Virus record (IMG/VR): IMGVR_UViG_3300014059_000004
From: a virus
Strand: one strand, 5' to 3'
DNA length: 64,000 bases
Shown here: in pieces, positions 1 through 64,000 of the stretch
How positions within the stretch are numbered: the stretch's first letter is position 1
Layout: each line of letters starts with the position of its first letter
Position numbers and translations under genes: made by a program
The notes under the pieces: generated by a model
What the model saw: the letters and a program-made list of their open reading frames with translations, nothing else
Told to the model about the DNA's origin: nothing
Database searches by the model: none

Positions 1-729
1 GTGTACGAAGCGACTTGGGATGCATTTCGCAACAATGACATCGCCCTTTGCGCTTTCTTTGCGTACCCGGGTTACGTGATGACAGGCCTAGCGGCTGCAA
101 AGTCGCCAGGATCTGCTCTTCACTTGATGAACGTTCTGTCTGGCGGTTCTTTGGCTACGACTGTGAAGGGAATCAAGAACGCTTACAAGAAGAGCGGCGG
201 TGGATACTCTGCCCCGCATGGACCAATGTCTCCATCAGGTGGTTACGTTGCTGATCCGATGCCCGGTGGCTTCTTTGGCGAAGGGACTCTTCACGAAGAC
301 GGCAAAGGGAAGAAAAAGAAGAAGCTCCCGCCTATCGGCCAAGTTGTGACGAACAAGAAGCTAGTAGCGAAAGCTCTAGAATCTGATCGCGCTCGCAAGC
401 TGCAAGCTATTTCTAGAGAGATCATTAAGAAGACGTTGAGCAACGTTCTTCAGCAAGCCGAAGCCGTCTTGACTGCAAAGAGCATCCAGGAGCTCGAGAC
501 AAAGTTGGGCAAGAAGGTGAAGGGTTCTGAGAAGCTCAACAACTTGAAACCCGAAGAGCGACAGCAGCTCGAGGCCCAGCTGCTGTCAAACGTGAAGAAG
601 TCTATGACGCTCTTCTACGTGAAGAACTTGCAAGCTCAAGTAAAAGTTGCTATTGAAGCTGGAATCCCGAAAGATTCACCCTTCGTGTCAGATTATGCAG
701 AAGTGATTCAGAAGATCAAGAGCTTCTGA
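1..729 (+). CDS. hypothetical protein (5' partial), Gly/Lys-rich middle, coiled-coil-like C-term
   Basis: Open frame from window edge; KKKKK tract; coherent composition. Confidence 0.5.
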   Translation: MYEATWDAFRNNDIALCAFFAYPGYVMTGLAAAKSPGSALHLMNVLSGGSLATTVKGIKNAYKKSGGGYSAPHGPMSPSGGYVADPMPGGFFGEGTLHEDGKGKKKKKLPPIGQVVTNKKLVAKALESDRARKLQAISREIIKKTLSNVLQQAEAVLTAKSIQELETKLGKKVKGSEKLNNLKPEERQQLEAQLLSNVKKSMTLFYVKNLQAQVKVAIEAGIPKDSPFVSDYAEVIQKIKSF

Positions 730-738
730 ACACTTTCT

Positions 739-1737
739 ATGGCATGTAGTAATATTCTTCTCATGGCTAAGAAGAAGGTTGATCCAAAGAACTACAACGT
801 AGGTTTGATGCACCCTGACGAGCTCGGCGCTCTGAAGGCTCTTGTGAAAGAGTTCATCGGAAAGATTGAAGCGGTTGACAACGAGATCGAGCTCCTGAAA
901 GGTGATCGAGTTGAGATTATTGAAGAATATTCGACGCAACTTGATATGAAAACCCTTCAAGCTGCACTTAAAGTCGTCAAGATCCAATCGTCTGTTGCGC
1001 ACCGTGACACGTTCGATTTGTTCGTCGAAAGCCTCAGCGATCACATTTTAGGAGACACAATGGCCAAGAATTCAAAGACTAAGGCGAAGAAGGCGAAGAA
1101 AGTTGCGGCAGAACCATCACGTGAAGAACGGATGGAATCAGCAGTAAAGAAGGTCGCCAAGAAGAAGGAAAAGGCAGTCACTGCTAAAGTGAAGGTCGCG
1201 AAGACGTTCGAGCTGAACCTAACGAAGTTTGAGCTGCTGCACTTGAGAGATCTTCTCAGCGTTGCCCTCCCACCAGAAGGCCGCGTCACCGTGTCGCAAG
1301 CTCTTGCAAAGCTGGAGAATCGACCGTTGATCGAATCTTACCTGTGGAACAAGGTCAGCGATGCATGCATCTCAGCGGATCTTCCGATGGATTCATCAGC
1401 ACCTGATTACGTGGTTGCCCCTTCTGGCGCACCGCCACTCGGAGTCTTCCAGCTCGCGCAAGAAGAAGCTTCTGACTCATCTGACGATGATGCCTCGAGC
1501 ATCTTTGAAGATGAAGAAGATGATCTTGAAGGCCTCGACGAGCTCGATGAGCTTGAAGAGGATGACGAGGAAGAAGAAGACGAAGAAGGAGATTTACATG
1601 GACTTGAAAGTCGGACAGATCATATACGCGGTCTTGCCAAAGAAGATGATCGTGTACCCGCTGCGTTGCGTAGAGGAGATCACAAAGAAAACTTTGGAAG
1701 GAACGAAGATCGATTACATCTTGGAGTCTGGAGGTGA
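739..1737 (+). CDS. hypothetical protein with Lys-rich centre and strongly acidic D/E tail
   Basis: 332 aa ORF; acidic run EEDDEEEEDEEGD near 1560-1590; true 3' end uncertain (overlaps next gene). Confidence 0.45.
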   Translation: MACSNILLMAKKKVDPKNYNVGLMHPDELGALKALVKEFIGKIEAVDNEIELLKGDRVEIIEEYSTQLDMKTLQAALKVVKIQSSVAHRDTFDLFVESLSDHILGDTMAKNSKTKAKKAKKVAAEPSREERMESAVKKVAKKKEKAVTAKVKVAKTFELNLTKFELLHLRDLLSVALPPEGRVTVSQALAKLENRPLIESYLWNKVSDACISADLPMDSSAPDYVVAPSGAPPLGVFQLAQEEASDSSDDDASSIFEDEEDDLEGLDELDELEEDDEEEEDEEGDLHGLESRTDHIRGLAKEDDRVPAALRRGDHKENFGRNEDRLHLGVWR

Positions 1738-2041
1738 AGATCGTGAAAGGATCAACCTTGATGAGTTCAAAGGTGAGATCTTCGATTCTGTCGAGAAGCT
1801 AAAGTCTACGCTAGTCGCTCGGGCATCAAATCAGATCAACAAGATGGTCGATGCTGCCGTTGAGAAGGCTAACGCATGGTTCCCATCCAAGACGAGTCAG
1901 CTGCAAGACGATGATACAACTCTGTTCGGTGGATCTCCGCCAGATTCTTCACCGGTCGAAATTTCTACTGCTGAAGTCATGCTACCAGATGGCAGGGTTG
2001 TCAACGCAAAAGTCAAGGTTCATGAGTCGTTGAAGAGTTGA
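1598..2041 (+). CDS. hypothetical protein
   Basis: ATG at 1598 in frame of ORF 1361..2041 immediately after acidic tail of upstream gene; protein-like composition. Confidence 0.4.
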   Translation: MDLKVGQIIYAVLPKKMIVYPLRCVEEITKKTLEGTKIDYILESGGEDRERINLDEFKGEIFDSVEKLKSTLVARASNQINKMVDAAVEKANAWFPSKTSQLQDDDTTLFGGSPPDSSPVEISTAEVMLPDGRVVNAKVKVHESLKS

Positions 2042-2054
2042 TACTTAAGTCGTC

Positions 2055-2324
2055 ATGGTCAACATCTTGAAAGAGTTCATCCTTGAAGCTATCAAGGCTT
2101 CTTCTTCCTACATGAAGAAAGAACGTGTTAGAGCCGAGCTTCAAGAGATGATCGTTGCTTCTGTGAAGTCAGGTGCAATCTCTGATCAAAAATCACTAGA
2201 TGAATTCTTCTCAACGCTGGACATGGCGGCTCTTGCGCTAAAAGCAGTTCCTTACGAGGCCTACGTGCAGCTCGCTGGCGCAAAGAAGAGTGCAAAGTTA
2301 GCTCACAAAGCTTTACGATGGTAA
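2055..2324 (+). CDS. hypothetical protein
   Basis: 89 aa ORF, compact spacing. Confidence 0.45.
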   Translation: MVNILKEFILEAIKASSSYMKKERVRAELQEMIVASVKSGAISDQKSLDEFFSTLDMAALALKAVPYEAYVQLAGAKKSAKLAHKALRW

Positions 2325-2325
2325 C

Positions 2326-2733
2326 ATGAGCTCTGAACCGATTCGGACAAAGATCGAAGATGAAGTACGACGTTGGGATGCTGAGATGAAGTGCCTCCCT
2401 ACGAAAGAAGAGATCTTTGAGTTCGAGATTGTTCGAAGCGAAGGAAAGCACAACATGTTCGAGCGTGATAACGTCCAACGTTACGCGTTTGAAACCGGAC
2501 TGTACCATCTTGTCAATTGGATGGAGCGTTGCAAGGAACATCGCATCAGCTATCTCTCGATGTTCAACGTGGCATTTGCAGCAGCTGAGAAAGACTACGG
2601 TTCACGGGCGACTTGGATCACGCCTGAGATGAGAAAGAAGCGCAAGGCTGCAGCGCTCATCGCAAAGAAAGACAGGCTCCTTGCCGAACTTCGAGCGTTG
2701 GGTGCTGAAGAGAGTGAACTAGAAGACCCGTAA
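2326..2733 (+). CDS. hypothetical protein
   Basis: 135 aa ORF starting 2 nt after upstream stop. Confidence 0.5.
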   Translation: MSSEPIRTKIEDEVRRWDAEMKCLPTKEEIFEFEIVRSEGKHNMFERDNVQRYAFETGLYHLVNWMERCKEHRISYLSMFNVAFAAAEKDYGSRATWITPEMRKKRKAAALIAKKDRLLAELRALGAEESELEDP

Positions 2734-2749
2734 AGCTTACCATAGAAGT

Positions 2750-3307
2750 ATGGAACTGTCGAAGGCTCGTAGCATCGGAGAATCCTTGCTCAAGCTCATC
2801 GGACCAGCAGTGAAGCGAGCAGAGATCGCTGGGTCAGTCCGCCGTGAGAAGGAGACAGTCAAAGACATCGAGCTTGTCATCATTGTTGATGATTACGAGG
2901 CTCTCTTTGGTGCTCTTCGGTCGCGAGGAAAGTTCATCAAGCCTGGCGTTCCTGACATCATCGAATGGCCACCAAAGGTTGGTGCGAAGTACCTGCGCCT
3001 CCTCCTTGAAGAAGGAATCAAGCTAGATGTCTTCGTGGCAACGCCGGCGAACTGGGGCTCGTTGCTGTGCATGAGAACTGGGTCTGCAACTGCACCAAAC
3101 GGTAACGTCCACGGTGGGTTTGTTCCGAAGATGTTTTCGATTTGGAAGAAAGTTTCTGGCGGCGGCCGGATGCTGGGTTGCTTGCCAACGCGGCCAGATG
3201 GCACACAAGTTCACGTTCCTGAGGAGCGAGATTTCTTCGATTTGCTCGGTGTCCAGTGGGTTGAACCGCGCGATCGAACAAGTTCAAAGGCAGTCAAAGC
3301 AAAATGA
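2750..3307 (+). CDS. minimal DNA polymerase X (Pol beta-like nucleotidyltransferase)
   Basis: GSVRREKETVKDIELVI nucleotidyltransferase motif (GS...D-x-D) and C-terminal FFDLLGVQWVEPRDR resembling Pol beta C-terminus (FDYIQWKYREPKDR); 185 aa like ASFV Pol X. Confidence 0.72.
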   Translation: MELSKARSIGESLLKLIGPAVKRAEIAGSVRREKETVKDIELVIIVDDYEALFGALRSRGKFIKPGVPDIIEWPPKVGAKYLRLLLEEGIKLDVFVATPANWGSLLCMRTGSATAPNGNVHGGFVPKMFSIWKKVSGGGRMLGCLPTRPDGTQVHVPEERDFFDLLGVQWVEPRDRTSSKAVKAK

Positions 3308-3567
3308 GGATTTCTATGGATGATATTTTCGCCACTCTTACGACTCTTTTCATAGTTGTCATCGTGGCCGGGTTGATCGCATGCAGCGTCTTCGTCATCA
3401 AAGCTGACGGTCGAACAGACTATTGCTTCATCACCCGCGCTGATTACACCGGCAGGTACTCGTTGATGGCAAATCGACAGTGGAGGTTCAACAGAGAGAT
3501 TCAGTCATCCATGTCGATCGATGATCTTCATGCAACTGCCAAAAAGCTGGAGTGCCCTCTCAAATGA
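3304..3567 (+). CDS. small membrane protein
   Basis: ATGA overlap with PolX stop; hydrophobic helix LTTLFIVVIVAGLIACSVFVI. Confidence 0.5.
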   Translation: MRISMDDIFATLTTLFIVVIVAGLIACSVFVIKADGRTDYCFITRADYTGRYSLMANRQWRFNREIQSSMSIDDLHATAKKLECPLK

Positions 3568-3761
3568 ACGACACGAGCCTGGAATCGCGAGCCAAAGTCA
3601 TCCTCGAAGGAATCGATGATGAGATCGCCGATTGGTTCATCGCAGGTTGCCCAAACGACTTGATGACGCACCTGGGAATGACCCCTCAAGAGTACGCAAC
3701 GTTCTTGTTCAAACCTCAGCGCTGGGCGATCGATTACGTCGTGTCTCTTCATGGAGAGTGA
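3564..3761 (+). CDS. hypothetical protein
   Basis: ATG 3564 overlaps upstream TGA (ATGA). Confidence 0.4.
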   Translation: MNDTSLESRAKVILEGIDDEIADWFIAGCPNDLMTHLGMTPQEYATFLFKPQRWAIDYVVSLHGE

Positions 3762-3978
3762 ATATCCAACACCAGGGATGCTGTTCATACCCAAGACAGA
3801 TGATCTACTTGAAACGTGGGTTGTTATATCAACCCGCGTTCACGTGGTCGATGGCGTTCAGAAGTACACGATCTGTTGGTTGAGCGCTCGGCAAGAGTTG
3901 TTCGTTGGGCTGCCGCAACGTTGGGCTGCCGCAACCTATCGATCTTGTGTCAATAGCGTACATGAAGGTGCTCTATGA
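3751..3978 (+). CDS. small paralog (PGxL N-terminal motif)
   Basis: N-term MESEYPTPGMLFIPKTDD; similar to following three ORFs. Confidence 0.4.
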   Translation: MESEYPTPGMLFIPKTDDLLETWVVISTRVHVVDGVQKYTICWLSARQELFVGLPQRWAAATYRSCVNSVHEGAL

Positions 3979-4187
3979 AATCTATGATCACGCCGGGAAC
4001 GTTGTTGCTTAACAAGAACGATATGACCACGTGGTGGTTGCTTGTAAGCTACAATGTCGTGGAAGACTGCATCTATAACGTAGTGTGGTTTAACATAACA
4101 AACAGCGAGATCATCAGCGCACGAATACATGTCGACAGTCTGAAACGCACGGCGATGCGTGAACTTTACATGCTCATTGAACCATGA
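3975..4187 (+). CDS. small paralog (PGTLL motif)
   Basis: N-term MKSMITPGTLLLNKND; 4-nt overlap coupling. Confidence 0.45.
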   Translation: MKSMITPGTLLLNKNDMTTWWLLVSYNVVEDCIYNVVWFNITNSEIISARIHVDSLKRTAMRELYMLIEP

Positions 4188-4396
4188 AGAAAACGCCTAT
4201 CGTTCCTGGCATGATTTTGCTGTCAAAGTTTCAATCGTTCTCGTTCATGCTGCTGGCGTTGTACGATCATGATGCTCATGATAAGTGCGTCATATGGATG
4301 AACGTAGCAACGTCAGAGCTCACTAAGACTTTCATCGCAAAGAAGACAAAGCTGTACGTAGAAGATTACGATCACGAGTTCTGCGGGTTCATATGA
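4184..4396 (+). CDS. small paralog (PGMIL motif)
   Basis: N-term MKKTPIVPGMILLSK; coupled. Confidence 0.45.
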   Translation: MKKTPIVPGMILLSKFQSFSFMLLALYDHDAHDKCVIWMNVATSELTKTFIAKKTKLYVEDYDHEFCGFI

Positions 4397-4683
4397 GTAA
4401 TGTTGAACCGAAGATTGTGCCAGGAACGCTAGTGATCTCTGATTCTATATCTTGGCGTGGCGTCCTCTTGTGCACTGCCGTGTATAGATTGGGTAGCAAT
4501 TGCTACGTTCATTACGTAGGATTCTTCAAAGATGGTCGTGTGAAGTTCGACATAGTCGACGACAATTCGTGGCGACTTCACAATGAAACGTACGAAAAGT
4601 GGATGAATAATCCATCACGATACACGGTTGTGCAACCCTTATTGCTCTTGAGGTACAGTAAGATACATGGCAAGGCTTCTTGA
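4393..4683 (+). CDS. small paralog (PGTLV motif)
   Basis: N-term MSNVEPKIVPGTLVISD; coupled. Confidence 0.45.
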   Translation: MSNVEPKIVPGTLVISDSISWRGVLLCTAVYRLGSNCYVHYVGFFKDGRVKFDIVDDNSWRLHNETYEKWMNNPSRYTVVQPLLLLRYSKIHGKAS

Positions 4684-5815
4684 GAAGGTTTCTTTCGCAT
4701 GTCGAAACTCAGAGAAGGTGAAAGACCTCTCTGGGAACGATATCGAAGTTCGTCCGACGTTCACCTTCAACCCGGAATCGAAGACTTCCCCTGCGACTGC
4801 AAAGCGTTGGGTCGAGACAAACTGGTACGGCCGGAACAAGGGCGTGTTCGAACCCATCACAGAGCTTAACAGCGGGCTTGTGCTGAAGATCACGAACCTT
4901 GAAGTTCGCAGCGAAGGTGGTCGAGCGTACAAAGTCATCGATCAGTTCAATCGCCAGCACGATCTCCGTGAGGATCAACTTCTGGAGTGCATCAAGCGCG
5001 AGGGCATCGCTCCGGGTGGGAAGCTCGGCGGGCAGTTCGTGTGGGGCGTTGATGGGTCGACGCTTCGTCTGACTCTCGTTGGCGGTGATTCGTACGCAGA
5101 GATGGTTCAGGGTTCGATCGATGCTTCTGCAGCAGCATCTTGGAATCCTTTGACTTTGAAGACGATGACACCGGGCACGGTGTGCCAGAAGCGCGATGGA
5201 ACGAAGCTCGTCTTCTTGGGCCGTGCAAAATTCCCGCACCTGAATGGAACTCTTCATGCTTTCGTCGAGCTTCCTGCGCCACCCGAACGTTACGATCCCG
5301 AGGTGGCTGCTAACAACGGCGGTGATCCTTCCTTCGTCAAGAAGAACAACGATATCGCAGATGCATGGGATTCCATGTCATGGAAGGCTCGCTACGATTA
5401 CGTGGAGTTGGATCGATACGCACGTTACGATCGACCCGACAGAGAAGATCATCGAATCTACAAGCCCGTCATCTTCTTGAGCAGCCCGAAGTTCGTGTCT
5501 GCTGAAGAAGTTTTGAAGGACTTTCCTACATCGATGTTCATGAATGCTAACGATTCACGGCCGTACGTGACCGGAAACCAAGATGAACTGCGCAATTTTT
5601 ACCTCGACAACAGTCTTGGACCTCAGTACAATGCTACGTGGAACTGCTACGGTCACAACAACAGAAGCGCAGTTGCGGAACGAAAGCGTCTGCAGAAATT
5701 GATCGAGGAAGATCATGCAAAGGCACTGAAGGCTGCAAAGGAGGCTGTAACGTGGCTCTTAACGATGGCGCAGTGGAAGGTAAGAAGTTGTCGACAGAAC
5801 GCATCAAGGAGATGA
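4667..5815 (+). CDS. hypothetical protein (382 aa)
   Basis: Long ORF; stop TGA overlaps next ATG (ATGATGA at 5812-5817). Confidence 0.55.
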   Translation: MARLLEKVSFACRNSEKVKDLSGNDIEVRPTFTFNPESKTSPATAKRWVETNWYGRNKGVFEPITELNSGLVLKITNLEVRSEGGRAYKVIDQFNRQHDLREDQLLECIKREGIAPGGKLGGQFVWGVDGSTLRLTLVGGDSYAEMVQGSIDASAAASWNPLTLKTMTPGTVCQKRDGTKLVFLGRAKFPHLNGTLHAFVELPAPPERYDPEVAANNGGDPSFVKKNNDIADAWDSMSWKARYDYVELDRYARYDRPDREDHRIYKPVIFLSSPKFVSAEEVLKDFPTSMFMNANDSRPYVTGNQDELRNFYLDNSLGPQYNATWNCYGHNNRSAVAERKRLQKLIEEDHAKALKAAKEAVTWLLTMAQWKVRSCRQNASRR

Positions 5816-6306
5816 TGAAGGGTTGGTTGAACGATCCTAGCGCTCGTGGACGCTTTGATCACCTCGTTGATGTTGATCATTATCACAAGAATCATGGGAA
5901 GCCAAACTACTGGTTCAGCAAGCTGACGCTTCAAGAGTTCATCGACCGATCGGTTGCTAGGTTTGGATTGAAGCCCGGTCTGACGGCCGAGGAGGCTCGC
6001 CAGAAGATATGGGATCTGTGGTGCAATCCGAAGAGCTGGCAACGCACTGAGAAGCGGCGCCTCGGTGCAGATCACCTAGATTTTATCTATGAGATGAACG
6101 GAAACGTTCTTGGTGGTTTCATGGAAGATTTCATGGGCGATCACGATCGAGAGTTGTGCGCTCGGTATGCGGGGCGATCTGAGGCAGAGAAGTGCATCTA
6201 CAGGCTCTTCGACTCGAATCTATTCGGTGACAACTACAGGCTCGAGGTCGTCACCACGCCTGATGACAGTCATGTCATCGGTTGGGTCATCGTGGAGGAT
6301 TTATGA
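5812..6306 (+). CDS. hypothetical protein
   Basis: ATG at 5812 preceded by aaggag; in frame of ORF 5638..6306. Confidence 0.5.
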   Translation: MMKGWLNDPSARGRFDHLVDVDHYHKNHGKPNYWFSKLTLQEFIDRSVARFGLKPGLTAEEARQKIWDLWCNPKSWQRTEKRRLGADHLDFIYEMNGNVLGGFMEDFMGDHDRELCARYAGRSEAEKCIYRLFDSNLFGDNYRLEVVTTPDDSHVIGWVIVEDL

Positions 6307-7055
6307 AGATTTACATCCCTGATCTCGGAGATTCGTTCAGCGTCGAGCAGATGTCATGGTCTGTCACGATCAAGAAAGATTTTAGGAACACAGTTGCTCT
6401 TAAGTTGCTGAAGCTCTATAATCAGCCAGGTGAGGCAACTGTGACGCTTCCAGCCGGAACTACGTTTACCATCGATGACATCGGTGATGAATTCAACACA
6501 AACGACGTGACGATCATCATCACGAGCTGCGAGCGCCACGAGTACGTTGGCCTGCGGTTTGCAGTGAGCTTCCAGACAATCGGCTCTGTCAACTTGGATC
6601 TCGTTGCAAAGAATCAGCTACGAGGCGGAAACTACGCTGCATCTCTTCGGTCATCGGCTCGCGCTGCAGTTGATCCCAGTTACAAGGAGAAGAAAGAGAA
6701 GCGCAAGGCCGCTGAAGATCACATCAGAGCCATCCGCGAAGTTATCGTATCGATGGTCAACAATTCTGTGCCCGGTGCTAGAATGGAACATCTGGACGCA
6801 GTCGCTCAAAACGCTGAGAACTACTTGTACGCTGGCCGTGCACGCCCGTTGATGTACAACAAGCGTTACTTTAACAATCTGATGTACGATAAGAACATGT
6901 GGAACGTGCTGTCAACCAAGAAAGAGTCAGATGGTTCTGTTGTCAGGAAAGTTGGCTTCTACAGTCGTTCTGATTCTGGCGGCTTCATAGTTCGATCTCT
7001 CAACAACGAAATTCTTTCTGTAGAACCTTACTTGCCCACGGAGTCAACCAAGTGA
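6303..7055 (+). CDS. hypothetical protein
   Basis: ATGA coupling at 6303; 250 aa. Confidence 0.55.
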   Translation: MKIYIPDLGDSFSVEQMSWSVTIKKDFRNTVALKLLKLYNQPGEATVTLPAGTTFTIDDIGDEFNTNDVTIIITSCERHEYVGLRFAVSFQTIGSVNLDLVAKNQLRGGNYAASLRSSARAAVDPSYKEKKEKRKAAEDHIRAIREVIVSMVNNSVPGARMEHLDAVAQNAENYLYAGRARPLMYNKRYFNNLMYDKNMWNVLSTKKESDGSVVRKVGFYSRSDSGGFIVRSLNNEILSVEPYLPTESTK

Positions 7056-8266
7056 AATTTTTCGTACCTGCAGTTGGTTACCAGATCGTCCTCGCTGCTG
7101 ATTGGAACTTCTCGCTCTACCTCGAAGACAGGAACGACACGTGCCTGAAGCTCTTGGCGCCCAAAGTCTACGAGGATGTGAAAAGCAACTGGCACAATCG
7201 TTCCAAATCCGGAAAGGGCTGGCCGCTCGATTACAAGCACGAGTCTGTGATGCTGCCGAAAGGCACGAAGCTGGAGATCGATCGAGTTTACGTTCGAACT
7301 GCGAACAAGGCCAAGGAAGGATCTGACAACTACGATTCCATCACGTTCAAAGTTGTTGGCGAAAAATCGAAAGTTCGCTTCTGGGCGAAGCTCGAAGACG
7401 TCAACAACATCGAGTACGAGCTCCCAGACAACTTCACTGCAGGCAAAGAAGCTGCAGTGAAGGCAGCGAAGGCACCCAAGAAGCTGACGCTTAAGGATAT
7501 CACAACAACCATCGATGGCGCTTTGCACCTGTACGATCGGGAAGACAAGCGCAATTACCCGAAATGGTTGACAGCAACTGCGCAGGGTGAGATCAAGCAC
7601 CTGCTTGATACGTTCAATTCATTTGCAATTCCAATCAAGCGTGCCGAGAGTGAAGCTCGCCGGCAAGTTGCTGAGCGCGATGCAAAGTTGCGCTATGCAC
7701 AAGGTAACTTTCCTGCGTACTTGAAGACCACGATCAAATCTGTGGAAGAGTACGTGAAGTGGGACTTGCAGCACCGCAACTATAATCTCAGGTTGCAACC
7801 TGAGATTGATGACAAAGATCTCCGTGAAGATGCGGCTCGAGTCATCGCGTACCATCTTCTTAGTTACTACTGCGTTAGCAAGGTGCAGTTCAAGCGCAGA
7901 GCTGATGGTTCTGCAGTTCGAACGTGGTCATTTAAGGTCAGAGATAATGTTCCCACGCCGCCGAGCATCCATGCCATCGACGTGTCAAAGTATTGGTTGC
8001 AAGTCGCGGTCGATCCTACCGAGACAGAGATCGTCAGCTTCTCGTGCGGTGTGGACGGGAATCCTCCGCCAGTCGCTTTAGACCGCTCGGAGTTATCACG
8101 AGAAGCCCACGAATTAATTCGAGATAAACAAATGGTTAGTACTGTGGTATCATTTATCAGTAAATCGTGGGCTAACATCGACTGGGACAGCGTGTACTGC
8201 TGGCTCGTCGTTCCATGCACAGGAAGGATTCAAAGCAGATGTCGTTCATCAGATGGCCAGAGATAG
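7052..8266 (+). CDS. hypothetical protein (404 aa)
   Basis: GTGA coupling to upstream stop; long clean ORF. Confidence 0.55.
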   Translation: MKFFVPAVGYQIVLAADWNFSLYLEDRNDTCLKLLAPKVYEDVKSNWHNRSKSGKGWPLDYKHESVMLPKGTKLEIDRVYVRTANKAKEGSDNYDSITFKVVGEKSKVRFWAKLEDVNNIEYELPDNFTAGKEAAVKAAKAPKKLTLKDITTTIDGALHLYDREDKRNYPKWLTATAQGEIKHLLDTFNSFAIPIKRAESEARRQVAERDAKLRYAQGNFPAYLKTTIKSVEEYVKWDLQHRNYNLRLQPEIDDKDLREDAARVIAYHLLSYYCVSKVQFKRRADGSAVRTWSFKVRDNVPTPPSIHAIDVSKYWLQVAVDPTETEIVSFSCGVDGNPPPVALDRSELSREAHELIRDKQMVSTVVSFISKSWANIDWDSVYCWLVVPCTGRIQSRCRSSDGQR

Positions 8267-9237
8267 TCAACTTCCACACGCTTCGGAAGAACATCAGGAA
8301 CTACCCCCACATCGTGGGAGACGGTAACGTCACCTTCAGGCCCAAGGTGAAGCTTCATGGTGCCAATGCAGGGATCCAAGTCAGGCGAAAGGGCATCACA
8401 GTCCAGACCCGCGAGCAGTTCATCGCTCCTGGCAACGATTTTGCTGGGTTGGCAGCATGGGCTCACAGAGAATCGCAATCGTTTGTAGACACCGGTGCAG
8501 CAGTCGATAAAGTGATCTTCGGTGAATGGTGCGGACCTGGCATCAACAAGGGAACAGCATTGACGCAAGTCAGCAAGAAGTTCTTTGCTGTCTTTGCCGC
8601 TGCGACCCTAGACGCATTTGACAACGAAGAGTCGAAGCTGATCGTTGAACCTGACGAACTCGAGATGCTGGTCGCGGGCGTCCATGATGCGTACGTGCTT
8701 CCTTGGCACTCGAAGTCGTTCAACGTTAACATGTTGCACCATGCAAAAGATCTGCAACCCATCGTTGACAAGATAAACAGCGACGTTGCTGAAGTTGAGA
8801 GATGCGATCCCTGGGTAAAGTCCACGTTCCAAGTTGAGGGCGTCGGTGAAGGTCTCGTTTACTACCCACTGCCAACGACGGTGAAGACGTTCACGAACTT
8901 GGCTTTCAAGGCAAAGGGTGAAGCTCACAAGATCTTGACGCACGGAAAACCAGCGCAAGTTGATCCGGAAGTTGCCGCATCTGCAGCTGAGTTTGTCGCT
9001 CTCGTTCTGTCTGAAGCTCGCCTCGTGCAAGGTGTCGCCACGCTCGGTGGTGAATATCATCCGCGACTCACGGGACCGTTCTTGGCTTGGGTGTGCAAGG
9101 ACGTCTTCAAGGAAGCTCAAGCTGAGCTTGAAGCCAGCGGGTTGGAGTGGCACGACGTTCGTGGTCAGCTGCAAGCTGCTGCGCGTGCATGGTACTTGAA
9201 GAAGTGCAACGAAACGTTACGTCATGGTACAATCTAA
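8239..9237 (+). CDS. ATP-dependent RNA ligase, Rnl2-like (nick-sealing nucleotidyltransferase)
   Basis: Motif I KLHGAN (KxHGxN of Rnl2-type ligases), motif V-like AFKAKGEAHK; RBS aggaagga 10 nt before ATG 8239. Confidence 0.62.
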   Translation: MSFIRWPEIVNFHTLRKNIRNYPHIVGDGNVTFRPKVKLHGANAGIQVRRKGITVQTREQFIAPGNDFAGLAAWAHRESQSFVDTGAAVDKVIFGEWCGPGINKGTALTQVSKKFFAVFAAATLDAFDNEESKLIVEPDELEMLVAGVHDAYVLPWHSKSFNVNMLHHAKDLQPIVDKINSDVAEVERCDPWVKSTFQVEGVGEGLVYYPLPTTVKTFTNLAFKAKGEAHKILTHGKPAQVDPEVAASAAEFVALVLSEARLVQGVATLGGEYHPRLTGPFLAWVCKDVFKEAQAELEASGLEWHDVRGQLQAAARAWYLKKCNETLRHGTI

Positions 9238-9240
9238 GAA

Positions 9241-9412
9241 GATGCTACAACCTCACGTGGTTCTGTGCGACGGCATGAATTTTCTGCATCGAGCCCGAAG
9301 TGGATGGACAGGCGGTCCTGCGCCCGTCGTCTTCAACTTCATGAGGAACATCAGGTCTCTCGTGGAGACGCTATTCTTTGCCCCTCCAACACGGTTCGAT
9401 ATACTTAATTGA
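9241..9412 (+). pseudogene. orphan 5' fragment (about 57 codons) of the 5'-3' exonuclease gene, displaced by a homing-endonuclease insertion
   Basis: MLQPHVVLCDGMNFLHRARSGWTGGPAPVVFNFMRNIR aligns with N-terminus of the full FEN gene at 10075; ends ...DIL then stop overlapping the endonuclease ATG; GC-rich backbone-like composition. Confidence 0.6.
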
Positions 9413-10096
9413 ATGAGATATGTTTATCTGATTCAGAATCTAATCAACGGGAAAGTATATGTTGGGCAAACGAAAAATTTTTCCAATAGAAAAGCAGGAC
9501 ATTTGTATTCTGCCAAGAAAGGTGATCTTCGACCTCTTTACTGTTCCATCCGAAAATATGGTCATGAAAATTTCGAGTTTCGAATTCTAGAAGAGTGTGA
9601 TGATCATGAGTGTGATGATCGTGAAATTTATTGGATATCACATTATGATTCGTTTAACATCGATAGAGGTTATAATCTGACGCGTGGAGGAGAAGGATCT
9701 ACGGGTTGCGTTGTTTCGATAGAAACTCGTCAGAAAATGAGTGATAAACACCGCGGAAAACCTAAGTCACTAGAACATCGCCAGGCAATTTCTCGTGCAA
9801 GACTTGGTTGGGAAGGTTTGCGTGGCGCTAGAAATCCAAATTTCGGAACACATCTTACTGATCAAGCACGTAAAAAAATTAGTGAGCATGCTAAACTACG
9901 GATTGGAGTGAAAAATCCAAATTGTTCATTGACTGAAGATGATGTTAAGGGAATCAAGTATCAATTGTCAATTGGAACTAGAGTTTGTGACATTGTGAAA
10001 CTGTTCAATATTAGTCGTTCTCAAGTAAATCGGATTAAGCTTAACAAGCAATGGAAGCACGTAACAATAGAATTATGCGTCCTCATATTTGTCTAG
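9413..10096 (+). CDS. GIY-YIG homing endonuclease with NUMOD3-type DNA-binding repeats
   Basis: YVYLIQNLINGKVYVGQT...R...H GIY-YIG core; repeated ETRQKMSDKHRGK / EHRQAISRARLG / DQARKKISEHAK NUMOD-like motifs; strongly AT-rich versus flanks. Confidence 0.85.
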   Translation: MRYVYLIQNLINGKVYVGQTKNFSNRKAGHLYSAKKGDLRPLYCSIRKYGHENFEFRILEECDDHECDDREIYWISHYDSFNIDRGYNLTRGGEGSTGCVVSIETRQKMSDKHRGKPKSLEHRQAISRARLGWEGLRGARNPNFGTHLTDQARKKISEHAKLRIGVKNPNCSLTEDDVKGIKYQLSIGTRVCDIVKLFNISRSQVNRIKLNKQWKHVTIELCVLIFV

Positions 10097-11244
10097 TAGA
10101 TGGGATGAATTTTTTGCACCGGTCTAGAACTGGCTGGACAGCTGGTCCAGCTCCTGTAGTTTTTAATTTTTTTCGTAACATACGAGCACTAGTAGAAAAA
10201 CTTGATATCAGTCGCTTGTATTTCGTGCTTGAAGGCCATCCGCAAGCTCGTCACGATATCTTGCCGCAATACAAAGCGAACCGCATCGTAGAAGCCGGCA
10301 CCAAAGAGCACGATGAGATGGTGAAGTTCTTCAGCCAGGTCGACGAGATAGTCGGGTTGCTGGCTGGTTCTTTTCCGTTCTCTGTCGTGCGTCATCCTCA
10401 CCACGAGTGCGATGACACAATCTACAACCTCATCAAGCGTGGCACACGAGCCGTGAAGTGGACAGTTGTATCGAACGATTCTGACTTCACGCAGCTCCTA
10501 GATGAATTTGAGGGCGTCAGCATCTACAACCCCATGAAGAAGGCTTACGTTGAGCAAGCTCCCGCTGATTACGTTACATGGAAGGCTCTTCGTGGAGATC
10601 CAACAGACAACATCCCAAAGATCATTACGGATGGTGCTGCTACGGCGCTGATGGACGACCCGGATGCGTTGAAGGAGTTCTTCAATGATCCTGCTAATAA
10701 AGAAGCCTTTCGAAAGAACTATTCGCTCATCAAGTTCACCACGTGGTCTGACGAAGAGGCGCATGGCATGACGTCTTCGCAACCGACCAAAGATTGGGCG
10801 CCAGTCCGCTCTACGTTCGAGAAGTACGGCTTTAAGTCGCTTCTGAAAGATGAAGCTTGGGGAAAGTTCACTGCGACGTTTGATCACCTTTGGGGTGAAT
10901 ACTTACTCGTTATGAAGATCAAGCTTCGCGAGCTTAAGTCGATGATCAGAACGATTCTCACCGAGGGAATGACATCATTTGATGGCTGGAACGTCGGTGA
11001 CTGGGTGAAGTTGCCAGGCGGTGCTGTCGTTCAGATCGCTTCGTTTGAAGATACGCCGTCGACTGGTGGTAGCTACGTCACGTGCCGGACAACTGACGGC
11101 CGAGCTCAACGCGCTGACTACATGTTTGCAGACGCAGTGAAGCCAACGCCAGAAGAGATCAAGTCTTGGTCGAAGCACAAGAAATCTTCTGCTCGGCGCG
11201 AAGCTGATTACTACGCGAAGCACGGAACTCGCGGCGAATTCTGA
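10075..11244 (+). CDS. 5'-3' exonuclease / flap endonuclease (FEN, T4 RNase H / Pol I 5'-nuclease family)
   Basis: DGMNFLHR, QYKANR, ECDDTI, VVSNDSDFTQL motifs; first about 45 codons AT-rich like the endonuclease, remainder backbone-like. Confidence 0.8.
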   Translation: MRPHICLVDGMNFLHRSRTGWTAGPAPVVFNFFRNIRALVEKLDISRLYFVLEGHPQARHDILPQYKANRIVEAGTKEHDEMVKFFSQVDEIVGLLAGSFPFSVVRHPHHECDDTIYNLIKRGTRAVKWTVVSNDSDFTQLLDEFEGVSIYNPMKKAYVEQAPADYVTWKALRGDPTDNIPKIITDGAATALMDDPDALKEFFNDPANKEAFRKNYSLIKFTTWSDEEAHGMTSSQPTKDWAPVRSTFEKYGFKSLLKDEAWGKFTATFDHLWGEYLLVMKIKLRELKSMIRTILTEGMTSFDGWNVGDWVKLPGGAVVQIASFEDTPSTGGSYVTCRTTDGRAQRADYMFADAVKPTPEEIKSWSKHKKSSARREADYYAKHGTRGEF

Positions 11245-11302
11245 CGTAACTTCGGCGTCATCTCTTACCTATCAGCATGTAGCTGATCAAGGAGAGATTG
11301 AC

Positions 11303-11767
11303 ATGTCCAAGTTTCTGAAGTTTTTGGGTTACGCCTGGGCCGCGCCAGTGACGTTGTTTGGGTTGTTGTACGTTGCCCTGATGACCGCTGCGGGGTTTTA
11401 CAAATGGCACGGCGTCGAAGGAGACGCTCTTGTTTGGACTGTCAAACCCACATCACCAAGTTGGTTGATGGCGTTGTGGAAGAAGTGGGGCGGGCAAGCG
11501 ATCGGCAACGTGGTGGTGCTTAAAGTTTCACCCGTTGATCGTCCGATGGTTCTCATCCACGAGCAGAAGCACGTAGATCAAGTCATGCGGCTCGGAATCT
11601 TCCAGCCGATCATGTACGCACTGTGCTACGTAGCAATCAGAGTAGGTTGTCCTGGATCAGATCCCTACTGGTCATCACCTTTTGAGGTAGATGCAAGGCG
11701 CCATGCTGGACAGCTTGTTGACGTAGAAGGTTTGCTCAAGAAGTTGAAAGAAACTGGGAAGAGCTGA
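11303..11767 (+). CDS. membrane protein with HExxH motif (putative membrane-anchored metallopeptidase-like)
   Basis: N-terminal TM helix; LIHEQKHVDQ. Confidence 0.45.
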   Translation: MSKFLKFLGYAWAAPVTLFGLLYVALMTAAGFYKWHGVEGDALVWTVKPTSPSWLMALWKKWGGQAIGNVVVLKVSPVDRPMVLIHEQKHVDQVMRLGIFQPIMYALCYVAIRVGCPGSDPYWSSPFEVDARRHAGQLVDVEGLLKKLKETGKS

Positions 11768-11783
11768 TCAATACTTAGAGTAC

Positions 11784-12614
11784 ATGCATCAATCAGTCAT
11801 AGATGCTTTCAGCAGCTTCACGGGCCGCTTCGAAGGCGTCGTTGAGCACATGTACCTAGACGTCAAAGGCCTGGTGACGATCGCTCGGGGAAACCTGATC
11901 GATCCGATCTCTATGGCTACTTCGTTGCCATTTGAAAGGAAGTCTGGCGGGCTGGCACCGCCGGGTGAAATTGCTACAGAGTGGCACAACGTTAAAGCTA
12001 GGACAGATCTCGCGCTGAAGGGTGCTCCTTCGTTCAGGGCTATCACGGCTCTAAAGCTGTCTCAGAAATCTTGCGACGACCTGGTCAGGCGCAGGCTCCT
12101 AGAGATGGAAGCTCACGTCAAGAAGCGCTTCCCTGAGTTTGATTCATGGCCCGCAGATGCTCAGCTTGGGATCATGAGCATGTCTTGGGCTATGGGATCT
12201 GGCTTCAACTTTCCACGCTTCGAAGCCGCTGTGAAGAAGAAAGACTTCTTGACTGCAGCGGCAACGTGCAAGATGAATGAAGCAGGAAATCCCGGCTTGA
12301 AGCCTCGCAACGAGGCAAATGTAATCTTGTTCACCAACGCTGCTCGAGTTCTTGAAGAACCAGACACGTACCCCGCTATGACGCTTCACTGGCCTGACAA
12401 ACTTCCAGATCATCCTCTGATCCCAGTTGTCATCGAAGAGCCAGAGCCTGAAGTAAAAACTCAACCGTCAGTTGATATAATTGTGCCTGAGCCGCCTCCT
12501 GCACCTCTCCCAACACCAGATGCAAAAGGTTTCTTGGCGATCTTGTTCAACGCTGTCAAGTTCTTGATCTCAATGCTAACAGGGAAGAAGCTATTATGTA
12601 CGTACCAAAGCTAG
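11784..12614 (+). CDS. GH24 (T4-type) lysozyme with Pro-rich linker and C-terminal hydrophobic segment
   Basis: FEGVVEHMYLDVKGLVTIARG (E...D...TIG catalytic region) and ADAQLGIMSMSWAMGSGFNFPRFEAAVKKKDFLTAAATCKMN matching T4 lysozyme C-lobe; C-term PEPPPAPLPTP then GFLAILFNAVKFLISMLTG. Confidence 0.65.
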   Translation: MHQSVIDAFSSFTGRFEGVVEHMYLDVKGLVTIARGNLIDPISMATSLPFERKSGGLAPPGEIATEWHNVKARTDLALKGAPSFRAITALKLSQKSCDDLVRRRLLEMEAHVKKRFPEFDSWPADAQLGIMSMSWAMGSGFNFPRFEAAVKKKDFLTAAATCKMNEAGNPGLKPRNEANVILFTNAARVLEEPDTYPAMTLHWPDKLPDHPLIPVVIEEPEPEVKTQPSVDIIVPEPPPAPLPTPDAKGFLAILFNAVKFLISMLTGKKLLCTYQS

Positions 12615-13402
12615 GCGGCTGGAAAGCCGACCACGAAGATCCAGATCATGACGCAAGCAAGAACTACGTCTTTGCGGATAATATCTCTAAGTTCGCAGCT
12701 GCATCACCAGCTAGCGCTCCGCAAGAGGTCGACGGCGTCCTAGATCTGCGCCAGTGGTGCTCACCGGTCGAGGATCAGGGAGCTATAGGAAGTTGTACGG
12801 GCAACGGTGTCGTTGGGGCTCTCGAGTTTCTTCAGATCCGCAACGGCAAACCTTTCGTAGACCTGTCTAGGATGTTCGTCTACTACAATGCTCGTTTGAT
12901 GTCACGAATGCAAGATCGCGATGAGGGTGCTTACATTCACATGGCGTTCGGAACGCTGTCATCGTTGGGAACTTGTGCAGAAGAAAAGTGGCCTTATGAC
13001 ACCAGCAAGGTCTTCATTCGACCGTCTTGGGGTTCTTACAGGGACGCTTACGTCAACAAAATTGACAGCTACTATTCTATCGGTGGATCTGGTCAAGCGC
13101 AGAAAAACTACATCATCTCTGCGCTGCAAGCAAGCCATCCGATCGTCTTTGGCATGACTGTCGATAAAGATTACATGGCGTACCGCGGCGGTCCACCCGT
13201 TGCGATGCCAAAGTCCGTTAGGGCCGGCGCTGGAGGTCACTGCCAAGTGATCGTAGGCTACGATCTTGGAAGAGAGCTGTGGTTGGTTCGCAACTCTTGG
13301 GGAACTTGGTGGGGAGATGATGGTTACGCTTGGGTGCCGTTTAAGTACCTAGACGAAAGCTCTGCAAACAGCTTTTGGGTACCGTTTTTGGAGGGTACAT
13401 GA
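12596..13402 (+). CDS. papain-like cysteine peptidase (C1 family)
   Basis: DLRQWCSPVEDQGAIGSC (Q/C catalytic region), HCQVIVGYD (His), NSWGTWWGDDGY (Asn/Trp). Confidence 0.8.
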   Translation: MYVPKLGGWKADHEDPDHDASKNYVFADNISKFAAASPASAPQEVDGVLDLRQWCSPVEDQGAIGSCTGNGVVGALEFLQIRNGKPFVDLSRMFVYYNARLMSRMQDRDEGAYIHMAFGTLSSLGTCAEEKWPYDTSKVFIRPSWGSYRDAYVNKIDSYYSIGGSGQAQKNYIISALQASHPIVFGMTVDKDYMAYRGGPPVAMPKSVRAGAGGHCQVIVGYDLGRELWLVRNSWGTWWGDDGYAWVPFKYLDESSANSFWVPFLEGT

Positions 13403-13722
13403 GCGATCAACAGCTGCTGAAAGAGTACGTCTCAACTATCATTGCTGAGCTCAAGCTTGACACAAAGTTCATCGCCCGGCTAAAGAGGCACATGGCGCCG
13501 TCGCTAGCATCAAATGGTCGCACTGCTGCCGTTTTCTGGATCAGAAAGACAGAAGAGATCAATGATGAACCTCTGCCTGATAATATCAGACGTGAGATCA
13601 TCGATTATGCATCTTCAAAGTACGCGAAGCTATTCCGCAAGCACAACAATGATTTCAAGGAAACAGATTCAGCGCTTGTTGGGCTCATCAATGCTAAGTT
13701 TGGGTACTTGAGAGAAATTTGA
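13399..13722 (+). CDS. hypothetical protein
   Basis: ATGA coupling with protease stop; RBS ggaggg. Confidence 0.45.
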   Translation: MSDQQLLKEYVSTIIAELKLDTKFIARLKRHMAPSLASNGRTAAVFWIRKTEEINDEPLPDNIRREIIDYASSKYAKLFRKHNNDFKETDSALVGLINAKFGYLREI

Positions 13723-13729
13723 GAGAATA

Positions 13730-14104
13730 ATGAAAAAATTGGGCGCAGTATCTATCCTTCTCATTACGTTGATTATTTCTGGGTGCCCTCGTGGGTCCAA
13801 CGTAACACCTCAACCGCCAGTTGTGACCGATACGGGTGACTGCCAGGCTGCATGTGATCGTCTCAACAGCTTGGGTTGCGAAGAGGGCCGTGATATCGAC
13901 ATGAAGAGGTTGTGCGCTGACACTGGTGATTGTGACTTGGGTCATGGTTGCGTAGCGAACCACTGCGTGGCAACGTGCAGCGTGTTCTGCCGTGATACGC
14001 AAGCAGCAGGCGTTTGGCTCGCTCCGTCTTGCGTCAAGAACATAACGAGCTGCGATCAGATCGAATCATGTCCACTTCCAGAACCAAAGAAGTTAAGCTT
14101 CTGA
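13730..14104 (+). CDS. Cys-rich lipoprotein
   Basis: Signal peptide with lipobox LIISGC; 14 Cys. Confidence 0.55.
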   Translation: MKKLGAVSILLITLIISGCPRGSNVTPQPPVVTDTGDCQAACDRLNSLGCEEGRDIDMKRLCADTGDCDLGHGCVANHCVATCSVFCRDTQAAGVWLAPSCVKNITSCDQIESCPLPEPKKLSF

Positions 14105-14577
14105 AGCAGCTCATCCGTGAGATGTTGACAGATCCTCGACCGCCGATAACAAACGTCGAAGTGGGTGGTTCGTTGGCAAATGACGAAGAAGACGAGACGC
14201 TCGCAGCTTTGAATGCCCCGCGAGCTGCATGCGTTCTTGTTAGGAACCCAAACGGAAAGATCTTGGCAGTCTCTAGGAAAGATGATCCAAACGATTTTGG
14301 ATTGCCGGGTGGGAAAGTGGATCCTGGTGAGGTTGAGGTTGAAGCCGCTGCAAGAGAGCTTGAAGAAGAGACTGGTTACACTGCTGTAAATCTAACAAAA
14401 GTGTTCTCGCAGAAAGATGATGCTGGTTACTTCGTGACGACTTACTCTTGCTCAGTCATGGGTAACGTTGACACTGATGAATCTGGTGTGGTGAAGTGGG
14501 TTGAACCCGCTGTTCTCCTGCAAGGATCTTTCAGCGACTACAATCGAAAGCTGTTCAAGAGGGTGGGAATCCTATGA
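14068..14577 (+). CDS. Nudix hydrolase
   Basis: Nudix box GLPGGKVDPGEVEVEAAARELEEETG. Confidence 0.75.
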   Translation: MSTSRTKEVKLLKQLIREMLTDPRPPITNVEVGGSLANDEEDETLAALNAPRAACVLVRNPNGKILAVSRKDDPNDFGLPGGKVDPGEVEVEAAARELEEETGYTAVNLTKVFSQKDDAGYFVTTYSCSVMGNVDTDESGVVKWVEPAVLLQGSFSDYNRKLFKRVGIL

Positions 14578-15248
14578 AGCAACACTTGAAGTCGTACATA
14601 TCACACCTCATTGAAGCAGCAGTGGGCGGAGATCAAGCTATAGATGCTGGGCTAGCTCTTTATAGGGGACAGCGAGAAGGTAAGATTTACTACGTTCTTT
14701 ACGAGCCCAAGACTCTAGCGTCTGTCATGCAAGAACCGGGTTTCTGGAGCATGCGATTCTCCAAACCTCTCGATGAATTTATCTACGGTTTCATCGAAGC
14801 CATCCCACACTCTGACGAGTGCAATGACGCTATCGAAGTTCATCGATCTGCAGCGTCTAAAGGTTACGGTCCGCTCATGTACGATATTGTCATGAGCGAC
14901 GGCGACGGTGGCTTGATGCCAGACAGGGTATCGACAAATTCTTCTGCCGAGAAGTTGTGGCAATATTACTCTTCGAAGCGCAGCGACGTTGACAAGAAAC
15001 CGTTTGATGATCGTGATGATCCAAAGACACCAGAAGAATGCGATGACTGCGAGCTTGTGAAAGATCCAAACAAGGTATTGAACTACTCTTACGACGGGCC
15101 AGGACAAAGCGCGGCAAAATCAAGCTTGATCCAAAGGCATGGTGAAGTTGCTCAGCAGCTGGCAAAGCACGACGTGAAGCAATCATCGCTAGAAAATGTT
15201 CTGTACCAACTTGGTAACACGTACTTTGACAAGAAGTACGGCAGATGA
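14574..15248 (+). CDS. hypothetical protein
   Basis: ATGA coupling to Nudix stop; 224 aa. Confidence 0.5.
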   Translation: MKQHLKSYISHLIEAAVGGDQAIDAGLALYRGQREGKIYYVLYEPKTLASVMQEPGFWSMRFSKPLDEFIYGFIEAIPHSDECNDAIEVHRSAASKGYGPLMYDIVMSDGDGGLMPDRVSTNSSAEKLWQYYSSKRSDVDKKPFDDRDDPKTPEECDDCELVKDPNKVLNYSYDGPGQSAAKSSLIQRHGEVAQQLAKHDVKQSSLENVLYQLGNTYFDKKYGR

Positions 15249-15272
15249 ACTTGCTCAGCTAGACGAATTACA

Positions 15273-15719
15273 ATGTTGGCAAGTGGTATGATACCGCTAG
15301 CAAGTCCTCACAGTCTCATACAAGAATCTCTATGGCCCAATGAATGGCTCGTCCTCGTCAGCTGCATCATGCTGAACCGGACGAAGAGAACGCAGGTAGA
15401 AAAGATCCTACCTGAATTCATGTCTCGTTGGTCAACGCCTGAGAAGTACTTGGAGAGCTCCCCAGCTGAAGTCGCTGACTTGATCCGGTCGCTTGGATTC
15501 AAGAATCGTCGCGAAGCCACGATCAGGTCAATGACAAAGGCTTACGTGAGCAAATCTTGGTCAGATGCCCGGGAGCTGCCCGGTATCGGTGAGTACGGTT
15601 GGAGATCATGGAAGATGTTCTTCCAATGCGATGTGGGTAGCTACCGCCCGTCAGACGGTGCGTTGGGCATATACTACGACTGGATAAAGAAACATGAGCA
15701 ACGCAAAGAAGATCGCTGA
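15273..15719 (+). CDS. HhH-GPD DNA glycosylase, MBD4 catalytic-domain-like (mismatch T/U glycosylase family)
   Basis: LIQESLWPNEWLVLVSCIMLNRT...SPAEVADLIRSLGFKNRREATI...LPGIGEYGWRSWKMF...YYDWIKKHE parallels MBD4 glycosylase domain. Confidence 0.68.
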   Translation: MLASGMIPLASPHSLIQESLWPNEWLVLVSCIMLNRTKRTQVEKILPEFMSRWSTPEKYLESSPAEVADLIRSLGFKNRREATIRSMTKAYVSKSWSDARELPGIGEYGWRSWKMFFQCDVGSYRPSDGALGIYYDWIKKHEQRKEDR

Positions 15720-16023
15720 ACGCGTTAAAGAGAAAGCGCCGAAGGCTCCACGAAAGAAGAGAGTGAAGATCGATCCAAAGACAGTGCCTGCGATCGCTGA
15801 CGGCGTGCTGCTAGCACCAGTTGGTAGCAAGATCTTGGTGACTCGGTTGCGCCATGCTCGTCCTCACACTTCATCTTGCGAGATTCACAAGATCGATGAA
15901 GATGGAACGATCCACGCGTGGGACGAGACGCTCAACCAGTGGTTTCTCTTCAAGGCATCAGACAATGTCGATGTCAGGTTCTACAATGCCGCGGCTGCTG
16001 GTGCTGCTGCGCTGGAGGGATGA
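15694..16023 (+). CDS. small basic protein
   Basis: 109 aa ORF ending adjacent to next ATG. Confidence 0.45.
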   Translation: MSNAKKIAERVKEKAPKAPRKKRVKIDPKTVPAIADGVLLAPVGSKILVTRLRHARPHTSSCEIHKIDEDGTIHAWDETLNQWFLFKASDNVDVRFYNAAAAGAAALEG

Positions 16024-16839
16024 ATGCCCGAGGGTGTTGAAGTCACGTTGAGCGTCGAAGAGATCAACAACCTGTTCAGCGGTGAGATCATTCGTGCCGT
16101 TCAGCTGCACAACACTGGTCGTTACTCTTCGAAAGAGCCCGCTGGTTACCAAAATTTCGCTTCTGCTGTTCGTGATGGCTACATGATGGAAGCAGCTCGC
16201 GTAAAGGGAAAGTTCTCATGGTGGACGTTCAAGAAAGATCTTGAGCCCGATTGGTACATGATGTGCACCTACGGGATGACGGGAAAGTGGACGACGCGGC
16301 CCATGGCTGGGCACGCCGTCATGTCAATCATGTCTGATGAGTTGACAACGACGTTCATTGACCAGCGTCGATTCGGGACGTTGAGCTTCACGTCTTCTGC
16401 TGAAGCGCTAGCTTCAAAGCTGAAGTCAATAGGTCCTGACATGCTTAACGCACCACCGGATGATGAAGAATTCATCGAGCGCATGATGTTCAAGAGCAAT
16501 CGAACGATCGCTGAAGCTCTGATGGACCAAAGCTGCGTCTCTGGCGTCGGCAATTACTTGAAGTGTGAATCTTTGTATGCTGCGAAGATATCACCGCATC
16601 GTCCAGTTTCGTCGCTAACCCACGAAGACTTTGCTGACCTACGATCAGCTATCATAATGATGATGAACCTATCGTACGAGCTCGGTGGGGCTTACTCAGT
16701 GGGTCCGGATGGCACATCATGGATATCAGACAGATTTTCAGTGTACAATCAAGTCACTGATCCTCATGGATTCCCAGTAGAAAAAAAAGCGACCGCTGAC
16801 GGTCGAACAACTTACTGGTGTCCAAAAAGACAGAAGTAG
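16024..16839 (+). CDS. Fpg/Nei family DNA glycosylase / AP lyase
   Basis: N-terminal MPEGVEV (catalytic Pro2-Glu3), DQRRFG, H2TH region LMDQSCVSGVGNYLKCESLYAAKISP, C-terminal YWCPKRQ zinc-finger-like. Confidence 0.8.
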   Translation: MPEGVEVTLSVEEINNLFSGEIIRAVQLHNTGRYSSKEPAGYQNFASAVRDGYMMEAARVKGKFSWWTFKKDLEPDWYMMCTYGMTGKWTTRPMAGHAVMSIMSDELTTTFIDQRRFGTLSFTSSAEALASKLKSIGPDMLNAPPDDEEFIERMMFKSNRTIAEALMDQSCVSGVGNYLKCESLYAAKISPHRPVSSLTHEDFADLRSAIIMMMNLSYELGGAYSVGPDGTSWISDRFSVYNQVTDPHGFPVEKKATADGRTTYWCPKRQK

Positions 16840-16842
16840 AAG

Positions 16843-17175
16843 ATGGAAAAAGTAGCACCGCGCTATTCTCCTGACATGGTCAGAGAGAACGTTCAGCGCA
16901 ACATTGAAAGACTATTCGCTGGGTACAGCGCTGGAAGACCGGCGAACTGGTCATGTGATGTCAGAACTAAAGAAGTGATAACGACTGCTAACTGGCTCGG
17001 TGAAGAGCTCCAGCGCATTGGCCTAGACGATGCTGGAGCCAAAGTTCAGAACGCGCAGTTCAACAGAAGGGTTCGTTCAGAAGAAGATTTGTGGTCAATT
17101 GCGTCCCAAATTTTGAACGATGCGCTGGATGGCAACGTTGACAGGAACAGGAGACCTCATCGACGATGGAGCTAA
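16843..17175 (+). CDS. hypothetical protein
   Basis: 110 aa ORF. Confidence 0.45.
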   Translation: MEKVAPRYSPDMVRENVQRNIERLFAGYSAGRPANWSCDVRTKEVITTANWLGEELQRIGLDDAGAKVQNAQFNRRVRSEEDLWSIASQILNDALDGNVDRNRRPHRRWS

Positions 17176-17414
17176 GCCCAGTAAGCGAATTCGTTGCACG
17201 TTTTACGTTGAAGGTGACGCAATTGATAGAAACAGAATTGTGTTACGTTTCTTGGGATACGTTTGTTCAGAACGACAGCGGCACACGTGGTGTAATTCTG
17301 AAAAAGAACACGATGTGCATCCTCACGCACTTGGGACCAGATTACGCAAAAGTCATCGTTCCTTCGTTGGGTGATTCTTTCTTCGTGCTTCGAACCTTCA
17401 TAAGGCACCTATGA
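17166..17414 (+). CDS. hypothetical small protein
   Basis: Coupled at both ends (overlaps upstream stop; TGA overlaps 17411 ATG). Confidence 0.4.
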   Translation: MELSPVSEFVARFTLKVTQLIETELCYVSWDTFVQNDSGTRGVILKKNTMCILTHLGPDYAKVIVPSLGDSFFVLRTFIRHL

Positions 17415-18328
17415 TGAGACGTAAGAACAGCAACATGCTGCTGCGCATTGCGCAAGCAGATGCATTGGCGTTGGGCATCGAATTCATCGATAAAGAGAAG
17501 CATGGCGAGCTTTTTGAAGCTGTTGGCTCTATGAATCGTTACGTTCAGCACCCAACGTACGAGCTGATGAAACCGGGCTGGTACTCAGATGATACCCAGC
17601 AGAGCATTGCGATCGCAGAGTTGCTGTGCACCAGCGAATCACCCAGCGCCGTTGATTTTGTTGGCAAATTTTGGGAAGTTCATGCAAGAGATCCACGCGA
17701 TGGTTACAGCAGAGCGATGCAAGAGCTACTAGAGTCTTCGAAGAACGGTGATGAGCTGAAGCTGAAGCTTCAACCAAATTCCGACAAGAACGGTGCAGCG
17801 ATGCGCTCGGTTCCCATAGGCGTCATCAAAGATCCAGATGCCGTCGTTCGCTACGCTGGGTTGCAAGCAGCTACGACGCATGCCACGTGGGGTGGCATCA
17901 ACTCCTCGATCGCTGTTGCATTGATGTCGCATTATGCCCTCTACGATCGTCGAGATTTTAATCACATGCTAGGATGGTGTAGCCGTTACCTAGATTCTTT
18001 TGATTATTTCTCGAAGCCCTGGGAGGGCCCTGTGAAGGCTCGACCGAAGCAGCCGGGGGATCGTGGCCTCGGTTGGAACACGGCTTGGGCTGTTCATACG
18101 TTGCTTGTCGAAGAAAAATCGCTAGCGGGTATCATGTCTCGAGTTGCGAGCTGGGGTGGTGACACAGACTCTGTCGCTGCGATCGCATGGGGCATTGCAT
18201 CTGCACGCTACTCTGACGAAGTGTTGCCGAGCTTCCTTGAAACCGACCTTGAAGCTAGCCGTGATGGTAACTACGGTGTACAGTTCCTCAAGGATCTTGG
18301 TGAGCAGCTGATGTGCAAGTACGCTTGA
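17411..18328 (+). CDS. ADP-ribosylglycohydrolase (ARH/DraG family)
   Basis: ADALALG, YSDDTQ, NGAAMR, TTHATWGG, SWGGDTDSVAAIAWGIA motifs. Confidence 0.75.
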   Translation: MMRRKNSNMLLRIAQADALALGIEFIDKEKHGELFEAVGSMNRYVQHPTYELMKPGWYSDDTQQSIAIAELLCTSESPSAVDFVGKFWEVHARDPRDGYSRAMQELLESSKNGDELKLKLQPNSDKNGAAMRSVPIGVIKDPDAVVRYAGLQAATTHATWGGINSSIAVALMSHYALYDRRDFNHMLGWCSRYLDSFDYFSKPWEGPVKARPKQPGDRGLGWNTAWAVHTLLVEEKSLAGIMSRVASWGGDTDSVAAIAWGIASARYSDEVLPSFLETDLEASRDGNYGVQFLKDLGEQLMCKYA

Positions 18329-18332
18329 AGCT

Positions 18333-20225
18333 GTGGCTTGTAAAATAGCTGATCTGCAGGGTACATTTCAACTTATGGCACCAAGCACCAAAGCCAAGAA
18401 ATCTGTCATCGATAGCATCACGACGTTCCACAGCACTTTGAAAGTGAAGGTGTCAGATCTAAGGAACATCCAAGAAGAGCACGGCGACATGTGTTGCACG
18501 TTCATCGACGATGTTGTTCATGAGTATGACAATTGCGGCGAGGCAAAAGAGTGCAGCCAGTGCAAGGCGATGAACGATAATGACGCTCGTTTCTGCAAGC
18601 GGTGCGCTTACCCACAAGCAGGTTACGAGTTCATCAGCATCCCAAAGATCTATTGGTCAGATGTTGAAAACACTGCAAAGAATTCTTTTGAGAACGTAGT
18701 CATCAAGAAGCTTGTACCCCTGACAACGGGTCGAGCATTCTTCATCATGACGTACGTCAATCCAGATTATGAGCACGTTACAAAAGTCGTGGGGGCGGCG
18801 ATCGTAGACGGGAAGTACGAAGAGTGCGACGTGACTTTCACGTCGAAAGCAAACAAGCGAGTTCGTTACAACGTTGAACTTTTAGCACCACGAGACAAAA
18901 TGACTGAAAAGAACAAGACGCTAGTGACGCAAGTTAGAGATTTCTTCAACGTGAGCAAGGTGAAGCAAGTCATCCACGTTGGAACTGACATCTTTCAAGC
19001 ATCAACGCCTTTCTTGGAAGATCCCACCTGGTGGAACGGTTTGAAGAGCAGCTTCTCGATCTCCAAAGTGCTCATCGAGCAGTTTGAAGTGTGGGGAGAT
19101 GATTTCTTCTCTAGCGATGAGTGGTCTGCACCTTACAGCAGGGACTTCAACTCTACGATCATCAAGGTCGTCAGTCGCTATCCTTACGAGAACATTCGCA
19201 CCAACGATGATGCTACGATCATTCGCATGATCGATGCCGATGGCATCAAGATGGGTTACACGATGAACACCCGTCTCAACGTTCCTGGCAACATCTACGT
19301 TGATACTGCGAAGCTGAAAGAGGCTCAAGCTCTCATCAAGAAGATCTTGTGGGAATCGTTGAAAGATTCAAACCTCGTCATGAGGCAGAACAAGCGCGTT
19401 GGAACGTCTGACGATGATTCTAGGATCGTGTTTGAATCTGACGATGCCTTTCATCCCCTTGCATCTGAGAGAGCAACTTCGTACGCAGCATACTTGAAGC
19501 GGTGCATCGACGCTGACGTGCCGCGGTCAGTGATGCTGTACGGTCCGCCGGGGACTGGAAAGTCTACGATGGCTCGAACCATCGTGGAGAACCTTGGCAT
19601 GCGCAGCTTCCGAATTCGCGTTGAGGATGTTGCTAACCTTGAGAGCTCTACGCTCTTTGAGGCTATCACGATCTTTGAACCCGATGCAATCATCTTGGAT
19701 GACTTTGACAGAGCGCATGCGCAGGCGCAGCTGCTCGAGACGCTCGAGTTCTTCCAGAGGCACGTGAAGCTTGTCATCGCAACTGTCAACAATCGTAACA
19801 GTCTTGATGAGGCAATCCTTCGCCCTGGTCGCTTCGATGAGATGTTGTTTGTGAAGACAATGGACGGTGATGTTGTCAGGTCGATCCTTGGAACTTACGC
19901 TGATGAGGCTTACGAGCTCGTCAAGAATTGGCCCATCGCCTTCATCCAAGAGTACGTGAAGAGGCGTCGGTTCATGTCTGCCGCTGAAGCATCTGAGTCT
20001 ACGATCGAGCTCTCGAAGCGTGTTGCTCGCCTCGAGAAGTACGAGGATGATCCAGCGCCTGAAGTGACAACACTTGATGATCACTCTATGAAGACTGATC
20101 CGCCCGATAACGGTCCTATCACTGAAGATCTTGAAGGTGAAGAGAACGAAGAAGGAGGCGGCCCCGAGGGCGACGCCCCTTTTTGTCCACCGCTAGAAAC
20201 CTTAGTGATCTTACTACGAAGCTAG
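18333..20225 (+). CDS. AAA+ ATPase with N-terminal Cys-cluster (zinc-ribbon-like) region
   Basis: Walker A LYGPPGTGKST, Walker B AIILDDFD, SRH ILRPGRFDE; CSQCKAMNDNDARFCKRC; acidic C-terminus. Confidence 0.75.
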   Translation: MACKIADLQGTFQLMAPSTKAKKSVIDSITTFHSTLKVKVSDLRNIQEEHGDMCCTFIDDVVHEYDNCGEAKECSQCKAMNDNDARFCKRCAYPQAGYEFISIPKIYWSDVENTAKNSFENVVIKKLVPLTTGRAFFIMTYVNPDYEHVTKVVGAAIVDGKYEECDVTFTSKANKRVRYNVELLAPRDKMTEKNKTLVTQVRDFFNVSKVKQVIHVGTDIFQASTPFLEDPTWWNGLKSSFSISKVLIEQFEVWGDDFFSSDEWSAPYSRDFNSTIIKVVSRYPYENIRTNDDATIIRMIDADGIKMGYTMNTRLNVPGNIYVDTAKLKEAQALIKKILWESLKDSNLVMRQNKRVGTSDDDSRIVFESDDAFHPLASERATSYAAYLKRCIDADVPRSVMLYGPPGTGKSTMARTIVENLGMRSFRIRVEDVANLESSTLFEAITIFEPDAIILDDFDRAHAQAQLLETLEFFQRHVKLVIATVNNRNSLDEAILRPGRFDEMLFVKTMDGDVVRSILGTYADEAYELVKNWPIAFIQEYVKRRRFMSAAEASESTIELSKRVARLEKYEDDPAPEVTTLDDHSMKTDPPDNGPITEDLEGEENEEGGGPEGDAPFCPPLETLVILLRS

Positions 20226-20419
20226 AATGGGTTCAGTCTGAACAAAAAGGAGAATTTAAGCCCGCGCCCTTGAAGCCTGTTACGCCCGCGCAGCTGAAGA
20301 AATTTTACGCTCAACTGCGTCTACAGTATCCTGGGAAGATTGGTATTGCAAAGGTCAGTGAGGCTAGAGAGTTCAACAAGATGCTGAAAAAGCTAGTGTT
20401 TGGCAACAAGAAGAAGTGA
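20183..20419 (+). CDS. possible small protein
   Basis: 78 aa ORF overlapping 3' end of AAA+ gene; weak. Confidence 0.25.
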   Translation: MSTARNLSDLTTKLEWVQSEQKGEFKPAPLKPVTPAQLKKFYAQLRLQYPGKIGIAKVSEAREFNKMLKKLVFGNKKK

Positions 20420-20452
20420 AACTTTGATCTGCACAGATGTAAGATTGAATCA

Positions 20453-21385
20453 ATGCTAGGCGTTTGCTGCCATTGGCTTAAGTCTCACGTGCAACCACGC
20501 ACGGGTAACACTGTTCTCGTCAATGAGATGTCTGAACGTACGTTGCAGCTGGGAAGGTTCCAGCGCGGCGCGTACACTGACGAGCAGATCCGTGTTACGT
20601 ACATCAGCAACATCAAGAACCTCGCTGCGATGATACCCAAGGTGTCAGCAGCGGGGATTCGTCTATTTCGAATTTCGTCATCTCTGTTCCCGCTTGCTGA
20701 TAAAGTGCCTCGCAAGACGTGGGACAATCCTGCGGTTCGTGCAGAGTTGCAGCGTGCTGGCACAGCAGCAATCTCACGTGGTATACGGTTGACAACGCAC
20801 CCAGGTCAGTTCTGCGTCATATCGTCCGATTCTGACCGCGTTGTTGAGAATTCTTTCAACGAGTTGTCACTTCATGGCTGGATCTTTGATGCCATGGGTC
20901 TCCCGCGGTCGCCGCACGCAGCAATCAACATTCACGGTGGTAAGGGTGACCGTCATTCACGGCTCGTTGATGGCATTCGTTCGTTGCCACAGTCTGTTCG
21001 GTCTAGGCTTACGCTTGAGAACGATGAGTCAGCGTACTCTGTCGTCGACTTGCTACCCGTCTACAAGGAAACTGGCGTGCCGATCGTGTGGGATTCGCAC
21101 CATCATACGTTCAACGACGGCGAGCTAACTGCTGACGAAGCGTTCAATGTAACACAGTTGACATGGCCGAAAGGTGTGATACCTCTTCAGCACATATCAA
21201 ACACTGAGCCTTCATTGTTGAACGGTTCATTTATTGACAGGAGGAAGCATAGCGACTACATCCATCATGTTCCTGATTGTCAGCTCCGTGGGCTTAGGGA
21301 TGATACAATCGCCGTAGAAGTCGAAGCTAAGCACAAGAATCTTAGCGTTGACCTCATGGCATCGATGTTCAACATACCTAAATGA
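20453..21385 (+). CDS. uvdE: UV damage endonuclease UvdE
   Basis: RISSSLFP, THPGQF, INIHGGKGDR, LTLENDESAYSV, PIVWDSHHH motifs of UvdE/TIM-barrel AP endonuclease family. Confidence 0.8.
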   Translation: MLGVCCHWLKSHVQPRTGNTVLVNEMSERTLQLGRFQRGAYTDEQIRVTYISNIKNLAAMIPKVSAAGIRLFRISSSLFPLADKVPRKTWDNPAVRAELQRAGTAAISRGIRLTTHPGQFCVISSDSDRVVENSFNELSLHGWIFDAMGLPRSPHAAINIHGGKGDRHSRLVDGIRSLPQSVRSRLTLENDESAYSVVDLLPVYKETGVPIVWDSHHHTFNDGELTADEAFNVTQLTWPKGVIPLQHISNTEPSLLNGSFIDRRKHSDYIHHVPDCQLRGLRDDTIAVEVEAKHKNLSVDLMASMFNIPK

Positions 21386-21410
21386 TATGGGCTCGGAGTG
21401 ACTACTTATC

Positions 21411-21734
21411 ATGAGAATTAAGATGGCAACTAGAACACCTTCTAAGGGATCACTCACGGACGGTACTGAATTCCAGCTGCACAAATCTCAATTGATGTTG
21501 TTCAGCGGGATCATGAGCAAGGTGATTGATTTCACTGAACACAAGCTTCTGAAGTGCATTGATTCGGTTGATGACGTGCAGCAGAAAGTAGTGTTGAAAG
21601 ATCTCCTTGACAAGTACAGAAAAGGCACAGTTGCGGTATCATGGCGAAAAGGCCGACCGGTTCAACTACCAGTGACTAAGGAAAAGTTACTTCTGAACAC
21701 TGCGTCAGATTGTGGTAAAATGAAGGTACCATGA
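21411..21734 (+). CDS. hypothetical protein upstream of chaperonin
   Basis: 107 aa; no GroES mobile-loop signature. Confidence 0.45.
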   Translation: MRIKMATRTPSKGSLTDGTEFQLHKSQLMLFSGIMSKVIDFTEHKLLKCIDSVDDVQQKVVLKDLLDKYRKGTVAVSWRKGRPVQLPVTKEKLLLNTASDCGKMKVP

Positions 21735-23356
21735 TCAATGACGTCGAGACACACAACATTACGAAAGTTTTCTTCAAGAACGACGCGAGGCGTAGACTCT
21801 ATCGAGGAATAGAGTGCACAGCTGAAAGCGTTGCATGCACGCTGGGACCGAAAAGAAAGACAGTCGTCATCCAGAAGAAAGATGGACCGCCAGTTGTCAC
21901 CAAGGACGGCGTTACGGTTTCAAAGTCAGTCAGGCCCAAAGATCCAGTTGAAAGGATGGGAGCAGATCTGATCAGGGAGGCAGCATCACAGACGAACGAG
22001 GTTGCTGGTGATGGCACAACGACAGCAACGGTGTTGACTTACGCTCTAGTCAAGGGTGGGTTGAAGTACCTTGAAGCAGGGTTTGAAGCAAAAGAGCTGT
22101 GCGAAGGGATGGAACGAGCTCGAGTGCTAGTCGATGAATACCTTGTGAAATCTGCTAAGAAGCTGACGACCAAAGAAGAGATCGCTCAGGTCGGCACGAT
22201 CTCTGCGAACGGCGACGGTCGCATCGGCAACCTCATCGCTGATGCGATGGAGAAGGTCGGATCTGACGGCATCATCACCGTTGAGGATGCAAAAGGAATG
22301 GAGACAACGCTTGAAACTGTCGAAGGTATGCAGTTCGAGCGTGGTTACTTGAGCCCTTACTTCGTCACCAACCAAGAACGAATGAATGTCACTTACAATG
22401 ATGCTCGCGTTCTTGTCACTGACAAGAAACTATCATCGCTGAGCGAGCTGATTCCTCTGCTTGAGAAAGTCGTAAGATCCCAGTCAAAGCTGCTCATCAT
22501 TGCCGAAGATGTTGATGGTGAAGCGATGCAAGGACTGGTCGTCAACCGCGTCAATGCGAACCTAGCAGTCGTTGCTGTCAAAGCACCGGGTTACGGAAAA
22601 CACAAGGATGAACTGCTTCACGATATCGCAGTTCTTACTGGTACGACAGTTGTGTCGCCAGCTGCTGGATTGAAGATCGAGAAGCTTGAGCTCAACGATC
22701 TTGGTACTGTCAAGAAGGTCGTCGTTGATGCTAAGTCGACAACGTTGGTCGGAGCTGGCGCATCTCGGCCCGCTGTTGACGCTCACGTTGCAAATCTTAG
22801 GACGCAGCTCGAAGACGTGACGCTAACAACTGATGAAGTGACAAAGTTGAAGGTGCGCATCGCGCGGCTTGCTTCTGGCGTTGCTGTCATCAAGGTCGGA
22901 GGCTCAACTGAGCTTGAGATGATTGAGAAGAAGTATCGCATCGAAGATGCTCTGAACGCAACGCGAGCAGCGGTCGCCGAGGGCATCGTAGCTGGCGGCG
23001 GAACTGCATTCTTCAATGCCACGTGGATGGTTGACGTGCCTCAAGATGATGTTGGTGCAAAGCTTGTCATGACATCAATCCTAGCACCCTTGCAGACGAT
23101 CGTTTCGAATGCCGGAAAGTCACATGAAGTCGTCATCAACAATCTACGAAGTGGAATGATCAAGTCAGACATCCAGTTTCGTGGTTACGACGCTGCAAGC
23201 GACAGAGAAGTTGACATGTTTGCTCATGGCATCATCGATCCAGTGAAAGTTTCCAGGACGGCTTTGAAGAACGCAGTTTCAGTAGCAATCACATTTTTGT
23301 CTATCGGCGCAGTGATAGTTGAAGACACCAAGGATAGTGAAAAAGATGATCAATGA
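21731..23356 (+). CDS. groL: GroEL/Hsp60-type chaperonin
   Basis: TLGPKRKTVV, AGDGTTTATVL, equatorial/apical signature regions, GGGTAF near C-term; ATGA coupling. Confidence 0.9.
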   Translation: MINDVETHNITKVFFKNDARRRLYRGIECTAESVACTLGPKRKTVVIQKKDGPPVVTKDGVTVSKSVRPKDPVERMGADLIREAASQTNEVAGDGTTTATVLTYALVKGGLKYLEAGFEAKELCEGMERARVLVDEYLVKSAKKLTTKEEIAQVGTISANGDGRIGNLIADAMEKVGSDGIITVEDAKGMETTLETVEGMQFERGYLSPYFVTNQERMNVTYNDARVLVTDKKLSSLSELIPLLEKVVRSQSKLLIIAEDVDGEAMQGLVVNRVNANLAVVAVKAPGYGKHKDELLHDIAVLTGTTVVSPAAGLKIEKLELNDLGTVKKVVVDAKSTTLVGAGASRPAVDAHVANLRTQLEDVTLTTDEVTKLKVRIARLASGVAVIKVGGSTELEMIEKKYRIEDALNATRAAVAEGIVAGGGTAFFNATWMVDVPQDDVGAKLVMTSILAPLQTIVSNAGKSHEVVINNLRSGMIKSDIQFRGYDAASDREVDMFAHGIIDPVKVSRTALKNAVSVAITFLSIGAVIVEDTKDSEKDDQ

Positions 23357-23729
23357 AGAGTTGAACAAAGAAGAGAACGTAAAGATCGAGGACATTGACT
23401 GGGAGTCTGTCTCGCACGGCGAGAAGATGTCATTCAGCACGATTCAGTTCCTTGCTGATATGTACGGCAACTCAGTGACCGTCAGCAAGGAAGTTTACAG
23501 CGCGAAGCTTGAAACGATGTTCATCTCTGTTGTCATCGTTCTAGTGGGCCTGCTGGTGAAGATGTCAATGGTTGGAATCATCTGCACCGTTGGAATCTAC
23601 ATGTTCTTGAGCACGATCATAGCAGCATTCAAAGAAGGAGCGGCTCGAGTGCTTCATGATGATGCGTTGATCTTGCTTCGTGGCACGCTGCTCGTCTTCA
23701 AGAAGAAATACCCGTCTAGCAAGAAGTGA
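23346..23729 (+). CDS. membrane protein
   Basis: Two hydrophobic helices (VVIVLVGLLVKMSMVGIICTVGIYMFLSTIIAAF). Confidence 0.5.
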   Translation: MINEELNKEENVKIEDIDWESVSHGEKMSFSTIQFLADMYGNSVTVSKEVYSAKLETMFISVVIVLVGLLVKMSMVGIICTVGIYMFLSTIIAAFKEGAARVLHDDALILLRGTLLVFKKKYPSSKK

Positions 23730-23747
23730 GTTTTACTTATTGAGAAG

Positions 23748-23945
23748 ATGAAATTCCAAGTTGGTGATCTTGTCACGATTGCAAACAACAACGGATACGT
23801 TTCAACTAAAGACTCTGGTCTCATCATCTCTGTAAGAGCTGCGAACCAGAATAAGTCTTACCAGTACGAGAGCGTGTACTACGTGTGGCTGAACAAGGGC
23901 TCTATGATGGGTCCCTTGTTCAGCCACGAACTTCTAGGCTTCTAG
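23748..23945 (+). CDS. array-family paralog (plus strand outlier)
   Basis: N-term MKFQVGDLV. Confidence 0.5.
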   Translation: MKFQVGDLVTIANNNGYVSTKDSGLIISVRAANQNKSYQYESVYYVWLNKGSMMGPLFSHELLGF

Positions 23946-24173
23946 AAGCTTTATCTGCGATTCATGAGCAGTTGTTAGTCGACCAAGGCTTGGAAAGTAT
24001 ACAACGATCGTCCCGTACAGAGTGTAGTCTGGGATTTCGTTGCTTCCAACATCTACTTGAACGACGATGCCAATGTCTTTTGGGCTCAACACGTAGTACT
24101 TGTTAGGGTCAGAGCAATTGAGGGCCGTGACAACCCTTGCTCTCTGCGTCTCTACCAAGTCGCCCGGTTTCAT
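23934..24173 (-). CDS. array paralog
   Basis: N-term MKPGDLV. Confidence 0.55.
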   Translation of the reverse strand: MKPGDLVETQRARVVTALNCSDPNKYYVLSPKDIGIVVQVDVGSNEIPDYTLYGTIVVYFPSLGRLTTAHESQIKLLEA

Positions 24174-24176
24174 CTT

Positions 24177-24431
24177 TTACAACGATAGCCAATTGCTGTC
24201 CCAGCTAACTGTGTCGCACCCGTAATCGTACAAACGACCGTTGATCAGCAACGACACGTGAGTTCTTTGACCCTTGCTTTGAGATCTTACGATCACAGCA
24301 ATCATGCCGCTCTTGATTGCTATGGATGATGGTCTTCTGATGAGCGGCGCTGCCCATCCCAAGATCAGCTTCCTTGCCATCACTAGATCACCAGGCTTAG
24401 GCGTATTCAAATTTTCTCCAAGATTTTCCAC
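24177..24431 (-). CDS. array paralog
   Basis: PKPGDLV near N-term. Confidence 0.5.
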   Translation of the reverse strand: MENLGENLNTPKPGDLVMARKLILGWAAPLIRRPSSIAIKSGMIAVIVRSQSKGQRTHVSLLINGRLYDYGCDTVSWDSNWLSL

Positions 24432-24633
24432 GCTCAGATTCCCAAAAGAGAGCAGTCTGCAAGGTGCCGTCAGAGCATAGTACTACAATCTCGTGCGCTC
24501 GTACATTTTCACCGAACGAAGTCACGATCTTGACGATCGATCCAAACCGCGGTTTGATTGCACCCTTTCCAAACCATGCGACTAGATCACCCACATCCAG
24601 AGTTTTTGGTGTTGATGTGAATCTTTGAAGCAT
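24397..24633 (-). CDS. array paralog (start trimmed to internal ATG)
   Basis: MLQRFTSTPKTLDVGDLV. Confidence 0.45.
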   Translation of the reverse strand: MLQRFTSTPKTLDVGDLVAWFGKGAIKPRFGSIVKIVTSFGENVRAHEIVVLCSDGTLQTALFWESERGKSWRKFEYA

Positions 24634-24814
24634 GTCCACACTCGGGGCAGCTGAACGTGATCCAAAAACCGCCCCTGACAACGCGCTCTGGGTGCTTTGA
24701 GCCACATTCACCGCAGCAACCTTCAGCTTCAGCGCGTAGCTTGCGTATCCAAGGATGTTCATCTGATGATGTTGCTTCGACGAGCACCGTGAACATTCTA
24801 GCGATATTCAGCAT
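24587..24814 (-). CDS. possible zinc-ribbon small protein
   Basis: CCGECGSKH...(17)...SCPECGHASK; overlaps untrimmed neighbour, uncertain. Confidence 0.3.
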   Translation of the reverse strand: MLNIARMFTVLVEATSSDEHPWIRKLRAEAEGCCGECGSKHPERVVRGGFWITFSCPECGHASKIHINTKNSGCG

Positions 24815-24826
24815 TGCCCGACAAGG

Positions 24827-25027
24827 TTAAGTATCGCTGAGAATCTCAACTTTGTCAATGATCCACCAAGTAGCAACTTCGAACGTTTGGTGCTCATAGA
24901 ACAAACCAGTTTTATCGTCAGTGTGCCACAGGATTGTCACAAGAGCACCATCTGGTATGACGAAACCTTTGAACGTGCGATACAGCTGGTTGAGCTTGAC
25001 AAGATCGCCAGGCCGTATCGTGAGCAT
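24827..25027 (-). CDS. array paralog
   Basis: N-term MLTIRPGDLV. Confidence 0.55.
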   Translation of the reverse strand: MLTIRPGDLVKLNQLYRTFKGFVIPDGALVTILWHTDDKTGLFYEHQTFEVATWWIIDKVEILSDT

Positions 25028-25074
25028 AGATCATTGTACAATGAACTTGGTACGAAGTACAGTATCATTTACAG

Positions 25075-25455
25075 ATGGAATTTGACTTGGGTGAGGGAGC
25101 TCACCATGTGCACGTTGGTGGTGTTAATGCAGAGATGGAGTTGCCGGCAAGCTTTAACGTGCTACCGCGTGAAGATCAAGTGCAAGCTCAGCTAGCAGCT
25201 GATTTTTTCCAACGCATCGTTGCTGCAGAGCGCGAGGGTTCTAAGGTTACGCTAGTCACAGCGATCGGTGAGATCTTTGTTCTTCGTGCTGGTGATGCAG
25301 GTCTGCCAGATGGTGATGTGCACCCTGGTGATTTCGGTAAGAAGATCACTGTCGGTGACTTTGAAGCATTGTCAAGTTGGATTCTTGCGTTGAGCACCAA
25401 GATAATCAGCGTTGTTGACTTATTTAGTAGATGCGAATCAACGTCGAAAGAGTAA
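25075..25455 (+). CDS. possible hypothetical protein
   Basis: 126 aa ORF, no motif; weak. Confidence 0.3.
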   Translation: MEFDLGEGAHHVHVGGVNAEMELPASFNVLPREDQVQAQLAADFFQRIVAAEREGSKVTLVTAIGEIFVLRAGDAGLPDGDVHPGDFGKKITVGDFEALSSWILALSTKIISVVDLFSRCESTSKE

Positions 25456-25667
25456 GGCAGATCGTTCGTGAAGAGATCGAAAGAATGATGAATCGATCTG
25501 CTGGGATGTTCGGCGGTGGAGGTATAAGCAGGTCAGACAATGGTGTCGTGCCTCCACCTCCAGGATTGGGCAGTCCGAGCGAAGAGATAGAGAATGAAAA
25601 ACAAGAACAAGATGAACCAAGCCAGTCAGTCGTCCGAGCAAACAACAGAGCGGGAAGACGCGATTGA
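25431..25667 (+). CDS. small protein, paralog of 29098..29499 (shared RVRQIVxEEI motif)
   Basis: MRINVERVRQIVREEIER... vs VKITIARVRQIVLEEILRE. Confidence 0.45.
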   Translation: MRINVERVRQIVREEIERMMNRSAGMFGGGGISRSDNGVVPPPPGLGSPSEEIENEKQEQDEPSQSVVRANNRAGRRD

Positions 25668-25866
25668 GCTTCAAGGCGTGGTGGATGAAGCTCTACCTGG
25701 GACGCTGTTTAGCGTCATCGTAGAAGGCGGCAATAAAGTTCTAGCCACGCTGTCTGGCAAGCTTCGCATCAACAGGATCAGGTTGATCCCAGGTGATCGT
25801 GTTACAGTGGCGGTTTCGCCCTATGACTGTTCTCGAGGGCGCGTATTGTGGCGACTCTTAACATAG
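25594..25866 (+). CDS. infA: translation initiation factor IF-1 homolog
   Basis: EDAIELQGVVDEALPGTLFSVIVEGGNKVLATLSGKLRINRIRLIPGDRVTVAVSPYDCSRGRVLWR aligns over full length with bacterial IF-1 (S1-like OB fold). Confidence 0.75.
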   Translation: MKNKNKMNQASQSSEQTTEREDAIELQGVVDEALPGTLFSVIVEGGNKVLATLSGKLRINRIRLIPGDRVTVAVSPYDCSRGRVLWRLLT

Positions 25867-25877
25867 ATTTCAACTAC

Positions 25878-26737
25878 TTACGCAACGTGCTCGACGTGCT
25901 GCATAACTTCAGCATGTCGGGCTTTCAGCGTTCCAGCGATCAGCTTTGCTTCGCCGTTCCATTCGGCAGCCAGATCGTTCATTCCATGCGACTTGAGCTC
26001 TTCAGCAACTTCCTTGCTTGCGGCGCTGAGCGTTGATGCTATGCTGCTCCATGGAACTGATGCAAAAGTTTTCCCAGCTTTCACCAAGTCTGCGTGCTGG
26101 TAGACACGCCCGGCGCCGCCGAACGATGGATCTAGCATCGTCTTCAGCTCACCCGGTTTATCGCCGAACTTTCCGCCTTTCCTACCACCTTGAGCTCTGA
26201 ACGTCAGAGACCCGCCTGGGTCGATGCGCGTTGCCTTTCCTTTGTCTGCGATGACGTTGCCCGATCCGGTGCCGATGACGTCCCAGTTTGCAAGGAAGAT
26301 GTCAACGTACACGCCAGCTGACAGCATGCTAGCCAATTCTTTAGCTGGGATCGTTTCAAGTGCCATCTTGCCTGCAACGGCTGACGTAGCCAGTCCAACC
26401 TTGCCACCTTTGCGATCGTACACGAGCTCAACGTTTGGGATGTCGACACCTGGGTACAGCGAGTAAACTTTGTACGCAAGGTACTCAACTAGGATCTGCA
26501 AGCTTGGGTTGACGCCATCAAACAACGACTCGTCTGAGAACTTCAAGTAGTACTTGTTGCCACCGATGCTGCACGTCTTCATGACGTGAGTAGAACCTGC
26601 TGCGAAGCAGACGTCACCTACGTCTTCAATGTCAACTTCGTTGAGGACTGCTACCCTGATGAGCTCCTTCAGCTCGTTTATTCTTATAAGCATAGGTGGT
26701 TTTCCTTGGTTCTTTTTCTTTGAATTAACTGTGGGCA
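25878..26737 (-). CDS. hypothetical protein (about 286 aa)
   Basis: Start trimmed to MPTVNSKK just downstream of upstream stop; Gly-rich C-term. Confidence 0.5.
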
Positions 26738-26769
26738 TCCTGTGACCACCAGCGGTTAAATATAGGGTC

Positions 26770-36030: not shown

Positions 36031-36260
36031 GCCGGCTTCAAGAAGTCAAGGTTGCACAGTATCGTGTGACCCATGGGTGCATAGAAGTATAGTGCACCGC
36101 GGCCCTGAGCATAGGGATCGACATCTTCCATGTCCATGATCTGGATGATCAGTAGCAATGTCCCAGGTAGCGTGATGTAGTGCGTTGATCGATCTTCGAT
36201 GACGCGAAATGCTAGCCTCGTTGTCGTGGTGACTAAGTCACCCGGAGAAAAATTGTTCAT
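36027..36260 (-). CDS. array paralog
   Basis: MNNFSPGDLV. Confidence 0.55.
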   Translation of the reverse strand: MNNFSPGDLVTTTTRLAFRVIEDRSTHYITLPGTLLLIIQIMDMEDVDPYAQGRGALYFYAPMGHTILCNLDFLKPA

Positions 36261-36327
36261 GAAGCTCCGCTTGTCATAGTTTCATACGCCCAGCAAGCAT
36301 CACCACGATAGTTTGTAGCAATAGATT

Positions 36328-36558
36328 TCATCGCAGAGGTTCAAGGAAGATTGATCTAACCCATCCCACCTGATGGTTGTTGGCAACGTATATGCAGCAA
36401 TCTACTTTATCATCACCGTAGCCTTGAGTTCCTACAACGATGCAGATGGAACCTTTGGCTTTGGTGCAACGTTTGTACTCCCAATCGGGTTCTTTCAAAG
36501 AACGTGATCGTAGAGCAACATCACACTGGAATATCATCATATCGCCGGTAGAGACCAT
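36328..36558 (-). CDS. array paralog
   Basis: MVSTGDMMI. Confidence 0.5.
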   Translation of the reverse strand: MVSTGDMMIFQCDVALRSRSLKEPDWEYKRCTKAKGSICIVVGTQGYGDDKVDCCIYVANNHQVGWVRSIFLEPLR

Positions 36559-36806
36559 CAGGCATCCTCAAGCAAACCAGAACGTAGCCAACCTAGGTGC
36601 ACTCCCGTAGCAGTGTTGGCGAGAACGTAGCAATCTACTTCATAGTTGAAGCCGCCCAACGGATTGACTCCAAGCAGCAACAGGTAATGAAGTTGACTTC
36701 GTCCCACAGTAGCACCATACTCCCATCGAACGTCATTGATCGGTGCAGATCGTAGCGTGATCGCATGGCAATTGATCTTCAGAAGAGAACCGATCTTGAG
36801 ATTCAT
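36558..36806 (-). CDS. array paralog
   Basis: MNLKIGSLL. Confidence 0.55.
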   Translation of the reverse strand: MNLKIGSLLKINCHAITLRSAPINDVRWEYGATVGRSQLHYLLLLGVNPLGGFNYEVDCYVLANTATGVHLGWLRSGLLEDA

Positions 36807-37045
36807 GGCAATTGCAGCTCTTCTTCAAACAGCAAGCATCGCTGCCCGCTTGGGTTGATCAACTCTGTGCACTTTGAACCCATGATGATCCGCGAGTCGA
36901 TGACCACGTGGAAACCATTTTGGATGAGACCGCAGTAACAGTTACTTCCACCGCGCTCCAGGTAATTCTTGTTTCCAAACTGCATCTCGGGACGTGGGAC
37001 AACAAGCTCGCCGACAGAGAACTTGGCTACGTATTTTTCTCGCAT
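36803..37045 (-). CDS. array paralog
   Basis: KFSVGELV. Confidence 0.5.
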   Translation of the reverse strand: MREKYVAKFSVGELVVPRPEMQFGNKNYLERGGSNCYCGLIQNGFHVVIDSRIIMGSKCTELINPSGQRCLLFEEELQLP

Positions 37046-37239
37046 GATTCTTTCACAACGTTAACGTGGATAACCCAGGTTCGAACGATGATGCCAGAGG
37101 GTGTCATCAGCAGGCAAGTTTCTTCGTTAATCTTCAAAGACACCACGACATGGATGCCTTCTTCAAGCGGACGAAGCACCAACCCAAAGCCGTAGTAGTT
37201 GCGGCTGCTTATTGTCACAAGATCACCTGGATGATACAT
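37027..37239 (-). CDS. array paralog
   Basis: MYHPGDLV. Confidence 0.55.
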   Translation of the reverse strand: MYHPGDLVTISSRNYYGFGLVLRPLEEGIHVVVSLKINEETCLLMTPSGIIVRTWVIHVNVVKESCEKNT

Positions 37240-37478
37240 TAGGACAACTTCATCATGCAGTCAGAGTACGCCCAATACACTTCTCCTGATGGTGCTAGAA
37301 CTGCTAGAAAGTGCTTGTTTGGATTTCTCACCGCTGTTGGTTCAATTCCGATGATCACATGATATCCACGCTTTATGGGTCGATGATAGAACCATTGATC
37401 ATTTTTCTGCGATCTGTGATAGCTCCAAGCATCCTCGAAGCCTTCCGCAGGGACGAACGCAATGTCTCCTATTTTCAC
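37239..37478 (-). CDS. array paralog
   Basis: MKIGDIAFV. Confidence 0.55.
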   Translation of the reverse strand: MKIGDIAFVPAEGFEDAWSYHRSQKNDQWFYHRPIKRGYHVIIGIEPTAVRNPNKHFLAVLAPSGEVYWAYSDCMMKLS

Positions 37479-37705
37479 TCAATCACCGTCATCTGCATTG
37501 TTTGCAAGTACAGTATGCGCCCTTGCGGGGTAAGAATTCCGACTCTGTCATACTCGCTTGTGCAAGGAGGTGCGTGGACGACGATGCACAGGCCAGCGTT
37601 ATTTGTGAGTATCCTTGTGATCGCATCTCCCCGGAAGCTTTCGTAGAAGAAAAGGTTGCCGTGAGGCCTAACAAGCATCCCAACGGACTTCTGGTATTTT
37701 GACAT
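37475..37705 (-). CDS. array paralog (trimmed)
   Basis: MSKYQKSVGMLV. Confidence 0.45.
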   Translation of the reverse strand: MSKYQKSVGMLVRPHGNLFFYESFRGDAITRILTNNAGLCIVVHAPPCTSEYDRVGILTPQGRILYLQTMQMTVIE

Positions 37706-37706
37706 C

Positions 37707-37913
37707 TTACGCCAATCTTTCAAGACGTTGCACAAGCTCCACATGATCAACGTGGCACAACGCAATTTTACCGCATCGCAGCAGCAACCTAACATGAGTG
37801 TTTCCCATCATGCCGAGCACGACCAGCGAGCCCGCGAACTTTTTCTCACCGAACGTGCGTATGTAAGGTTCCATGTTGACAAGGTCACCAACCTTAAACC
37901 TGCCCGGGGTCAT
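37707..37913 (-). CDS. array paralog
   Basis: MTPGRFKVGDLV. Confidence 0.55.
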   Translation of the reverse strand: MTPGRFKVGDLVNMEPYIRTFGEKKFAGSLVVLGMMGNTHVRLLLRCGKIALCHVDHVELVQRLERLA

Positions 37914-38176
37914 AGCATCACATTTCCGCGTAAGTCAACAATGATCTTTATCTGAGATGAAAATAGGAACTTAACTTGACTGTCAGCAGTGAGCAAGCCG
38001 ATCACGTGAAGATCCGGGCACAACATTGCATGAGTGCAGCCCGGTGAATATATGACAGTGCACAAGCTGGCCCAGTTCGTGAGCTCATTTCCCACTTTCT
38101 GTGCTTCTATATCATCAAAAAAGAAGATGTCGTCGATAGGCTTAACAATCGCTCCGGGCTTAACAACGGGTTTCAT
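37910..38176 (-). CDS. array paralog
   Basis: MKPVVKPGAIV. Confidence 0.5.
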   Translation of the reverse strand: MKPVVKPGAIVKPIDDIFFFDDIEAQKVGNELTNWASLCTVIYSPGCTHAMLCPDLHVIGLLTADSQVKFLFSSQIKIIVDLRGNVML

Positions 38177-38427
38177 CTTAGCTGCTCAATCTCGTCATCG
38201 TAAAGTTGAACGATCCTTCCGTCGCTGTTGTTGAGCAGCATTACAACGCTGAGATTGTCAGGATGATAACCCAAGAACACGTAACCAGATGATACGTCAG
38301 AACTTGAAATTTCATCTCCACTCGCTGTGAAGTGATTGTAACCATATCCTTCATCGACTACAACGTACATGGCACTGCCCGGTGCGAAGTCAGTGACAAC
38401 AAGATCGCCTGCCCGAAATGTCTTCAT
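38173..38427 (-). CDS. array paralog (trimmed)
   Basis: MKTFRAGDLV. Confidence 0.5.
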   Translation of the reverse strand: MKTFRAGDLVVTDFAPGSAMYVVVDEGYGYNHFTASGDEISSSDVSSGYVFLGYHPDNLSVVMLLNNSDGRIVQLYDDEIEQLR

Positions 38428-38678
38428 ACAACCTCGAACTCCCCAGCTCTCAGCGACAGTATTTCTCCGTCGGAGGTGATGAACTGAGCGTAATTTGCTG
38501 GCTCGTTCACGCGCCATGCTGTCCAGCAGATGAACACAAGAACGTCATCTCTCTTGACAACACGTTCAGATGCCGTTGCGCTAGCAAAGTTGATGTACTG
38601 CAAATTGCTGTTGGCACATGCTCTCGTTGGGCGGCAGAGATCACCAGACAGAATTTTGACGCTTGAATGGTTCATCAT
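38424..38678 (-). CDS. array paralog
   Basis: KILSGDLC. Confidence 0.5.
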   Translation of the reverse strand: MMNHSSVKILSGDLCRPTRACANSNLQYINFASATASERVVKRDDVLVFICWTAWRVNEPANYAQFITSDGEILSLRAGEFEVV

Positions 38679-38899
38679 AGTTCTTTGAACTCACCCTCGA
38701 TCAGTCCAACGATCTGATCACCCAAGATGAAGTAGCACAGCCTTGGGTATTCTCGATCAGCGCTGTACAAGAACACTAGCTTGTGATGACGGAATATGGC
38801 GATGCGCTTGTGCATAGCAAAATGAGCGTTGCAGTAAATTTCACCTTCAAGCTCTGGTGTTGGTGAGCAAAGAGCACCGGCTCGGATGCCATCCGTCAC
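38675..38899 (-). CDS. array paralog
   Basis: MTDGIRAGALC. Confidence 0.5.
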   Translation of the reverse strand: MTDGIRAGALCSPTPELEGEIYCNAHFAMHKRIAIFRHHKLVFLYSADREYPRLCYFILGDQIVGLIEGEFKEL

Positions 38900-39171
38900 A
38901 GCGCCTCGATCTCTTCAGCAAGGAGAAATGTGACAGTTTTGAGCTGTGCGTGCAGCAAAATAGCAATTGTGGACATCTCCATAGTTGAAACGTCAATCCT
39001 CCGCGCCTGCAAGAATCCGATGCACAAGAACGTGACGTTTGGGTTAACCCGCGGAAGATTCATGTTGACAGTCCAAACGTTCGTTCCGTTTTCGCGAGGC
39101 GTGATGTTCATGTACCTGAACTGGATGACGTCTCCCGAGGGGGTGCACAGATCACCGACTTTGATCGTCAT
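38896..39171 (-). CDS. array paralog
   Basis: MTIKVGDLC. Confidence 0.55.
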   Translation of the reverse strand: MTIKVGDLCTPSGDVIQFRYMNITPRENGTNVWTVNMNLPRVNPNVTFLCIGFLQARRIDVSTMEMSTIAILLHAQLKTVTFLLAEEIEAL

Positions 39172-39401
39172 AGCAACTTAAATTCTCTGTTGTACAGCGA
39201 TGCTATCGTTCCATCAGGCAGCACAAATACAGCCATCGACGTACTTTGCGTAGAGAGGGTGACAATGTTAACCCAGCCGATGAACAACAGCACGTCGTTC
39301 TTTTGCGCCCAAACATTAGTTGGAAAATTTCCAACCGGATCGATGTAGCTTACTGCACCGTTTCCAATCGGAGAGCATAGATCACCAACTTTTATGCTCA
39401 T
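39168..39401 (-). CDS. array paralog
   Basis: MSIKVGDLC. Confidence 0.55.
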   Translation of the reverse strand: MSIKVGDLCSPIGNGAVSYIDPVGNFPTNVWAQKNDVLLFIGWVNIVTLSTQSTSMAVFVLPDGTIASLYNREFKLL

Positions 39402-39628
39402 ATCTTATGAAACTCTCCATCATAAAGCATCACGATTGATCCATCTGGGAGAATGAACTTTGCTATGCGTCGATCACTGTAGGAAGAACCTTCAGGATGC
39501 CAACAAACGAACAGAAGAATATCACTGTAGGCAGCTTTTCGACCGGTTACTACGTTGCGAGCAGACAAGTAGTTAACATTCCCAAGCCCTGTTTTGGTGG
39601 GTATGCAAATGTCACCACTATCATACAT
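39398..39628 (-). CDS. array paralog
   Basis: MYDSGDIC. Confidence 0.55.
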   Translation of the reverse strand: MYDSGDICIPTKTGLGNVNYLSARNVVTGRKAAYSDILLFVCWHPEGSSYSDRRIAKFILPDGSIVMLYDGEFHKI

Positions 39629-39863
39629 GCGTCACCTCGCTTTTGTGCAGCCAGACAACTTTACCATCGTTTACGCGCATGAGAGCGCAAGCGTTCCAAT
39701 CGTAACTAATCTTAAAGCCAACTACTACGTACATTTCATCGTGCTCAGCGGGGCTTGACTTTGAATCGTAGATCGCGTGCTTGGCGCCCAATGACGACTC
39801 CAAGATGTAGTAACGCTTGCTAAGCGTCGGTGCTAGCTTCACAAGATCGCCAATGTTAAACAT
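39621..39863 (-). CDS. array paralog (trimmed)
   Basis: MFNIGDLV. Confidence 0.5.
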   Translation of the reverse strand: MFNIGDLVKLAPTLSKRYYILESSLGAKHAIYDSKSSPAEHDEMYVVVGFKISYDWNACALMRVNDGKVVWLHKSEVTHV

Positions 39864-40098
39864 GCTGGAGCTCGTTCTCGTACAGGTGAACAATTTTAAG
39901 ATCTTCGATGCTCCACAATGTGGAAATATTCTTGTACATTCCACCGTGAACGATCGTCATCTGCCCGATGTAAACGTACAAGTCTCCGCGCTTAGTGTAA
40001 TCCCAGTTTTCGGGGGTTGCTGTAGATCCATCGGGATTGATAAACGCTCTGCCTAGAGCATCTCTTCTTGGCGTCACCAGATCACCAATCCTGAACAT
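39856..40098 (-). CDS. array paralog (trimmed)
   Basis: MFRIGDLV. Confidence 0.5.
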   Translation of the reverse strand: MFRIGDLVTPRRDALGRAFINPDGSTATPENWDYTKRGDLYVYIGQMTIVHGGMYKNISTLWSIEDLKIVHLYENELQHV

Positions 40099-40346
40099 AA
40101 CACTTCTACGACTTCTTTTGAAGTAAGGTAAGTGATGATGCACTGGGGGATCATCAACAGCACGTACACCTTGTTGTCATCAACAAGACCAGATTCTAGA
40201 GCTCCTACGATCAAGTAACGATGGTTGCTAGATACTGTTACCATCTTGTGATTTCCTCGCCAGTCACCGGGATATCTCTCGTCAGGTTTCATGTAAGCGT
40301 AACCCCAAGAGTCTTCGACTGCTCGGACGTAAGATCCAATCTTCAT
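40074..40346 (-). CDS. array paralog
   Basis: MKIGSYV. Confidence 0.5.
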   Translation of the reverse strand: MKIGSYVRAVEDSWGYAYMKPDERYPGDWRGNHKMVTVSSNHRYLIVGALESGLVDDNKVYVLLMIPQCIITYLTSKEVVEVLCSGLVIW

Positions 40347-40570
40347 GCCAGCTCAACTTTCTCCACATTGATGTAGAGCACTGCTCCCGAAACGTGCAGC
40401 AGAGCGCACAAGTAGATCGGATCAGAAGACTTCCCAACTGTTACGTAACCCAAGAGCACGTAGCGATCTCGAGCTCTAACGCGCCTGGTTGTCCGGACAG
40501 AGCGATGGGTCAAGTAGTGATGAGCTCCCGCAGTAGATTTTGGCTTCAACAAGGATCCAGTGTTGAACAT
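40343..40570 (-). CDS. array paralog (trimmed)
   Basis: MFNTGSLL. Confidence 0.45.
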   Translation of the reverse strand: MFNTGSLLKPKSTAGAHHYLTHRSVRTTRRVRARDRYVLLGYVTVGKSSDPIYLCALLHVSGAVLYINVEKVELA

Positions 40571-40809
40571 GCTAACACCCATGCATCGACGTCGGCGTCG
40601 AACAAGAGGCCAAGGTTTCCAGTGTCAACTATCATGACGCAGATAATCCTGTTGTAGTCCGCCGTTTCTGGTGCGTAACCAATCAGCAAGAATCGATCTG
40701 ATCCTTGGATCTTGCGATCGTTAGACACTTCAAGCCCGTCGCCCGACAGCGTCAAGTAGTTTTGTCCGATCATGGAAGCCTTTGGTCGCAGCAGGTCACC
40801 CGTTTTCAT
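40546..40809 (-). CDS. array paralog (trimmed)
   Basis: MKTGDLL. Confidence 0.5.
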   Translation of the reverse strand: MKTGDLLRPKASMIGQNYLTLSGDGLEVSNDRKIQGSDRFLLIGYAPETADYNRIICVMIVDTGNLGLLFDADVDAWVLACSTLDPC

Positions 40810-40834
40810 GCCCCTTGAAGCTCGCCTTCCCACA

Positions 40835-41050
40835 TCATGCCCACGTGCGCATCACCAGAGCACATGACATACACGATGTGCTTTGTGCCAAATTCATCTC
40901 CTTCACACCGATGACAAAGTAGATGTCTTTGAGCGACGTCACTCGTGAGCTCCACGAAGGCAGCACGGCGCCATTTTCAACGACGAGGAACGAGGCACCG
41001 TCCATGCTCCTCTTCAACCTGACGATATCACCAGGCGCGAAATTGCTCAT
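40835..41050 (-). CDS. array paralog
   Basis: MSNFAPGDIV. Confidence 0.55.
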   Translation of the reverse strand: MSNFAPGDIVRLKRSMDGASFLVVENGAVLPSWSSRVTSLKDIYFVIGVKEMNLAQSTSCMSCALVMRTWA

Positions 41051-41295
41051 AGCGCAACGACCTCATCGATCCACAATTCACCGACGTGCTGATCTCTGGT
41101 TCTCAGCAACCAACAACGTCCACGCTTTCCACCGTCAGAAATTGTCACTTGTTCGTATCCAATGATCATGAATACGTCTCTGACCCGTGCTCGAGGACCA
41201 TCAAGTCCCCCAAATCCTGCTCGCTTAAGAAATGGATAATCATGCGCAGTGTTGATGATTGTCACGAGCGCGCCGATGCATGAAGCGTTAACCAC
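41047..41295 (-). CDS. array paralog
   Basis: MVNASCIGALV. Confidence 0.5.
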   Translation of the reverse strand: MVNASCIGALVTIINTAHDYPFLKRAGFGGLDGPRARVRDVFMIIGYEQVTISDGGKRGRCWLLRTRDQHVGELWIDEVVAL

Positions 41296-41527
41296 AAGTC
41301 ACCTCGTTAACGTCCCAATCGTCAAGGAAGACGAGCGACATGTCGCGCCTCAGGCACATCACGATGTTTCGACGACTCATGTCGTACGAGGAAACGACGG
41401 TTAGAAACTCAGATTCATCCACCAGCATAGATGAATCGTTCCACTGACGACACCAACAATCATCCAGCAATTTAAGGCCACGAGCTTCGCTGTGCGGTTT
41501 AACAAGCATGCCAGGAAGATGACGCAT
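41288..41527 (-). CDS. array paralog
   Basis: MRHLPGMLV. Confidence 0.5.
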   Translation of the reverse strand: MRHLPGMLVKPHSEARGLKLLDDCWCRQWNDSSMLVDESEFLTVVSSYDMSRRNIVMCLRRDMSLVFLDDWDVNEVTCG

Positions 41528-41587
41528 CCTCTTAACATCTTACCACTCTGGGCCCGAGCTGTGCACAGCGCTCGTGGGCCTCACGAT

Positions 41588-41854
41588 TTAATCGCACAAA
41601 TCATCCGATGGTTTCCATCTCAATACCCCCAAATAAACTAGAGAGCACCCTCGAGCCCGGAGCAGCAGGTACGTGCTCTTGAGGCCGATCAACGGCGCCA
41701 ACTCCGGCGATATGGGAATCTCTGAGATGAAGATGAGGTATTCACCCTTCTCAATATCATGGTCGTAGGATGCCCACTGCGGCGTGCCTCGTTCGCCGTA
41801 GTACAGCGTCCAGCATCTCTTGCTAGCCTTGAGCAACGTTCCAGGTTTTATCAC
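41588..41854 (-). CDS. array paralog
   Basis: MIKPGTLL. Confidence 0.55.
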   Translation of the reverse strand: MIKPGTLLKASKRCWTLYYGERGTPQWASYDHDIEKGEYLIFISEIPISPELAPLIGLKSTYLLLRARGCSLVYLGVLRWKPSDDLCD

Positions 41855-41866
41855 AGTAGGCCTACT

Positions 41867-42130
41867 TCATAGGTGTAAAAGTTTCGCTACGTTCCTTGCG
41901 TCGACGGTGCACAGTTCACCAGACGATTTCATGACTCGGATGTACTTCGAAGACTTGTTGAACCAATAGTGCATCAACTCTTCTTCTTTGTCACCAACGT
42001 TGCAGATGAACACTAGCAGCTGACTGTTTAGGATGACGCCTTGTTCTGGGTGCAACTTCCAATTAGCGCCAGCACCAAAGAAGCAGGGTATGACGTAATC
42101 TGTCGGCTGCAGCAAGTCGCCCGTCAACAC
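41867..42130 (-). CDS. array paralog
   Basis: MLTGDLL. Confidence 0.55.
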   Translation of the reverse strand: MLTGDLLQPTDYVIPCFFGAGANWKLHPEQGVILNSQLLVFICNVGDKEEELMHYWFNKSSKYIRVMKSSGELCTVDARNVAKLLHL

Positions 42131-42399
42131 AGCGCCACCTCATGCGCGTACAAGTTGATCAATCCTATCGTTGGTGAAAAGAGGTGAAGCACAGAGCCTC
42201 CTTCGATGTACGCTTCATGCCCAATGCAAAGAAGAAATTCTTTCTTGGTGTTTGGTATTCCATAGCGGAATGATGTGACCCAAGAGCCCTTAAGGTGCCG
42301 TGTCAACGGCGGCATGTTGACTGCAGCGTCAGACGGTACTACGATCGATCCGCAGCTGATTTTAGTGCCATGGCAATCTGTGGGCGCGCGCACTTTCAT
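42124..42399 (-). CDS. divergent array paralog (trimmed)
   Basis: MKVRAPTDCHGTKISCGSIV; ATGA coupling. Confidence 0.4.
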   Translation of the reverse strand: MKVRAPTDCHGTKISCGSIVVPSDAAVNMPPLTRHLKGSWVTSFRYGIPNTKKEFLLCIGHEAYIEGGSVLHLFSPTIGLINLYAHEVALC

Positions 42400-42641
42400 A
42401 GGGTCACAACGTCCCTTCTGTCGATGTAGACAATCCTCCCAGACTCTCTGATGACGCGTGCAATGTTTTCTGGTGACTTCGTCCACCGCGAGAAGTACTC
42501 GTAATCGCAGTCATCTTGTGTAAGATCGCTGACGTAAATAAGAATTTCTTTCCACAAGATCGTCGTGTAACCAGCCGGCTCTCTGTCAGCGAAGCAGTAT
42601 ATCGCTTCGTGCCCTGGTATCACAAGATCGCCTGACTTCAC
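42396..42641 (-). CDS. array paralog
   Basis: MKSGDLVI. Confidence 0.55.
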   Translation of the reverse strand: MKSGDLVIPGHEAIYCFADREPAGYTTILWKEILIYVSDLTQDDCDYEYFSRWTKSPENIARVIRESGRIVYIDRRDVVTL

Positions 42642-42886
42642 GGGATGACCTCAAATTCTCTCGTGCATATTTCGTACAAAGCACCGTCCTTAGAGCTCAA
42701 AGCATAAGCAGTTGTTTCACCCTCAACGGGAATCATGCCCATGTACGCATACACCGGTCCTGGTGCTTCATAAAACGCTTCGTACGTCTTAGAAACGTTC
42801 CACTTATAAATCCAGTGACGAGATCCAGAAGCGTCAGCTTTCGGTCGAAGCAACGTTCCAAGAAGTAGATCATCTAGATCGATCAT
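42638..42886 (-). CDS. array paralog (trimmed)
   Basis: MIDLDDLLLGTLL. Confidence 0.45.
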   Translation of the reverse strand: MIDLDDLLLGTLLRPKADASGSRHWIYKWNVSKTYEAFYEAPGPVYAYMGMIPVEGETTAYALSSKDGALYEICTREFEVIP

Positions 42887-43131
42887 AGCTTTGATAGCAT
42901 CCTTTTGTCGACGTACACGAGGCTGCAATCAGCACGCATGATCATCATCGTCGCAGCGGTGTACGTGCCCAACGATGGATGCACCCTTCTTTGGTCATCA
43001 CGGGAGAGCTTGCAGATGAACGTGCAAATTTCATCGCTAGCTATCGTTCTGATCAGCAGACCGAATTCAGGGTGCACTTCGAAGCACGTTGTTGCTGCGA
43101 ACCGCGATGCGACAAGGTCACCTGATTTCAT
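42883..43131 (-). CDS. array paralog
   Basis: MKSGDLVA. Confidence 0.55.
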   Translation of the reverse strand: MKSGDLVASRFAATTCFEVHPEFGLLIRTIASDEICTFICKLSRDDQRRVHPSLGTYTAATMMIMRADCSLVYVDKRMLSKL

Positions 43132-43373
43132 AGCTCTTCAACGTTCTCAGCATCGGTCAAGTAGATTTCACAATCTGGCGTAAGAATGTACAGAGCCGGA
43201 GCATCATCACGGTCAACCATGTTTCCGAGGTACACGTACAGTGGTCGACCGTGAGCTGTGATCACCTGCGAGTGAATCGGATTTGTTGAGTACAACCAAT
43301 GAAATGAAGAGGTTGGGATCAACAATGATCCTATCTTCAGCTTTTTCACGCTCTTCACGGTGCATCGCTCCAC
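43128..43373 (-). CDS. array paralog
   Basis: KLKIGSLL. Confidence 0.5.
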   Translation of the reverse strand: MERCTVKSVKKLKIGSLLIPTSSFHWLYSTNPIHSQVITAHGRPLYVYLGNMVDRDDAPALYILTPDCEIYLTDAENVEEL

Positions 43374-43591
43374 AGGATCAGCATGTCTTTTGTCGTTCGA
43401 TCATAGTTGATAACGATGCCAGCTGGCTCCGGAGCAAAATCGTTTAGTTTGCGATCGTAGTCATCCCACGCCGGTCTGACAACATCACCAGGAAGCCAGA
43501 ACACGTCGCGAGCTGGAATCTCGTAAGCGTGCTCAAATTCCACGAGGTAACCGATCTGCGTCCAGCGATGTTGTATCAGTTGGGGTGACAT
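43355..43591 (-). CDS. divergent array paralog
   Basis: FWLPGDVV. Confidence 0.4.
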   Translation of the reverse strand: MSPQLIQHRWTQIGYLVEFEHAYEIPARDVFWLPGDVVRPAWDDYDRKLNDFAPEPAGIVINYDRTTKDMLILWSDAP

Positions 43592-43743
43592 GGTTCAAAG
43601 CAGTAATCAGGGAACACTAGCACTTTTGTGTCTCTAGCCCGCAGGACGATTCCGTACCATCGCGAACCAGCTTGGTCCTTCCAGGACTCTGCATCGCCGA
43701 GAAAAATAAGCAGATCGCCGACGTCAAAGGAAACATCATTCAT
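43576..43743 (-). CDS. array paralog (short, 55 aa, found by eye in a gap of the ORF track)
   Basis: MNDVSFDVGDLL...VLVFPDYCFEP. Confidence 0.4.
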   Translation of the reverse strand: MNDVSFDVGDLLIFLGDAESWKDQAGSRWYGIVLRARDTKVLVFPDYCFEPCHPN

Positions 43744-43919
43744 GCTAGCACCATGATATCATAGGCGTAGTATGTTAGCACCCCGCCGTTTGGCAGCATC
43801 ACTCGAACGATCAGATCACCCCAAGCCCCAACGCGAAGGCCGATGCAAACCATGATGGTGTCATGAGGATGATATCCAATCTTCGCCTGAACTAGATCGC
43901 CGATCTTAATCTTCTTCAC
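43740..43919 (-). CDS. array paralog (GTG start, 59 aa)
   Basis: VKKIKIGDLV...VMLPNGGVLTYYAYDIMVLA; ATGA coupling downstream. Confidence 0.4.
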   Translation of the reverse strand: MKKIKIGDLVQAKIGYHPHDTIMVCIGLRVGAWGDLIVRVMLPNGGVLTYYAYDIMVLA

Positions 43920-44128
43920 GGGAGACTCAAGTCGTGGTTGTACACGTAAATCAAGTGACCAGATGGAAGAATCACCAACGCGTAATTACCACCATGCACT
44001 CGATAGTCGTTCAAGTAAACAGCAAGTCGCTCGTTAGAGCCAAAGTTGCGAATCTTTGGATGATCAGAATCAAGCTCGCATATGATGACATTGTCTCTGT
44101 TGATCTTCACCAAAGTACCGGTTTTCAT
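43916..44128 (-). CDS. array paralog
   Basis: MKTGTLV. Confidence 0.55.
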   Translation of the reverse strand: MKTGTLVKINRDNVIICELDSDHPKIRNFGSNERLAVYLNDYRVHGGNYALVILPSGHLIYVYNHDLSLP

Positions 44129-44304
44129 AGCTTCCTCAAGTTGCTCGCGTAGTACACTGCAATCTGTCCGTTGGGAAACATGACGCGAACCAGGCAGTCG
44201 CCGTGAAGGCTGTCAAGCGTTCCCATACACACCATGGGGCTCCGAGTCTGAGACAATCGGTTTTCAAATCGCAGCAGATCACCAGTCTTGAATGATTCTT
44301 TCAT
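44125..44304 (-). CDS. array paralog (59 aa, manual)
   Basis: MKESFKTGDLL...VMFPNGQIAVYYASNLRKL. Confidence 0.45.
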   Translation of the reverse strand: MKESFKTGDLLRFENRLSQTRSPMVCMGTLDSLHGDCLVRVMFPNGQIAVYYASNLRKL

Positions 44305-44522
44305 GCGGGCACCAAGTCAGCTGCAACGATGCGTGTCAACTTCCCTGACGGAAGCAGGACCCACTTGTAATCCTCGCCGGCGATCGTCTCGCAACCTACA
44401 CACATGCAGATGAAGTTGGGTTTAACTTTGAAGAACGCAAATTTCTCAAATCCCATGGGTATCATGGGTGCTTCAATGATCGTTGTGTGCCGCGTGGTAA
44501 GCAGATCTCCCGGCAGCATCAT
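44301..44522 (-). CDS. array paralog
   Basis: MMLPGDLL. Confidence 0.55.
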   Translation of the reverse strand: MMLPGDLLTTRHTTIIEAPMIPMGFEKFAFFKVKPNFICMCVGCETIAGEDYKWVLLPSGKLTRIVAADLVPA

Positions 44523-44692
44523 AGCAGCTCTCTCAGCTCGCTTGCGTATCGCCAGGCAACTTGCCCAGACGAGCAGACAACGCAGGCAATGCTAGGGTGA
44601 ACATGGTCCGTGCCCACGTAGATCAACACTGACCTCTTTGGTATTACGTGGTTATCGTAGATCCAATAGACCAGATCCCCGGATTTCATCAT
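44519..44692 (-). CDS. array paralog (57 aa, manual)
   Basis: MMKSGDLVYW...SSGQVAWRYASELREL. Confidence 0.45.
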   Translation of the reverse strand: MMKSGDLVYWIYDNHVIPKRSVLIYVGTDHVHPSIACVVCSSGQVAWRYASELRELL

Positions 44693-44856
44693 TGCTCCGC
44701 GTGCTTCAGATCACAGACGTAGAACCAATCAATCTGCCCATTCGGTGCTATAACGTAAGCGAATGCAGAATCCGGATCACAACGACACAAGTAGATGTAC
44801 ACGGTGTGCTGGGCGGCCCAGTTAACCAAGTCACCGCTACGAAATGAATCGCTCAC
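44689..44856 (-). CDS. array paralog (GTG start, manual)
   Basis: VSDSFRSGDLV...IAPNGQIDWFYVCDLKHAEQ. Confidence 0.4.
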   Translation of the reverse strand: MSDSFRSGDLVNWAAQHTVYIYLCRCDPDSAFAYVIAPNGQIDWFYVCDLKHAEQ

Positions 44857-45101
44857 TTGACAACCTTGAACTGGTGCGGGAAAGAGACCCAGATCTCACC
44901 GCGGAACAATACGACAGCGAGGTTACAATCATCCCACGTGACCGTGCCAAGAAAAGTGCCAGCTGCTCGGCATTCTTCATCTGTGGGCTTGAAATCTTTA
45001 TACACGAGCCGCGCGCCGTCCTCATGCAGTGAAATGGTCGTCACGTACGTACTTCCATGCGATTGTAGAATCACCATGTCACCCGGAAGTGTCACTGCCA
45101 T
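44853..45101 (-). CDS. array paralog
   Basis: MAVTLPGDMV. Confidence 0.5.
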   Translation of the reverse strand: MAVTLPGDMVILQSHGSTYVTTISLHEDGARLVYKDFKPTDEECRAAGTFLGTVTWDDCNLAVVLFRGEIWVSFPHQFKVVK

Positions 45102-45141
45102 CTAACAATTGTAACCCATTTTGTGGCACCAGTGCACAGCG

Positions 45142-45360
45142 TTACAAAGGCCTTAGTCTTGATGGATGAACTTCTACCAAGACACCAGACGGAAGCAAGA
45201 TAAGAACCAAGCTTCCGTTGCCACGACCGCTAATACCAACGTACACGAAAGGTCCAGAACCGGGAACTTCGAAGCCGTGAAGACCATATTCATAGGGTGC
45301 TTTCAACGTGAGGACGTACAGATCTCTCGAGTCGCTGCAGACCAGATCGCCGATCTTCAT
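45142..45360 (-). CDS. array paralog (trimmed)
   Basis: MKIGDLVC. Confidence 0.5.
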   Translation of the reverse strand: MKIGDLVCSDSRDLYVLTLKAPYEYGLHGFEVPGSGPFVYVGISGRGNGSLVLILLPSGVLVEVHPSRLRPL

Positions 45361-45518
45361 AGCAGCTCTAGTGCACCAACGTAGTATCTGTTGACGCGTC
45401 CGCTGAACAGCAAGACCCAAGCCCAAGTCGCTCCTGACTTGAGCTGACCAAACCCTATGATGATGCACGCTTCTGGCAAATAATTTTTTCGTGGGACAAC
45501 CAAGTCACCAACTTTCAT
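45357..45518 (-). CDS. array paralog (53 aa, manual)
   Basis: MKVGDLVVPRKN...LLFSGRVNRYYVGALELL. Confidence 0.45.
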   Translation of the reverse strand: MKVGDLVVPRKNYLPEACIIIGFGQLKSGATWAWVLLFSGRVNRYYVGALELL

Positions 45519-45530
45519 AGCGACACCTCA

Positions 45531-45758
45531 TCAGATGAAAAACACGTTGTCGACGTACGTAACAACCAGCTCACCAGTTTCGCGCATCACCATGATGCGA
45601 TTGCGATGAAACTGGGTAGGCTCGATAATGAAGACACCGACGCACAGCAACACTTCATCGTCAACCAAGCACTGACCCAGGTAATAACCAGATATCGGAT
45701 TGCAGGTTGATATGAACTTGCTCTTCGAGCAGACAAGATCTCCAGGTTCGATATTCAT
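45531..45758 (-). CDS. array paralog
   Basis: MNIEPGDLV. Confidence 0.55.
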   Translation of the reverse strand: MNIEPGDLVCSKSKFISTCNPISGYYLGQCLVDDEVLLCVGVFIIEPTQFHRNRIMVMRETGELVVTYVDNVFFI

Positions 45759-46015
45759 TCAACCCACTGCAGCTCTTTAACGGAGCCGGCGTACGTAGAG
45801 ATAACACGACCGTCTGGTAGCAAGATCCACACGTACTGCAAACCGTCAACTTTGAAGCTGTTTACGTATACAGCAACGCAGAAGTTTACGGCGAAATCAT
45901 CTGCAATCTTTGATTGCCTCACTTTGAGGAAGTGATCTGCCTCGTGCGGATTCATTGAAATTCTCTTGAACGTGGGAACGACCAGAACACCAGCTTTCAT
46001 AGTGGACTCCTCCAA
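45755..46015 (-). CDS. array paralog
   Basis: MKAGVLVV. Confidence 0.5.
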   Translation of the reverse strand: MEESTMKAGVLVVPTFKRISMNPHEADHFLKVRQSKIADDFAVNFCVAVYVNSFKVDGLQYVWILLPDGRVISTYAGSVKELQWVE

Positions 46016-46185
46016 AGCGGTTGTACGTCGCTTTCGTAGAACTTTTTGATGTTCCCGTTCGACCCCATAAGAATTGCGACCTTTGCCACTTCGTACATCA
46101 CACCGGCCAAGTAAACATAGATCTCACGGTCCCATGCAAAAGAAACGGTGACAAGATCACCTGTGACAAAATTATGTTTCATCAA
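45997..46185 (-). CDS. array paralog
   Basis: NFVTGDLV. Confidence 0.55.
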   Translation of the reverse strand: MMKHNFVTGDLVTVSFAWDREIYVYLAGVMYEVAKVAILMGSNGNIKKFYESDVQPLWRSPL

Positions 46186-46402
46186 TCTTCAGATCGCTCC
46201 TTGCTACCGTTGCTACTTGCCCATGCGATGTCAGAACCAAGTACGCCCTGATGTTGCCAACGAACATCTGCGCAAGGTAGATGAAGACCACATGCCCACG
46301 CTCTGGATCCCATGCCCGGACTGAATTCCATTTGCCGTGACGATCTAGCTCAATGTACGTTGTGTACACTGCGCTCAGCAAGTCACCAGCACGAATCGTC
46401 AT
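46172..46402 (-). CDS. array paralog
   Basis: MTIRAGDLL. Confidence 0.55.
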   Translation of the reverse strand: MTIRAGDLLSAVYTTYIELDRHGKWNSVRAWDPERGHVVFIYLAQMFVGNIRAYLVLTSHGQVATVARSDLKIDET

Positions 46403-46572
46403 TGTATCTCCAGAAGCTCATCAACCCAACGCCAGCGAACATCGCCGGTCGGGCGGATGATAAGAGCAACGTGCTCGGTGTCAGACGCAGTGCAGATGAA
46501 CACGTTGATGCCCGGAACTTCATCATGGATCCAATAGACCAGATCGCCTGACTTAAACTGTTCACGCTTCAT
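46399..46572 (-). CDS. array paralog (57 aa, manual)
   Basis: MKREQFKSGDLV...RPTGDVRWRWVDELLEIQ. Confidence 0.45.
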   Translation of the reverse strand: MKREQFKSGDLVYWIHDEVPGINVFICTASDTEHVALIIRPTGDVRWRWVDELLEIQ

Positions 46573-46732
46573 GCAGCAGTTCCAGCTCGTTCAACCAATA
46601 CTCTACAGCACAACCTTCTACATTTATAACCAGAGCAAAGTGGTAAAAGTTCCCAGCTGGGACATACGAACTCACGTATATAAGCGGTTCGTTGCGATTA
46701 AATGCCCAACACACCAGATCACCAGCTTTCAT
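46562..46732 (-). CDS. array paralog (56 aa, manual)
   Basis: MKAGDLVCWAFN...YWLNELELL. Confidence 0.45.
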   Translation of the reverse strand: MKAGDLVCWAFNRNEPLIYVSSYVPAGNFYHFALVINVEGCAVEYWLNELELLHEA

Positions 46733-46772
46733 GCTAGCACAAAATCTCCGTCAGTGATGAGCAGATCTCCAG

Positions 46773-46955
46773 TCACCATGCTCTCTTCATGTCATCGTAA
46801 TCAAACCGTGAAACAGTGCCATCAGGACACATGAACCAACCGTGAGTCCAATTGTTAGAGCTGCACAGGAAGATGAACATGCTCTTGTGATTCCACTTGG
46901 AAATTTTCGGTATGAAGTACGGACAGTATGCCGCATCGCCAGAATAAAATTTCAT
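46773..46955 (-). CDS. array paralog
   Basis: MKFYSGDAA. Confidence 0.5.
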   Translation of the reverse strand: MKFYSGDAAYCPYFIPKISKWNHKSMFIFLCSSNNWTHGWFMCPDGTVSRFDYDDMKRAW

Positions 46956-47167
46956 GTTACGAGCCTCAATTCCGCAGTGTGAGCCGCTGCAAACGTTCCA
47001 TCGGGAAGAAGGACGATGGTGAGGTAATCAAGCGGCCCTGGGCAAGTCCCGCAGCAGATGAAGGGACCAATACCTTCGAAGTGACGAACGTCACCGTTAT
47101 TTGGATCAGCTGCATTCCACACGACAATGTCTTTGAAGCGAGAGGTTAGAAGGTCACCAGTTCTCAT
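46952..47167 (-). CDS. array paralog
   Basis: MRTGDLL. Confidence 0.55.
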   Translation of the reverse strand: MRTGDLLTSRFKDIVVWNAADPNNGDVRHFEGIGPFICCGTCPGPLDYLTIVLLPDGTFAAAHTAELRLVT

Positions 47168-47370
47168 TTGATCACCTTAAGCTCTGAAGCTCTCGTGTAC
47201 ATGATCTTGCCGTTTGGAAGAAGGATGATTGTGAGTTGACCGCCGATGTCACCAAGGCAGATGAACGGTCCACGGCCAGTGAGCATGCGGCCGCCCTGAC
47301 ACAGCTTATCATCCATCTCAAAGACGAACGTGTCCTTCCACGCGCCACAGACAAGATCACCGGTCTTCAT
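47164..47370 (-). CDS. array paralog
   Basis: MKTGDLVC. Confidence 0.55.
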   Translation of the reverse strand: MKTGDLVCGAWKDTFVFEMDDKLCQGGRMLTGRGPFICLGDIGGQLTIILLPNGKIMYTRASELKVIK

Positions 47371-47576
47371 CGTGACACCGCTTCGAATTCATCTGTTATG
47401 ATGTGAACGACACGGCCATCAGGTGACAATGCCAGCCCACGTGCGGGTGACAGCAGCAAGAAGTAACCGAACGAGCGCCTGTACCACTGGCTACCGTGGG
47501 TTGACATGATCGTGGTCGTGAAAGTATCTCCCATCGGTAGAAGAAGATCACCGTGGATAAATGGAAAGCGGCTCAT
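47367..47576 (-). CDS. array paralog
   Basis: FIHGDLLL. Confidence 0.5.
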   Translation of the reverse strand: MSRFPFIHGDLLLPMGDTFTTTIMSTHGSQWYRRSFGYFLLLSPARGLALSPDGRVVHIITDEFEAVSR

Positions 47577-47788
47577 CGGGAGATAACCTTCACAAAATCA
47601 TCAATCTTGATTATCACGATCCGTTCTCCAAGAAGCCCATACACGTACTCTTGATCTCGTACCGAGTAACCAATCACGAGGAGAGGGTCAACTATCTCCG
47701 TACCCCACGTGCCCCTACGAACATCGTAAACAGGGGCGTACTTCCCTTCGTAATTCCCGGCCAGAAGATCACCGATCACTGGAGACAA
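47573..47788 (-). CDS. array paralog
   Basis: MSPVIGDLL. Confidence 0.55.
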   Translation of the reverse strand: MSPVIGDLLAGNYEGKYAPVYDVRRGTWGTEIVDPLLVIGYSVRDQEYVYGLLGERIVIIKIDDFVKVISR

Positions 47789-48020
47789 CCTTCAAATCAG
47801 AAGCTAGAACACGGGAAACGCGGCCAGAAGGAAACATCACCCAGCACAGCGAGACACCCCGGACGTTGCAGACACCAAGGTAGATGAGCGGAAAATCACC
47901 AGCTACATCGACCAGGCGACCCGAGAACTTGCCAGGCTGCACTTCAGCATACTCAACCACGTAGGTGGCGATGAAGCCTTCTTTGCGCCGGATTCTAAGA
48001 ACGTCTCCAAGCGTCATCAT
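47769..48020 (-). CDS. array paralog
   Basis: MMTLGDVL. Confidence 0.5.
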   Translation of the reverse strand: MMTLGDVLRIRRKEGFIATYVVEYAEVQPGKFSGRLVDVAGDFPLIYLGVCNVRGVSLCWVMFPSGRVSRVLASDLKVVSSDR

Positions 48021-48220
48021 AGGGGTGACACCTCTCCAGAAGAAACCACGAGGATCTTATCACCAGCAAGGACGTACACGTAATGTTCAGCCCAAATTTC
48101 ATGGTAACCCAAGAAGACCATGGGACCCAAGCGCTCCACGAGCCACTTCTCATGCGATGGGCCAGCATACTGGAACGTTGGATACTTCGACCTAAGAAGG
48201 TCACCGCAGTTAAAAGCCAT
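48017..48220 (-). CDS. array paralog (trimmed)
   Basis: MAFNCGDLL. Confidence 0.5.
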   Translation of the reverse strand: MAFNCGDLLRSKYPTFQYAGPSHEKWLVERLGPMVFLGYHEIWAEHYVYVLAGDKILVVSSGEVSPL

Positions 48221-48447
48221 CAGAGTGGTCGCCATCGGTGGGGGTAAGTGATCAAAATGCGGGACCGGTGAAGAACAATGGTGCAATCGACATCATCGAT
48301 CTTTAGGGTGCCAACGGCGACCCCGGCCGCAGCATCGTCTTCACCAGTGGGGTAAAACATGCGGCAGCGAAATGGTGCGGTGCTGACAACTGTCGGGAAG
48401 ACATCGTCGAAAGAATCCAACCGAACCAAATCACCGGGGGAGAACAT
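48220..48447 (-). CDS. array paralog
   Basis: MFSPGDLV. Confidence 0.55.
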   Translation of the reverse strand: MFSPGDLVRLDSFDDVFPTVVSTAPFRCRMFYPTGEDDAAAGVAVGTLKIDDVDCTIVLHRSRILITYPHRWRPL

Positions 48448-48450
48448 GCC

Positions 48451-48588
48451 TCACCTCGTTCTTCCAAAGGTAGATGAAGCACCCGTGATTGTGAGCTGAT
48501 CGTACATGCGGGAGACAAGGATGAAGATGTACCCCGCTGGGTAATCCAACACGGGGCGGGAGAGAACCAGCAAGTCTCCAGCTCTCAT
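48451..48588 (-). CDS. array paralog (45 aa, manual, possibly truncated)
   Basis: MRAGDLLVLSRP. Confidence 0.35.
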   Translation of the reverse strand: MRAGDLLVLSRPVLDYPAGYIFILVSRMYDQLTITGASSTFGRTR

Positions 48589-48592
48589 CTGA

Positions 48593-48898
48593 TCACCACG
48601 AAGTCACTATCATAGATGGCAACGAGCTCTCCGCAATAGAGAACGTAGCTGTAGTTCGGATTCCATGGATGCCGTGAGACGTAGGTGACCATGAAGTTGC
48701 GAGGCATATGCACACGTCCGGTTCGCCACGCAGGTTACAGATGAACGTGTACAGATGATTTTCACAGCGTCCATCCCCAGCACCCCACTTCGCGAAGTAG
48801 CTATTTTCATCGAATCCTGCGAGCTTTGAGAAACGCAACCCTTTTGCGCTCTGCGTTGTCATCAGAAGATCACCTGGAGACCACGTGTAAGTGATCAA
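48593..48898 (-). CDS. array paralog
   Basis: TWSPGDLL. Confidence 0.5.
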   Translation of the reverse strand: MITYTWSPGDLLMTTQSAKGLRFSKLAGFDENSYFAKWGAGDGRCENHLYTFICNLRGEPDVCICLATSWSPTSHGIHGIRTTATFSIAESSLPSMIVTSW

Positions 48899-49131
48899 AC
48901 TTTCACCATGTTGATGACTCTCGTCATTATGACTTCGTTCGCCGAGCTCAAGTACGTGCCGATGCTTCCGAAGTCGCCGTTGACGTTGACTGGGCCGACG
49001 TACATGTACATCGCGTTCGAACGAAGCAACTTATCGCCGAACAGGATGTCTTTTCCATCGCGGGTCATGACTATGACGCTGCCGTACGTGCAACCGCTTT
49101 CAGATTCTAGCTTGAACAACTCACCAATCAT
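48895..49131 (-). CDS. array paralog (trimmed)
   Basis: MIGELF; ATGA coupling. Confidence 0.45.
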   Translation of the reverse strand: MIGELFKLESESGCTYGSVIVMTRDGKDILFGDKLLRSNAMYMYVGPVNVNGDFGSIGTYLSSANEVIMTRVINMVKV

Positions 49132-49391
49132 AGGCTCACCAACGTTCCGTACTTGCAGTAGATAATCTTCCCATCGGGTGTCAAGTAAGCAGCACGCACG
49201 GTGCAGTTGGTCGCCCGTGCTTCTCCAACGTATACGTATGGGCCCTGGGTGACAAGCTGCTCGCCCAAAAGACACCATACGTACTCAACTTGAGTCCTCA
49301 ACGAGTCTGTTACTTTGGTGTAACGGTGAAGCGCCCAAGTCCAGTGACCCAAGATGCTAGGATCAGCAATGAACAGATCGCCTGTTTTCAT
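49128..49391 (-). CDS. array paralog (trimmed)
   Basis: MKTGDLF. Confidence 0.5.
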   Translation of the reverse strand: MKTGDLFIADPSILGHWTWALHRYTKVTDSLRTQVEYVWCLLGEQLVTQGPYVYVGEARATNCTVRAAYLTPDGKIIYCKYGTLVSL

Positions 49392-49603
49392 AGGTGTTCG
49401 AACGCGTGAGACGCTGCATACCTGATCTGACCATCGCGGCGCAAGTACATCGCAAGATTTTGACCCCACTTCGTTATGAAGATGAAGACTTCGCCCGTAT
49501 TAACAAAATCTGAAGTGAAGAAATGACCGTTGATGTCGACGTACGACATCGTCTTTGACCACTTGCACTTCACCAAGTCACCAGTCTTGAACTCTGTGTT
49601 CAT
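49388..49603 (-). CDS. array paralog
   Basis: EFKTGDLV. Confidence 0.55.
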   Translation of the reverse strand: MNTEFKTGDLVKCKWSKTMSYVDINGHFFTSDFVNTGEVFIFITKWGQNLAMYLRRDGQIRYAASHAFEHL

Positions 49604-49830
49604 AGTGGTTCGAAGTTTCCTTTGAGTGATATTACAATGGAACTGGTAACGTTGACAAAGTAGTAGCTATAGCTCTTGTCATAGTCACCCAAGTACATTA
49701 GAAGTGTGGCTCTATCAACCATTTGTCCCATCGTACCAAGACCATGACTTGTTTTCACGAACGTGATAGCAAAGTCAAATGGCAACGATCGTCTCAAGCA
49801 AACGAGCTGTCCGACAGTCTGCGCCTTCAT
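49600..49830 (-). CDS. array paralog
   Basis: MKAQTVGQLV. Confidence 0.5.
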   Translation of the reverse strand: MKAQTVGQLVCLRRSLPFDFAITFVKTSHGLGTMGQMVDRATLLMYLGDYDKSYSYYFVNVTSSIVISLKGNFEPL

Positions 49831-49873
49831 GGTTCAATCTTTACGAAGGCATATTCGCGACACGCACGAACCT

Positions 49874-50062
49874 TCAAATCAACGGTTGACAGAAAGTAAG
49901 AAAGACGCCCATTTTAACGTGTGGAACTTTGCTCAAGTATACGTGCAGTTGAAACGCAGACGCAATTGTACCGTTCCAGACCCAAAAGCCCCTATCGTCG
50001 TATTGATACACGTAGACCCCATGCGAACCCTTGGCTACCACAAGATCGCCGCTCTTCATCAC
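49874..50062 (-). CDS. array paralog
   Basis: MMKSGDLVV. Confidence 0.55.
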   Translation of the reverse strand: MMKSGDLVVAKGSHGVYVYQYDDRGFWVWNGTIASAFQLHVYLSKVPHVKMGVFLTFCQPLI

Positions 50063-50277
50063 CGCACCGGTGTTACGTCAAAGATATCGCAAACAATTAT
50101 TTTCCCCGTCGAGCAGTGCAAGAAGTACGTCAACGTGTCGCTGTTCACAACACCCACGTAGATCAGAAGATCTCTTACTGGAATTCGTTCTCCATCGTTA
50201 AACCAGCCCTCATCTTCAACCCAAATTTGAGCGCGAACATGCTCACTGCGTGCTCTAGCAAGATCGCCCGCGCGCAT
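50059..50277 (-). CDS. array paralog
   Basis: MRAGDLA. Confidence 0.5.
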   Translation of the reverse strand: MRAGDLARARSEHVRAQIWVEDEGWFNDGERIPVRDLLIYVGVVNSDTLTYFLHCSTGKIIVCDIFDVTPVR

Positions 50278-50513
50278 AATATCACCTGCATCCCGTCAAC
50301 TTCGACAAAGACTATTTGGCACCGCGGGATGCAGAAGAAGCTACCGATCACTGAATCGTCTGCTTTTCCCAAGTACATGCACTGTTCATCGGAATACAAC
50401 ATGTATGACTTCAACCCTTTCGATGCGTCGTGCATCCACCACTTGCCCCCTTCTGCATAGAACGTTCTGGGTCCATAGCGTGATCGTGTTCTCACCAAAT
50501 CACCGGTGCACAT
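50175..50513 (-). CDS. array paralog (trimmed; 3' third overlaps neighbour in another frame)
   Basis: MCTGDLV. Confidence 0.4.
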   Translation of the reverse strand: MCTGDLVRTRSRYGPRTFYAEGGKWWMHDASKGLKSYMLYSDEQCMYLGKADDSVIGSFFCIPRCQIVFVEVDGMQVILCARAILLEHAVSMFALKFGLKMRAGLTMENEFQ

Positions 50514-50520
50514 GCCTTGA

Positions 50521-50649
50521 TCAGACGACATGAAACTCATGAACAAGACCGCGGCCGCTGTGAAAACGTGACGCCTTTTGCGCTGGATCATCACCAATGA
50601 AGTACAAAAAGTTGCTGTACGTTGACGTTAGCAGATCGCCGACTTTCAT
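50521..50649 (-). CDS. array paralog, short (42 aa, manual)
   Basis: MKVGDLLTSTYSNFLYFIGDD. Confidence 0.35.
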   Translation of the reverse strand: MKVGDLLTSTYSNFLYFIGDDPAQKASRFHSGRGLVHEFHVV

Positions 50650-50867
50650 AGTGTTTCAAGCTCGTGCATCGCAGCCCAGCCAACCTCACCCCATGGGAAC
50701 ATGAATATAAAACCTGGCGTTCCACCAACGTCTGTAAACGTACCCAAGTACAATAGGAAGAAGTATCGACCGCTCAACATCCGTGCGCCGGTCAAAATAC
50801 CATCGTTGAATCGACAGTACATGATGTCGTCGTACTTCGACCTAAGCAGATCACCAGGGCTAAACAT
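50646..50867 (-). CDS. array paralog (trimmed)
   Basis: MFSPGDLL. Confidence 0.5.
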   Translation of the reverse strand: MFSPGDLLRSKYDDIMYCRFNDGILTGARMLSGRYFFLLYLGTFTDVGGTPGFIFMFPWGEVGWAAMHELETL

Positions 50868-51082
50868 GCTCTCAAGCTCTCCATCGGAATCCGGACAACA
50901 GAACCATCCGGCTTCATGATCCACCCGCAGGGGACAACAGTTCCCTTCGAGGTGCCCACGAGCTCGCGGGACAACCAGATGCAAGGTCCAGATGGCCACT
51001 TCCCAGAAGCTCTAGGGCGGTTGTAGACATCTACTTCAACCCAGTACATCCCCACAATGCGGCACAAGTCACCGGTCAGCAT
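50792..51082 (-). CDS. array paralog (trimmed; tail overlaps next member)
   Basis: MLTGDLC. Confidence 0.45.
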   Translation of the reverse strand: MLTGDLCRIVGMYWVEVDVYNRPRASGKWPSGPCIWLSRELVGTSKGTVVPCGWIMKPDGSVVRIPMESLRACLALVICLGRSTTTSCTVDSTMVF

Positions 51083-51450
51083 CTCTCTCCCCTTATGGTA
51101 AACTACAGCACCGCAGAAGTGCACTGCTGGGGGAAGTGCTTCTGACTTGACCCCTTCATCCCCGAATGGCTCTTTGGAGGGCTTCCGCCGCCCGAGTCAC
51201 AGATGCCCTCAGGTGGCAATTCCTCACGGGAGTACTGCTGTGCAGTTTCCTTGGGAACCCCGGCGAAATTATCGTCTATGAGGATGTGGGTCATCGCGGT
51301 GCAGCTCTGTGAGGTTGTCGGTTGTCACGTAGCAGAGAAGACAGATGGGAAGACACTTTCCTCACAGCGACGCACGAGGGGGACTTTTCTCGTGGGAATT
51401 CCTCACAGCGATCACGATTTCAGGGTAGCTGGGAATGGCACTAACGGGTT

Positions 51451-51473
51451 CATCGCGGTGATCAATTTCTCAC
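51451..51473. repeat. left copy of 23-bp perfect inverted repeat (CATCGCGGTGATCAATTTCTCAC)
   Basis: Exact reverse complement found at 51744..51766. Confidence 0.7.
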
Positions 51474-51715
51474 CCAATTTTTTCAGAGTGCTCGAAGAGG
51501 TAGAGGATGTGACTCTCTGTATCTGGACCACTGAGTACCCATACCTCTGGTTGACCGATCTTGCTGGAGACCAAGAATGTCCACGGTGATGTCGATAGGA
51601 GGATGTAGATGCTCGGAGCGCTTGTGTCGTACCAGACGTCTCCCGGCTCGAGCTGGACCGCCGCTCGATGGATACCATTTTCATCACCGCGCATCGCAGC
51701 GCTACTTGCCTTCAT
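51470..51715 (-). CDS. possible divergent array member lying between the 23-bp inverted repeats
   Basis: VQLEPGDVWYD; weak. Confidence 0.3.
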   Translation of the reverse strand: MKASSAAMRGDENGIHRAAVQLEPGDVWYDTSAPSIYILLSTSPWTFLVSSKIGQPEVWVLSGPDTESHILYLFEHSEKIG

Positions 51716-51743
51716 CTTGGTTCTTATGGGTTGTGTGTCTCAC

Positions 51744-51766
51744 GTGAGAAATTGATCACCGCGATG
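51744..51766. repeat. right copy of 23-bp perfect inverted repeat
   Basis: GTGAGAAATTGATCACCGCGATG = reverse complement of 51451..51473; adjacent 10-bp palindrome CTCACGTGAG. Confidence 0.7.
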
Positions 51767-51896
51767 AATTTGGCTCTCGCAAAAGTCTCCGGGCAGCTCT
51801 TGACCGCCGCTCGAGGTCCATTCTTGAGCCTCATATTTCACTTGGAGTACTTCACCATGTAAGTCAACCGTGCCTCAGTCGTCACGCGGAACTCCT

Positions 51897-52100
51897 TCAG
51901 CCCCCATCGTGGTAGAAGATGATCGTGATGTTCTTGGGTACCGTGCCAGGGGTGATCGACCACGAGGCTTCCGGCTCGCTCTTGTAGATGAGAAGATCTG
52001 GGAGCGCGGTCTTGAAGACGATGATGTCTCCCGGCACCATGCGTGCCACAGGTACTTGTGGCAGAAGATCGATGAACGGCCAGCTGCCCCGCCCCTTCAT
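51897..52100 (-). CDS. array paralog (trimmed)
   Basis: VARMVPGDIIV. Confidence 0.45.
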   Translation of the reverse strand: MKGRGSWPFIDLLPQVPVARMVPGDIIVFKTALPDLLIYKSEPEASWSITPGTVPKNITIIFYHDGG

Positions 52101-52330
52101 GGGTTCACCCTGAGAATGTCGGGTGTGAGCGGCGTGCGCTCGTAGGCCCTCGTCGAGCGCCACAAATTCAGCGTGCTCAATTCAAGAGACCAGAAGTAGA
52201 CAAATTCACCAGTTACGTGGACTGAGACTACCAAGTCGTAGCGCGGGCGGTTGTCGCTGACAGGGTCACCTTCCCAAACGAAGACATCTCCAGGTCTTAC
52301 TTCTCCGTGCTTCAAGTTCTTCAGGATCAT
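52097..52330 (-). CDS. array paralog
   Basis: EVRPGDVFV. Confidence 0.5.
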   Translation of the reverse strand: MILKNLKHGEVRPGDVFVWEGDPVSDNRPRYDLVVSVHVTGEFVYFWSLELSTLNLWRSTRAYERTPLTPDILRVNP

Positions 52331-52578
52331 GATACCTTGACAACAACATCTTTGAATGTTGAACCTCGCATCGCGGACCAGAAGTGACCATTGTGAGCTC
52401 GCCAGAGGTGCACCTCAACGACGCCCCATTCATTGATGACGTTTGCTATGACCAGCTCCAAGTAAGGCCCAACATCTTCGTGCATCTCTGAATCGCAAGA
52501 CGTCCAGATGACCAGGTCACCCGGTTGAAGAGCGTCGATCTCCGCTTCTGTGAGGTACTTCGGATTCATCAGCTTCAT
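52327..52578 (-). CDS. array paralog
   Basis: ALQPGDLVI. Confidence 0.5.
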   Translation of the reverse strand: MKLMNPKYLTEAEIDALQPGDLVIWTSCDSEMHEDVGPYLELVIANVINEWGVVEVHLWRAHNGHFWSAMRGSTFKDVVVKVS

Positions 52579-52905
52579 TCAGTTAACTCGAACGTACTCA
52601 TTGATGTCACCTTTATTCCACTCCCTAGACACGTGCTTCCCGGAGAGCCTACCGTACGTAGAAGAATAGATGATAAACGTCACAGTGCCACGTTGAGAAC
52701 CAGAACCGTCCCAGGGGCGTGCAAAGTTGCAGATCACAAGACCCATCGTATGATACTGCACCACCCCGGGTGCAGCGGTCGAGACCGGCCCAGAGAAGAA
52801 AAGAAGATCGCCCGGGACCAGGTCTTTTGCAACGTCGCGCCAATTCATCAGCCCGGCCTTTTTCAGCCGAGCTCGATCAGTTTCGTTGATAATGGTGGCA
52901 AACAT
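52579..52905 (-). CDS. array paralog
   Basis: DLVPGDLLF. Confidence 0.5.
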   Translation of the reverse strand: MFATIINETDRARLKKAGLMNWRDVAKDLVPGDLLFFSGPVSTAAPGVVQYHTMGLVICNFARPWDGSGSQRGTVTFIIYSSTYGRLSGKHVSREWNKGDINEYVRVN

Positions 52906-52915
52906 GTGCTCAACC

Positions 52916-53857
52916 TCAAAAAGGTACTCCCAGTAACAAATTTAACAGGAGCGAGAAATCTGAATCATTCCTGTCAGCGTTCAAGTTCACAGTGAACGGT
53001 GTCATCCCGTCGGGGGATATGCTGATCATTGACATTGTGACGATATCGTGACCCGCGCCGTGCATCTCATTCCGGACGGTTGCAACGACGAGCAAGTACT
53101 CGTTGAGCATCGAGCCCGGGACAGAAAAGAGCAAGTCGCCAGGCTCCAGCGTTCCGAACGTCCACCTTTTGCGGGCCACTGGTAACTTCACCTTCCGCGG
53201 TCGACCACGCTTCCGCTTAGCAGAGACCTCTGCGCGCTTCTCCTTGGCAGCACGCTCTGCAGCGATGACATCTTTCGGGCGGTTCTTGGAACCAGGCGGG
53301 CGACCGCGCTTCCCCTTGCGGACAGGCTTGGGCTCACCCTCCGGCGGCAGCGGTCGAACTCGCGGTCGGCCACGCTTCTTCTTGCCGATGGTCTCCTTGG
53401 CGATGGCCAGGCAGTACACGTCACCCTTCTTCGGGCCGGTGATGTAGTTGCCCAGGGCATGCTGCTTCAGGTCTTCGTTCCAGAGACCCACCACACCAGT
53501 CTCGTCATCGATGCTCTCCACCGTGTACGTCAGGGTATCGAGCCACGGACGCGCTGCCAGGACAGAAGCATAGCGCTCGATGACGATCTTGTCACCGATG
53601 TTAAAGAGCGGGAGGGGAGCACCGTCCACCACCACAAGCGCAGGCTTCAGGTGAGAGATGTCTGGCTTCCGGGCATTGCGGTCCGCCCACGCAGCGTCCG
53701 GATCGCGGCCAGCAAGACCCCAGTCTTCATCAGCGTCCGCAGGGAGAGCCGGCGGGGGAAGAGCAGATGCCGAAGCAACGAGTGCATTGACCTGGTCGGT
53801 GAGAGGGTTCGTCTCGTCCATAGGTTTATTGTACCACGTTTCTTCGAGGGTTTGCAC
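52916..53857 (-). CDS. two-domain array-family protein with three AT-hook motifs in the linker
   Basis: LFNIGDKIVI... and TLEPGDLLF... domains; KRGRPRV, GKRGRPPGSKNRPK, RKRGRPRKV (GRP cores). Confidence 0.55.
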   Translation of the reverse strand: MQTLEETWYNKPMDETNPLTDQVNALVASASALPPPALPADADEDWGLAGRDPDAAWADRNARKPDISHLKPALVVVDGAPLPLFNIGDKIVIERYASVLAARPWLDTLTYTVESIDDETGVVGLWNEDLKQHALGNYITGPKKGDVYCLAIAKETIGKKKRGRPRVRPLPPEGEPKPVRKGKRGRPPGSKNRPKDVIAAERAAKEKRAEVSAKRKRGRPRKVKLPVARKRWTFGTLEPGDLLFSVPGSMLNEYLLVVATVRNEMHGAGHDIVTMSMISISPDGMTPFTVNLNADRNDSDFSLLLNLLLGVPF

Positions 53858-53929
53858 AGAATATTCGAATTAAATTGAGAGTGGTTTTCCACCCTCGAAT
53901 TGTGTGAATTCTCTGTGAGGCTCACGGGC

Positions 53930-54154
53930 CTAAAAGGCGGTCAATGAATCGTACGTGTCATCATGGGTCGGGTAGCTCTTCCAGACCTTAAAAGTTTCCA
54001 AGCTCATGAACCCAATGTCGAGCAATTCACCATCGTCGTGCTTCATCGTCTTCCAGATCACCATGACCATCGCCTTGCGACCGCCGCCGGGTCTCCAGCC
54101 TTCCTTGTCCCACAGGAGCAATGTCCCCGGTTGAAGATCTTTTACGTACACCAT
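53930..54154 (-). CDS. array paralog (QPGTLL variant)
   Basis: MVYVKDLQPGTLLLW. Confidence 0.5.
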   Translation of the reverse strand: MVYVKDLQPGTLLLWDKEGWRPGGGRKAMVMVIWKTMKHDDGELLDIGFMSLETFKVWKSYPTHDDTYDSLTAF

Positions 54155-54375
54155 AATAGCATCGTTGCGTAGCAGTACTGCTCGTCGACTTCACTGACAG
54201 TATCCCAGAATCTCTGCTCTTCCGCGCAGAAGAATCTGACCCTCCTCCAATAAACGTTGCTCTCGTGAGCCCAGATGCCGATCACCATGACTGTCACTGG
54301 CGTCGTCAACCTTGGAACGATTGTGCGATCCCAGCGCAATAGAGTTCCTGGTTGAATGTCTTGAACTTTGACCAT
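54142..54375 (-). CDS. array paralog (QPGTLL variant)
   Basis: MVKVQDIQPGTLLRW. Confidence 0.5.
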   Translation of the reverse strand: MVKVQDIQPGTLLRWDRTIVPRLTTPVTVMVIGIWAHESNVYWRRVRFFCAEEQRFWDTVSEVDEQYCYATMLLWCT

Positions 54376-54489
54376 GTGAAGAGTTCTTTTAGCGCTACGC
54401 AGGCACGTTTAACAGTATTCAACAATTGTATTACGTTCGAACATGAGCTGGGTTGTGTATAAGAGAACGAATACGTTGAATAAGAAAAT

Positions 54490-54711
54490 TTATATTGGGC
54501 TCACGATCACGTGCCCTGCGTTCTCGCAGGGATGATGTTCACCCCAAGGCTTTGTGCACCATTTATATTCCGGGTCGACATTGTTGAACGTTTCAACTTT
54601 GCCATCATGGATTGTGACCATCGTGCTACCCTTTGTGCTGACGAACACGTGGAGCGTTCGAACCCAAGTGACGATCGATCCGGGAAGTATGTTCTTTGTC
54701 TTTATTGTCAT
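54490..54711 (-). CDS. array paralog variant
   Basis: NILPGSIVTW. Confidence 0.45.
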   Translation of the reverse strand: MTIKTKNILPGSIVTWVRTLHVFVSTKGSTMVTIHDGKVETFNNVDPEYKWCTKPWGEHHPCENAGHVIVSPI

Positions 54712-54986
54712 TGTGCGAGGATGAAGGGGGTGACTGAGCTGCCGAGCTCACGCTTGAACTTCTCAATGTCACCGCACACGGGCCACAGGTGGTTCTCTTG
54801 GACCTCGATCCAGTTGAGCCGGCTCATGGGGGAGTGCCAGGAATGCTCAAGCATCGTGACTTTGTACCAGAAGTCGTCCTTCAACGTGGGATTGGGAACT
54901 TTACCGATGCACAAGACAACGTACAGCGAAGAAGCCCACTGGATGAGGGCACCAGTTTTGACATCAGTTGTGGGGATGAATAGCAT
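54708..54986 (-). CDS. array paralog variant
   Basis: DVKTGALIQW. Confidence 0.45.
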   Translation of the reverse strand: MLFIPTTDVKTGALIQWASSLYVVLCIGKVPNPTLKDDFWYKVTMLEHSWHSPMSRLNWIEVQENHLWPVCGDIEKFKRELGSSVTPFILAQ

Positions 54987-55062
54987 CTGTTGAATTGTGC
55001 AAACCCGTGGATTGACGCATGCGCGTCACCCGGTGGAGTGATGAGCTGGGCTCATCAACCTG

Positions 55063-55144
55063 TGGAGCAACCCTGAGTCGAACAGGGACCGCGCATGGCG
55101 GCTCGGGTGGTTTAAGCCCCAGACTCTCCTGAGATTATTGCCCC
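55063..55144 (-). other. tRNA-like element: canonical T-arm plus acceptor 3' strand (GGTCCCTGTTCGACTCAGGGTTGCTCCA), followed by 7-bp hairpin; 5' half does not fold into a canonical D/anticodon arm
   Basis: T-stem CCCTG/CAGGG, T-loop TTCGACT, 7-nt acceptor complement GGGGCAA 82 nt upstream; downstream hairpin GATGAGC-TGG-GCTCATC at 55040..55056. Confidence 0.35.
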
Positions 55145-55870
55145 TTGCCCGAGAGATCACGGGTCACTCATGGTTTCATTGTAACCGGTTTAGTGTATAT
55201 TATACACATGGTGATCGAGAAGTTTGTTGAAGCAAAAGTTCAACATCTACGCATGAAGTGTGATCAATGCAACGTTGAATTTGTTCGCAACAAAAACGTA
55301 AGAATGCTCATGTCGCGGCCTCGACAATATTGTTCATCTGGCTGCGCTTCTGGTGCTCTACGCAAAGGCGGTATTGCTGATGCTTCGCGAAAGAAGACAT
55401 GCACTGAGAAGTATGGATCATCTTACTTTATTATCACACCTCAAATTCTCGCGCAGAACGCAGAGAGATCTCACACGCCTGAAGCAGAAGCCCGCCGGCG
55501 GGCCGCCGTCAGAGAATCTTTGAAGAGCACAACAGTTCAGCTAAGACGTGGGCTGTTTTTGACACGATCTAAAGCTGAGATCAAGTTCTTTGATGCCCTG
55601 GCCGGGGCCTTGGGTTATAAACTAGAGACGCAAGTATACATCAACGGTTGGTGGATCGATGCTTGGTCACCTGTTCATGATGTTTGGCTTCAATTCGACG
55701 GCGTATACTGGCATTCAAAACCGGGCGCTGTTCTTCGTGATCGAGCTCAAGATCTGTGGTTTGCAGATCAAGGAAAAAGATTGATCAGAATCACTGATGT
55801 AGAAGCACGAAACGCCAGGTCCGTTGAAGACCTGGCGTTGAAGATTACTAATCCAGTGGGTAGTTCATAA
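55145..55870 (+). CDS. endonuclease-like protein: N-terminal Cys cluster plus C-terminal DUF559/Vsr-like PD-(D/E)xK-type domain
   Basis: CDQCNVEF...CSSGC; C-term WIDAWSPVHDVWLQFDGVYWH resembles E-x-D-G-x-x-W-H restriction-endonuclease-like motif. Confidence 0.45.
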   Translation: MPERSRVTHGFIVTGLVYIIHMVIEKFVEAKVQHLRMKCDQCNVEFVRNKNVRMLMSRPRQYCSSGCASGALRKGGIADASRKKTCTEKYGSSYFIITPQILAQNAERSHTPEAEARRRAAVRESLKSTTVQLRRGLFLTRSKAEIKFFDALAGALGYKLETQVYINGWWIDAWSPVHDVWLQFDGVYWHSKPGAVLRDRAQDLWFADQGKRLIRITDVEARNARSVEDLALKITNPVGSS

Positions 55871-56644
55871 CTCAAAGACGTTGATCTGACCCATCTCGTG
55901 CAGTCCTTCCTTATTGTAGCCAAGGACGTAACCCCGACCGGAACATCCAAACCTATTCTTTGTCACCTCGAAGATGCGCTGCCCGTAGGAAGGCGACTTC
56001 TCCTGCTGGTCGATGTAAAGCTTTCCTCGGACGTCGATGGCGTGGAGGATGCCGTTCTTCCCAGAGAACTCGCCGTCCTTGTTCACCTGGCCGATGAAGA
56101 CCACGCACCCGTAAGTCGCCTTGGCCCACTCGGTCAGCATCTCGGTTGCACGGAGCGGCGTGGTCCCGTTCGTCCCGTTGGAGTACTTCCCGTCGTCCAG
56201 AGTCTGCAAGGAGTCCTGGAGGATGAAGACCTGCTTGCCCTTGTGAACCTTGCGCAGTTCATCAGCATGGGCCAGGAGATCCGGCACCATGATGTCCTGC
56301 CCGCAGACGAAGCCGTGCTTCAGGTTGAGGCGCTCGGTGACCATGCGGACCTGGTGCAGGGATTCCTCGCCCGTGTTGTACAGGCAGATGTGACCGGACT
56401 TCGTGATGGAATCTGCAACCTGCAGCAGCATCGTGGTCTTCCCAGCACCCGGCGTACCCGTCAGCATCATCACCGAGGAAGGCACGAATCCCTCACCGCC
56501 CACCGCATCGTCGAACCAGGTGACGCCCGTCTTCACTCGCCGGCGCAGGGCATCCGGGACCTTGACGTCCATGATGTTCGTCCCACGCTTCAGGCCTTTG
56601 ATCCCAACATTGATTGACATTGACCGGGCCATTGTATACCTCAA
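55865..56644 (-). CDS. RecA-superfamily ATPase (single-domain RadA/Sak4/KaiC-like)
   Basis: Walker A LTGTPGAGKTTMLLQ, Walker B VFILQDSLQ, 259 aa. Confidence 0.55.
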   Translation of the reverse strand: MRYTMARSMSINVGIKGLKRGTNIMDVKVPDALRRRVKTGVTWFDDAVGGEGFVPSSVMMLTGTPGAGKTTMLLQVADSITKSGHICLYNTGEESLHQVRMVTERLNLKHGFVCGQDIMVPDLLAHADELRKVHKGKQVFILQDSLQTLDDGKYSNGTNGTTPLRATEMLTEWAKATYGCVVFIGQVNKDGEFSGKNGILHAIDVRGKLYIDQQEKSPSYGQRIFEVTKNRFGCSGRGYVLGYNKEGLHEMGQINVFEL

Positions 56645-56801
56645 TCCTGTGGTTGTACAGATTGGTGATCGTTTATGAAAGTCAAGCTGCGAAGCGCGGG
56701 ATCCTATCCGGATTCCCCTTTCCGCCGCAGCGGCATAGTCTAGTTATACCCCAACCCTGAAGCCCTTTGCACCCTCACAGATCTCCGGTGCTCAAATTGC
56801 T

Positions 56802-56881
56802 GTGGGCCTCACGAGTAAAACGATTTAATGGGGAGGTAGGGTAACACCTTCCGACCATGGGAAGGTCACGGTGAGGCCCAC
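56802..56881. other. structured intergenic element: 11-bp outer stem GTGGGCCTCAC...GTGAGGCCCAC enclosing 7-bp hairpin ACCTTCC-gaccatg-GGAAGGT
   Basis: Inverted complementarity read directly; contains the 30-bp motif also present inverted at 61931..61962. Confidence 0.45.
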
Positions 56882-56939
56882 GTGTGACCTGACGGCCGGT
56901 GTGGTAAGGTGGCCGCAGGATGCTGACGTGGGAAGGGGT

Positions 56940-56975
56940 GTGCAAAGGCAACCGCGATGGTGGTACTATAAGATC
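56940..56975 (+). promoter_or_regulatory. conserved promoter-like motif GTGCAAAG-N16-TACTAT-AAGATC immediately before ATG
   Basis: One of four instances with identical spacing (also 57545, 62035, 63877). Confidence 0.55.
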
Positions 56976-57290
56976 ATGGCACGAATCAAGACGAACGGCA
57001 CGGCGCAGATGATTCTCTCGTACCTGAAGGCTTCTCACGAGTGGGGACCCTTCACGGAGCGCCAGATCCTGGATCAGGTTCGACCCAAGGGTTGTTCACC
57101 GCGGTGGGGGAACTCTTACTTCCTCGTGGGCAAGGGCAACGCTCACGAGATTTCACTCATCAAGCGAGGTCTCATCGACGTGGTGGCAGAATCCACGCGC
57201 GGTGCAAGGATGTACGCGATCTCAGAGCTCGGGCGTAAAGTTCTCCAGGCGTCTCTGATGATCCCTGCGCTACCGCGCTCCGCAGTGTAA
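56976..57290 (+). CDS. small winged-helix-like protein (MARIKTNGT...), paralog of gene starting at 63913
   Basis: ATG directly after promoter motif; N-terminus shared with 63913 ORF (MARINQND). Confidence 0.5.
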   Translation: MARIKTNGTAQMILSYLKASHEWGPFTERQILDQVRPKGCSPRWGNSYFLVGKGNAHEISLIKRGLIDVVAESTRGARMYAISELGRKVLQASLMIPALPRSAV

Positions 57291-57323
57291 TCGCAGCGAT
57301 CCTTAGCTTAGAATAGACTTACA

Positions 57324-57548
57324 ATGTCTCCCCGCGCAACGGTTGGTTTCGCTGCTATCGCAGCATTGCTGCTCTGGATCATAGTGTTCACTTACGGCGT
57401 GGTGAAGGGAATCTTGTTTTACCTGGGAATCGAAGTCTCAGCGAGTGCACTCTTCCCGTTCGTCACCACAGTCATCGTTCCTGCTCTCATCCTCCTGGGC
57501 ATCTACCGTGGGTATCGCCGGCTGATGAACTGGATCTCGGGGAAGTGA
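57324..57548 (+). CDS. small membrane protein (2 TM)
   Basis: FAAIAALLLWIIVFTYGVV and VTTVIVPALILLGIY helices. Confidence 0.45.
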   Translation: MSPRATVGFAAIAALLLWIIVFTYGVVKGILFYLGIEVSASALFPFVTTVIVPALILLGIYRGYRRLMNWISGK

Positions 57549-57580
57549 AAAGTCTCGCCTGAAAGGGTTATACTAAGATC
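57545..57580 (+). promoter_or_regulatory. promoter-like motif GTGAAAAG-N16-TATACT-AAGATC-ATG
   Basis: Second instance of the conserved motif. Confidence 0.55.
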
Positions 57581-58015
57581 ATGGCTGCCAAGAAGAACAA
57601 GAACGACGGGTTGGTTAACAACGTGAAGCACTACTTCAACGTTGCAACGTACGCAGAGATCGTTGCTCTGTCGAACGCATGCGCTCGGGAGCTTGGAAAG
57701 CGTGATTATGCTTTCCGGTTGGAGAATGCACAGCGCGAGGCAGATCGCATCAAGAAGCACATGAAGAAGACTTCGTGGAAGTCGATCGATCGTGGACGTC
57801 TTCCGTATCGTCCTGGTTACTCTATGGTAGGGTGTTACACACCCCCGCGGAAGCGGAAGTTCTTCTGCGGAGGCGTGTGGACTTACAACAAGCGTTTCTA
57901 TGCCCTCTCCAAGAGCGGTGCACTCTACGTGTTTGTTGAGTGGGCCCGTGAATGGGTTCGCAAGGATGTCCCTCGGTTAAAGAAAAAAGAATCGGGCGGG
58001 TGTCACTTAGTGTAA
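57581..58015 (+). CDS. basic hypothetical protein
   Basis: 144 aa ORF starting at the motif-adjacent ATG. Confidence 0.5.
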   Translation: MAAKKNKNDGLVNNVKHYFNVATYAEIVALSNACARELGKRDYAFRLENAQREADRIKKHMKKTSWKSIDRGRLPYRPGYSMVGCYTPPRKRKFFCGGVWTYNKRFYALSKSGALYVFVEWAREWVRKDVPRLKKKESGGCHLV

Positions 58016-58122
58016 AAGATACCCACCGCATGTTACAGTCAAACTACAATACGGTGCTGCGGTGCAAAAGGGTGCCGCAGCACCCTAGCGTTTCAACGAG
58101 GAAAAAGGGAAAAAAGAACAAC

Positions 58123-59283
58123 ATGACCGCAACTCCGATGTCCATTCACACGTTCTGCGAGGTAGCGCCGAAGCTTCCGCGCGATACTTCCATCCTGCTC
58201 CGAGGCCCGCACGGCATCGGAAAGTCGCAGGTGGTCCGGCAGGTGGTCCGCAAGATCGCCGAGCTCGAGGGCCTGGGTGAGCTGGAGCTCATTGACAGGC
58301 GCCTGTCGCAGATGTCCGAGGGTGACATGATCGGTCTTCCGTCGACCGACGGTGAGGTCACCCGGTTCAACCCGCCCGACTGGTTCAAGCGTGCTTGCGT
58401 CAAGCCGTGCGCTCTGTTCCTCGACGAGCTGAATCGTGCAACTCACGAGGTCATGCAGGCTGCGTTCCAGATCGTTCTGGACCGTGAGCTGAACGGCATG
58501 AAGCTTCACCCGAACTCGCGGGTCTTCTCCGCGATCAACTCCAGCGCCGAGTACACCGTCAACGAGATGGACCCTGCGCTGCTCGATCGTTTCTGGACGG
58601 TCGACCTGCGTCCGGATGTCAAGGACTGGATCGATTGGGCAACGACCGAGGGGAAGATCTCCAACACTCTCGTCGACTTCATCCGCGCTCACGGTGAGAC
58701 GTGGCTCGACACGCCGAAGAAGACCGAGCCTGGAACTGTGTCGACCTCGCGGCGCTCCTGGGAGCGACTGTCGAACGCTCACAAGCTTCTCGGCATCGAG
58801 GAGGAGCCGACCAACCCGCTCTTCTACTCCGTCGCCCTGGGCTACGTGGGAACGGAGGCAACGATCGCCTACGTGGACTTTGCGAAGTCCGTGGACACCC
58901 GCGTCGATGGATCTGACGTGATCAACAACTGGAAGAAGTTCGAGAAGAAGGTGGAGAAGCTCTCGCAGGATCGCCTCAACGGTCTCGTCGAGAAGGTGGC
59001 AGATTACGTCAAGAAGGAGGTCGGTGACAAGCTGACGGACAAGCAAGGCAAGAACCTGCAGGCCTTCATGAAGTTCCTGCCGGGTGAGCTCCGCATCAAC
59101 GCATGGGCGAAGATGATGGAAGGCGGCGTCGACAACGTCAACATGGCGAAGTCGATCCACAAGTACTGCGTGCCGGACATCCTGGACGTCTTCGGGGTGC
59201 CTTTCGGCGCAGCGGGCGTGAACATTACGCCAAATATTCCTGGCTTTCTAAAGGATAAGGACGCCAAGAAGTTACGGACCTGA
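58123..59283 (+). CDS. MoxR/CobS-like AAA+ ATPase (AAA_5)
   Basis: Walker A LLRGPHGIGKSQ, Walker B ALFLDELNRA, 386 aa; RBS aaaaaggga. Confidence 0.68.
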   Translation: MTATPMSIHTFCEVAPKLPRDTSILLRGPHGIGKSQVVRQVVRKIAELEGLGELELIDRRLSQMSEGDMIGLPSTDGEVTRFNPPDWFKRACVKPCALFLDELNRATHEVMQAAFQIVLDRELNGMKLHPNSRVFSAINSSAEYTVNEMDPALLDRFWTVDLRPDVKDWIDWATTEGKISNTLVDFIRAHGETWLDTPKKTEPGTVSTSRRSWERLSNAHKLLGIEEEPTNPLFYSVALGYVGTEATIAYVDFAKSVDTRVDGSDVINNWKKFEKKVEKLSQDRLNGLVEKVADYVKKEVGDKLTDKQGKNLQAFMKFLPGELRINAWAKMMEGGVDNVNMAKSIHKYCVPDILDVFGVPFGAAGVNITPNIPGFLKDKDAKKLRT

Positions 59284-59289
59284 GAACGG

Positions 59290-59769
59290 GTGTCGAAAGT
59301 GGCAACACAATCGAGCACCCGTTGGAAAGAGGCGCTGGATGAGCTTGAGGCTTGGTGCAGTTCAAAGGGGCTCAAGCTCTTCTTCCTGCGTTCTGAACGA
59401 ACGGGTGCGTACTGGGATCTGAGCCGTGAGATCATCGTTAACTCACGGTTCTGCGACGAAACGAAGTGCTACATCATCCTCCATGAAGCGGGTCACTACC
59501 TGTACTCCATCGATCACAGCGGCGGTCGAAGCTCATGGCGGGTGAAAGCGATAGAACCGCAGAGCGATTCGCCGGTGCACCTCCGCCACGAACATGCTCT
59601 GAACCTCTTGAAAGAAGAGTACGAAGCATGGGATAGGGGACTGAAGCTCGGGCGTCGTCTGGGCATCCTACCAACGGGTGATCTACCGAAGAACTGGTCA
59701 AAGCTGAAGAACAAGTGCCTGGCTAGCTACGTTGCTGATACTGCTGCGAAGCTCGCGGAGAAACCATGA
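59290..59769 (+). CDS. putative zinc metallopeptidase (HExxH)
   Basis: ILHEAGHYLYS motif. Confidence 0.45.
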   Translation: MSKVATQSSTRWKEALDELEAWCSSKGLKLFFLRSERTGAYWDLSREIIVNSRFCDETKCYIILHEAGHYLYSIDHSGGRSSWRVKAIEPQSDSPVHLRHEHALNLLKEEYEAWDRGLKLGRRLGILPTGDLPKNWSKLKNKCLASYVADTAAKLAEKP

Positions 59770-60341
59770 AGAAGATCAAGATTCCATCGCACCCTGACGT
59801 TGCCGCACAGATCGTCTCATCGAACCCGATGACAATGATCGCATTCCAGCACGTCATGCTGCAGAGCGGTATCGTGCCCATCACAACGGTGGGATCTGAC
59901 GTCAACAAGCTGCTGAAGGACCAAGGGGTTTCAGAGGAGGATCAGCGCACCCTGAAGCGAAAGTTCCGAAAGCTGTGGCGAACTGCTGCAAAGCGCGTGG
60001 AGAAGAGCAACAGCGGAACAGCAGCGATCAGGGAAGCAAGGGCCGCAGCGCTTCGCACGAAGCCGGTGCCAAATGCACCTGAAGCTCCAGTGCCGCCACC
60101 GAATCGTTTTCACAAAGAGGCTCGGAAGGCTCTGGTCTTCATGACTCTCAGACCGCAGATCCAGGCGCTGGTCGACAGCATGGTCGATCTTACGACCAAG
60201 AAGGAGTTACATCGAATGATACGATCTGGCCCAGGCCCGCCCCGCTTACACTTGCTACGATTGACCTTGGATATGCAGGTGACAGAATCCGAAAGGATGT
60301 CCAGTAACCAATTGAAGACTGTGAAACACTTGTTGAGTTGA
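59766..60341 (+). CDS. hypothetical protein
   Basis: ATGA coupling; 191 aa. Confidence 0.45.
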   Translation: MKKIKIPSHPDVAAQIVSSNPMTMIAFQHVMLQSGIVPITTVGSDVNKLLKDQGVSEEDQRTLKRKFRKLWRTAAKRVEKSNSGTAAIREARAAALRTKPVPNAPEAPVPPPNRFHKEARKALVFMTLRPQIQALVDSMVDLTTKKELHRMIRSGPGPPRLHLLRLTLDMQVTESERMSSNQLKTVKHLLS

Positions 60342-60379
60342 AACGACAAACGCCCGGGGTATCCCTCCCCGGGCGTTTT

Positions 60380-61120
60380 CTATTTGAGCTTAAGGCTTAA
60401 AAGAGAACGAACGCCAGCACCGTACCACGGGCGCTTGATGGAGCAAGACAATGCATCCAGGACAACGTACCCGATGTGCTTGCCTTCTCCCGTTGCTTCG
60501 GCATCGTTCGGATCCAGGCCGATGTCGTCTTTCTGGCCCATCCTGTTGACACCGCTCTGGACGTAGCCGAAGCGCCAGCAACCCAAGACAGTGCCGACGA
60601 TGAGAATTTCACCACCGTAACCATCGTCTTCTTTGTACGTAACGAGCTCGCCGAGCTTACGGCGGGGCAGCTGGGCCATGCGTAATTCCTCAATGACAGG
60701 TTTGAGACATGCTAGGGTTGGGATGATGTAGCATCCCGTGCCGATGATGAACGTGTGGCGGAGGAGACGCAGCGTGGCATCCTTCTTCCGCTCTTCGCTT
60801 CTGATAGAGCCTGCGAACACAGCGACCGTGCCGATCTTTGCGATCGGTTCTGAACTACGCCCTGTCATGCGCTCCATGAGAACTGGGTACGCCGGCTGCG
60901 TGTAGTACTTTGGAAGGTACTCTTCGTACAGCGGTACTGTCACTGTGAACATCGATCCTGCATGCTGCAGCGCAGAGATCCATGCCTCGTAGATCTTCGG
61001 ATCTACGGACGGGGGATCTGTCGCGCCTCTGAATGGCGGGAGCTGAAGAACTTCAACCTTGGGTGGTGGCTTACCGCCCGAAGTTCCCGTCCACTTGATG
61101 ATGGGTCGCTTCTTCGCCAT
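60380..61120 (-). CDS. hypothetical protein (246 aa)
   Basis: Clean ORF; convergent with upstream block. Confidence 0.5.
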   Translation of the reverse strand: MAKKRPIIKWTGTSGGKPPPKVEVLQLPPFRGATDPPSVDPKIYEAWISALQHAGSMFTVTVPLYEEYLPKYYTQPAYPVLMERMTGRSSEPIAKIGTVAVFAGSIRSEERKKDATLRLLRHTFIIGTGCYIIPTLACLKPVIEELRMAQLPRRKLGELVTYKEDDGYGGEILIVGTVLGCWRFGYVQSGVNRMGQKDDIGLDPNDAEATGEGKHIGYVVLDALSCSIKRPWYGAGVRSLLSLKLK

Positions 61121-61123
61121 TCC

Positions 61124-61483
61124 TCAACCCCTCGAGATTTCGATCGAGAAGCGAACGACGATGTACGTCATGACCGCGGGGGCGTAAGGAAGACCCGTGA
61201 TCAGATTGATCGGACGTTCGTCGACGATCTCACCCGAGTCAGCGACCCCCACAGCGGGCACGGTCACCCGCTGGGTCTCCCAAGTGAAAGCTGTGAAAGG
61301 CGATGCCTCGCGGGGAGCGAGGCCAGTCATCCGAAACAGCTCCAGAACGCGGCCTTGCGAGTTGAGCTGCCCATTCCCAGACGTCAGCTGGTACGTCTGC
61401 TCGTAACGACCTTCACCGAGGGATTCCTCGGAAATCAGGACGAGCTCCAGGATCGGGATGGGATTGATGTGACATATCCTCAT
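61124..61483 (-). CDS. hypothetical protein
   Basis: 119 aa ORF tightly following. Confidence 0.45.
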   Translation of the reverse strand: MRICHINPIPILELVLISEESLGEGRYEQTYQLTSGNGQLNSQGRVLELFRMTGLAPREASPFTAFTWETQRVTVPAVGVADSGEIVDERPINLITGLPYAPAVMTYIVVRFSIEISRG

Positions 61484-61527
61484 GGTTGGCCTCCTAAGAG
61501 GATTCTACAACTTTCTGCGGTGAATGT

Positions 61528-61839
61528 TCACTTCGTGGCTTCGAACCAAGCCTTGAACTGCTGCGATTGCTCGGGCGTCAGGGTGCCGACGTGCCACATG
61601 CACTCCACGGCACCATTGTACTTGTAGTCGTACACAGCCACGTTGAATCCAGGACCTTCGAAGATCCACTCGTGGGTCGTCTTATACCCATCACCAGGGA
61701 GCGGTTCACCGAACCGGGCGACCATCTGCTTCAGGGTTCCTCGGACAGTTACACCGTGGAACGACGTTTCGTTGATGTCTGCATCGGGGTTCGGCCTGAA
61801 CATGATCCAACTATAACTCATTCCCCCCGTGAGTTGCAC
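61528..61839 (-). CDS. hypothetical protein
   Basis: 103 aa ORF. Confidence 0.45.
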   Translation of the reverse strand: MQLTGGMSYSWIMFRPNPDADINETSFHGVTVRGTLKQMVARFGEPLPGDGYKTTHEWIFEGPGFNVAVYDYKYNGAVECMWHVGTLTPEQSQQFKAWFEATK

Positions 61840-61930
61840 CCGGTCATACCCTCGCCCGCGGGCATTCCATTACCACCACCTTCCAACCCCCGACCGGTCG
61901 CACAGGTGACCCACGGTGACCCCCGAAAAG

Positions 61931-61962
61931 CCGGAAGGTGTTACCCTACCACCCTATTAAAT
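61931..61962. repeat. inverted copy of about 30-bp motif (CCGGAAGGTGTTACCCTACCACCCTATTAAAT) shared with 56824..56853
   Basis: Reverse complement matches ATTTAATGGGGAGGTAGGGTAACACCTTCCG with 2 mismatches; both in divergent intergenic regions. Confidence 0.6.
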
Positions 61963-62034
61963 GAGAAGCACGTGAGTGATTATACTCAGGGTACAATTAC
62001 AACGCGGGTATAATCGAAAATAATCTTGCGCTCC

Positions 62035-62070
62035 GTGAAAGAACGACCGCTGCCATGGTACAACTAGATC
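62035..62070 (+). promoter_or_regulatory. promoter-like motif GTGAAAGA-N16-TACAAC-TAGATC-ATG
   Basis: Third instance, same spacing. Confidence 0.5.
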
Positions 62071-63201
62071 ATGATGGAGCGGCGGAAAGGAAACGCCCCT
62101 CCCAGAAACCTCTCACAAGAAACCCAAAGGAATACACACACCATGTCGATGAAGAACCCCACCTCGCCCCGCCGCATCTACTCCACCCGCGGCACGATGG
62201 TTTTCCTCTTCAAGGGCAAGCGCTACTGCCCGGCCGGTGAGTCGGCCTTCGTCACCAAGGCGCCTTGCACTGTCGTCGAGGAGCACAAGGACGGAAGCCT
62301 CACGGTGAAGCAGCGCCTCCCGAAGAAGGCTGGCATCACGGAGGTCTGGGTCGAGTTCGCAGAGTTACCGAGGCAGTGTAAAGACGAGTTAGGACGAGTT
62401 AGAGTAAAAACACACGGCGAGGGGATGATCCCTCGCCAAGTGAGAGACATCTCTCACCAGAGAACGCGGAAACTTTCAAAGAGGAAAAAGGATATACACA
62501 TGAGCGAGAACACGAACGAGAACAAGGCGACCGAGGCTGCTTCCACGAGCGAGACGACGGACGTCGTCGATGCGGCGCTGAAGGCCGCGCTGGCACGGAA
62601 GGCTGCGAAGGCTGCGGGTGGAGCGAAGACGGCTGCTCCGAGTGCAAAGCCTGCGAAGGCGACCGACGCGGAGCGGGAGGCCAAGAAGGCTCAGATCGAG
62701 GCGGATCGGAAGGCCCGCAAGGAGGCGAAGGAGGCGGAGCGAGCGGAGAAGCTGGCTCTTGCACAGGCGAACCGGAAGCCGGCTCACATGTCCAAGGTCG
62801 AGAAGGCAGCGGAGCGTCTGCCGCGCCTCGAGGGCACGGCCGAGCATCTGTTCACCGATGCGACCGCGAATCTCAGCCGCGACCAGGTGACTGCTCTTGC
62901 ACTGCACCTCCAGCACTTCAACCGCGCTCAGGCCACCGAGCGTGCCCTCACGGCGAAGCTCGAGGTCGGTGCAAACGTCCGGATCACCGGTGGCGATCCT
63001 CGCTTCATCGGGCTGACGGGTGAGCTCTCCAAGGTCCAGCGCATCCGGTGCTATTGCACTGTTCCTGGCCTCGACCGCGACGTCTATCTCTTCACGAGCG
63101 ATGTCACGGTGATCGAGGAGGACTCGGAGTCGGAGACGGTCGAGAACACTGGTACGGATGGCTTAGAAATTGGAGAGCTAGTGAACGAAATCGCTTGTTA
63201 G
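62071..63201 (+). CDS. hypothetical protein with central Ala/Lys-rich low-complexity (histone-H1-like) segment; possible internal restart at 62503
   Basis: ATG at motif-defined position; KAAAKAAGGAKTAAPSAKPAKATDAEREAKKAQIEADRKARKEAKEAERAEK. Confidence 0.5.
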   Translation: MMERRKGNAPPRNLSQETQRNTHTMSMKNPTSPRRIYSTRGTMVFLFKGKRYCPAGESAFVTKAPCTVVEEHKDGSLTVKQRLPKKAGITEVWVEFAELPRQCKDELGRVRVKTHGEGMIPRQVRDISHQRTRKLSKRKKDIHMSENTNENKATEAASTSETTDVVDAALKAALARKAAKAAGGAKTAAPSAKPAKATDAEREAKKAQIEADRKARKEAKEAERAEKLALAQANRKPAHMSKVEKAAERLPRLEGTAEHLFTDATANLSRDQVTALALHLQHFNRAQATERALTAKLEVGANVRITGGDPRFIGLTGELSKVQRIRCYCTVPGLDRDVYLFTSDVTVIEEDSESETVENTGTDGLEIGELVNEIAC

Positions 63202-63847
63202 CTCTCCACCTAATTGCCTTCTCTCTTATAAGCGCCTTGGTTTTCTCAGTATGCCCAGCGTACTGATGATTATCAAGGCGCTTTTGTTTTTCTCTTTTCA
63301 CAGCTGCAAGTCGAATCCTTTCTCTTGTTTCTTCTGAGATTGGTTTTCGATTCTTCTGTGAACGTCTCATCTTCTCAAGCGTTGCAGCACTGTGTTTCCG
63401 ACCAGTCGACGATTCAATCATCTTTTTCTTGATTTCGTCAGTTGATTGTGCAATGCGGACACCTCGACTGATCTTTCTTTTTGTCTCTTCTGAAGTGACA
63501 TGTCCCATCTTTGCTTTGCTCACCTTTTCTGCGATGAAAGGATTGTGCATTGGACTAGTTTCACCTCCCAGAGTTAGATTAGCGCCCCACCAATCTGGTC
63601 CTCCATGTGCGTACGTTTTGTATTCTGTTATGAGACGTTGTTCATGTTGAAGAGCCTCGAGTTCATCATCAGTTTCAAATACAACTGATCGAAATTGCCC
63701 GTACTTTGCTGCAATTCGTGAATGAAATTCATTCCGTTCTAGCGAATTCACTCGCTTAAGATTACCTTTCCCAACGTAGTATGGTCTTTTTACATCTTCA
63801 TTAGTGTAGTCGACGTATACGCAGTAGCGACATGAAAGTTGAAACAT
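63104..63847 (-). CDS. GIY-YIG homing endonuclease (I-TevI-like with NUMOD3 repeats), free-standing
   Basis: YVDYTNEDVKRPYYVGKG...R...E core; ETKRKISRG / ETRERIRLAA repeats; AT-rich; 3' end overlaps upstream gene antisense by about 98 nt. Confidence 0.75.
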   Translation of the reverse strand: MFQLSCRYCVYVDYTNEDVKRPYYVGKGNLKRVNSLERNEFHSRIAAKYGQFRSVVFETDDELEALQHEQRLITEYKTYAHGGPDWWGANLTLGGETSPMHNPFIAEKVSKAKMGHVTSEETKRKISRGVRIAQSTDEIKKKMIESSTGRKHSAATLEKMRRSQKNRKPISEETRERIRLAAVKREKQKRLDNHQYAGHTEKTKALIREKAIRWRANKRFRSLALQFLSHPYQCSRPSPTPSPPRSP

Positions 63848-63876
63848 TGATTGAATTATACAACGTTTGATCGTTT

Positions 63877-63912
63877 GTGCAAAGTTGGCGGCGAAAAGGT
63901 TACAGTAAGATC
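63877..63912 (+). promoter_or_regulatory. promoter-like motif GTGCAAAG-N16-TACAGT-AAGATC-ATG
   Basis: Fourth instance. Confidence 0.55.
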
Positions 63913-64000
63913 ATGGCCCGAATCAACCAGAACGACACGAAGACGGTTGCGATGCTTCTCAGCGACGAGCTGAGCTCGATCCTCGAGGACGCCGCGGACG
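63913..64000 (+). CDS. 5' partial gene, paralog of 56976..57290 (MARINQNDTKTVAML...)
   Basis: Runs off window end; N-terminus shared with 56976 gene. Confidence 0.4.
   Translation, partial: MARINQNDTKTVAMLLSDELSSILEDAAD

Follow-up and report, generated by a model that had tools for sequence, protein, structure and literature searches.

A conserved group of DNA-repair genes in the probable nucleic-acid block of an uncultured, probably jumbo, tailed phage

Can a phage carry a complete base excision repair (BER) pathway of its own? This question is raised by a 64,000-nucleotide stretch of an IMG/VR virus record (the window), for which the original prediction proposed a self-sufficient short/long-patch BER pathway. 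Its first 24 kb hold nucleic-acid-metabolism genes, and within a 19 kb span (positions 2750-21385) the plus strand encodes two DNA glycosylases, a UV-damage endonuclease, a mini-PolX, a flap nuclease, and an RNA-type ligase. The nine genes called at the outset all lie on the plus strand at the positions assigned to them, and profile searches upheld each of the nine family assignments. The starts used for the ligase (8239), the flap nuclease (10075), and the Nudix hydrolase (14068) are internal ATGs of reading frames that open at 8215, 10051, and 14014, respectively. The features of the locus are:

2750..3307, plus strand: mini-PolX, 185 aa, palm and thumb only, putative catalytic residues D39, E41, and D93
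8239..9237, plus strand: Rnl2-type RNA ligase, lysine motif KLHGAN, C-terminal domain like that of T4 Rnl2
9224..9412, plus strand: 62-aa reading frame, a duplicate of the N-terminus of the flap nuclease gene
9413..10096, plus strand: GIY-YIG/NUMOD3 homing endonuclease (Pfam GIY-YIG 43 bits, NUMOD3 33 bits)
10075..11244, plus strand: 5'-3' exonuclease/flap endonuclease (FEN; 53EXO, PIN-like; PF02739, phrog_107)
14068..14577, plus strand: Nudix hydrolase (PF00293, 73 bits), Nudix box intact
15273..15719, plus strand: MBD4-type HhH-GPD DNA glycosylase, glycosylase domain only, predicted catalytic Asp D128, with Q17, R36, and Y108
15694..16023, plus strand: u109, a small conserved protein of 109 aa between the MBD4-like and Nei genes
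16024..16839, plus strand: Fpg/Nei bifunctional glycosylase/AP lyase of the NEIL1/Mimivirus-Nei1 type
16843..17175, plus strand: u110, a 110-aa protein that accompanies the ARH and AAA+ genes in relatives
17411..18328, plus strand: ADP-ribosylglycohydrolase (ARH), nearest to the ARH3 and DraG types
18333..20225, plus strand: classical AAA+ ATPase, 630 aa (PF00004, 61 bits), with a long N-terminal region
20453..21385, plus strand: UvdE/UVDE UV-damage endonuclease, TIM barrel, Nfo-like
21731..23356, plus strand: GroEL-type chaperonin (PF00118, 212 bits), not a repair gene

The window looks like the genome of a virus of a prokaryote, as its coding fraction is about 95%, 4-nt start/stop overlaps are numerous, SD-like motifs precede 39% of the starts but only 13 +/- 6% of random positions, homing endonucleases and matches to PHROG families are present, and a near-identical IMG/VR viral contig (the twin) has 97-100% identity at the protein level. 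No structural or packaging genes were seen in the window. Our preferred reading is that positions 1-24 kb are probably the nucleic-acid block of a large tailed phage that is uncultured and probably a jumbo phage, and that this block contains an inherited lesion-repair module, which uses a replication nuclease as a partner and probably needs another ligase. Family and active-site evidence is available for each of the predicted repair enzymes.

The MBD4-like protein (Pfam HhH-GPD, 41 bits) aligns with PDB MBD4 over residues 8-143 without gaps (E = 2e-19), with an identity of roughly 35% as estimated from the alignment. Like the glycosylase domain of human MBD4, it belongs to the HhH-GPD subfamily without Fe-S cluster cysteines and keeps equivalents of D560, Q449, and Y540, which are invariant across 77 MBD4-like homologues. 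It differs from human MBD4 in having no methyl-CpG-binding domain and in the exchanges of K562 to Ala and L508 to Phe. The equivalent of R468 is Arg in the window and Cys in most homologues. MBD4-like loci were found on 59 viral contigs in IMG/VR, many of them 100-370 kb long, and at one locus, also with a FEN gene nearby, in 185,579 species genomes; the family is thus almost confined to viral contigs.

The Nei protein matches three Pfam domains (with Fapy_DNA_glyco at 48 bits and H2TH at 59 bits) and has an N-terminal MPEG, KGKF, an H2TH region, and a zincless finger with GRTTYW. Its homologues conserve these motifs, and their C-terminal part is mostly without Cys. Over residues 1-270, it matches the PDB chains 3a42, 3a45, 3a46, and 3vk7 with E = 2e-34, which are chains of Mimivirus Nei1 (MvNei1) and with which it shares MPEGxEV, KGKF, and RTTYW; bacterial Fpg proteins match at 1e-17 or weaker. 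Wherever both genes are present (30/30 loci), Nei lies 3' of the MBD4-like gene on the same strand, and in nine loci the two abut or overlap (-16 to +67 nt). These nine loci represent a second contig set, in which the neighbors are ClpP, DnaB-like, RecA, gp32-like, RNR, and ThyX genes. This linkage argues for a glycosylase/AP-lyase partnership. In the interposed u109, a basic N-terminal tail precedes a domain of some 60 aa (WDET..QW[FY].F). Members of its protein cluster occur in 25 non-redundant sequences, each time just 3' of the MBD4-like gene, and it had no family match; a word search gave only one near-identical homologue.

The UvdE assignment is based on PF03851 (180 bits, E = 8e-53), TIGR00629 (136.7 bits, cutoff 124.45), and the PDB entries 3tc3 and 2j6v (both at E about 1e-25), in whose alignments the HPGQ, LENDE, and D-x-HH motifs coincide. 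UVDE enzymes have been described to cut AP sites, to clean 3'-blocked ends, and to possess an Nfo-like fold (PMC8307549). By analogy, AP-site cleavage and the cleaning of 3' ends could both fall to the phage UvdE.

The mini-PolX was matched in Pfam by DNA_pol_B_thumb alone, at 25.1 bits with a cutoff of 25. This weak call was firmed up by the family invariants in 37 homologues (GS-x9-D39xE41, D93, an RTGS hinge, and a C-terminal EExDFFxLL..W..P..R), by an AlphaFold2 model with a PolX fold (pLDDT 96.6), and by Foldseek, whose best PDB matches were T. thermophilus PolX and Pol lambda (query-normalised TM 0.63-0.73, probability 1.0). In a phmmer search of the PDB, the palm of T. thermophilus PolX was also matched (E = 3e-6). 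The description as a minimal Pol-beta-like PolX was thereby confirmed. The 8-kDa dRP-lyase domain and the fingers (D) subdomain are absent, and the second catalytic carboxylate is a Glu (DxE) where DxD is canonical.

The remaining two of the six proteins fit BER less specifically, as FEN and Rnl2 enzymes also have well-known non-repair roles. The FEN protein matches 5_3_exonuc_N (PF02739, 61 bits), with PF01367 at just 17 bits, and at its C-terminus runs about 110 aa past the end of its relatives. Its cluster (median length 286 aa) is present in 55 of the 58 non-redundant sequences, which are the IMG/VR loci plus the window, and lies within 10 kb of the MBD4-like gene in 55/58; relatives occur in 62 phage records. 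Judged by its family (phrog_107), it is the 5'-3' exonuclease/RNase H that phages commonly use in replication and is not specific for BER; the proposed family holds. The ligase matches RNA_ligase (PF09414, 48 bits) and, over its full length, the RNA ligase family phrog_548 (E = 7e-37), with a match that begins at residue 9 and fits the start at 8239. Its best solved relative is T4 Rnl2 (2hvq), aligned with residues 43-303 including the C-terminal domain. The predicted adenylyltransferase motifs and Rnl2-type C-terminal domain resemble those of T4 Rnl2 and Deinococcus DraRnl. The suggested nick-sealing ligase is thus of the Rnl2 type, and its nick-sealing role on DNA was not borne out. As far as is known, Rnl2 enzymes require ribonucleotides at the 3'-OH side of the nick, and a DNA-repair role of this clade member would require a ribonucleotide there. 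The homing endonuclease is an insertion between the ligase and FEN genes, without a GIY-YIG match at this site in the relatives L047 and L051. The 62-aa reading frame next to it shares about 74% nucleotide identity with the FEN gene over 231 columns and diverges past the first ~170 nt.

According to our preferred reading, the lesion-repair module would work as follows, with the domain content taken from the sequence and the biochemistry from the named families. The MBD4-type glycosylase would take out T, U, or 5-substituted uracil opposite G, leaving an AP site. The Nei enzyme would remove oxidised bases, and its Pro2 Schiff-base lyase activity would cut AP sites, among them the products of the MBD4-like enzyme, to give a gap of 1 nt whose 3' end is blocked. 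UvdE would nick 5' of UV photoproducts, act also on AP sites and 3'-blocking groups, and could in this way stand in for the missing Xth/Nfo enzyme. The short gap would be filled by the mini-PolX, and FEN would trim the 5' flap, whether this carries the lesion or has been displaced, in the manner of Rad2/FEN-1 acting after Uve1 in S. pombe. Sealing could be carried out by the host LigA, by a phage DNA ligase outside the sequence seen, or, less likely, by the Rnl2 protein. Points against this reading are the unrelated genes scattered among the repair genes, the 12 kb between PolX and the glycosylases, and the DxE of the PolX.

Nudix, ARH, and AAA+ genes travel with this block and are at most putative repair genes. 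The Nudix gene (26-32 loci, upstream of the MBD4-like gene) had weak, non-specific NCBIfam matches to MutT, NudE, and RppH, all under the model cutoffs. The ARH protein (8 related loci) matches PF03747 (ADP_ribosyl_GH, 117 bits) and PDB ARH3 (E = 2e-11), and the AAA+ ATPase (16-17 loci) gave only generic FtsH, PAN, and CDC48 P-loop matches in NCBIfam and no specific match in PADLOC. With tblastn, u110 was found at 10 loci, just 5' of ARH or AAA+ wherever these exist. The GroEL gene, syntenic in 14-17 loci, forms the downstream end of the conserved block. Upstream lie a second Nudix gene and a cytidylyltransferase-like gene, and the relative L005 has a Macro-domain gene within its MBD4-like-Fpg interval.

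That these genes are more than a chance cluster follows from the related contigs, which at about 35-60% amino-acid identity retain the order u332-PolX-(Rnl2)-FEN-...-Nudix-MBD4L-u109-Nei-u110-ARH-AAA-UvdE-u107-GroEL. Within +/-10 kb, the view taken of the related loci, two relatives have five of the six repair genes and six have four. Related viruses thus carry overlapping sets in a shared order, and the full set is not general: near the MBD4-like gene, PolX is present in 16, UvdE in 6, and Rnl2 in 5 of about 58 loci, counts whose absences are weak evidence given the +/-10 kb view. This patchiness suggests that the full set may have accumulated in particular lineages rather than form an obligatory pathway.

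An unlikely explanation is that there is no pathway at all and that independent accessories, each glycosylase or nuclease separately feeding host repair, owe their proximity solely to the grouping of nucleic-acid genes into one early or middle block in large phages; FEN would then serve replication, Rnl2 RNA repair, and Nudix and ARH host conflicts over NAD or ADP-ribose. Besides the patchy set, this would agree with the lysozyme-like protein, papain-like protease, lipoprotein, homing endonuclease, and several unknowns interspersed among the repair genes, with the upstream Nudix and cytidylyltransferase-like genes, and with the L005 Macro gene, which suggests an ADP-ribose theme. Relatives of each gene also occur singly in unrelated phage records, and a jumbo-phage survey found UvdE sporadically distributed (PMC7824862). 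However, the fixed order and strand of the MBD4-like and Nei genes, abutting in the second contig set, are hard to explain if the two are uncoupled, PolX, UvdE, and Nei have no known non-repair role, and the overall order persists at the low protein identity given above.

It is very unlikely that glycosylase, lyase, PolX, FEN, and Rnl2 complete repair without host enzymes. Neither the window nor the 17 kb that precede it on the near-identical contig yielded a DNA ligase, an Xth/Nfo AP endonuclease, or a 3'-phosphatase. The locus encodes a real repair toolkit, and because no DNA ligase was found, a self-sufficient pathway is not proven; with an RNA ligase, a PolX without dRP-lyase domain, and neither a DNA ligase nor an Xth/Nfo enzyme, the claim of self-sufficiency was overstated. 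In a self-sufficient pathway, sealing would have to be done by Rnl2, most plausibly after the mini-PolX had added a ribonucleotide to create a 3'-ribo nick. Bacterial NHEJ ligases and Deinococcus DraRnl prefer or require a 3' ribonucleotide. In line with such a route, the mini-PolX has Met-Arg before TGS at the sugar-discriminating Tyr271-Phe272 segment of Pol beta, a motif reading made without structural alignment. Among the tracked genes, PolX, Rnl2, and FEN are consecutive in L051, as are Rnl2 and FEN in L047, and all remaining steps have a candidate enzyme if the reported AP-endonuclease and 3'-cleaning activities of UvdE are counted. On the other hand, a sequence does not reveal how a polymerase selects for the sugar, the unseen rest of the genome may encode a DNA ligase, and this Rnl2 is of a kind typical for phages: 151 phage records contain relatives, annotated almost throughout as RNA ligase, and many of these phages show no sign of this repair set. 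Rnl2 lies near FEN in 5 loci and accompanies PolX only in the window, its twin, and L051.

It is likewise highly improbable that the MBD4-like/Nei pair is mainly a guard that removes T or 5-substituted U opposite G, arising from 5-methyl- or otherwise modified phage cytosine or from host DNA deaminases, with ARH or Macro proteins reversing DNA or protein ADP-ribosylation as counter-defence. MBD4 is a glycosylase for T:G mispairs from 5mC deamination. Distant MBD4-like homologues occur in Xanthomonas phage Xp12, whose DNA contains 5mC (PMC7653180), and its relatives, and the Xp12 homologue sits in a pyrimidine-modification gene cluster, directly 5' of genes for a HAD hydrolase, a thymidylate-synthase homologue, dCMP deaminase, and DHFR. 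In addition, 20 non-redundant loci have a UDP-sugar pyrophosphorylase gene within 10 kb of the MBD4-like gene, in L014 immediately 5' of it. But the window protein and its Xp12 homologue share only about 28% identity, the specificity is deduced from few conserved residues, the R468 position varies in the family, and PADLOC gave no specific match. The window has neither CpG depletion nor restriction-site avoidance, and no thymidylate-synthase-like, dCMP-deaminase, or DNA-methyltransferase gene, with one weak match in all related loci. The idea of a modified genome has only indirect support, from Xp12, and the outcome of the direct checks was negative.

The BER set of African swine fever virus (ASFV) comprises the PolX O174L, the class II AP endonuclease pE296R, and a DNA ligase; it has this dedicated ligase and is not known to encode a glycosylase, whereas in the phage sequence two glycosylases but no DNA ligase could be recognised. 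Giant-virus BER includes MvNei1/MvNei2, UDG, AP endonuclease, PolX, and NAD ligase, or the PolX-ligase fusion of PgV, and Mimivirus has UDG where the phage has the MBD4-type glycosylase. The comparison with both groups proved apt: the Nei protein is nearest to the 3a42/3a45 chains, and the best viral structural matches of the mini-PolX (BFVD) are giant-virus PolX proteins. As in ASFV, short-gap repair would center on a minimal PolX without 8-kDa and fingers subdomains (PMC5537341) and an endonuclease of the Nfo structural class, UvdE being described as Nfo-like (PMC8307549). Giant viruses combine bifunctional glycosylases and AP endonucleases with a PolX lacking the dRP-lyase lysine (PMC5537341). 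The phage module would be a phage form of this viral BER. There is no specific relationship between its mini-PolX and ASFV PolX, which was absent from the PDB phmmer matches, ranked 20 in BFVD with a TM of 0.28, and uses DxD, not DxE. Unlike the giant viruses of protists, the phage would infect bacteria and has UvdE in place of an Xth/APE1-type endonuclease. Its PolX has 185 aa where theirs has a full Pol-beta core, and its ligase is an RNA ligase where theirs is an NAD-dependent DNA ligase. UVDE-dependent repair in S. pombe is a cellular pathway with a replicative polymerase and ligase I; the phage similarly encodes UvdE, a FEN-family nuclease, and a polymerase together, but with a FEN of the 53EXO type known from bacteria and phages and with a mini-PolX as the polymerase.

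Cultured phages also encode lesion-specific enzymes, such as T4 endonuclease V, Fpg in Bacillus phages SP-10 and G, and UvdE in jumbo Erwinia, Aeromonas, Vibrio, and Dickeya phages (PMC7824862), but singly or at most in pairs. Taken singly, the genes are less unusual for a phage than proposed, as relatives occur in 107 (UvdE), 34 (Fpg), 17 (MBD4-like), and 10 (PolX-like) phage records. What the records failed to show is the combination: in the cultured-phage collection searched, no record matched PolX, MBD4-like, Nei, and UvdE together, and the literature searched described neither a phage family-X polymerase nor a multi-enzyme BER set. Bacillus phage SP-15 was among the UvdE matches, and the SP-15 host string also appeared in the Fpg match summary.

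The first 24 kb of the window forms a tightly packed, co-directional array on the plus strand, with ~95% coding sequence and frequent 4-nt start/stop overlaps, and SD-like motifs lie upstream of 39% of the starts in this region, compared with 13 ± 6% at random positions. Profile searches confirmed all protein families that the original prediction had named from the sequence, and the genes concerned are the following:

Genes of the repair block and of the adjoining chaperonin, with the basis of each assignment
2750, plus strand: PolX-like protein (Pfam Pol-beta thumb only, at threshold)
8215/8239, plus strand: RNA_ligase (PF09414) protein (profile search)
10051/10075 to 11244, plus strand: 5'-3' exonuclease/FEN (profile search)
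14014/14068, plus strand: Nudix hydrolase (profile search)
15273, plus strand: HhH-GPD glycosylase (profile search)
16024, plus strand: Fpg/Nei protein (three Pfam domains)
17411, plus strand: ADP-ribosylglycohydrolase, ARH (profile search)
18333, plus strand: AAA+ ATPase (profile search)
20453, plus strand: UvdE (profile search, E = 8e-53)
21731-23356, plus strand: GroEL-type chaperonin, 541 aa, downstream of UvdE

PHROGs contains families for the ligase, the exonuclease, Nudix, Fpg, UvdE, and ARH, and none for PolX or the MBD4-like protein. An assignment of the window to a eukaryotic giant virus or to a bacterial chromosome was rejected in view of the gene density, the 4-nt overlaps, the SD-like motifs, the PHROG matches, and the IMG/VR membership. 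No capsid or terminase gene was seen in the window.

As it was of interest whether homologous phages carry the same set of genes, we compared the window proteins with all IMG/VR loci that contain the gene of the MBD4-like glycosylase (MBD4L) and clustered all ORFs of these loci, which were covered to ±10 kb. In a family-profile scan, 59 viral contigs of IMG/VR were found to carry this gene, and many of these contigs measure 100-370 kb; one twin contig of 81.6 kb is 97-100% identical to the window at the protein level. The recurring gene order is u332-PolX-(Rnl2)-FEN-u154-(C1 peptidase)-Nudix-MBD4L-u109-Nei-u110-ARH-AAA-UvdE-u107-GroEL, with 35-60% identity, where u109 and u110 are small conserved ORFs of 109 and 110 aa. 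In 55 of the 58 non-redundant sequences (loci and window), FEN and MBD4L are no more than 10 kb apart. By clustering or tblastn, the other partners near MBD4L were Nei (32-34 loci), Nudix (26-32), AAA+ (16-17), PolX (16), ARH (8), UvdE (6), and Rnl2 (5). MBD4L is positioned 5' of Nei on the same strand in all 30 non-redundant loci that contain both genes, and in 9 loci, which belong to a second contig set, they are directly adjacent or overlapping (-16 to +67 nt). The neighbors in this second set are ClpP, a DnaB-like helicase, RecA, a gp32-like SSB, ribonucleotide reductase, ThyX, and a dUTPase_2-NT5C fusion. Parts of the set are thus shared in the same order, but all six tracked repair genes (PolX, Rnl2, FEN, MBD4L, Nei, and UvdE) occur together only in the window and its twin, with five of them in two relatives and four in six within the ±10 kb covered.

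A pattern scan for MBD4L in 185,579 bacterial and archaeal species genomes gave a single locus, again with FEN nearby, which suggests that the family is carried essentially by viruses. When the 18.6-kb region was compared by megablast with 50,697 phage records, there was no match, and tblastn of the protein encoded at 739-1737 against cultured phages found nothing, so no cultured relative was identified. Each gene singly has relatives in scattered phage records. No protein of the clade is better conserved than the 739-1737 protein, for which identities in relatives reach 75%; it has a highly acidic C-terminal half but no Pfam or PHROG match, and its gene model is uncertain, as 22 sequences also show conservation of a second ORF (1361-2041) that overlaps it in a different frame.

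MBD4L comprises 148 aa and aligns without gaps to the entire glycosylase domain of human and mouse MBD4 (E = 2e-19). It consists of this domain only, without the N-terminal methyl-CpG-binding domain of full-length MBD4. The helix-hairpin-helix motif LPGIG at residues 102-106 is followed by the catalytic D128, which in the ungapped alignment to 4dk9 corresponds to D560 of human MBD4 and is invariant in 77 of 77 sequences. Q17, R36, and Y108 match Q449, R468, and Y540 of MBD4, whereas Phe stands at the position of L508 and Ala at that of K562; among the 77 homologues, the equivalents of Q449 and Y540 are invariant, and the R468 equivalent is a Cys in 56. We had also considered that MBD4L might be inactive, with the Asp of the MBD4 'GND' motif replaced (GWR), but this idea was dropped because the catalytic D560 is the Asp of 'HPED' and its equivalent D128 is invariant.

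The Fpg/Nei protein (Nei) starts with MPEGVEV and thus has the Pro2 nucleophile and Glu3; the commonest N-terminus of the family is MPEGPEV (32 members). Its H2TH domain scores 58.6 bits with PF06831, and the KGKF motif with the conserved lysine of the N-terminal domain as well as the GVGNY[LV] motif are conserved. The last 45 residues contain one Cys, and a GRTTYW motif in this region aligns with RTTYW of the 3a45 chain, which fits the zincless-finger subgroup (NEIL1 / MvNei1) and not a classical four-Cys Fpg; PF21025 gave 22.8 bits, below its cutoff of 27. By far the nearest solved relatives are 3a42/3a45/3a46/3vk7 (E = 2e-34, full length), which we take to be Mimivirus Nei1, whereas bacterial Fpg reached 1e-17 or weaker. 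The product of the 109-aa ORF that separates MBD4L from Nei has, in the alignment from the loci, a small conserved domain and a tail of basic character; it belongs to no recognisable family, and a word search found one near-identical homologue.

The PolX-like protein has only 185 aa (mini-PolX), and the Pfam Pol-beta thumb reached 25.1 bits at a cutoff of 25. The nucleotidyltransferase signature GS-x(9-13)-D-x-D/E with a third palm carboxylate is present as GS-x9-D39xE41 (G28 S29 ... D39-I-E41) and D93, with Glu and not Asp as the second carboxylate. These residues, like an RTGS hinge and a C-terminal EExDFFxLL..W..P..R motif, are invariant or nearly so in 37 homologues. With phmmer against PDB chains, residues 3-114 align to the palm of T. 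thermophilus PolX, starting at its residue 164, and the AlphaFold2 model (pLDDT 96.6) has a Pol-beta-type palm and thumb fold, in which a single helix comes first and the palm follows directly. The best PDB matches of this model in Foldseek were all family-X polymerases, with query-normalised TM scores of 0.63-0.73 and a probability of 1.0 for T. thermophilus PolX and Pol lambda. [quoted passage not shown] In view of the alignment, the conserved motifs, the AlphaFold2 model, and the Foldseek matches, mini-PolX is a real PolX cut down to palm and thumb. [quoted passage not shown] The mini form is widespread, as a profile search with a limit of E <= 1e-10 gave 3,037 clusters (50% identity), with lengths of 156-290 aa for almost all of the best 150. 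Nearly all relatives are metagenome proteins, and ten Rhizobium phage records include a distantly related protein (24-27% identity) with a family X annotation. In a viral structure library, the best named matches were giant-virus PolX proteins, and ASFV PolX ranked only 20th. The likeness to ASFV and giant viruses that had been noted from the sequence thus stands, with the nearest solved relatives of Nei being the 3a42/3a45 chains and the best viral structural matches of mini-PolX being giant-virus PolX proteins.

UvdE is matched by PF03851 with 179.9 bits (profile positions 8-274 of 275) and by TIGR00629 with 136.7 bits (cutoff 124.45), and its metal-site motifs HPGQ, LENDE, and D-x-HH align with the solved UVDE structures 3tc3 and 2j6v. 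FEN matches PF02739 (N-terminal, PIN-like) with 61.3 bits at a cutoff of 34.3 and phrog_107 with E = 1e-22, whereas PF01367 gave 17.4 bits at a cutoff of 40. With 397 aa, the window FEN (10051-11244) is longer than the family median of 286 aa in related loci, and the extra ~110 C-terminal residues have no family match. The ligase had been regarded as an Rnl2-type nick-sealing ligase, and of this the nick-sealing role is not supported. Inspection of its nucleotidyltransferase motifs identified KLHGAN (with the KxHGxN lysine), FGEW, EGLV, and FKAKG, phrog_548 covers residues 9-332 and thus the full length, and the best solved relative is T4 Rnl2, aligned over residues 43-303 including the C-terminal domain; the protein has relatives in 151 phage records. 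No DNA-ligase family, with its adenylation and OB-fold domains, matched the protein, which is an Rnl2 RNA ligase and not a DNA ligase.

For three kinds of step of an excision repair, there are candidates: MBD4L, Nei, and UvdE for recognition, the predicted lyase of Nei for AP cleavage, and mini-PolX and FEN for the predicted gap filling and flap removal. However, the originally proposed self-sufficiency of this base excision repair (BER) does not hold for the region covered. Glycosylases, AP lyase, and polymerase are present, but neither a dRP-lyase domain nor a DNA ligase was found in ~81 kb, and the scan of the window ORFs and of the 17 kb further upstream on the twin also gave no Xth/Nfo AP endonuclease or 3'-phosphatase. 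These 17 kb, in which base-modification genes were likewise not found, encode Nudix and GIY-YIG proteins, a CN-hydrolase, a DUF7487 protein, unknowns, and a sub-threshold cytidylyltransferase-like match. As UVDE enzymes also cleave AP sites, remove 3'-blocking groups, and share the TIM-barrel fold of Nfo (PMC8307549), UvdE could by analogy be a candidate for both AP incision and 3' cleaning. Such a scheme of UvdE, Nei, and mini-PolX would resemble that of giant viruses, which combine bifunctional glycosylases and AP endonucleases with a PolX that lacks the lyase lysine (PMC5537341). The uncovered ligation step could be carried out by the LigA of the host or by a DNA ligase encoded elsewhere in the presumably large genome.

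We regard as the probable explanation a conserved phage excision-repair module. Its core would be formed by the linked MBD4-type and NEIL1-type glycosylases, UvdE and mini-PolX would extend it in some lineages, FEN would be common to the module and replication, and sealing would rely on another ligase. In the best reading, this is a new, phage-borne form of the virus-encoded BER that ASFV and giant viruses are known to have; we found no description of such a phage repair module in the searchable literature. The module finding is real, conserved, and experimentally tractable; a self-sufficient pathway and an ecological rationale are unproven.

More speculative than the other options for ligation is a sealing by Rnl2, which would apply if PolX leaves a 3' ribonucleotide. 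There are two weak hints: in L051, a related locus with MBD4L, no other tracked gene intervenes between PolX, Rnl2, and FEN, and according to our motif reading, mini-PolX has Met-Arg in place of the Tyr-Phe segment before TGS, which may point to ribonucleotide insertion. A joint reading that also takes in the glycosylases, and that we consider improbable, is that the group of big phages has a BER of its own, in which the glycosylase pair acts on deamination products, PolX inserts ribonucleotides, and Rnl2 seals. The pair would then be dedicated to T or 5-substituted U opposite G, and the cause would be modified cytosines in the phage DNA or an attack by host DNA deaminases. If true, this would be an RNA-ligase-dependent DNA repair route with a 185-aa PolX and Rnl2 in a large, mostly uncultured group.

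A modified genome had already been raised in the original prediction, and one suggestive lead comes from the Xp12-group phages, which have distant MBD4-like genes. In Xp12, the gene lies directly 5' of genes for an HAD hydrolase, a thymidylate-synthase homologue, a dCMP deaminase, and a DHFR, and the DNA of this phage carries 5mC (PMC7653180). In a genome that contains 5mC, a T:G glycosylase would be of use, and the link suggests a testable role in guarding 5-methylcytosine genomes against deamination. With the window and all loci, the Xp12 thymidylate-synthase homologue, dCMP deaminase, DHFR, and HAD queries gave one weak match. Within the window, CpG is not depleted (rho 1.06), and there is no avoidance of palindromes or restriction sites. 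As biosynthetic genes, CpG depletion, and palindrome avoidance are all lacking, a modified-cytosine genome is unsupported for the window phage. In 20 loci, a UDP-sugar pyrophosphorylase (PF01704, E = 6e-22) is encoded within 10 kb of MBD4L, in the related locus L014 (8496-9566) immediately 5' of it, and in those phages this could hint that sugars are added to the DNA or to the cell envelope.

A BER encoded by the virus itself has been documented in ASFV and in the giant viruses of eukaryotes; phages, to our knowledge, are generally thought to carry at most one lesion-specific enzyme and otherwise to rely on the host. If the module explanation is correct, excision repair with several enzymes is maintained throughout a clade of large phages, and the concept of viral BER widens to bacterial viruses. 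ASFV PolX would no longer be the sole minimal PolX, and the 148-aa MBD4-like glycosylase and the 185-aa PolX, which belongs to a family of >3,000 sequence clusters, would be compact enzymes for biochemistry and possibly tools. The kinship of Nei with Mimivirus Nei1 and the likeness of mini-PolX to giant-virus PolX also bear on the origin of giant-virus repair genes.

A further theme concerns ADP-ribose. The window ARH, located downstream of Fpg, is ARH3-like. The 80-kb relative L005, in which no ARH homologue was detected, has a Macro-domain gene (11788-12252) located between those of MBD4L and Fpg; removal of ADP-ribose is an activity of either enzyme type. On the twin contig, positions 3987-5992, ~1.3-3.3 kb upstream of window position 1, contain a second Nudix gene and another GIY-YIG endonuclease gene, besides one whose cytidylyltransferase/HIGH-motif match is weak and sub-threshold. 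A similar Nudix/nucleotidyltransferase pair is found in the relative L003, and these pairs may act in NAD or ADP-ribose metabolism. Together, the ARH3-like protein, the Macro domain, and the upstream Nudix and cytidylyltransferase-like genes suggest an ADP-ribose/NAD theme that is maybe separate from repair. PADLOC models gave only P-loop or fold-level matches for ARH, AAA+, Nudix, and the repair genes, and nothing defence-specific.

Several other genes accompany the block. Between 11784 and 14104, inside the repair block, there are genes for a lysozyme-like protein (276 aa), a papain-family C1 peptidase (268 aa), and a Cys-rich 124-aa protein with a lipoprotein-type signal peptide; of these three, the peptidase and the lipoprotein-like protein are also present in 7-8 relatives. 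Several unknown ORFs are likewise interspersed among the repair genes. The interval 9224-10096 between the ligase and FEN contains the gene of a GIY-YIG/NUMOD3 homing endonuclease and, 5' of it, a 62-aa ORF that duplicates the FEN N-terminus (74% nucleotide identity in a 231-column alignment), which is probably a scar left by co-conversion or by the insertion of a homing endonuclease; ~10 related loci have GIY-YIG genes as well. In the GroEL block (21411-23356), a conserved 107-aa protein is encoded 5' of GroEL and accompanies it in 11-13 related loci, and no GroES-like match was found beside GroEL.

In the right-hand part of the window (52000-64000), the GC content is higher (0.54-0.57). A tRNA-Leu(TAA) at 55062-55144 (minus strand) adjoins a homing-endonuclease-like ORF, an AAA_5 (MoxR/dynein-like) ATPase is encoded at 57952-59283 (phrog_1297, E = 1e-52), and a homing endonuclease at 63104-63847. 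The minus-strand region 34100-52600 contains ~60 tightly packed small ORFs (70-125 aa), most of which overlap their neighbors by 4 nt at start and stop, and ORFs of at least 150 aa are absent from both strands; this array looks like a region that a large lytic phage would use early or for host takeover. Next to it (31335-34079, minus strand), a GC-rich island (0.55-0.57 versus 0.49 elsewhere) encodes a 913-aa protein that is homologous to the major vault protein (MVP) of eukaryotes. This protein has a Pfam MVP_shoulder match of 106 bits, Vault repeats, and an SPFH/Band-7 region, and its residues 519-843 align with MVP from the PDB (E = 2.5e-20). Its only relatives in the phage collection are in the uncultured LR756500, LR756501, and LR756503 (462-735 kb; 45% identity), and a vault-like shell protein in phages could merit a separate study.

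Follow-up and report, generated by a model that had tools for sequence, protein, structure and literature searches.

The window, a 64,000-nt stretch of viral DNA (IMG/VR virus record IMGVR_UViG_3300014059_000004), contains a FEN (5'-3' exonuclease) gene whose 5' end is present twice, with an endonuclease gene between the two copies. Comparison with related contigs makes it likely that a GIY-YIG homing endonuclease gene dedicated to the 5' part of phage FEN genes homed here as a cassette carrying its own replacement for FEN codons 1–54. The recipient's codons 1–50 would have been displaced upstream and left behind as an orphan.

Organization of the FEN locus

Alleles with the insert (filled: the window, L001, L006 and L096–L105) were aligned with alleles that lack it (empty: L002–L005), and the cassette borders, 9373 and 10211, were set from these filled-versus-empty alignments against L002. 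GC content at third codon positions is given as GC3. The features of the locus are as follows.

8215–9237, + strand: RNA-ligase-like gene, the upstream neighbor (Pfam PF09414, E = 1.5e-12)
9224–9372, + strand: orphan native FEN 5' segment, codons 1–50 plus two bases (0 mismatches to L002)
9224–9412, + strand: 62-codon ORF, the orphan segment with read-through into the cassette leader (ORF list)
9275–9283, + strand: ATGAATTTT, the orphan copy of a 9-nt block
9373–10211, + strand: mobile cassette of 839 nt (leader, endonuclease gene, and foreign FEN codons 1–54)
9373–9412, + strand: cassette leader of 40 nt, with a sigma-70-like box (promoter scan)
9413–10096, + strand: putative free-standing GIY-YIG homing endonuclease gene, 227 aa (Pfam)
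10051–10211, + strand: foreign ("recoded") FEN codons 1–54 (GC3 0.23; last mismatch to L002 at 10211)
10051–11244, + strand: working chimeric FEN (5'-3' exonuclease) gene (PF02739, E = 1.2e-16)
10105–10113, + strand: ATGAATTTT, the partner block within the foreign FEN copy
10212–11244, + strand: native backbone part of FEN (collinear with L002; GC3 about 0.60)

The stop of the RNA-ligase-like gene overlaps the start of the native FEN frame, here that of the orphan ORF, and the same overlap is found in L002, L004, and L005. The cassette (9373–10211) is missing from L002–L005. The 3' end of the endonuclease gene overlaps the FEN start by 46 nt (10051–10096) in a different frame. Foreign codons 1–54 join native codon 55 onward in frame, so that the FEN gene would be functional without splicing. 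The alignments place the junction just upstream of the conserved YFVLEG motif, at about codons 51–54, and not at the catalytic motif DIL|PQYKANR, where an earlier note on this DNA had located it. Polymorphism in the backbone is back to ordinary from 10216, 3' of the cassette. The longest exact block common to both FEN copies is the 9-nt ATGAATTTT.

Orphan fragment and chimeric FEN gene

A BLASTP comparison of the 51-aa fragment with the full FEN protein gave 32 identical residues out of 48 (E = 9e-26), which bears out the earlier observation that the FEN N-terminus occurs twice. The limits of the fragment had to be redrawn. It had been described as 57 codons (9241–9412) ending at DIL|PQYKANR, with a stop codon overlapping the endonuclease ATG; the actual ORF covers 62 codons (9224–9412, with an internal ATG at 9244), and its TGA (9410–9412) abuts the ATG at 9413. 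FEN sequence occupies only 9224–9372 of this ORF. Its last complete codon is codon 50, at the end of LVETL, with the C and T of Leu codon 51 still native, and it stops some 20 codons short of the DIL|PQYKANR motif. The remaining tail, FFAPPTRFDILN before the stop, is the translated 40-nt cassette leader. Its FDIL residues were considered as a copy of the FEN DIL motif and rejected; the same box, CGATATAC, is conserved in front of each of the five homologous endonuclease genes, regardless of the sequence beyond it. MAFFT can force a gapped alignment of the FDIL tail to the DIL motif.

As the earlier note had proposed, the FEN 5' end that the recipient originally had survives in this fragment, since the uninterrupted FEN 5' end of L002 and L003 is identical to it. 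There are zero mismatches to the empty-site allele of L002 across 9224–9372, and the first falls at 9373. GC3 of the orphan is 0.63. Orphan and foreign copy share 62.7% nucleotide identity; among 42 aligned codons, eight are the same in both, 24 show synonymous differences only, and 10 encode a different amino acid.

An AT-rich 5' part of the FEN gene had also been noted correctly (GC3 0.23 versus 0.60 in the rest of the gene), and its extent, first put at about 45 codons to about 10230, is about 54 codons, ending at 10211. This part has the codon composition of the endonuclease and travels with it as a near-invariant 839-nt block, and we therefore agree with the earlier suggestion that it came in with the endonuclease. 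The process had been called marker co-conversion. Foreign flanking sequence was indeed brought in, but simple co-conversion does not fit because it would replace sequence, not duplicate it; the locus has instead the form of an insertion-type cassette with a replacement 5' end.

No donor of the AT-rich tract was identified: among the 120 best FEN matches, the foreign N-terminus occurs only in the window's own relatives, and a pattern scan of metagenome contigs with FEN recovered no relative. The match to PF02739 (5_3_exonuc_N; E = 1.2e-16) is above the gathering cut-off, and the C-terminal SAM-fold domain is below the cut-off in the window allele. Gene callers returned 339-, 379-, and 397-aa versions of the same FEN, and an alternative start codon is present at 10076 (ATG).

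The endonuclease and its leader

Pfam searches of the product of 9413–10096 identified a GIY-YIG domain (PF01541, E = 5.6e-11) and a NUMOD3 motif (PF07460, E = 7.3e-8), confirming that an AT-rich GIY-YIG endonuclease lies between the FEN copies (GC 0.376 versus 0.51 for the window; GC3 0.28). Residues 4–90 match the I-TevI catalytic domain (1MK0, E = 1.8e-6). Columns that are invariant across six endonuclease homologs include R26, H30, E71, and N88, which are candidate catalytic positions by analogy with I-TevI. The homolog alignment also contains a conserved C-terminal block (...SRSQVNRIK..QW.HV...), and HTH_7 gives only a faint match in homolog P0123. Judged from the domain matches and these residues, the endonuclease looks catalytically intact.

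The leader contains TTGCCC (9378–9383), a 16-nt spacer, and TATACT (9400–9405), followed by 7 nt to the ATG. This site was flagged by a promoter scan, and no Shine-Dalgarno sequence occurs upstream of the endonuclease ATG. A box of the form TTGACC-N16-TATAC(A/T)-N6-8-ATG lies upstream of the endonuclease in L007, L008, L009, and L015. The promoter-like box has a leaderless-type spacing to the endonuclease ATG.

The automatic ORF name assigned by JGI, "group I intron endonuclease," would make the fragment the first exon of an intron-containing gene. A search of 8800–10800 against Rfam (cmscan, 4,227 families) gave no match at E ≤ 1, group I introns included, and the downstream FEN gene is complete by itself. 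The endonuclease is thus free-standing, not intron-encoded, with a FEN ORF (10051–11244) that is complete without splicing. A related alternative is that the FEN 5' end was first duplicated in tandem and the endonuclease arrived later. This is opposed by empty sites that are all single-copy and by the second FEN copy, which has the composition of the endonuclease and not that of the backbone. Together we regard the intron and duplication-first explanations as extremely improbable.

Protein searches of cultured and deposited phages returned endonuclease homologs at no more than 34% identity and FEN homologs at no more than 30%, so that these collections offer no cultured relative. A DNA search of 8200–11300 against 50,697 cultured or deposited phage records gave no match.

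Empty, filled, and scar alleles

The earlier note had proposed a comparison with relatives lacking the endonuclease. Such relatives exist: L002 and L003 have a single, uninterrupted FEN gene, no endonuclease, and a 5' end equal to the orphan, and they represent the native empty allele. No genome among the relatives has two FEN 5' copies without an endonuclease, the arrangement that the note had named as evidence against its reading. Overall, that interpretation is supported, and the observation behind it is partly confirmed.

A third type of allele was found in L004 and L005. These scar alleles have native sequence as far as ATGAATTTT, are of the cassette type between that block and 10211, and lack the endonuclease; their flanks are closest to those of the filled contigs L096, L099, and L100. 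They were apparently made by recombination at the 9-nt block of both FEN copies, but could equally have come from conversion of a native allele by the foreign copy without transfer of the endonuclease.

Variation among 11 filled contigs from different samples (245 variable sites in 3,684 nt) is distributed very unevenly, with two sites in the 839-nt cassette versus 243 in 2,845 nt of flank. The flanking variants nearest to the cassette are at 9328 and 10216. Between the window and L006 there is one difference in the cassette where 62 are expected (P = 7.5e-26). Backbones carrying this near-invariant cassette differ by 2%–7%, and 22 contigs encode an identical endonuclease protein. The contrast between cassette and flank indicates that the cassette spread recently across diverged backbones. 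This diversity valley is a mark of recent horizontal spread, and taken alone it fits either endonuclease-driven homing or ordinary recombination with hitch-hiking.

These data bear on a further explanation, a single illegitimate, one-sided insertion with no ongoing homing, in which the endonuclease is perhaps inactive and the flanks have been shuffled by general recombination. Identical junctions in all 11 filled contigs would be expected from one accident, and T4 intron homing provides a documented precedent for illegitimate, one-sided repair of double-strand breaks (PMC2988022). However, exactly where the cassette begins and ends, variable sites fall from about 8.5% to two in 839, a drop that neutral shuffling does not predict. 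The endonuclease ORF is also intact in every copy, with candidate catalytic positions among its invariant columns, and the L007 lineage shows this layout again, with an endonuclease of 61% identity. We consider a lone accident of this kind unlikely and favor homing of the cassette.

Related endonucleases in other lineages

A second filled/empty pair consists of L007 (filled) and L014 (empty), with 93% nucleotide identity. The order in L007 is orphan, leader, endonuclease, and chimeric FEN. The 5' end of L014 is identical to the L007 orphan, and the C-terminal part of the L007 FEN is 99.6% identical to the L014 protein, while its N-terminal part is nearer another lineage. P0043, the closest match to this foreign N-terminus, was rejected as a donor, being endonuclease-less with a GC-rich 5' end. 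The endonucleases of L007 and the window are 61% identical. Left junctions of the two lineages are about 7 nt apart, and leader lengths are 40 nt in the window lineage versus about 76 nt in the L007 lineage. The two may derive from either one founding event or two.

The endonuclease lies directly upstream of FEN in all six lineages in which it is found at an identity of at least 54% (window, L007, L008, L009/L010, L015, and L017). Apart from this pairing, the contexts in L007, L008, L009/L010, L015, and L017 are unrelated. At 78 more distant GIY-YIG loci and in P0127, the endonuclease is not directly upstream of FEN. In each of the five lineages that could be measured, the GC3 of the FEN codons up to the LEG motif is well below that of the remaining codons, matching the endonuclease GC3 in four of the five, and the endonuclease-less alleles of L002, L014, and L106 have no such dip at the FEN 5' end. 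The one lead to a possible cleavage target is the pentamer CCGAC, which three endonuclease-less alleles contain and five endonuclease-linked alleles lack. A mirror-image case occurs within the same phage group, where a NUDIX gene in L006 and L001 has its 3' end replaced.

In L008, L009, L015, and L017, the endonuclease-FEN unit has no orphan, and an orphan is therefore not obligatory. This, and the L007 arrangement, count against the idea that the fragment is kept because it is useful, either as a small FEN-derived peptide or as an upstream ORF translationally coupled to the endonuclease. In its favor, the 62-codon ORF retains the native start context and is unbroken in all 11 endonuclease-bearing contigs, its TGA abuts the ATG of an endonuclease gene without a Shine-Dalgarno sequence, and the five sites at which the L006 orphan differs from that of the window are all third codon positions and all synonymous. 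However, the synonymous pattern equally fits differences older than the insertion, and would be expected from entry of the cassette into another functional native allele or from recombination within the orphan. The orphan ORF of L007 stops about 50 nt before the endonuclease ATG, which rules out translational coupling to the orphan as a general feature, and every lineage has the conserved promoter-like box, at its leaderless-type spacing, in front of the endonuclease. Fifty residues also comprise only the first acidic motif of a nuclease domain of about 160 residues. A useful fragment is thus quite improbable, and we treat the orphan as a remnant of cassette homing.

Proposed homing mechanism

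Under the favored cassette-homing model, the endonuclease would cut an endonuclease-less FEN gene in or near about nine native nucleotides (CGAACCGAC) that are missing from filled alleles. In L002-type FEN DNA, the predicted cut region is around GAGACGCTCGAACCGACTCGCTTG, with the cut expected within or near GAGACGCT/CGAACCGAC/TCGC of the native 5' region. Repair would then copy the cassette from a co-infecting donor. Homology would extend from the break on both sides, the donor orphan pairing with recipient codons 1–50 and donor FEN codon 55 onward with that of the recipient, so that with each homing event the 5' end native to the recipient would become the next orphan. Interruption and recoding of the site are predicted to make filled alleles immune. 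The diverged repeats may later recombine, deleting the endonuclease and leaving a recoded, presumably resistant scar allele such as that of L004 and L005. The founding event in each phage lineage was probably a one-sided (illegitimate) repair, because the donor's upstream gene is unrelated.

Whether large phages harbor an as yet unnamed class of homing elements is, in our judgment, evenly balanced. Such elements would insert into essential genes without splicing and bring a recoded, cleavage-immune replacement end, either 5' (FEN) or 3' (NUDIX). The displaced native end would serve both as a homology arm for precise, intron-like homing and as a repeat for later loss, yielding endonuclease-less resistant alleles. 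If this is true, the full cycle of invasion, fixation, loss, and resistance of a homing endonuclease is visible in one natural phage population. The locus offers a clean natural example of a free-standing homing endonuclease that resides in an essential phage gene with neither intron nor intein and leaves that gene unsplit, with empty, filled, and scar alleles and exact borders all visible in public metagenomes. It explains one way in which abrupt mosaic borders and short tracts of foreign sequence arise in the replication genes of phages, and the native and recoded sites define a candidate target for a new GIY-YIG specificity. It also carries a warning for annotation: a short ORF beside an endonuclease gene may be the displaced end of another gene, and the start of the neighboring gene may be called wrongly.

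Comparison with known systems

On the strength of its sequence organization, we interpret the locus as the phage counterpart of the "gene hybrids" of fungal mitochondria, to which it adds a 5'-end version. The atp6 gene of Allomyces macrogynus is reportedly a mobile ORF gene hybrid of this kind (Paquin et al. 1994, as cited in PMC3630166), and "mobile ORF" gene hybrids are described for mitochondrial atp6, atp9, cox2, and nad3 of Glomus (Beaudet et al. 2013, PMC3630166). Partial atp6 and cob duplications adjoin homing endonuclease genes in Endoconidiophora (PMC6279837). As in these systems, an endonuclease ORF inside a protein gene brings a diverged terminal copy that takes over, and the native end, moved aside, persists unexpressed or as an orphan and is identical to that of insert-less relatives. 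The inserted part has a nucleotide identity of about 60%–65% with many synonymous changes (here 62.7%). The NUDIX case of L006 and L001 is the direct 3'-end equivalent. The FEN case differs in its host, a large phage and not a mitochondrion, and in replacing the 5' end where gene hybrids have the 3' end replaced, so that the cassette must also supply a start codon. The ORF of gene hybrids is often fused in frame, whereas the endonuclease here is unfused and has an apparent promoter-like box of its own. The phage case also provides population data, with empty, filled, and scar alleles side by side.

In phages, the architecture was not found described in a literature search of incomplete coverage. 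A report on aquatic jumbo "moraphages" (PMC12619734) was considered as a description of the lineage and contained nothing relevant. A review of T4 (PMC2988022) mentions split genes and illegitimate one-sided repair and contains no word beginning "duplicat." The nearest systems treated there are the T-even endonucleases SegB, SegE, SegF, and SegG, for which "intronless homing" with co-conversion and marker exclusion is described (PMC2988022). Like them, the present endonuclease is a free-standing GIY-YIG gene that adjoins its presumed target, is inherited with flanking donor sequence, is polymorphic for presence and absence, and is AT-rich relative to the host genome. In contrast, Seg-type homing replaces the stretch of recipient DNA that runs from the cut to the endonuclease gene, so that no duplicate remains, whereas the FEN cassette leaves an orphan and behaves like an intron-type insertion, with homology from the break on both sides. 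The protein itself resembles I-TevI of the T4 td intron in its GIY-YIG domain (residues 4–90) and in its modular build of nuclease, NUMOD3, and C-terminal DNA-binding-type regions, but it is not intron-encoded, has low sequence identity to I-TevI, and has a different predicted target. Phage genes split by endonucleases, such as Aeh1 nrdA by mobE, the T4 topoisomerase gene by mobA, and gene 43 of phage 25 by a seg gene (PMC2988022), have in common with FEN an endonuclease gene that interrupts the coding sequence of a conserved gene for DNA metabolism, with neither intron nor intein involved. Their products are two polypeptides that reassemble, whereas FEN remains undivided owing to the replacement end that the cassette supplies.

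Structure and borders of the cassette

The N-terminus of the flap endonuclease (FEN, a 5′-3′ exonuclease) gene occurs twice in the window, with a GIY-YIG endonuclease gene between the two copies. The ORF map, Pfam matches, a protein match between residues 1–51 of a 62-codon ORF and the FEN N-terminus (32/48 identical, E = 9e-26), and a drop in GC content establish that this basic observation of the earlier note is real. From ~9370 to ~10210, GC content is 0.31–0.40, versus ~0.55 before and ~0.52 after this stretch, which is the sole strongly AT-rich island in the whole 64-kb window.

Features of the FEN locus
8215–9237, + strand: RNA-ligase-like gene (ORF map)
9224–9412, + strand: 62-codon ORF, starting inside the ligase stop region (ORF map)
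9373–10211, + strand: cassette, comprising a 40-nt leader, the endonuclease gene, and diverged FEN codons 1–54 (comparison of alleles with and without the endonuclease)
9413–10096, + strand: 227-codon endonuclease ORF (Pfam GIY-YIG, E = 5.6e-11; NUMOD3, E = 7.3e-8)
10051–11244, + strand: 397-codon FEN ORF (Pfam 5_3_exonuc_N, E = 1.2e-16)

The endonuclease ORF is intact and matches the I-TevI catalytic domain; no group I intron was found at the locus. Three different starts have been called automatically for the same FEN gene beside the endonuclease (397, 379, and 339 aa; 10051–11244 versus P0001, P0002, and P0005), evidently because the callers kept clear of the overlapping endonuclease ORF. 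With the 339-aa start, the first catalytic motif would be lost.

Close relatives were recovered by a FEN protein search and contig look-ups, and their flanks have 93%–98% nucleotide identity. Two of them (L002 and L003) lack the endonuclease and carry a single FEN gene (P0003) directly after the RNA ligase. The 5′ end of this gene is identical to the 62-codon ORF over 9224–9372, with mismatches starting at 9373, which confirms that the fragment (the orphan) is the recipient's original 5′ end. The full FEN gene of the window differs from that of L002 at 40 positions in 10101–10211 and, beyond that, only by scattered backbone polymorphism. The insert is therefore an 839-nt segment spanning 9373–10211. 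Its foreign FEN codons 1–54 join native codon 55 in frame, and a native stretch of ~9 nt (CGAACCGAC) is absent from both FEN copies of the window. The orphan and the foreign copy have 62.7% nucleotide identity, and their 42 aligned codons include 8 that are identical, 24 with synonymous differences only, and 10 that change the amino acid. Values of GC3 are 0.63 for the orphan, 0.23 for the foreign copy, 0.28 for the endonuclease, and 0.60 for the remaining FEN gene and the RNA ligase. The foreign copy is therefore compositionally the endonuclease's and the orphan the backbone's, as had been proposed from the AT-rich FEN 5′ end.

The fragment had also been described as ending at DIL|PQYKANR, which is incorrect. 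Its FEN-derived part ends after LVETL (codon 50 plus two bases of codon 51), and the remaining residues, FFAPPTRFDILN followed by a stop, are translated cassette leader. The tail was rejected as a FEN DIL motif; the resemblance stems from the CGATATAC part of the leader box. The true junction is a short distance upstream of YFVLEG, which is strongly conserved in FEN family N-termini and whose Glu we take, by analogy with other 5′ nucleases, to be probably the second metal-binding acidic residue. The native FEN sequence directly bordering the insertion point on the left contains an inverted repeat (GTCTC-TCGTG-GAGAC, 9355–9369). In combination with the T-rich cassette start, this repeat gives a weak terminator-like hairpin score, and it could be part of the endonuclease recognition region.

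A recurrent endonuclease-FEN unit

The closest homologs of the endonuclease are all immediately upstream of a FEN gene in otherwise unrelated contexts, with the endonuclease stop no more than ~30 nt from the FEN start. GIY-YIG genes of lower similarity, namely P0127 and those at 78 other viral loci, have no FEN gene beside them.

Closest endonuclease homologs (percent identity to the window endonuclease; all upstream of FEN) and GC3 of FEN codons up to the LEG motif and of the endonuclease
Window: FEN 5′ 0.27, endonuclease 0.27
P0122 (L007): 61%; FEN 5′ 0.33, endonuclease 0.36
P0123 (L015): 59%
P0124 (L008): 55%; FEN 5′ 0.37, endonuclease 0.38
P0125 (L009/L010): 55%; L009 FEN 5′ 0.63, endonuclease 0.66
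L017: 54%; FEN 5′ 0.53, endonuclease 0.40

Wherever the data are complete (five lineages), GC3 up to the LEG motif is much below that of the rest of the gene (0.63–0.83), and in four of the five it is close to that of the endonuclease. No such 5′ dip was found in the endonuclease-less alleles L002, L014, and L106. FEN adjacency and the shared low 5′ GC3 thus identify the endonuclease and the first ~50 FEN codons as a recurrent mobile unit, the right border of which falls at the same place in FEN. Four loci (L008, L009, L015, and L017) carry the unit without an orphan.

L007 and L014 form a second, independent pair of alleles with and without the endonuclease. In L007, an orphan FEN 5′ segment (MASILC...RALVE) precedes a leader of ~76 nt, which is followed by the endonuclease and then by a chimeric FEN. 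The partner, L014 (P0041), lacks the endonuclease, its flanks are 93% identical to those of L007, and its FEN 5′ end matches the L007 orphan exactly. The L007 orphan ends within ~7 nt of the window junction, and the foreign tract reaches ~24 nt further right than in the window, to YFALEG. The C-terminal part of the L007 FEN is 99.6% identical to P0041; the N-terminal part is 75% identical to P0041 and 80% identical to another lineage.

A box, TTGACC-N16-TATAC(A/T), followed by 6–8 nt and ATG, is conserved upstream of every close endonuclease homolog (seen in L007, L008, L009, and L015), independent of what lies further upstream. The window version (TTGCCC-N16-TATACT, 9378–9405) was flagged by a promoter scan. 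The box is sigma-70-like, and no Shine-Dalgarno sequence precedes the endonuclease ATG; this combination suggests that the mobile cassette brings with it a leaderless transcript for the endonuclease.

Spread and probable loss of the endonuclease

An identical endonuclease protein occurs on at least 22 contigs. The window was aligned with ten of these contigs, each from a different sample, yielding 245 variable sites in 3,684 nt. Only two of these sites (9398 and 9901) are among the 839 nt of the cassette, and variation in the flanks begins at 9328 on the left and at 10216 on the right. Between the window and one of these relatives, L006, 7.4% of flanking sites differ, and the cassette has one difference versus 62 expected (Poisson P = 7.5e-26). 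The cassette has therefore recently spread horizontally over diverged backbones. This is the pattern of diversity predicted by endonuclease-driven homing, and is not proof that the endonuclease is the driver. The orphans of L006 and the window differ at five sites, all synonymous third codon positions, which is consistent with substitution at a time when the segment still belonged to a working FEN gene. The cassette would then either have entered a different native allele or have recombined inside one, with the FEN 5′ region as the left homology arm.

Two contigs, L004 and L005 (P0004), lack the endonuclease, and their single FEN gene is of native type as far as ATGAATTTT and of cassette type onward to 10211. 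This block (9275–9283 and 10105–10113) is the longest exact match common to both FEN copies. Flanks of this scar allele are closest to those of endonuclease-bearing L096, L099, and L100 (11/1,362 differences on the left, 0–1/442 on the right). The simplest reading is that recombination between the diverged repeats of such a genome deleted the endonuclease; the same allele would result if a native allele were converted by the foreign copy and the endonuclease were not transferred. By both routes, the outcome is an endonuclease-less allele that retains the recoded site.

L004 and L005 also have a strongly diverged patch at window 10556–10782 (FEN residues ~170–245), a second mosaic tract in the gene, with a canonical GIPGIGDK helix-hairpin-helix motif versus PKIITDGAATALMDD in the window. 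In the window allele, the C-terminal 5_3_exonuc domain of Pfam scores below cut-off. A ~120-residue C-terminal FEN extension (10890–11244, residues ~280–397) is present in the window and its closest relatives and absent from nearly all other homologs (270–300 aa).

Other mobile elements in the phage group

A FEN (P0002) identical over 95% of the window protein is on a 313,755-bp JGI contig, and other genes of the window code for a GroEL-type chaperonin (21731–23356; phrog_5725, E = 1.4e-143) and AAA ATPases; these features indicate a large (jumbo-class) uncultured phage. Members of the same phage group differ in the presence of two further selfish elements, and the window is empty at both sites. 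A second, unrelated GIY-YIG gene is inside the NUDIX gene of L006 (8724–10437) and L001 (~11250–12850).

NUDIX-site feature
L006 9286–10113, − strand: GIY-YIG gene, GC content 0.355

This cassette replaces the 3′ half of NUDIX with an AT-rich one (GC content of 0.37 versus 0.49), and the native half is displaced downstream as an orphan (L006 10171–10437); the arrangement mirrors the FEN case at the 3′ end. In the window, the NUDIX gene (14014–14577) is uninterrupted, with the empty site at ~14292–14310. The other element is a ~1.2-kb insertion (Pfam Intein_splicing) in a peptidase-C1-like gene of L002 (7543–9525) and L001 (~8728–9925), and is missing from the window, L004, and L006. At the window site (12778–12799), 22 nt do not align; the extein flanks are possibly recoded.

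Proposed mechanism and comparison with known systems

The cassette borders, foreign 5′ tract, native orphan, spread, and endonuclease-less and scar alleles support the homing-endonuclease interpretation put forward in the earlier note. We infer that the endonuclease would cut native FEN near codons 51–54 and that the cassette would be copied in during repair. One homology arm would be the FEN 5′ region, pairing with the orphan of the donor, and the other would be FEN from codon 55 onward. Cassette-bearing and scar alleles would be immune to cutting because the site is interrupted or recoded. First entry in each lineage may have been by one-sided illegitimate repair, since the donor's upstream gene is unrelated; such repair is described in T4 (PMC2988022). 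All three endonuclease-less alleles (L002, L014, and L106) share AGG...GAG..(C/T)TC...CCGAC...TTCGTG at FEN codons ~43–63. In this small sample, the Pro-Thr codons CCGAC and the Arg codon AGG occur in 3/3 endonuclease-less alleles, CCGAC is missing from 5/5 endonuclease-linked alleles (window, L007, L008, L009, and L017), and both are candidate determinants of cleavage and immunity.

Seg-type phage "intronless homing" resembles the present case in enzyme family and in co-inheritance of flanking sequence, but it replaces sequence, whereas here sequence is duplicated. A T4 review covers split genes and illegitimate repair and has no word beginning "duplicat" (PMC2988022). No phage description of the present architecture was found in the literature searched, coverage of which was incomplete, so that the lack of a report carries little weight. 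Among known systems, the nearest precedent is the fungal mitochondrial mobile-ORF "gene hybrid" (Allomyces atp6; Glomus atp6, atp9, cox2, and nad3). In fungal hybrids, the endonuclease ORF supplies a foreign C-terminal gene end (~63% identical), and the native end, identical to that of relatives, is displaced downstream (PMC3630166, PMC6279837). The present case occurs in phage and replaces the 5′ end rather than the C-terminal end, making the FEN locus a phage version of the gene-hybrid architecture, at the 5′ end.

Follow-up and report, generated by a model that had tools for sequence, protein, structure and literature searches.

We identified an MBD4-family DNA glycosylase that consists of the catalytic domain alone as the product of a phage gene in a 64,000-nt stretch of viral DNA (the whole of which is called the window below), and we found that this gene is linked, across divergent viral genomes, with genes for later steps of base excision repair (BER). 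By analogy with characterized members of the family, we consider it likely that the protein is an active, monofunctional glycosylase that performs the first step of phage BER of deaminated cytosine. In the reviews consulted, MBD4 appears solely as a eukaryotic (human) glycosylase with a connection to CpG methylation, and no description of a viral MBD4-type subfamily was found in the searchable literature; the MBD4 family was probably not previously known from phages, and the glycosylase chemistry itself is probably ordinary.

A Stand-Alone MBD4-Family Glycosylase

The gene and its parts, in coordinates of the window, are as follows.

15273..15719, + strand: stand-alone MBD4-family HhH-GPD DNA glycosylase; ATG start; 148 aa, the stop codon being included in the open reading frame
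15321-15323, + strand: codon of Q17
15378-15380, + strand: codon of R36
15576-15620, + strand: HhH hairpin, residues 102-116, sequence LPGIGEYGWRSWKMF
15594-15596, + strand: codon of Y108
15654-15656, + strand: codon of the catalytic D128

The open reading frame encodes a 148-aa protein, and all motifs that the sequence-only reading had named were confirmed in the translation: LNRT (34-37), SPAEVA (63-68), the hairpin sequence (102-116), and YYDWI (134-138). A second ATG at 15291 (M7, "MIP...") is possibly the true start, giving 142 aa, and corresponds to the start position of many homologs; this alternative leaves the glycosylase domain unaffected. The proposal that the protein follows MBD4 nearly motif for motif held for LNRT, the HhH hairpin, and YYDW, which stood in register, but not for SPAEVA: human "PSAEVA" lay ~10 residues upstream of it in the ungapped alignment, by which the resemblance is coincidental. 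HhH-GPD was the sole Pfam domain of the 148-aa protein (41.3 bits vs. a cut-off of 26.2), with no methyl-CpG-binding domain.

Comparison with proteins of known structure placed this protein close to MBD4. In a phmmer search against the PDB, 15 chains of human or mouse MBD4 were matched with E values of 1.6e-19 to 4.8e-18 in a single ungapped alignment (query residues 8-143), and the families that followed were Mig (1KEA, 9e-5) and EndoIII (1e-2); as judged from the alignment, the similarity to MBD4 is far above chance. The AF2 model consisted of eight helices (pLDDT 89.7, pTM 0.85), and when it was compared with the PDB by Foldseek the best 16 matches were all MBD4 (TM 0.82-0.93, rmsd 1.3-2.3 Å), followed by 1KEA (TMq 0.60). 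The C-terminal Cys-X6-Cys-X2-Cys-X5-Cys loop of EndoIII, MutY, and Mig was not found in the phage protein, which has no C-terminal extension; because it contains two cysteines in total (C31 and C119) and ends just past the catalytic helix, it has no Fe-S cluster. No NCBIfam model reached its cut-off (nth, 27.6 bits vs. 211.7; mutY, 16.7 bits vs. 286.5), no PHROGs family was matched, PADLOC gave a weak match (23 bits, E 1e-5) to its "Type II nicking endonuclease" model, and a BFVD fold search with the model returned one baculovirus match and zero phage matches. Thus, the best sequence match, the family profile, the fold, and the invariant residues described below bore out the earlier suggestion of an MBD4-type glycosylase in a phage, and the protein is a member of the MBD4 glycosylase family that comprises the catalytic domain only.

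Conservation of Catalytic and Base-Reading Residues

Residue conservation was counted over 62 relatives of the viral subfamily and 105 long, eukaryote-type relatives. The catalytic Asp of the HhH-GPD motif, which the sequence-only reading had singled out as the residue to look for on alignment, is present, since D128 aligned with human D560 (mouse D534); Asp occupied this position in 62/62 viral-subfamily and 105/105 long relatives. A loss of the catalytic Asp through the change of D543 to R111 was considered and ruled out, since the catalytic residue is D560, the counterpart of D128, both in the structural papers and when the human protein is counted back from its C-terminus. Y108 (human Y540), Q17 (human Q449, preceded in the phage protein by I16), and L34 and N35 (human L466 and N467) were each conserved in all 62 viral-subfamily relatives. 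In MBD4, D560 is catalytic and D534N is dead, Y540 contacts O2 and Y514F is nearly dead, L466 stacks on the base, and Q449 reads O2/N3, with Q449A being inactive; Gln449 and the preceding backbone amide together read O2/N3/O4 of U or T, excluding cytosines, and the opposite G is read through backbone carbonyls (PMC3479182, PMC3458566). Because a Tyr stands where bifunctional HhH enzymes have the Schiff-base Lys, the phage glycosylase should be monofunctional.

Several other positions were variable or altered. The stretch L34-N35-R36-T37 is identical to human LNRT, with R36 corresponding to the Arg finger R468; this position was Cys in 43/62 viral-subfamily relatives and Arg, Lys, or Gln in 28, 26, and 19 of the 105 eukaryote-type proteins, and the Arg finger is therefore not strictly defining for the MBD4 family. 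The wedge residue L508 was replaced by Phe (F76) in 59/62 relatives and was Leu in 96/105 long relatives; F76, a bulkier hydrophobic residue, is probably equivalent to the Leu wedge. Both G471 and K562 were changed in 61/62 viral-subfamily relatives, the former to Arg (R39) and the latter to Ala (A130). As K562 was Met in 54/105 eukaryote-type relatives, only the Gly-to-Arg change is strongly specific to the viral subfamily. Further changes relative to human MBD4 were L511 to Arg and D543 to Arg. In MBD4, the Cα of G471 lies 4.0 Å from the thymine methyl, and K562 stacks on the base and contacts 5-hydroxymethyluracil (5hmU), with K536A cutting activity 5-10 fold (PMC3479182, PMC3458566). The changes at G471 and K562, both on the C5 side, suggest that the substrate preference, especially for T, may differ from that of MBD4.

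A Repair Gene Cluster Conserved across Viral Genomes

The following genes of the window, all on the + strand, surround the glycosylase gene.

2750..3307, + strand: minimal family-X DNA polymerase (Pol X) candidate, 185 aa, palm and thumb only; Pfam DNA_pol_B_thumb 1.6e-5
8215..9237, + strand: ligase-family nucleotidyltransferase, candidate nick sealer; Pfam RNA_ligase PF09414 1.5e-12
10051..11244, + strand: 5'-3' exonuclease/flap endonuclease (FEN); phrog_107 1.2e-22, Pfam 5_3_exonuc_N
14014..14577, + strand: NUDIX hydrolase; Pfam NUDIX 3e-20, with weak NCBIfam MutT-type matches, all below cut-off
14574..15248, + strand: orf224, between the NUDIX gene and the glycosylase gene
15694..16023, + strand: orf109, a small basic protein of 109 aa with a Lys-rich N-terminal tail, an all-beta core of ~60 aa, and an invariant WD-T motif
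16024..16839, + strand: Fpg/Nei-family bifunctional glycosylase/AP lyase (Nei), 271 aa; Pfam H2TH and Fapy_DNA_glyco, phrog_21295 3e-32
16843..17175, + strand: orf110, directly 3' of Nei
18333..20225, + strand: AAA+ ATPase, 630 aa; PHROG and Pfam AAA
20453..21385, + strand: UvdE-type UV-damage endonuclease; phrog_8420 3e-52, Pfam UvdE

Gene neighborhoods were compared with single-sequence tblastn probes within 10 kb on either side of the glycosylase gene in 81 related loci, which are partly truncated and phylogenetically related. The Nei gene lay on the same strand as the glycosylase gene in all 40 loci that have it, within 1.5 kb in 24 of these, and its start overlapped the glycosylase stop by 8-28 nt in the divergent loci L057, L059, L060, L069, L070, L081, and L082, so that the two genes are translationally coupled in at least seven loci. 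These results strengthened the idea of a glycosylase operon, which had been put forward from the letters of this window; the accompanying statement that the Fpg/Nei gene directly follows the glycosylase gene was incorrect, as the conserved 109-aa orf109 (15694..16023) intervenes. The phage Nei retains the N-terminal MPEG-E, the KGKF Lys, and the RTTYW Arg, and its full-length PDB matches (3A45, 3A42, 3VK7, and 4NRW; E about 1e-34) are of the NEIL1/Mimivirus Nei1 type; we take these four entries to be Mimivirus Nei1. With one Cys only in its C-terminal finger, the protein should be zincless, and a zincless finger has been described in mvNei1 and hNeil1 (PMC7139703).

The orf109 gene shares 26 nt with the 3' end of the glycosylase gene and runs up to the start of Nei; wherever tblastn matched it (15/15 loci), it came immediately after the glycosylase gene and had the same orientation (its alignment also took in L004 and L006). 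It had no match in Pfam, PHROG, NCBIfam, PADLOC, or the PDB; a profile search of the PDB gave chance-level matches, a word-indexed homolog search returned one near-identical protein only, and single-sequence AF2 modeled five strands with a pLDDT of 53. That orf109 is a DNA-binding accessory protein is only a guess. On the other side, orf224 had no match in Pfam, PHROG, or PADLOC, and tblastn matched it in two other loci, near-identical L012 and L092 (32%, opposite strand). The NUDIX gene was upstream and on the same strand in 26/26 related loci, orf110 (no PHROGs family) was downstream in 10 related loci, and the AAA+ ATPase gene lay 3' of the glycosylase/Nei pair on the same strand in 19/19 loci.

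Genes for later repair steps were also frequent nearby. FEN was within 10 kb in 44/81 loci, and a PolX-like gene in 14 loci; over 44 non-redundant clusters, FEN was counted in 27, Nei in 19, NUDIX in 18, and PolX-like genes in 10, and thymidylate-synthase-like and dCMP deaminase genes in one each. The Pol X candidate matched residues 164-264 of the Thermus PolX palm in the PDB (E 2.7e-6), with NCBIfam PolX below threshold, and the UvdE protein was ~31% identical to the annotated UvdE of jumbo phages. A classical Xth or Nfo AP endonuclease was not found in the 64-kb window, and apart from the nicking-endonuclease model, PADLOC matched the cluster with generic AAA models only. Taken together, the linkage of the glycosylase gene with later-step BER genes is conserved across divergent viral genomes.

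Distribution of the Viral Subfamily

The stand-alone subfamily, with proteins of 137-160 aa, was present on at least 100 IMG/VR contigs, and a homolog was found in the cultured cyanophage S-TIM54. With a cut-off of E<=1e-30, a family-wide profile search returned 418 representatives, most of them long and with the glycosylase domain at their C-terminal end, and the viral profile matched such eukaryote-type proteins at about 1e-40. These long relatives carry N-terminal extensions of 250-1100 aa, some with zf-4CXXC_R1; most have Gly, Leu, and Met or Lys at the three signature positions, and a protist-like subset has the viral Arg/Ala pocket. When fusion partners were sought in the long proteins with this viral pocket signature, low-complexity N-termini only were found. 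In a strict, pattern-based scan of cellular genome contigs, a glycosylase relative was present in one MAG only, which is suggestive of an absence of the subfamily from cellular genomes. A megablast search with 13-19 kb of the window as query found nothing among 50,697 phage records.

Proposed Role in Phage Base Excision Repair

We infer an active enzyme with an MBD4-like substrate range that acts on the phage's own DNA and passes its product to Nei. The glycosylase would bind duplex DNA through residues 102-108 of the HhH hairpin and through two loops; F76 would wedge into the helix, and a uracil-type pyrimidine mispaired with G would be flipped out, its O2/N3/O4 edge being read by Q17, Y108, and the I16 backbone, such that U, T, and 5-substituted U would be accepted and cytosines excluded. 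D128 would then cut the N-glycosidic bond, leaving an abasic site, and R36 would occupy the space that the base has vacated. Either the presumably co-transcribed Nei-type glycosylase/AP lyase would take over this site or UvdE would incise it; filling of the gap would fall to the mini Pol X, trimming to the flap nuclease, and sealing to a ligase, making up a phage-encoded BER pathway. The RNA-ligase Pfam type of the ligase-family gene counts against the sealing step. MBD4 is strongly product-inhibited: it acts in single-turnover mode and needs about 4 h to turn over (PMC3479182, PMC3458566), which makes a coupled processor of AP sites plausible; the hand-off to Nei is proposed from this slow product release and from the gene linkage. 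Chiefly, the pathway would undo the deamination of cytosines in phage DNA (U:G, possibly T:G pairs), beside handling oxidative and UV damage.

A variant of this proposal, to which, jointly with the gene transfer mentioned next, we give a small share of probability, is that the G471-to-Arg and K562-to-Ala changes change what the C5 side of the pocket admits. In that case, the enzyme might be a dedicated U:G glycosylase that rejects thymine, or a selector of a specific 5-substituted uracil, and the glycosylase, orf109, and Nei might form a three-gene module that undoes enzymatic deamination of C to U, or of modified C to modified U, as large-phage DNA might suffer, for example, from host deaminase-based immunity. 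Under the same small share falls the possibility that the closeness of viral and eukaryotic MBD4/MBD4L proteins (about 1e-40, with the protist-like clade) reflects gene transfer between large phages and eukaryotes.

Alternative Explanations

The sequence-only reading had offered protection of a 5-methylcytosine (5mC)-rich genome, processing of a hypermodified base, or attack on host DNA as roles, and none of these found support in this genome, where neither modification genes nor CpG depletion were seen. A guardian of a 5mC- or otherwise C5-modified phage genome would remove T from the T:G pairs left by 5mC deamination, as Vsr does in E. coli, and removal of T or U opposite G at methylated CpG is the textbook role of MBD4; we nevertheless regard this as improbable here. 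Among the non-shadow ORFs of at least 150 aa in the window, there was no gene like those for thymidylate synthase or dCMP hydroxymethylase, dCMP deaminase, or C5-methyltransferase, nor were such genes found in the 10 kb further upstream, about a third of the genome being out of view. The CpG odds ratio of the window was 1.06, which indicates no deamination footprint, and the Arg in place of G471, beside the thymine methyl position, speaks, if anything, against a thymine-optimized pocket. The window showed no avoidance of short palindromes, which is compatible with modified DNA and not evidence for it. In favor of such a role, phage Xp12, in which all cytosines are 5mC (PMC9206674, PMC7653180), has a protein of MBD4 type (E 5e-14 to MBD4 vs. 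5e-4 to EndoIII); the gene for it lies directly upstream of genes for a HAD hydrolase, a "thymidylate synthase", a dCMP deaminase, and DHFR, and the same arrangement was found in a related Janthinobacterium phage. However, with Lys kept at the K562 position and only 29% identity, the Xp12 protein belongs to a different branch, and when the Xp12 genes were used as probes over the 81 related loci, a thymidylate-synthase-like gene and a dCMP deaminase gene were each found once within 10 kb, and HAD and DHFR genes in no case.

An offensive or counter-defensive enzyme, which would repair the C-to-U editing of host DNA-deaminase immunity or attack the uracil- or 5hmU-containing DNA of hosts or competing phages, is somewhat less probable still. 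The remodeled C5 side of the pocket (R39, A130) is kept within the viral subfamily, which suggests a substrate preference distinct from that of eukaryotic MBD4; excision of 5hmU and 5-halo-uracils is known for MBD4 and plant MBD4L (PMC6728418 for MBD4L), and the PADLOC nicking-endonuclease match points the same way. On the other hand, the conserved neighbors Nei, Pol X, FEN, and UvdE complete BER and are not the nucleases or inhibitors of host-takeover modules, PADLOC otherwise gave generic AAA matches only, the data at hand identified no host deaminase, and MBD4-type enzymes act on G mismatches rather than on U:A or 5hmU:A pairs, of which a genome of U- or 5hmU-DNA would be full. It is very unlikely that the protein is an inert MBD4 lookalike, a DNA-binding or lesion-sensing HhH protein: the K562-to-Ala change (K536A being 5-10 fold slower), the unconserved Arg finger, and the Xp12-group homolog whose active site was left unassigned in the published analysis (PMC9206674) would fit it, but the equivalents of D560, Y540, and Q449, mutations of which abolish MBD4 activity, were conserved in 62/62 proteins that are only 36-58% identical, which argues for selection on catalysis. 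Least probable of all is that the contig comes from a eukaryote or a virus of eukaryotes or results from mis-assembly, the MBD4 homolog then being a eukaryotic gene fragment. This would accommodate the Mimivirus-type best PDB match of Nei, a major-vault-protein-like ORF and a papain-like protease in the window, the baculovirus protein as the sole BFVD structural match of the glycosylase, and a window in which no capsid or terminase gene was found. Against it stand a 64-kb stretch that is 92% coding and holds ~131 genes, all without introns, overlapping or abutting junctions in 49/97 same-strand pairs (25 of the ATGA type), the use of GTG and TTG starts, SD-like motifs enriched 2.4-fold, PHROG matches to phage GroEL, UvdE, exonuclease, MoxR ATPase, and a DnaB/UvsX-like ATPase, a Seg-like GIY-YIG/NUMOD3 homing endonuclease in the window, a 99% identical IMG/VR viral contig, the repetition of the gene order on independent assemblies, the homolog in cultured S-TIM54, and a T4 gp39-like topoisomerase gene, identified by reading its sequence, directly after the gene in related loci. 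The earlier attribution to a phage is thus supported indirectly, by the viral contig, the PHROG matches, the Seg-like endonuclease, and the prokaryotic gene layout, and the host, judged by genome organization, is prokaryotic.

Phage Xp12 is also of interest in its own right, because the 5mC idea gains an independent lead from it: its MBD4-type gene, like those of its relatives, has gone unrecognized so far and adjoins nucleotide-metabolism genes that are candidates for 5mC synthesis, and the published analysis of an Xp12-group homolog assigned no active site (PMC9206674).

Significance

These results show that large uncultured phages commonly carry the MBD4 catalytic domain as a gene of its own, on at least 100 viral contigs, and the proposed pathway would extend to bacteriophages the virus-encoded BER so far described for giant viruses and African swine fever virus (ASFV). 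A protein of 142-148 aa is small and easily expressed, and its natural G471R/K562A variants suit the study of C5 gating; the Xp12 case makes testable how an all-5mC genome handles deamination to T. Gene transfer, if true, would be relevant to how the MBD4 catalytic domain originated. If the phage enzyme is a plain U:G/T:G glycosylase, it provides a useful annotation and an evolutionary curiosity without a new mechanism.

Comparison with Known Systems

The closest known counterpart is the C-terminal domain of mammalian MBD4 (MED1; PDB 4DK9, 4E9G, 4EVV, 6VJW, and 1NGN), which has the same fold over the full length at ~31% identity without gaps and shares the catalytic Asp, the HhH Tyr, the Gln/backbone reader, the Leu platform, the LNRT Arg finger, and the lack of an Fe-S cluster. 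Unlike mammalian MBD4, the phage protein lacks the methyl-CpG-binding domain and the linker at the N-terminus, and its gene shares an operon-like cluster with that of Nei. Plant MBD4L (Arabidopsis AT3G07930), an MBD-less eukaryotic MBD4-like protein, resembles the phage protein in that the MBD is absent and the MBD4-specific catalytic residues are kept; however, the phage proteins are short and stand alone, whereas plant MBD4L and other eukaryotic types have long N-terminal extensions. For AtMBD4L, U and 5-substituted uracils are better substrates than T (PMC6728418), and this preference is a plausible model for the phage enzyme.

More distant relatives share fewer features. Mig (Mth TDG, 1KEA), which removes T or U opposite G, EndoIII (Nth), and MutY have the HhH-GPD superfamily, the HhH hairpin, and the catalytic Asp in common with the phage protein; unlike it they carry a C-terminal [4Fe-4S] loop, and the matches to them were weaker (E 9e-5 to 1e-2) and covered part of those larger proteins (TMq 0.5-0.6). 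The Xp12-group proteins (Xp12 QNN97216.1, AXL1 gp65, and Donnerlittchen USN14433.1), annotated as hypothetical, "ENDO3c", or "endonuclease III", are likewise stand-alone and of MBD4 type, with the catalytic Asp, Tyr, and Gln aligned. Their identity to the phage glycosylase is 26-29%; they have Lys at K562, Trp at G471, and Leu at the Arg-finger position, and they are encoded by siphoviruses of ~58-64 kb in which the gene is near those for "thymidylate synthase", dCMP deaminase, and DHFR and not near Nei.

The cluster as a whole recalls Mimivirus Nei1/Nei2 and the BER of ASFV, which are likewise virus-borne glycosylases with a minimal Pol X, in viruses that infect eukaryotes. ASFV encodes a Pol X of 174 aa, comparable with the 185-aa candidate here, together with an AP endonuclease and a ligase; to our knowledge, eukaryotic viruses of the Mimivirus or ASFV type have no MBD4-type enzyme.

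MBD4-Family Assignment of the Viral Glycosylase

The open reading frame (ORF) that a sequence-only reading had placed at 15273-15719 is present on the + strand, with an ATG start and a product of 148 aa; the true start is possibly the second ATG, at 15291, which is the starting point of many homologs ("MIP..."). The product matched Pfam HhH-GPD with 41.3 bits against a cut-off of 26.2. Searched with phmmer against every PDB sequence, it matched 15 different chains of the MBD4 glycosylase domain with E values from 1.6e-19 to 4.8e-18, each in one ungapped alignment covering query residues 8-143, and the next families were Mig (1KEA; 9e-5), EndoIII (1e-2), and MutY (8e-2). Because the MBD4 matches were strong and those to the other HhH-GPD families far weaker, the proposed likeness to MBD4 is real and specific. 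The four motifs quoted in its favor, LNRT and YYDWI among them, all lie within the translation, but SPAEVA and human PSAEVA are not in register, and the resemblance to MBD4 there is coincidental. The protein has only two cysteines and stops just past the catalytic helix, which indicates that the Fe-S cluster loop is absent.

An AlphaFold2 model computed from the 62-sequence family alignment (mean pLDDT 89.7, pTM 0.85) contained eight helices. The top 16 Foldseek matches in the PDB were all MBD4 glycosylase domains, aligned over the full length with TM scores of 0.82-0.93, rmsd of 1.3-2.3 Å, and approximately 30% identity, after which the scores fell sharply to Mig, EndoIII, and MutY (TMq 0.5-0.6, with only part of those larger proteins covered). 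Among the predicted viral structures of BFVD, no phage entry matched the model; the sole good match was U5KBB0 of Clostera anastomosis granulovirus A, a baculovirus; this HhH-GPD protein has 245 aa and a fold of the MBD4 type (TMq 0.88, 28% identity). The glycosylase matched no PHROGs v4 family, no NCBIfam model reached its cut-off, and our literature search found no paper describing a viral stand-alone MBD4 subfamily. Judged by sequence, the protein genuinely belongs to the MBD4 catalytic family, as part of a distinct, mainly viral, stand-alone subfamily.

Conserved Catalytic Residues and a Divergent Pocket

Human catalytic Asp560 (mouse D534), located by counting from the human C-terminus and from structural papers, lies within "HPEDHKL", which aligned to the viral "RPSDGAL"; thus, the catalytic Asp is present on alignment as D128. 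A candidate lost catalytic Asp, D543 (R111 in the HhH hairpin of the viral protein), was ruled out, because D543 is not the catalytic residue.

Conservation was counted in the 62-sequence family alignment, with positions named after human MBD4 and mutants after the mouse enzyme except Q449A. D560 is catalytic and D534N is inactive; Y540 contacts O2 and stands in for the Schiff-base Lys of bifunctional HhH enzymes, and Y514F is nearly inactive; Q449 reads O2/N3, and Q449A is inactive; and L466 serves as a stacking platform (PMC3479182, PMC3458566). The equivalents D128, Y108, Q17, and L34 are each kept in 62/62 sequences, as is N35 (N467). The Arg finger R468 corresponds to R36 in the window protein and to Cys in 43/62 relatives, and the wedge L508 is replaced by F76 (59/62). 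In MBD4, the Cα of G471 lies 4.0 Å from the thymine C5 methyl, and K562 stacks on the flipped base and contacts the 5hmU hydroxyl, K536A being 5-10 fold slower (PMC3479182, PMC3458566). In the viral family these two positions are R39 and A130, each in 61/62 sequences. As far as the alignment indicates, the residues for breaking the glycosidic bond and for restriction to uracil-type bases are intact, and on its C5-facing side the pocket differs consistently.

Conserved Linkage with Repair Genes

The glycosylase gene is surrounded by putative repair genes, with the ligase-family, 5'-3' exonuclease (FEN), and Pol X-like genes upstream:

2750-3307, +, Pol X-like protein, 185 aa
8215-9237, ligase-family gene
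10051-11244, 5'-3' exonuclease
12596-13402, +, papain-like Peptidase_C1
14014-14577, NUDIX hydrolase
14574-15248, +, orf224
15273-15719, +, MBD4-type glycosylase
15694-16023, +, orf109
16024-16839, +, Fpg/Nei glycosylase
16843-17175, +, orf110
17411-18328, +, ADP-ribosylglycohydrolase
20453-21385, UvdE
21731-23356, +, full-length GroEL chaperonin

An AAA+ ATPase gene lies between the ADP-ribosylglycohydrolase and UvdE genes. The Fpg/Nei gene had been described as directly following the glycosylase; instead, the 109-aa orf109 intervenes, overlapping the glycosylase gene by 26 nt and abutting Nei.

The best PDB matches of the Nei protein were 3A42, 3A45, 3VK7, and 4NRW (E ~1e-34, full length), which we take to be Mimivirus Nei1, a viral ortholog of NEIL1, whereas it matched bacterial Fpg (1e-13 to 1e-17) and Escherichia coli Nei (6e-9) more weakly. 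The alignment keeps the N-terminal MPEG-E, the KGKF lysine, and the RTTYW arginine, and a single Cys in the C-terminal finger indicates a zincless finger, as known from mvNei1 and hNeil1 (PMC7139703). By these matches, Nei is a second glycosylase of eukaryotic or giant-virus flavor next to the MBD4-type enzyme. The palm of the Pol X-like protein aligned to residues 164-264 of Thermus PolX (E 2.7e-6), and a Pfam Pol beta thumb and no other Pol X part was found; it is a candidate minimal family-X polymerase, reminiscent of the 174-aa Pol X of ASFV.

Conservation of this context was assessed by single-sequence tblastn probes within ±10 kb of the glycosylase in 81 related loci, which are partly truncated and related to one another. 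Nei was found in 40/81 loci, in each case on the glycosylase strand, and 24 of these have it no more than 1.5 kb away. FEN was present in 44/81 loci, NUDIX in 26/81 (upstream in every one), the AAA ATPase in 19/81 (downstream in every one), GroEL in 17/81, orf109 in 15/81 (directly downstream of the glycosylase each time), the Pol X-like gene in 14/81, and UvdE in 8/81; the peptidase and the ADP-ribosylglycohydrolase each recur in 7 related viral loci. When the loci were grouped into 44 clusters at 70% identity, Nei occurred in 19 (12 within 1.5 kb), FEN in 27, NUDIX in 18, orf109 in 12, and the Pol X-like gene in 10. In the most divergent loci, with glycosylases 30-40% identical, Nei adjoins the glycosylase on either side, and the Nei start overlaps the glycosylase stop codon by 8-28 nt in seven loci (L057, L059, L060, L069, L070, L081, and L082). 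The linkage with Nei across many loci therefore supports the proposed glycosylase operon better than one genome could.

The orf109 family combines a Lys-rich tail with an all-beta core of approximately 60 aa carrying an invariant WD-T motif, and no homology to anything characterized was detected with Pfam, PHROGs, NCBIfam, PADLOC, or a profile search of the PDB. For part of the glycosylase family, then, orf109 is a conserved partner. On two related viral contigs (L006:10997-15468 and L004:14963-15196), genes for PrkA, SpoVR, and DUF444, a bacterial stress-kinase trio, lie near the glycosylase, with an eIF-1a/IF1-like gene on one of them.

Distribution of the Subfamily and Its Long Relatives

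Among 5.8 billion proteins, a word-indexed search recovered 76 relatives; almost all of them are metagenomic stand-alone proteins of 137-160 aa with 40-58% identity. At least 100 IMG/VR viral contigs, many of 100-370 kb, encode a relative, and one 81.6-kb contig, with 99% identity, is probably the same virus. A strict pattern-based scan of bacterial and archaeal genomes (one per species, 185,579 species) gave a single match, a Bdellovibrionota MAG contig with gene order largely as on the viral contigs (FEN, papain-like peptidase, NUDIX, glycosylase, orf109).

The family profile was also searched exhaustively with HMMER against 1.84 billion representatives; at E ≤ 1e-3 it matched 6278 proteins, of which 2171 passed ≤ 1e-10 and 418 passed ≤ 1e-30. 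The top 150 matches included 32 short proteins and 105 long ones (250-1100 aa) in which the domain forms the very C-terminal end, which is the architecture of eukaryotic MBD4/MBD4L; among eight long proteins sampled, Pfam HhH-GPD was found in seven, two of which also carry a zf-4CXXC_R1 zinc finger. The short proteins have Arg at G471 (28/32), Phe at L508 (24/32), and Ala at K562 (21/32), whereas the long ones have Gly (85/105), Leu (96/105), and Met or Lys (81/105), respectively; the Arg-finger position varies in both groups alike. The Arg/Ala signature is nevertheless found in 13/105 long proteins, whose low-complexity, Ala/Arg-rich N-termini look protist-like. A clade of long proteins with such N-termini and the viral-type Arg and Ala (P0112, P0157, P0159, P0165, P0179, P0193, P0197, P0236, and P0237) shares the motif "GPRHLCE..CY...YEP"; it may comprise the closest eukaryotic relatives of the phage subfamily, which bears on the direction of gene transfer.

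Probable Phage Origin of the Window

No capsid, portal, or terminase gene was recognized within the 64-kb window, and no close match at the DNA level was found among deposited phages. The window contains approximately 131 genes at 92% coding density; of the 97 junctions between genes on one strand, 49 are overlapping or abutting (25 by ATGA), GTG and TTG occur among the start codons, and SD-like motifs precede 30% of starts against a background of 12%. PHROG matches included phage GroEL, UvdE, exonuclease, MoxR-like ATPase, and DnaB/UvsX-like ATPase, and the best cultured relatives of individual genes were in large or jumbo phages at approximately 30% identity; the cultured cyanophage S-TIM54 has a 33%-identical glycosylase homolog. 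The next gene in some related loci presumably resembles the T4 gp39 topoisomerase, by our reading of the sequence. A homing endonuclease, a tRNA-Leu, and a small-gene array, described below, add to this indirect evidence, all of which is consistent with a phage. A eukaryotic or mis-assembled origin of the contig is contradicted both by this gene organization and by the same synteny on independent assemblies. We thus regard the source, with high but not complete confidence, as a large uncultured phage.

Other features of the window were as follows:

9413-10096, +, Seg-like GIY-YIG/NUMOD3 homing endonuclease, between the ligase-family and exonuclease genes
31335-34079, -, major vault protein (MVP)-like ORF, 913 aa
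approximately 34100-49830, -, small-gene array
55062-55144, -, tRNA-Leu(TAA)

The homing endonuclease occupies the same position on a 101-kb contig (L093) and is missing from two 96%-identical contigs (L001 and L002); a GIY-YIG endonuclease also lies near the glycosylase in L008. The small-gene array, approximately 16 kb with no ORF of 150 aa or more, holds roughly 60 tightly packed ORFs, each 70-125 aa in length and in many cases overlapping start to stop by 4 nt, and resembles the early-gene blocks of large phages. Over the last 12 kb (52000-64000), GC rises from approximately 0.50 to 0.55-0.57, and the proteins at 57952-59283 and 62071-63201, at the right end, had no record in the assembly index. 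The MVP-like ORF has MVP shoulder, vault-repeat, and Band_7 domains (Pfam MVP_shoulder 2e-30; PDB MVP 2.5e-20 across residues 519-843) and no PHROG match; one earlier report describes MVP homologs in phages, a 2023 gut-phage preprint (10.1101/2023.11.10.566534).

5-Methylcytosine and the Xp12 Group

It had been suggested that the enzyme protects a 5-methylcytosine (5mC)-rich genome. For the window phage nothing was found in its favor, and this reading is weakened: no genes for a thymidylate synthase (TS)/dCMP-hydroxymethylase-like protein, dCMP deaminase, or C5-methyltransferase were found in the larger window ORFs (Pfam) or in the 10 kb upstream, the sequence covered being at most about two thirds of the genome; a TS-like gene lies near only 1/81 related loci, and a dCMP deaminase gene likewise; and CpG shows no depletion (rho 1.06). 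Nor is there any avoidance of short palindromes.

Among deposited phages, tblastn found a 26-29% identical protein in Xanthomonas phage Xp12 and its relatives. Every cytosine of Xp12 is 5mC (PMC9206674, PMC7653180), and AXL1 DNA has a similar restriction-resistance pattern (PMC9206674). The Xp12 protein is of the MBD4 type (E 5e-14 to MBD4, 5e-4 to EndoIII), and the genes of this group are annotated as hypothetical, "ENDO3c", or "endonuclease III":

L010:5914-6396 (MT664984.1 46973-47455), Xp12 MBD4-type gene, QNN97216.1
L094:4914-5384, MBD4-type gene of Janthinobacterium phage Donnerlittchen

Directly downstream of the Xp12 gene are genes for a HAD/pyrophosphohydrolase, a "thymidylate synthase", dCMP deaminase, and DHFR, which we infer to synthesize the phage 5mC. 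The AXL1 paper states that the genetic mechanism of the modification is unknown and presents the homolog only as a protein that has an "ENDO3c domain" and lacks a clear active site (PMC9206674). That the Xp12 candidate enzyme corrects T:G mispairs arising from 5mC deamination is an attractive, testable hypothesis.

Proposed Mechanism and Role

By homology with MBD4, a uracil-type base mispaired with G would be flipped into the pocket and hydrogen-bonded at O2, N3, and O4 by Q17, Y108, and the I16 amide; D128 would cleave the glycosidic bond, R36 would fill the vacated gap, and F76 would wedge the opposite strand. Mouse and human MBD4 release the abasic product very slowly, with single-turnover kinetics and a turnover time of approximately 4 h (PMC3458566, PMC3479182). 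The next enzyme would be the translationally coupled, bifunctional Nei with AP-lyase activity, and UvdE, together with the mini Pol X, the flap nuclease, and a ligase, might complete repair. Plant MBD4L, also without an MBD, favors U and 5-substituted uracils over T (PMC6728418). Since the Gly-to-Arg change adjoins the position of the thymine methyl, we speculate that the viral enzymes may likewise favor U:G.

An offensive or counter-defense role fits poorly with neighbors that are repair-completing enzymes, and PADLOC gave, apart from generic AAA matches, only 23 bits against its model "Type II nicking endonuclease". That the protein is inert and merely binds DNA is unlikely, because every residue whose mutation kills MBD4 is kept in 62/62 sequences. 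Rather, the cluster of NUDIX, Nei, UvdE, and the MBD4-type enzyme looks like a set for protecting phage DNA from deamination, oxidation, and UV damage.

These results bring to light a broad viral subfamily that had so far been unrecognized, extend virus-encoded base excision repair to phages, provide natural pocket variants of the MBD4 type, draw attention to the Xp12 enzyme, and raise the question of gene flow between phages and eukaryotes. The protein adds a new member to an established enzyme family, from a host range where it was not expected, and both its subfamily signature and its partnership with Nei are conserved. It does not represent a new type of system, and it probably performs conventional chemistry.
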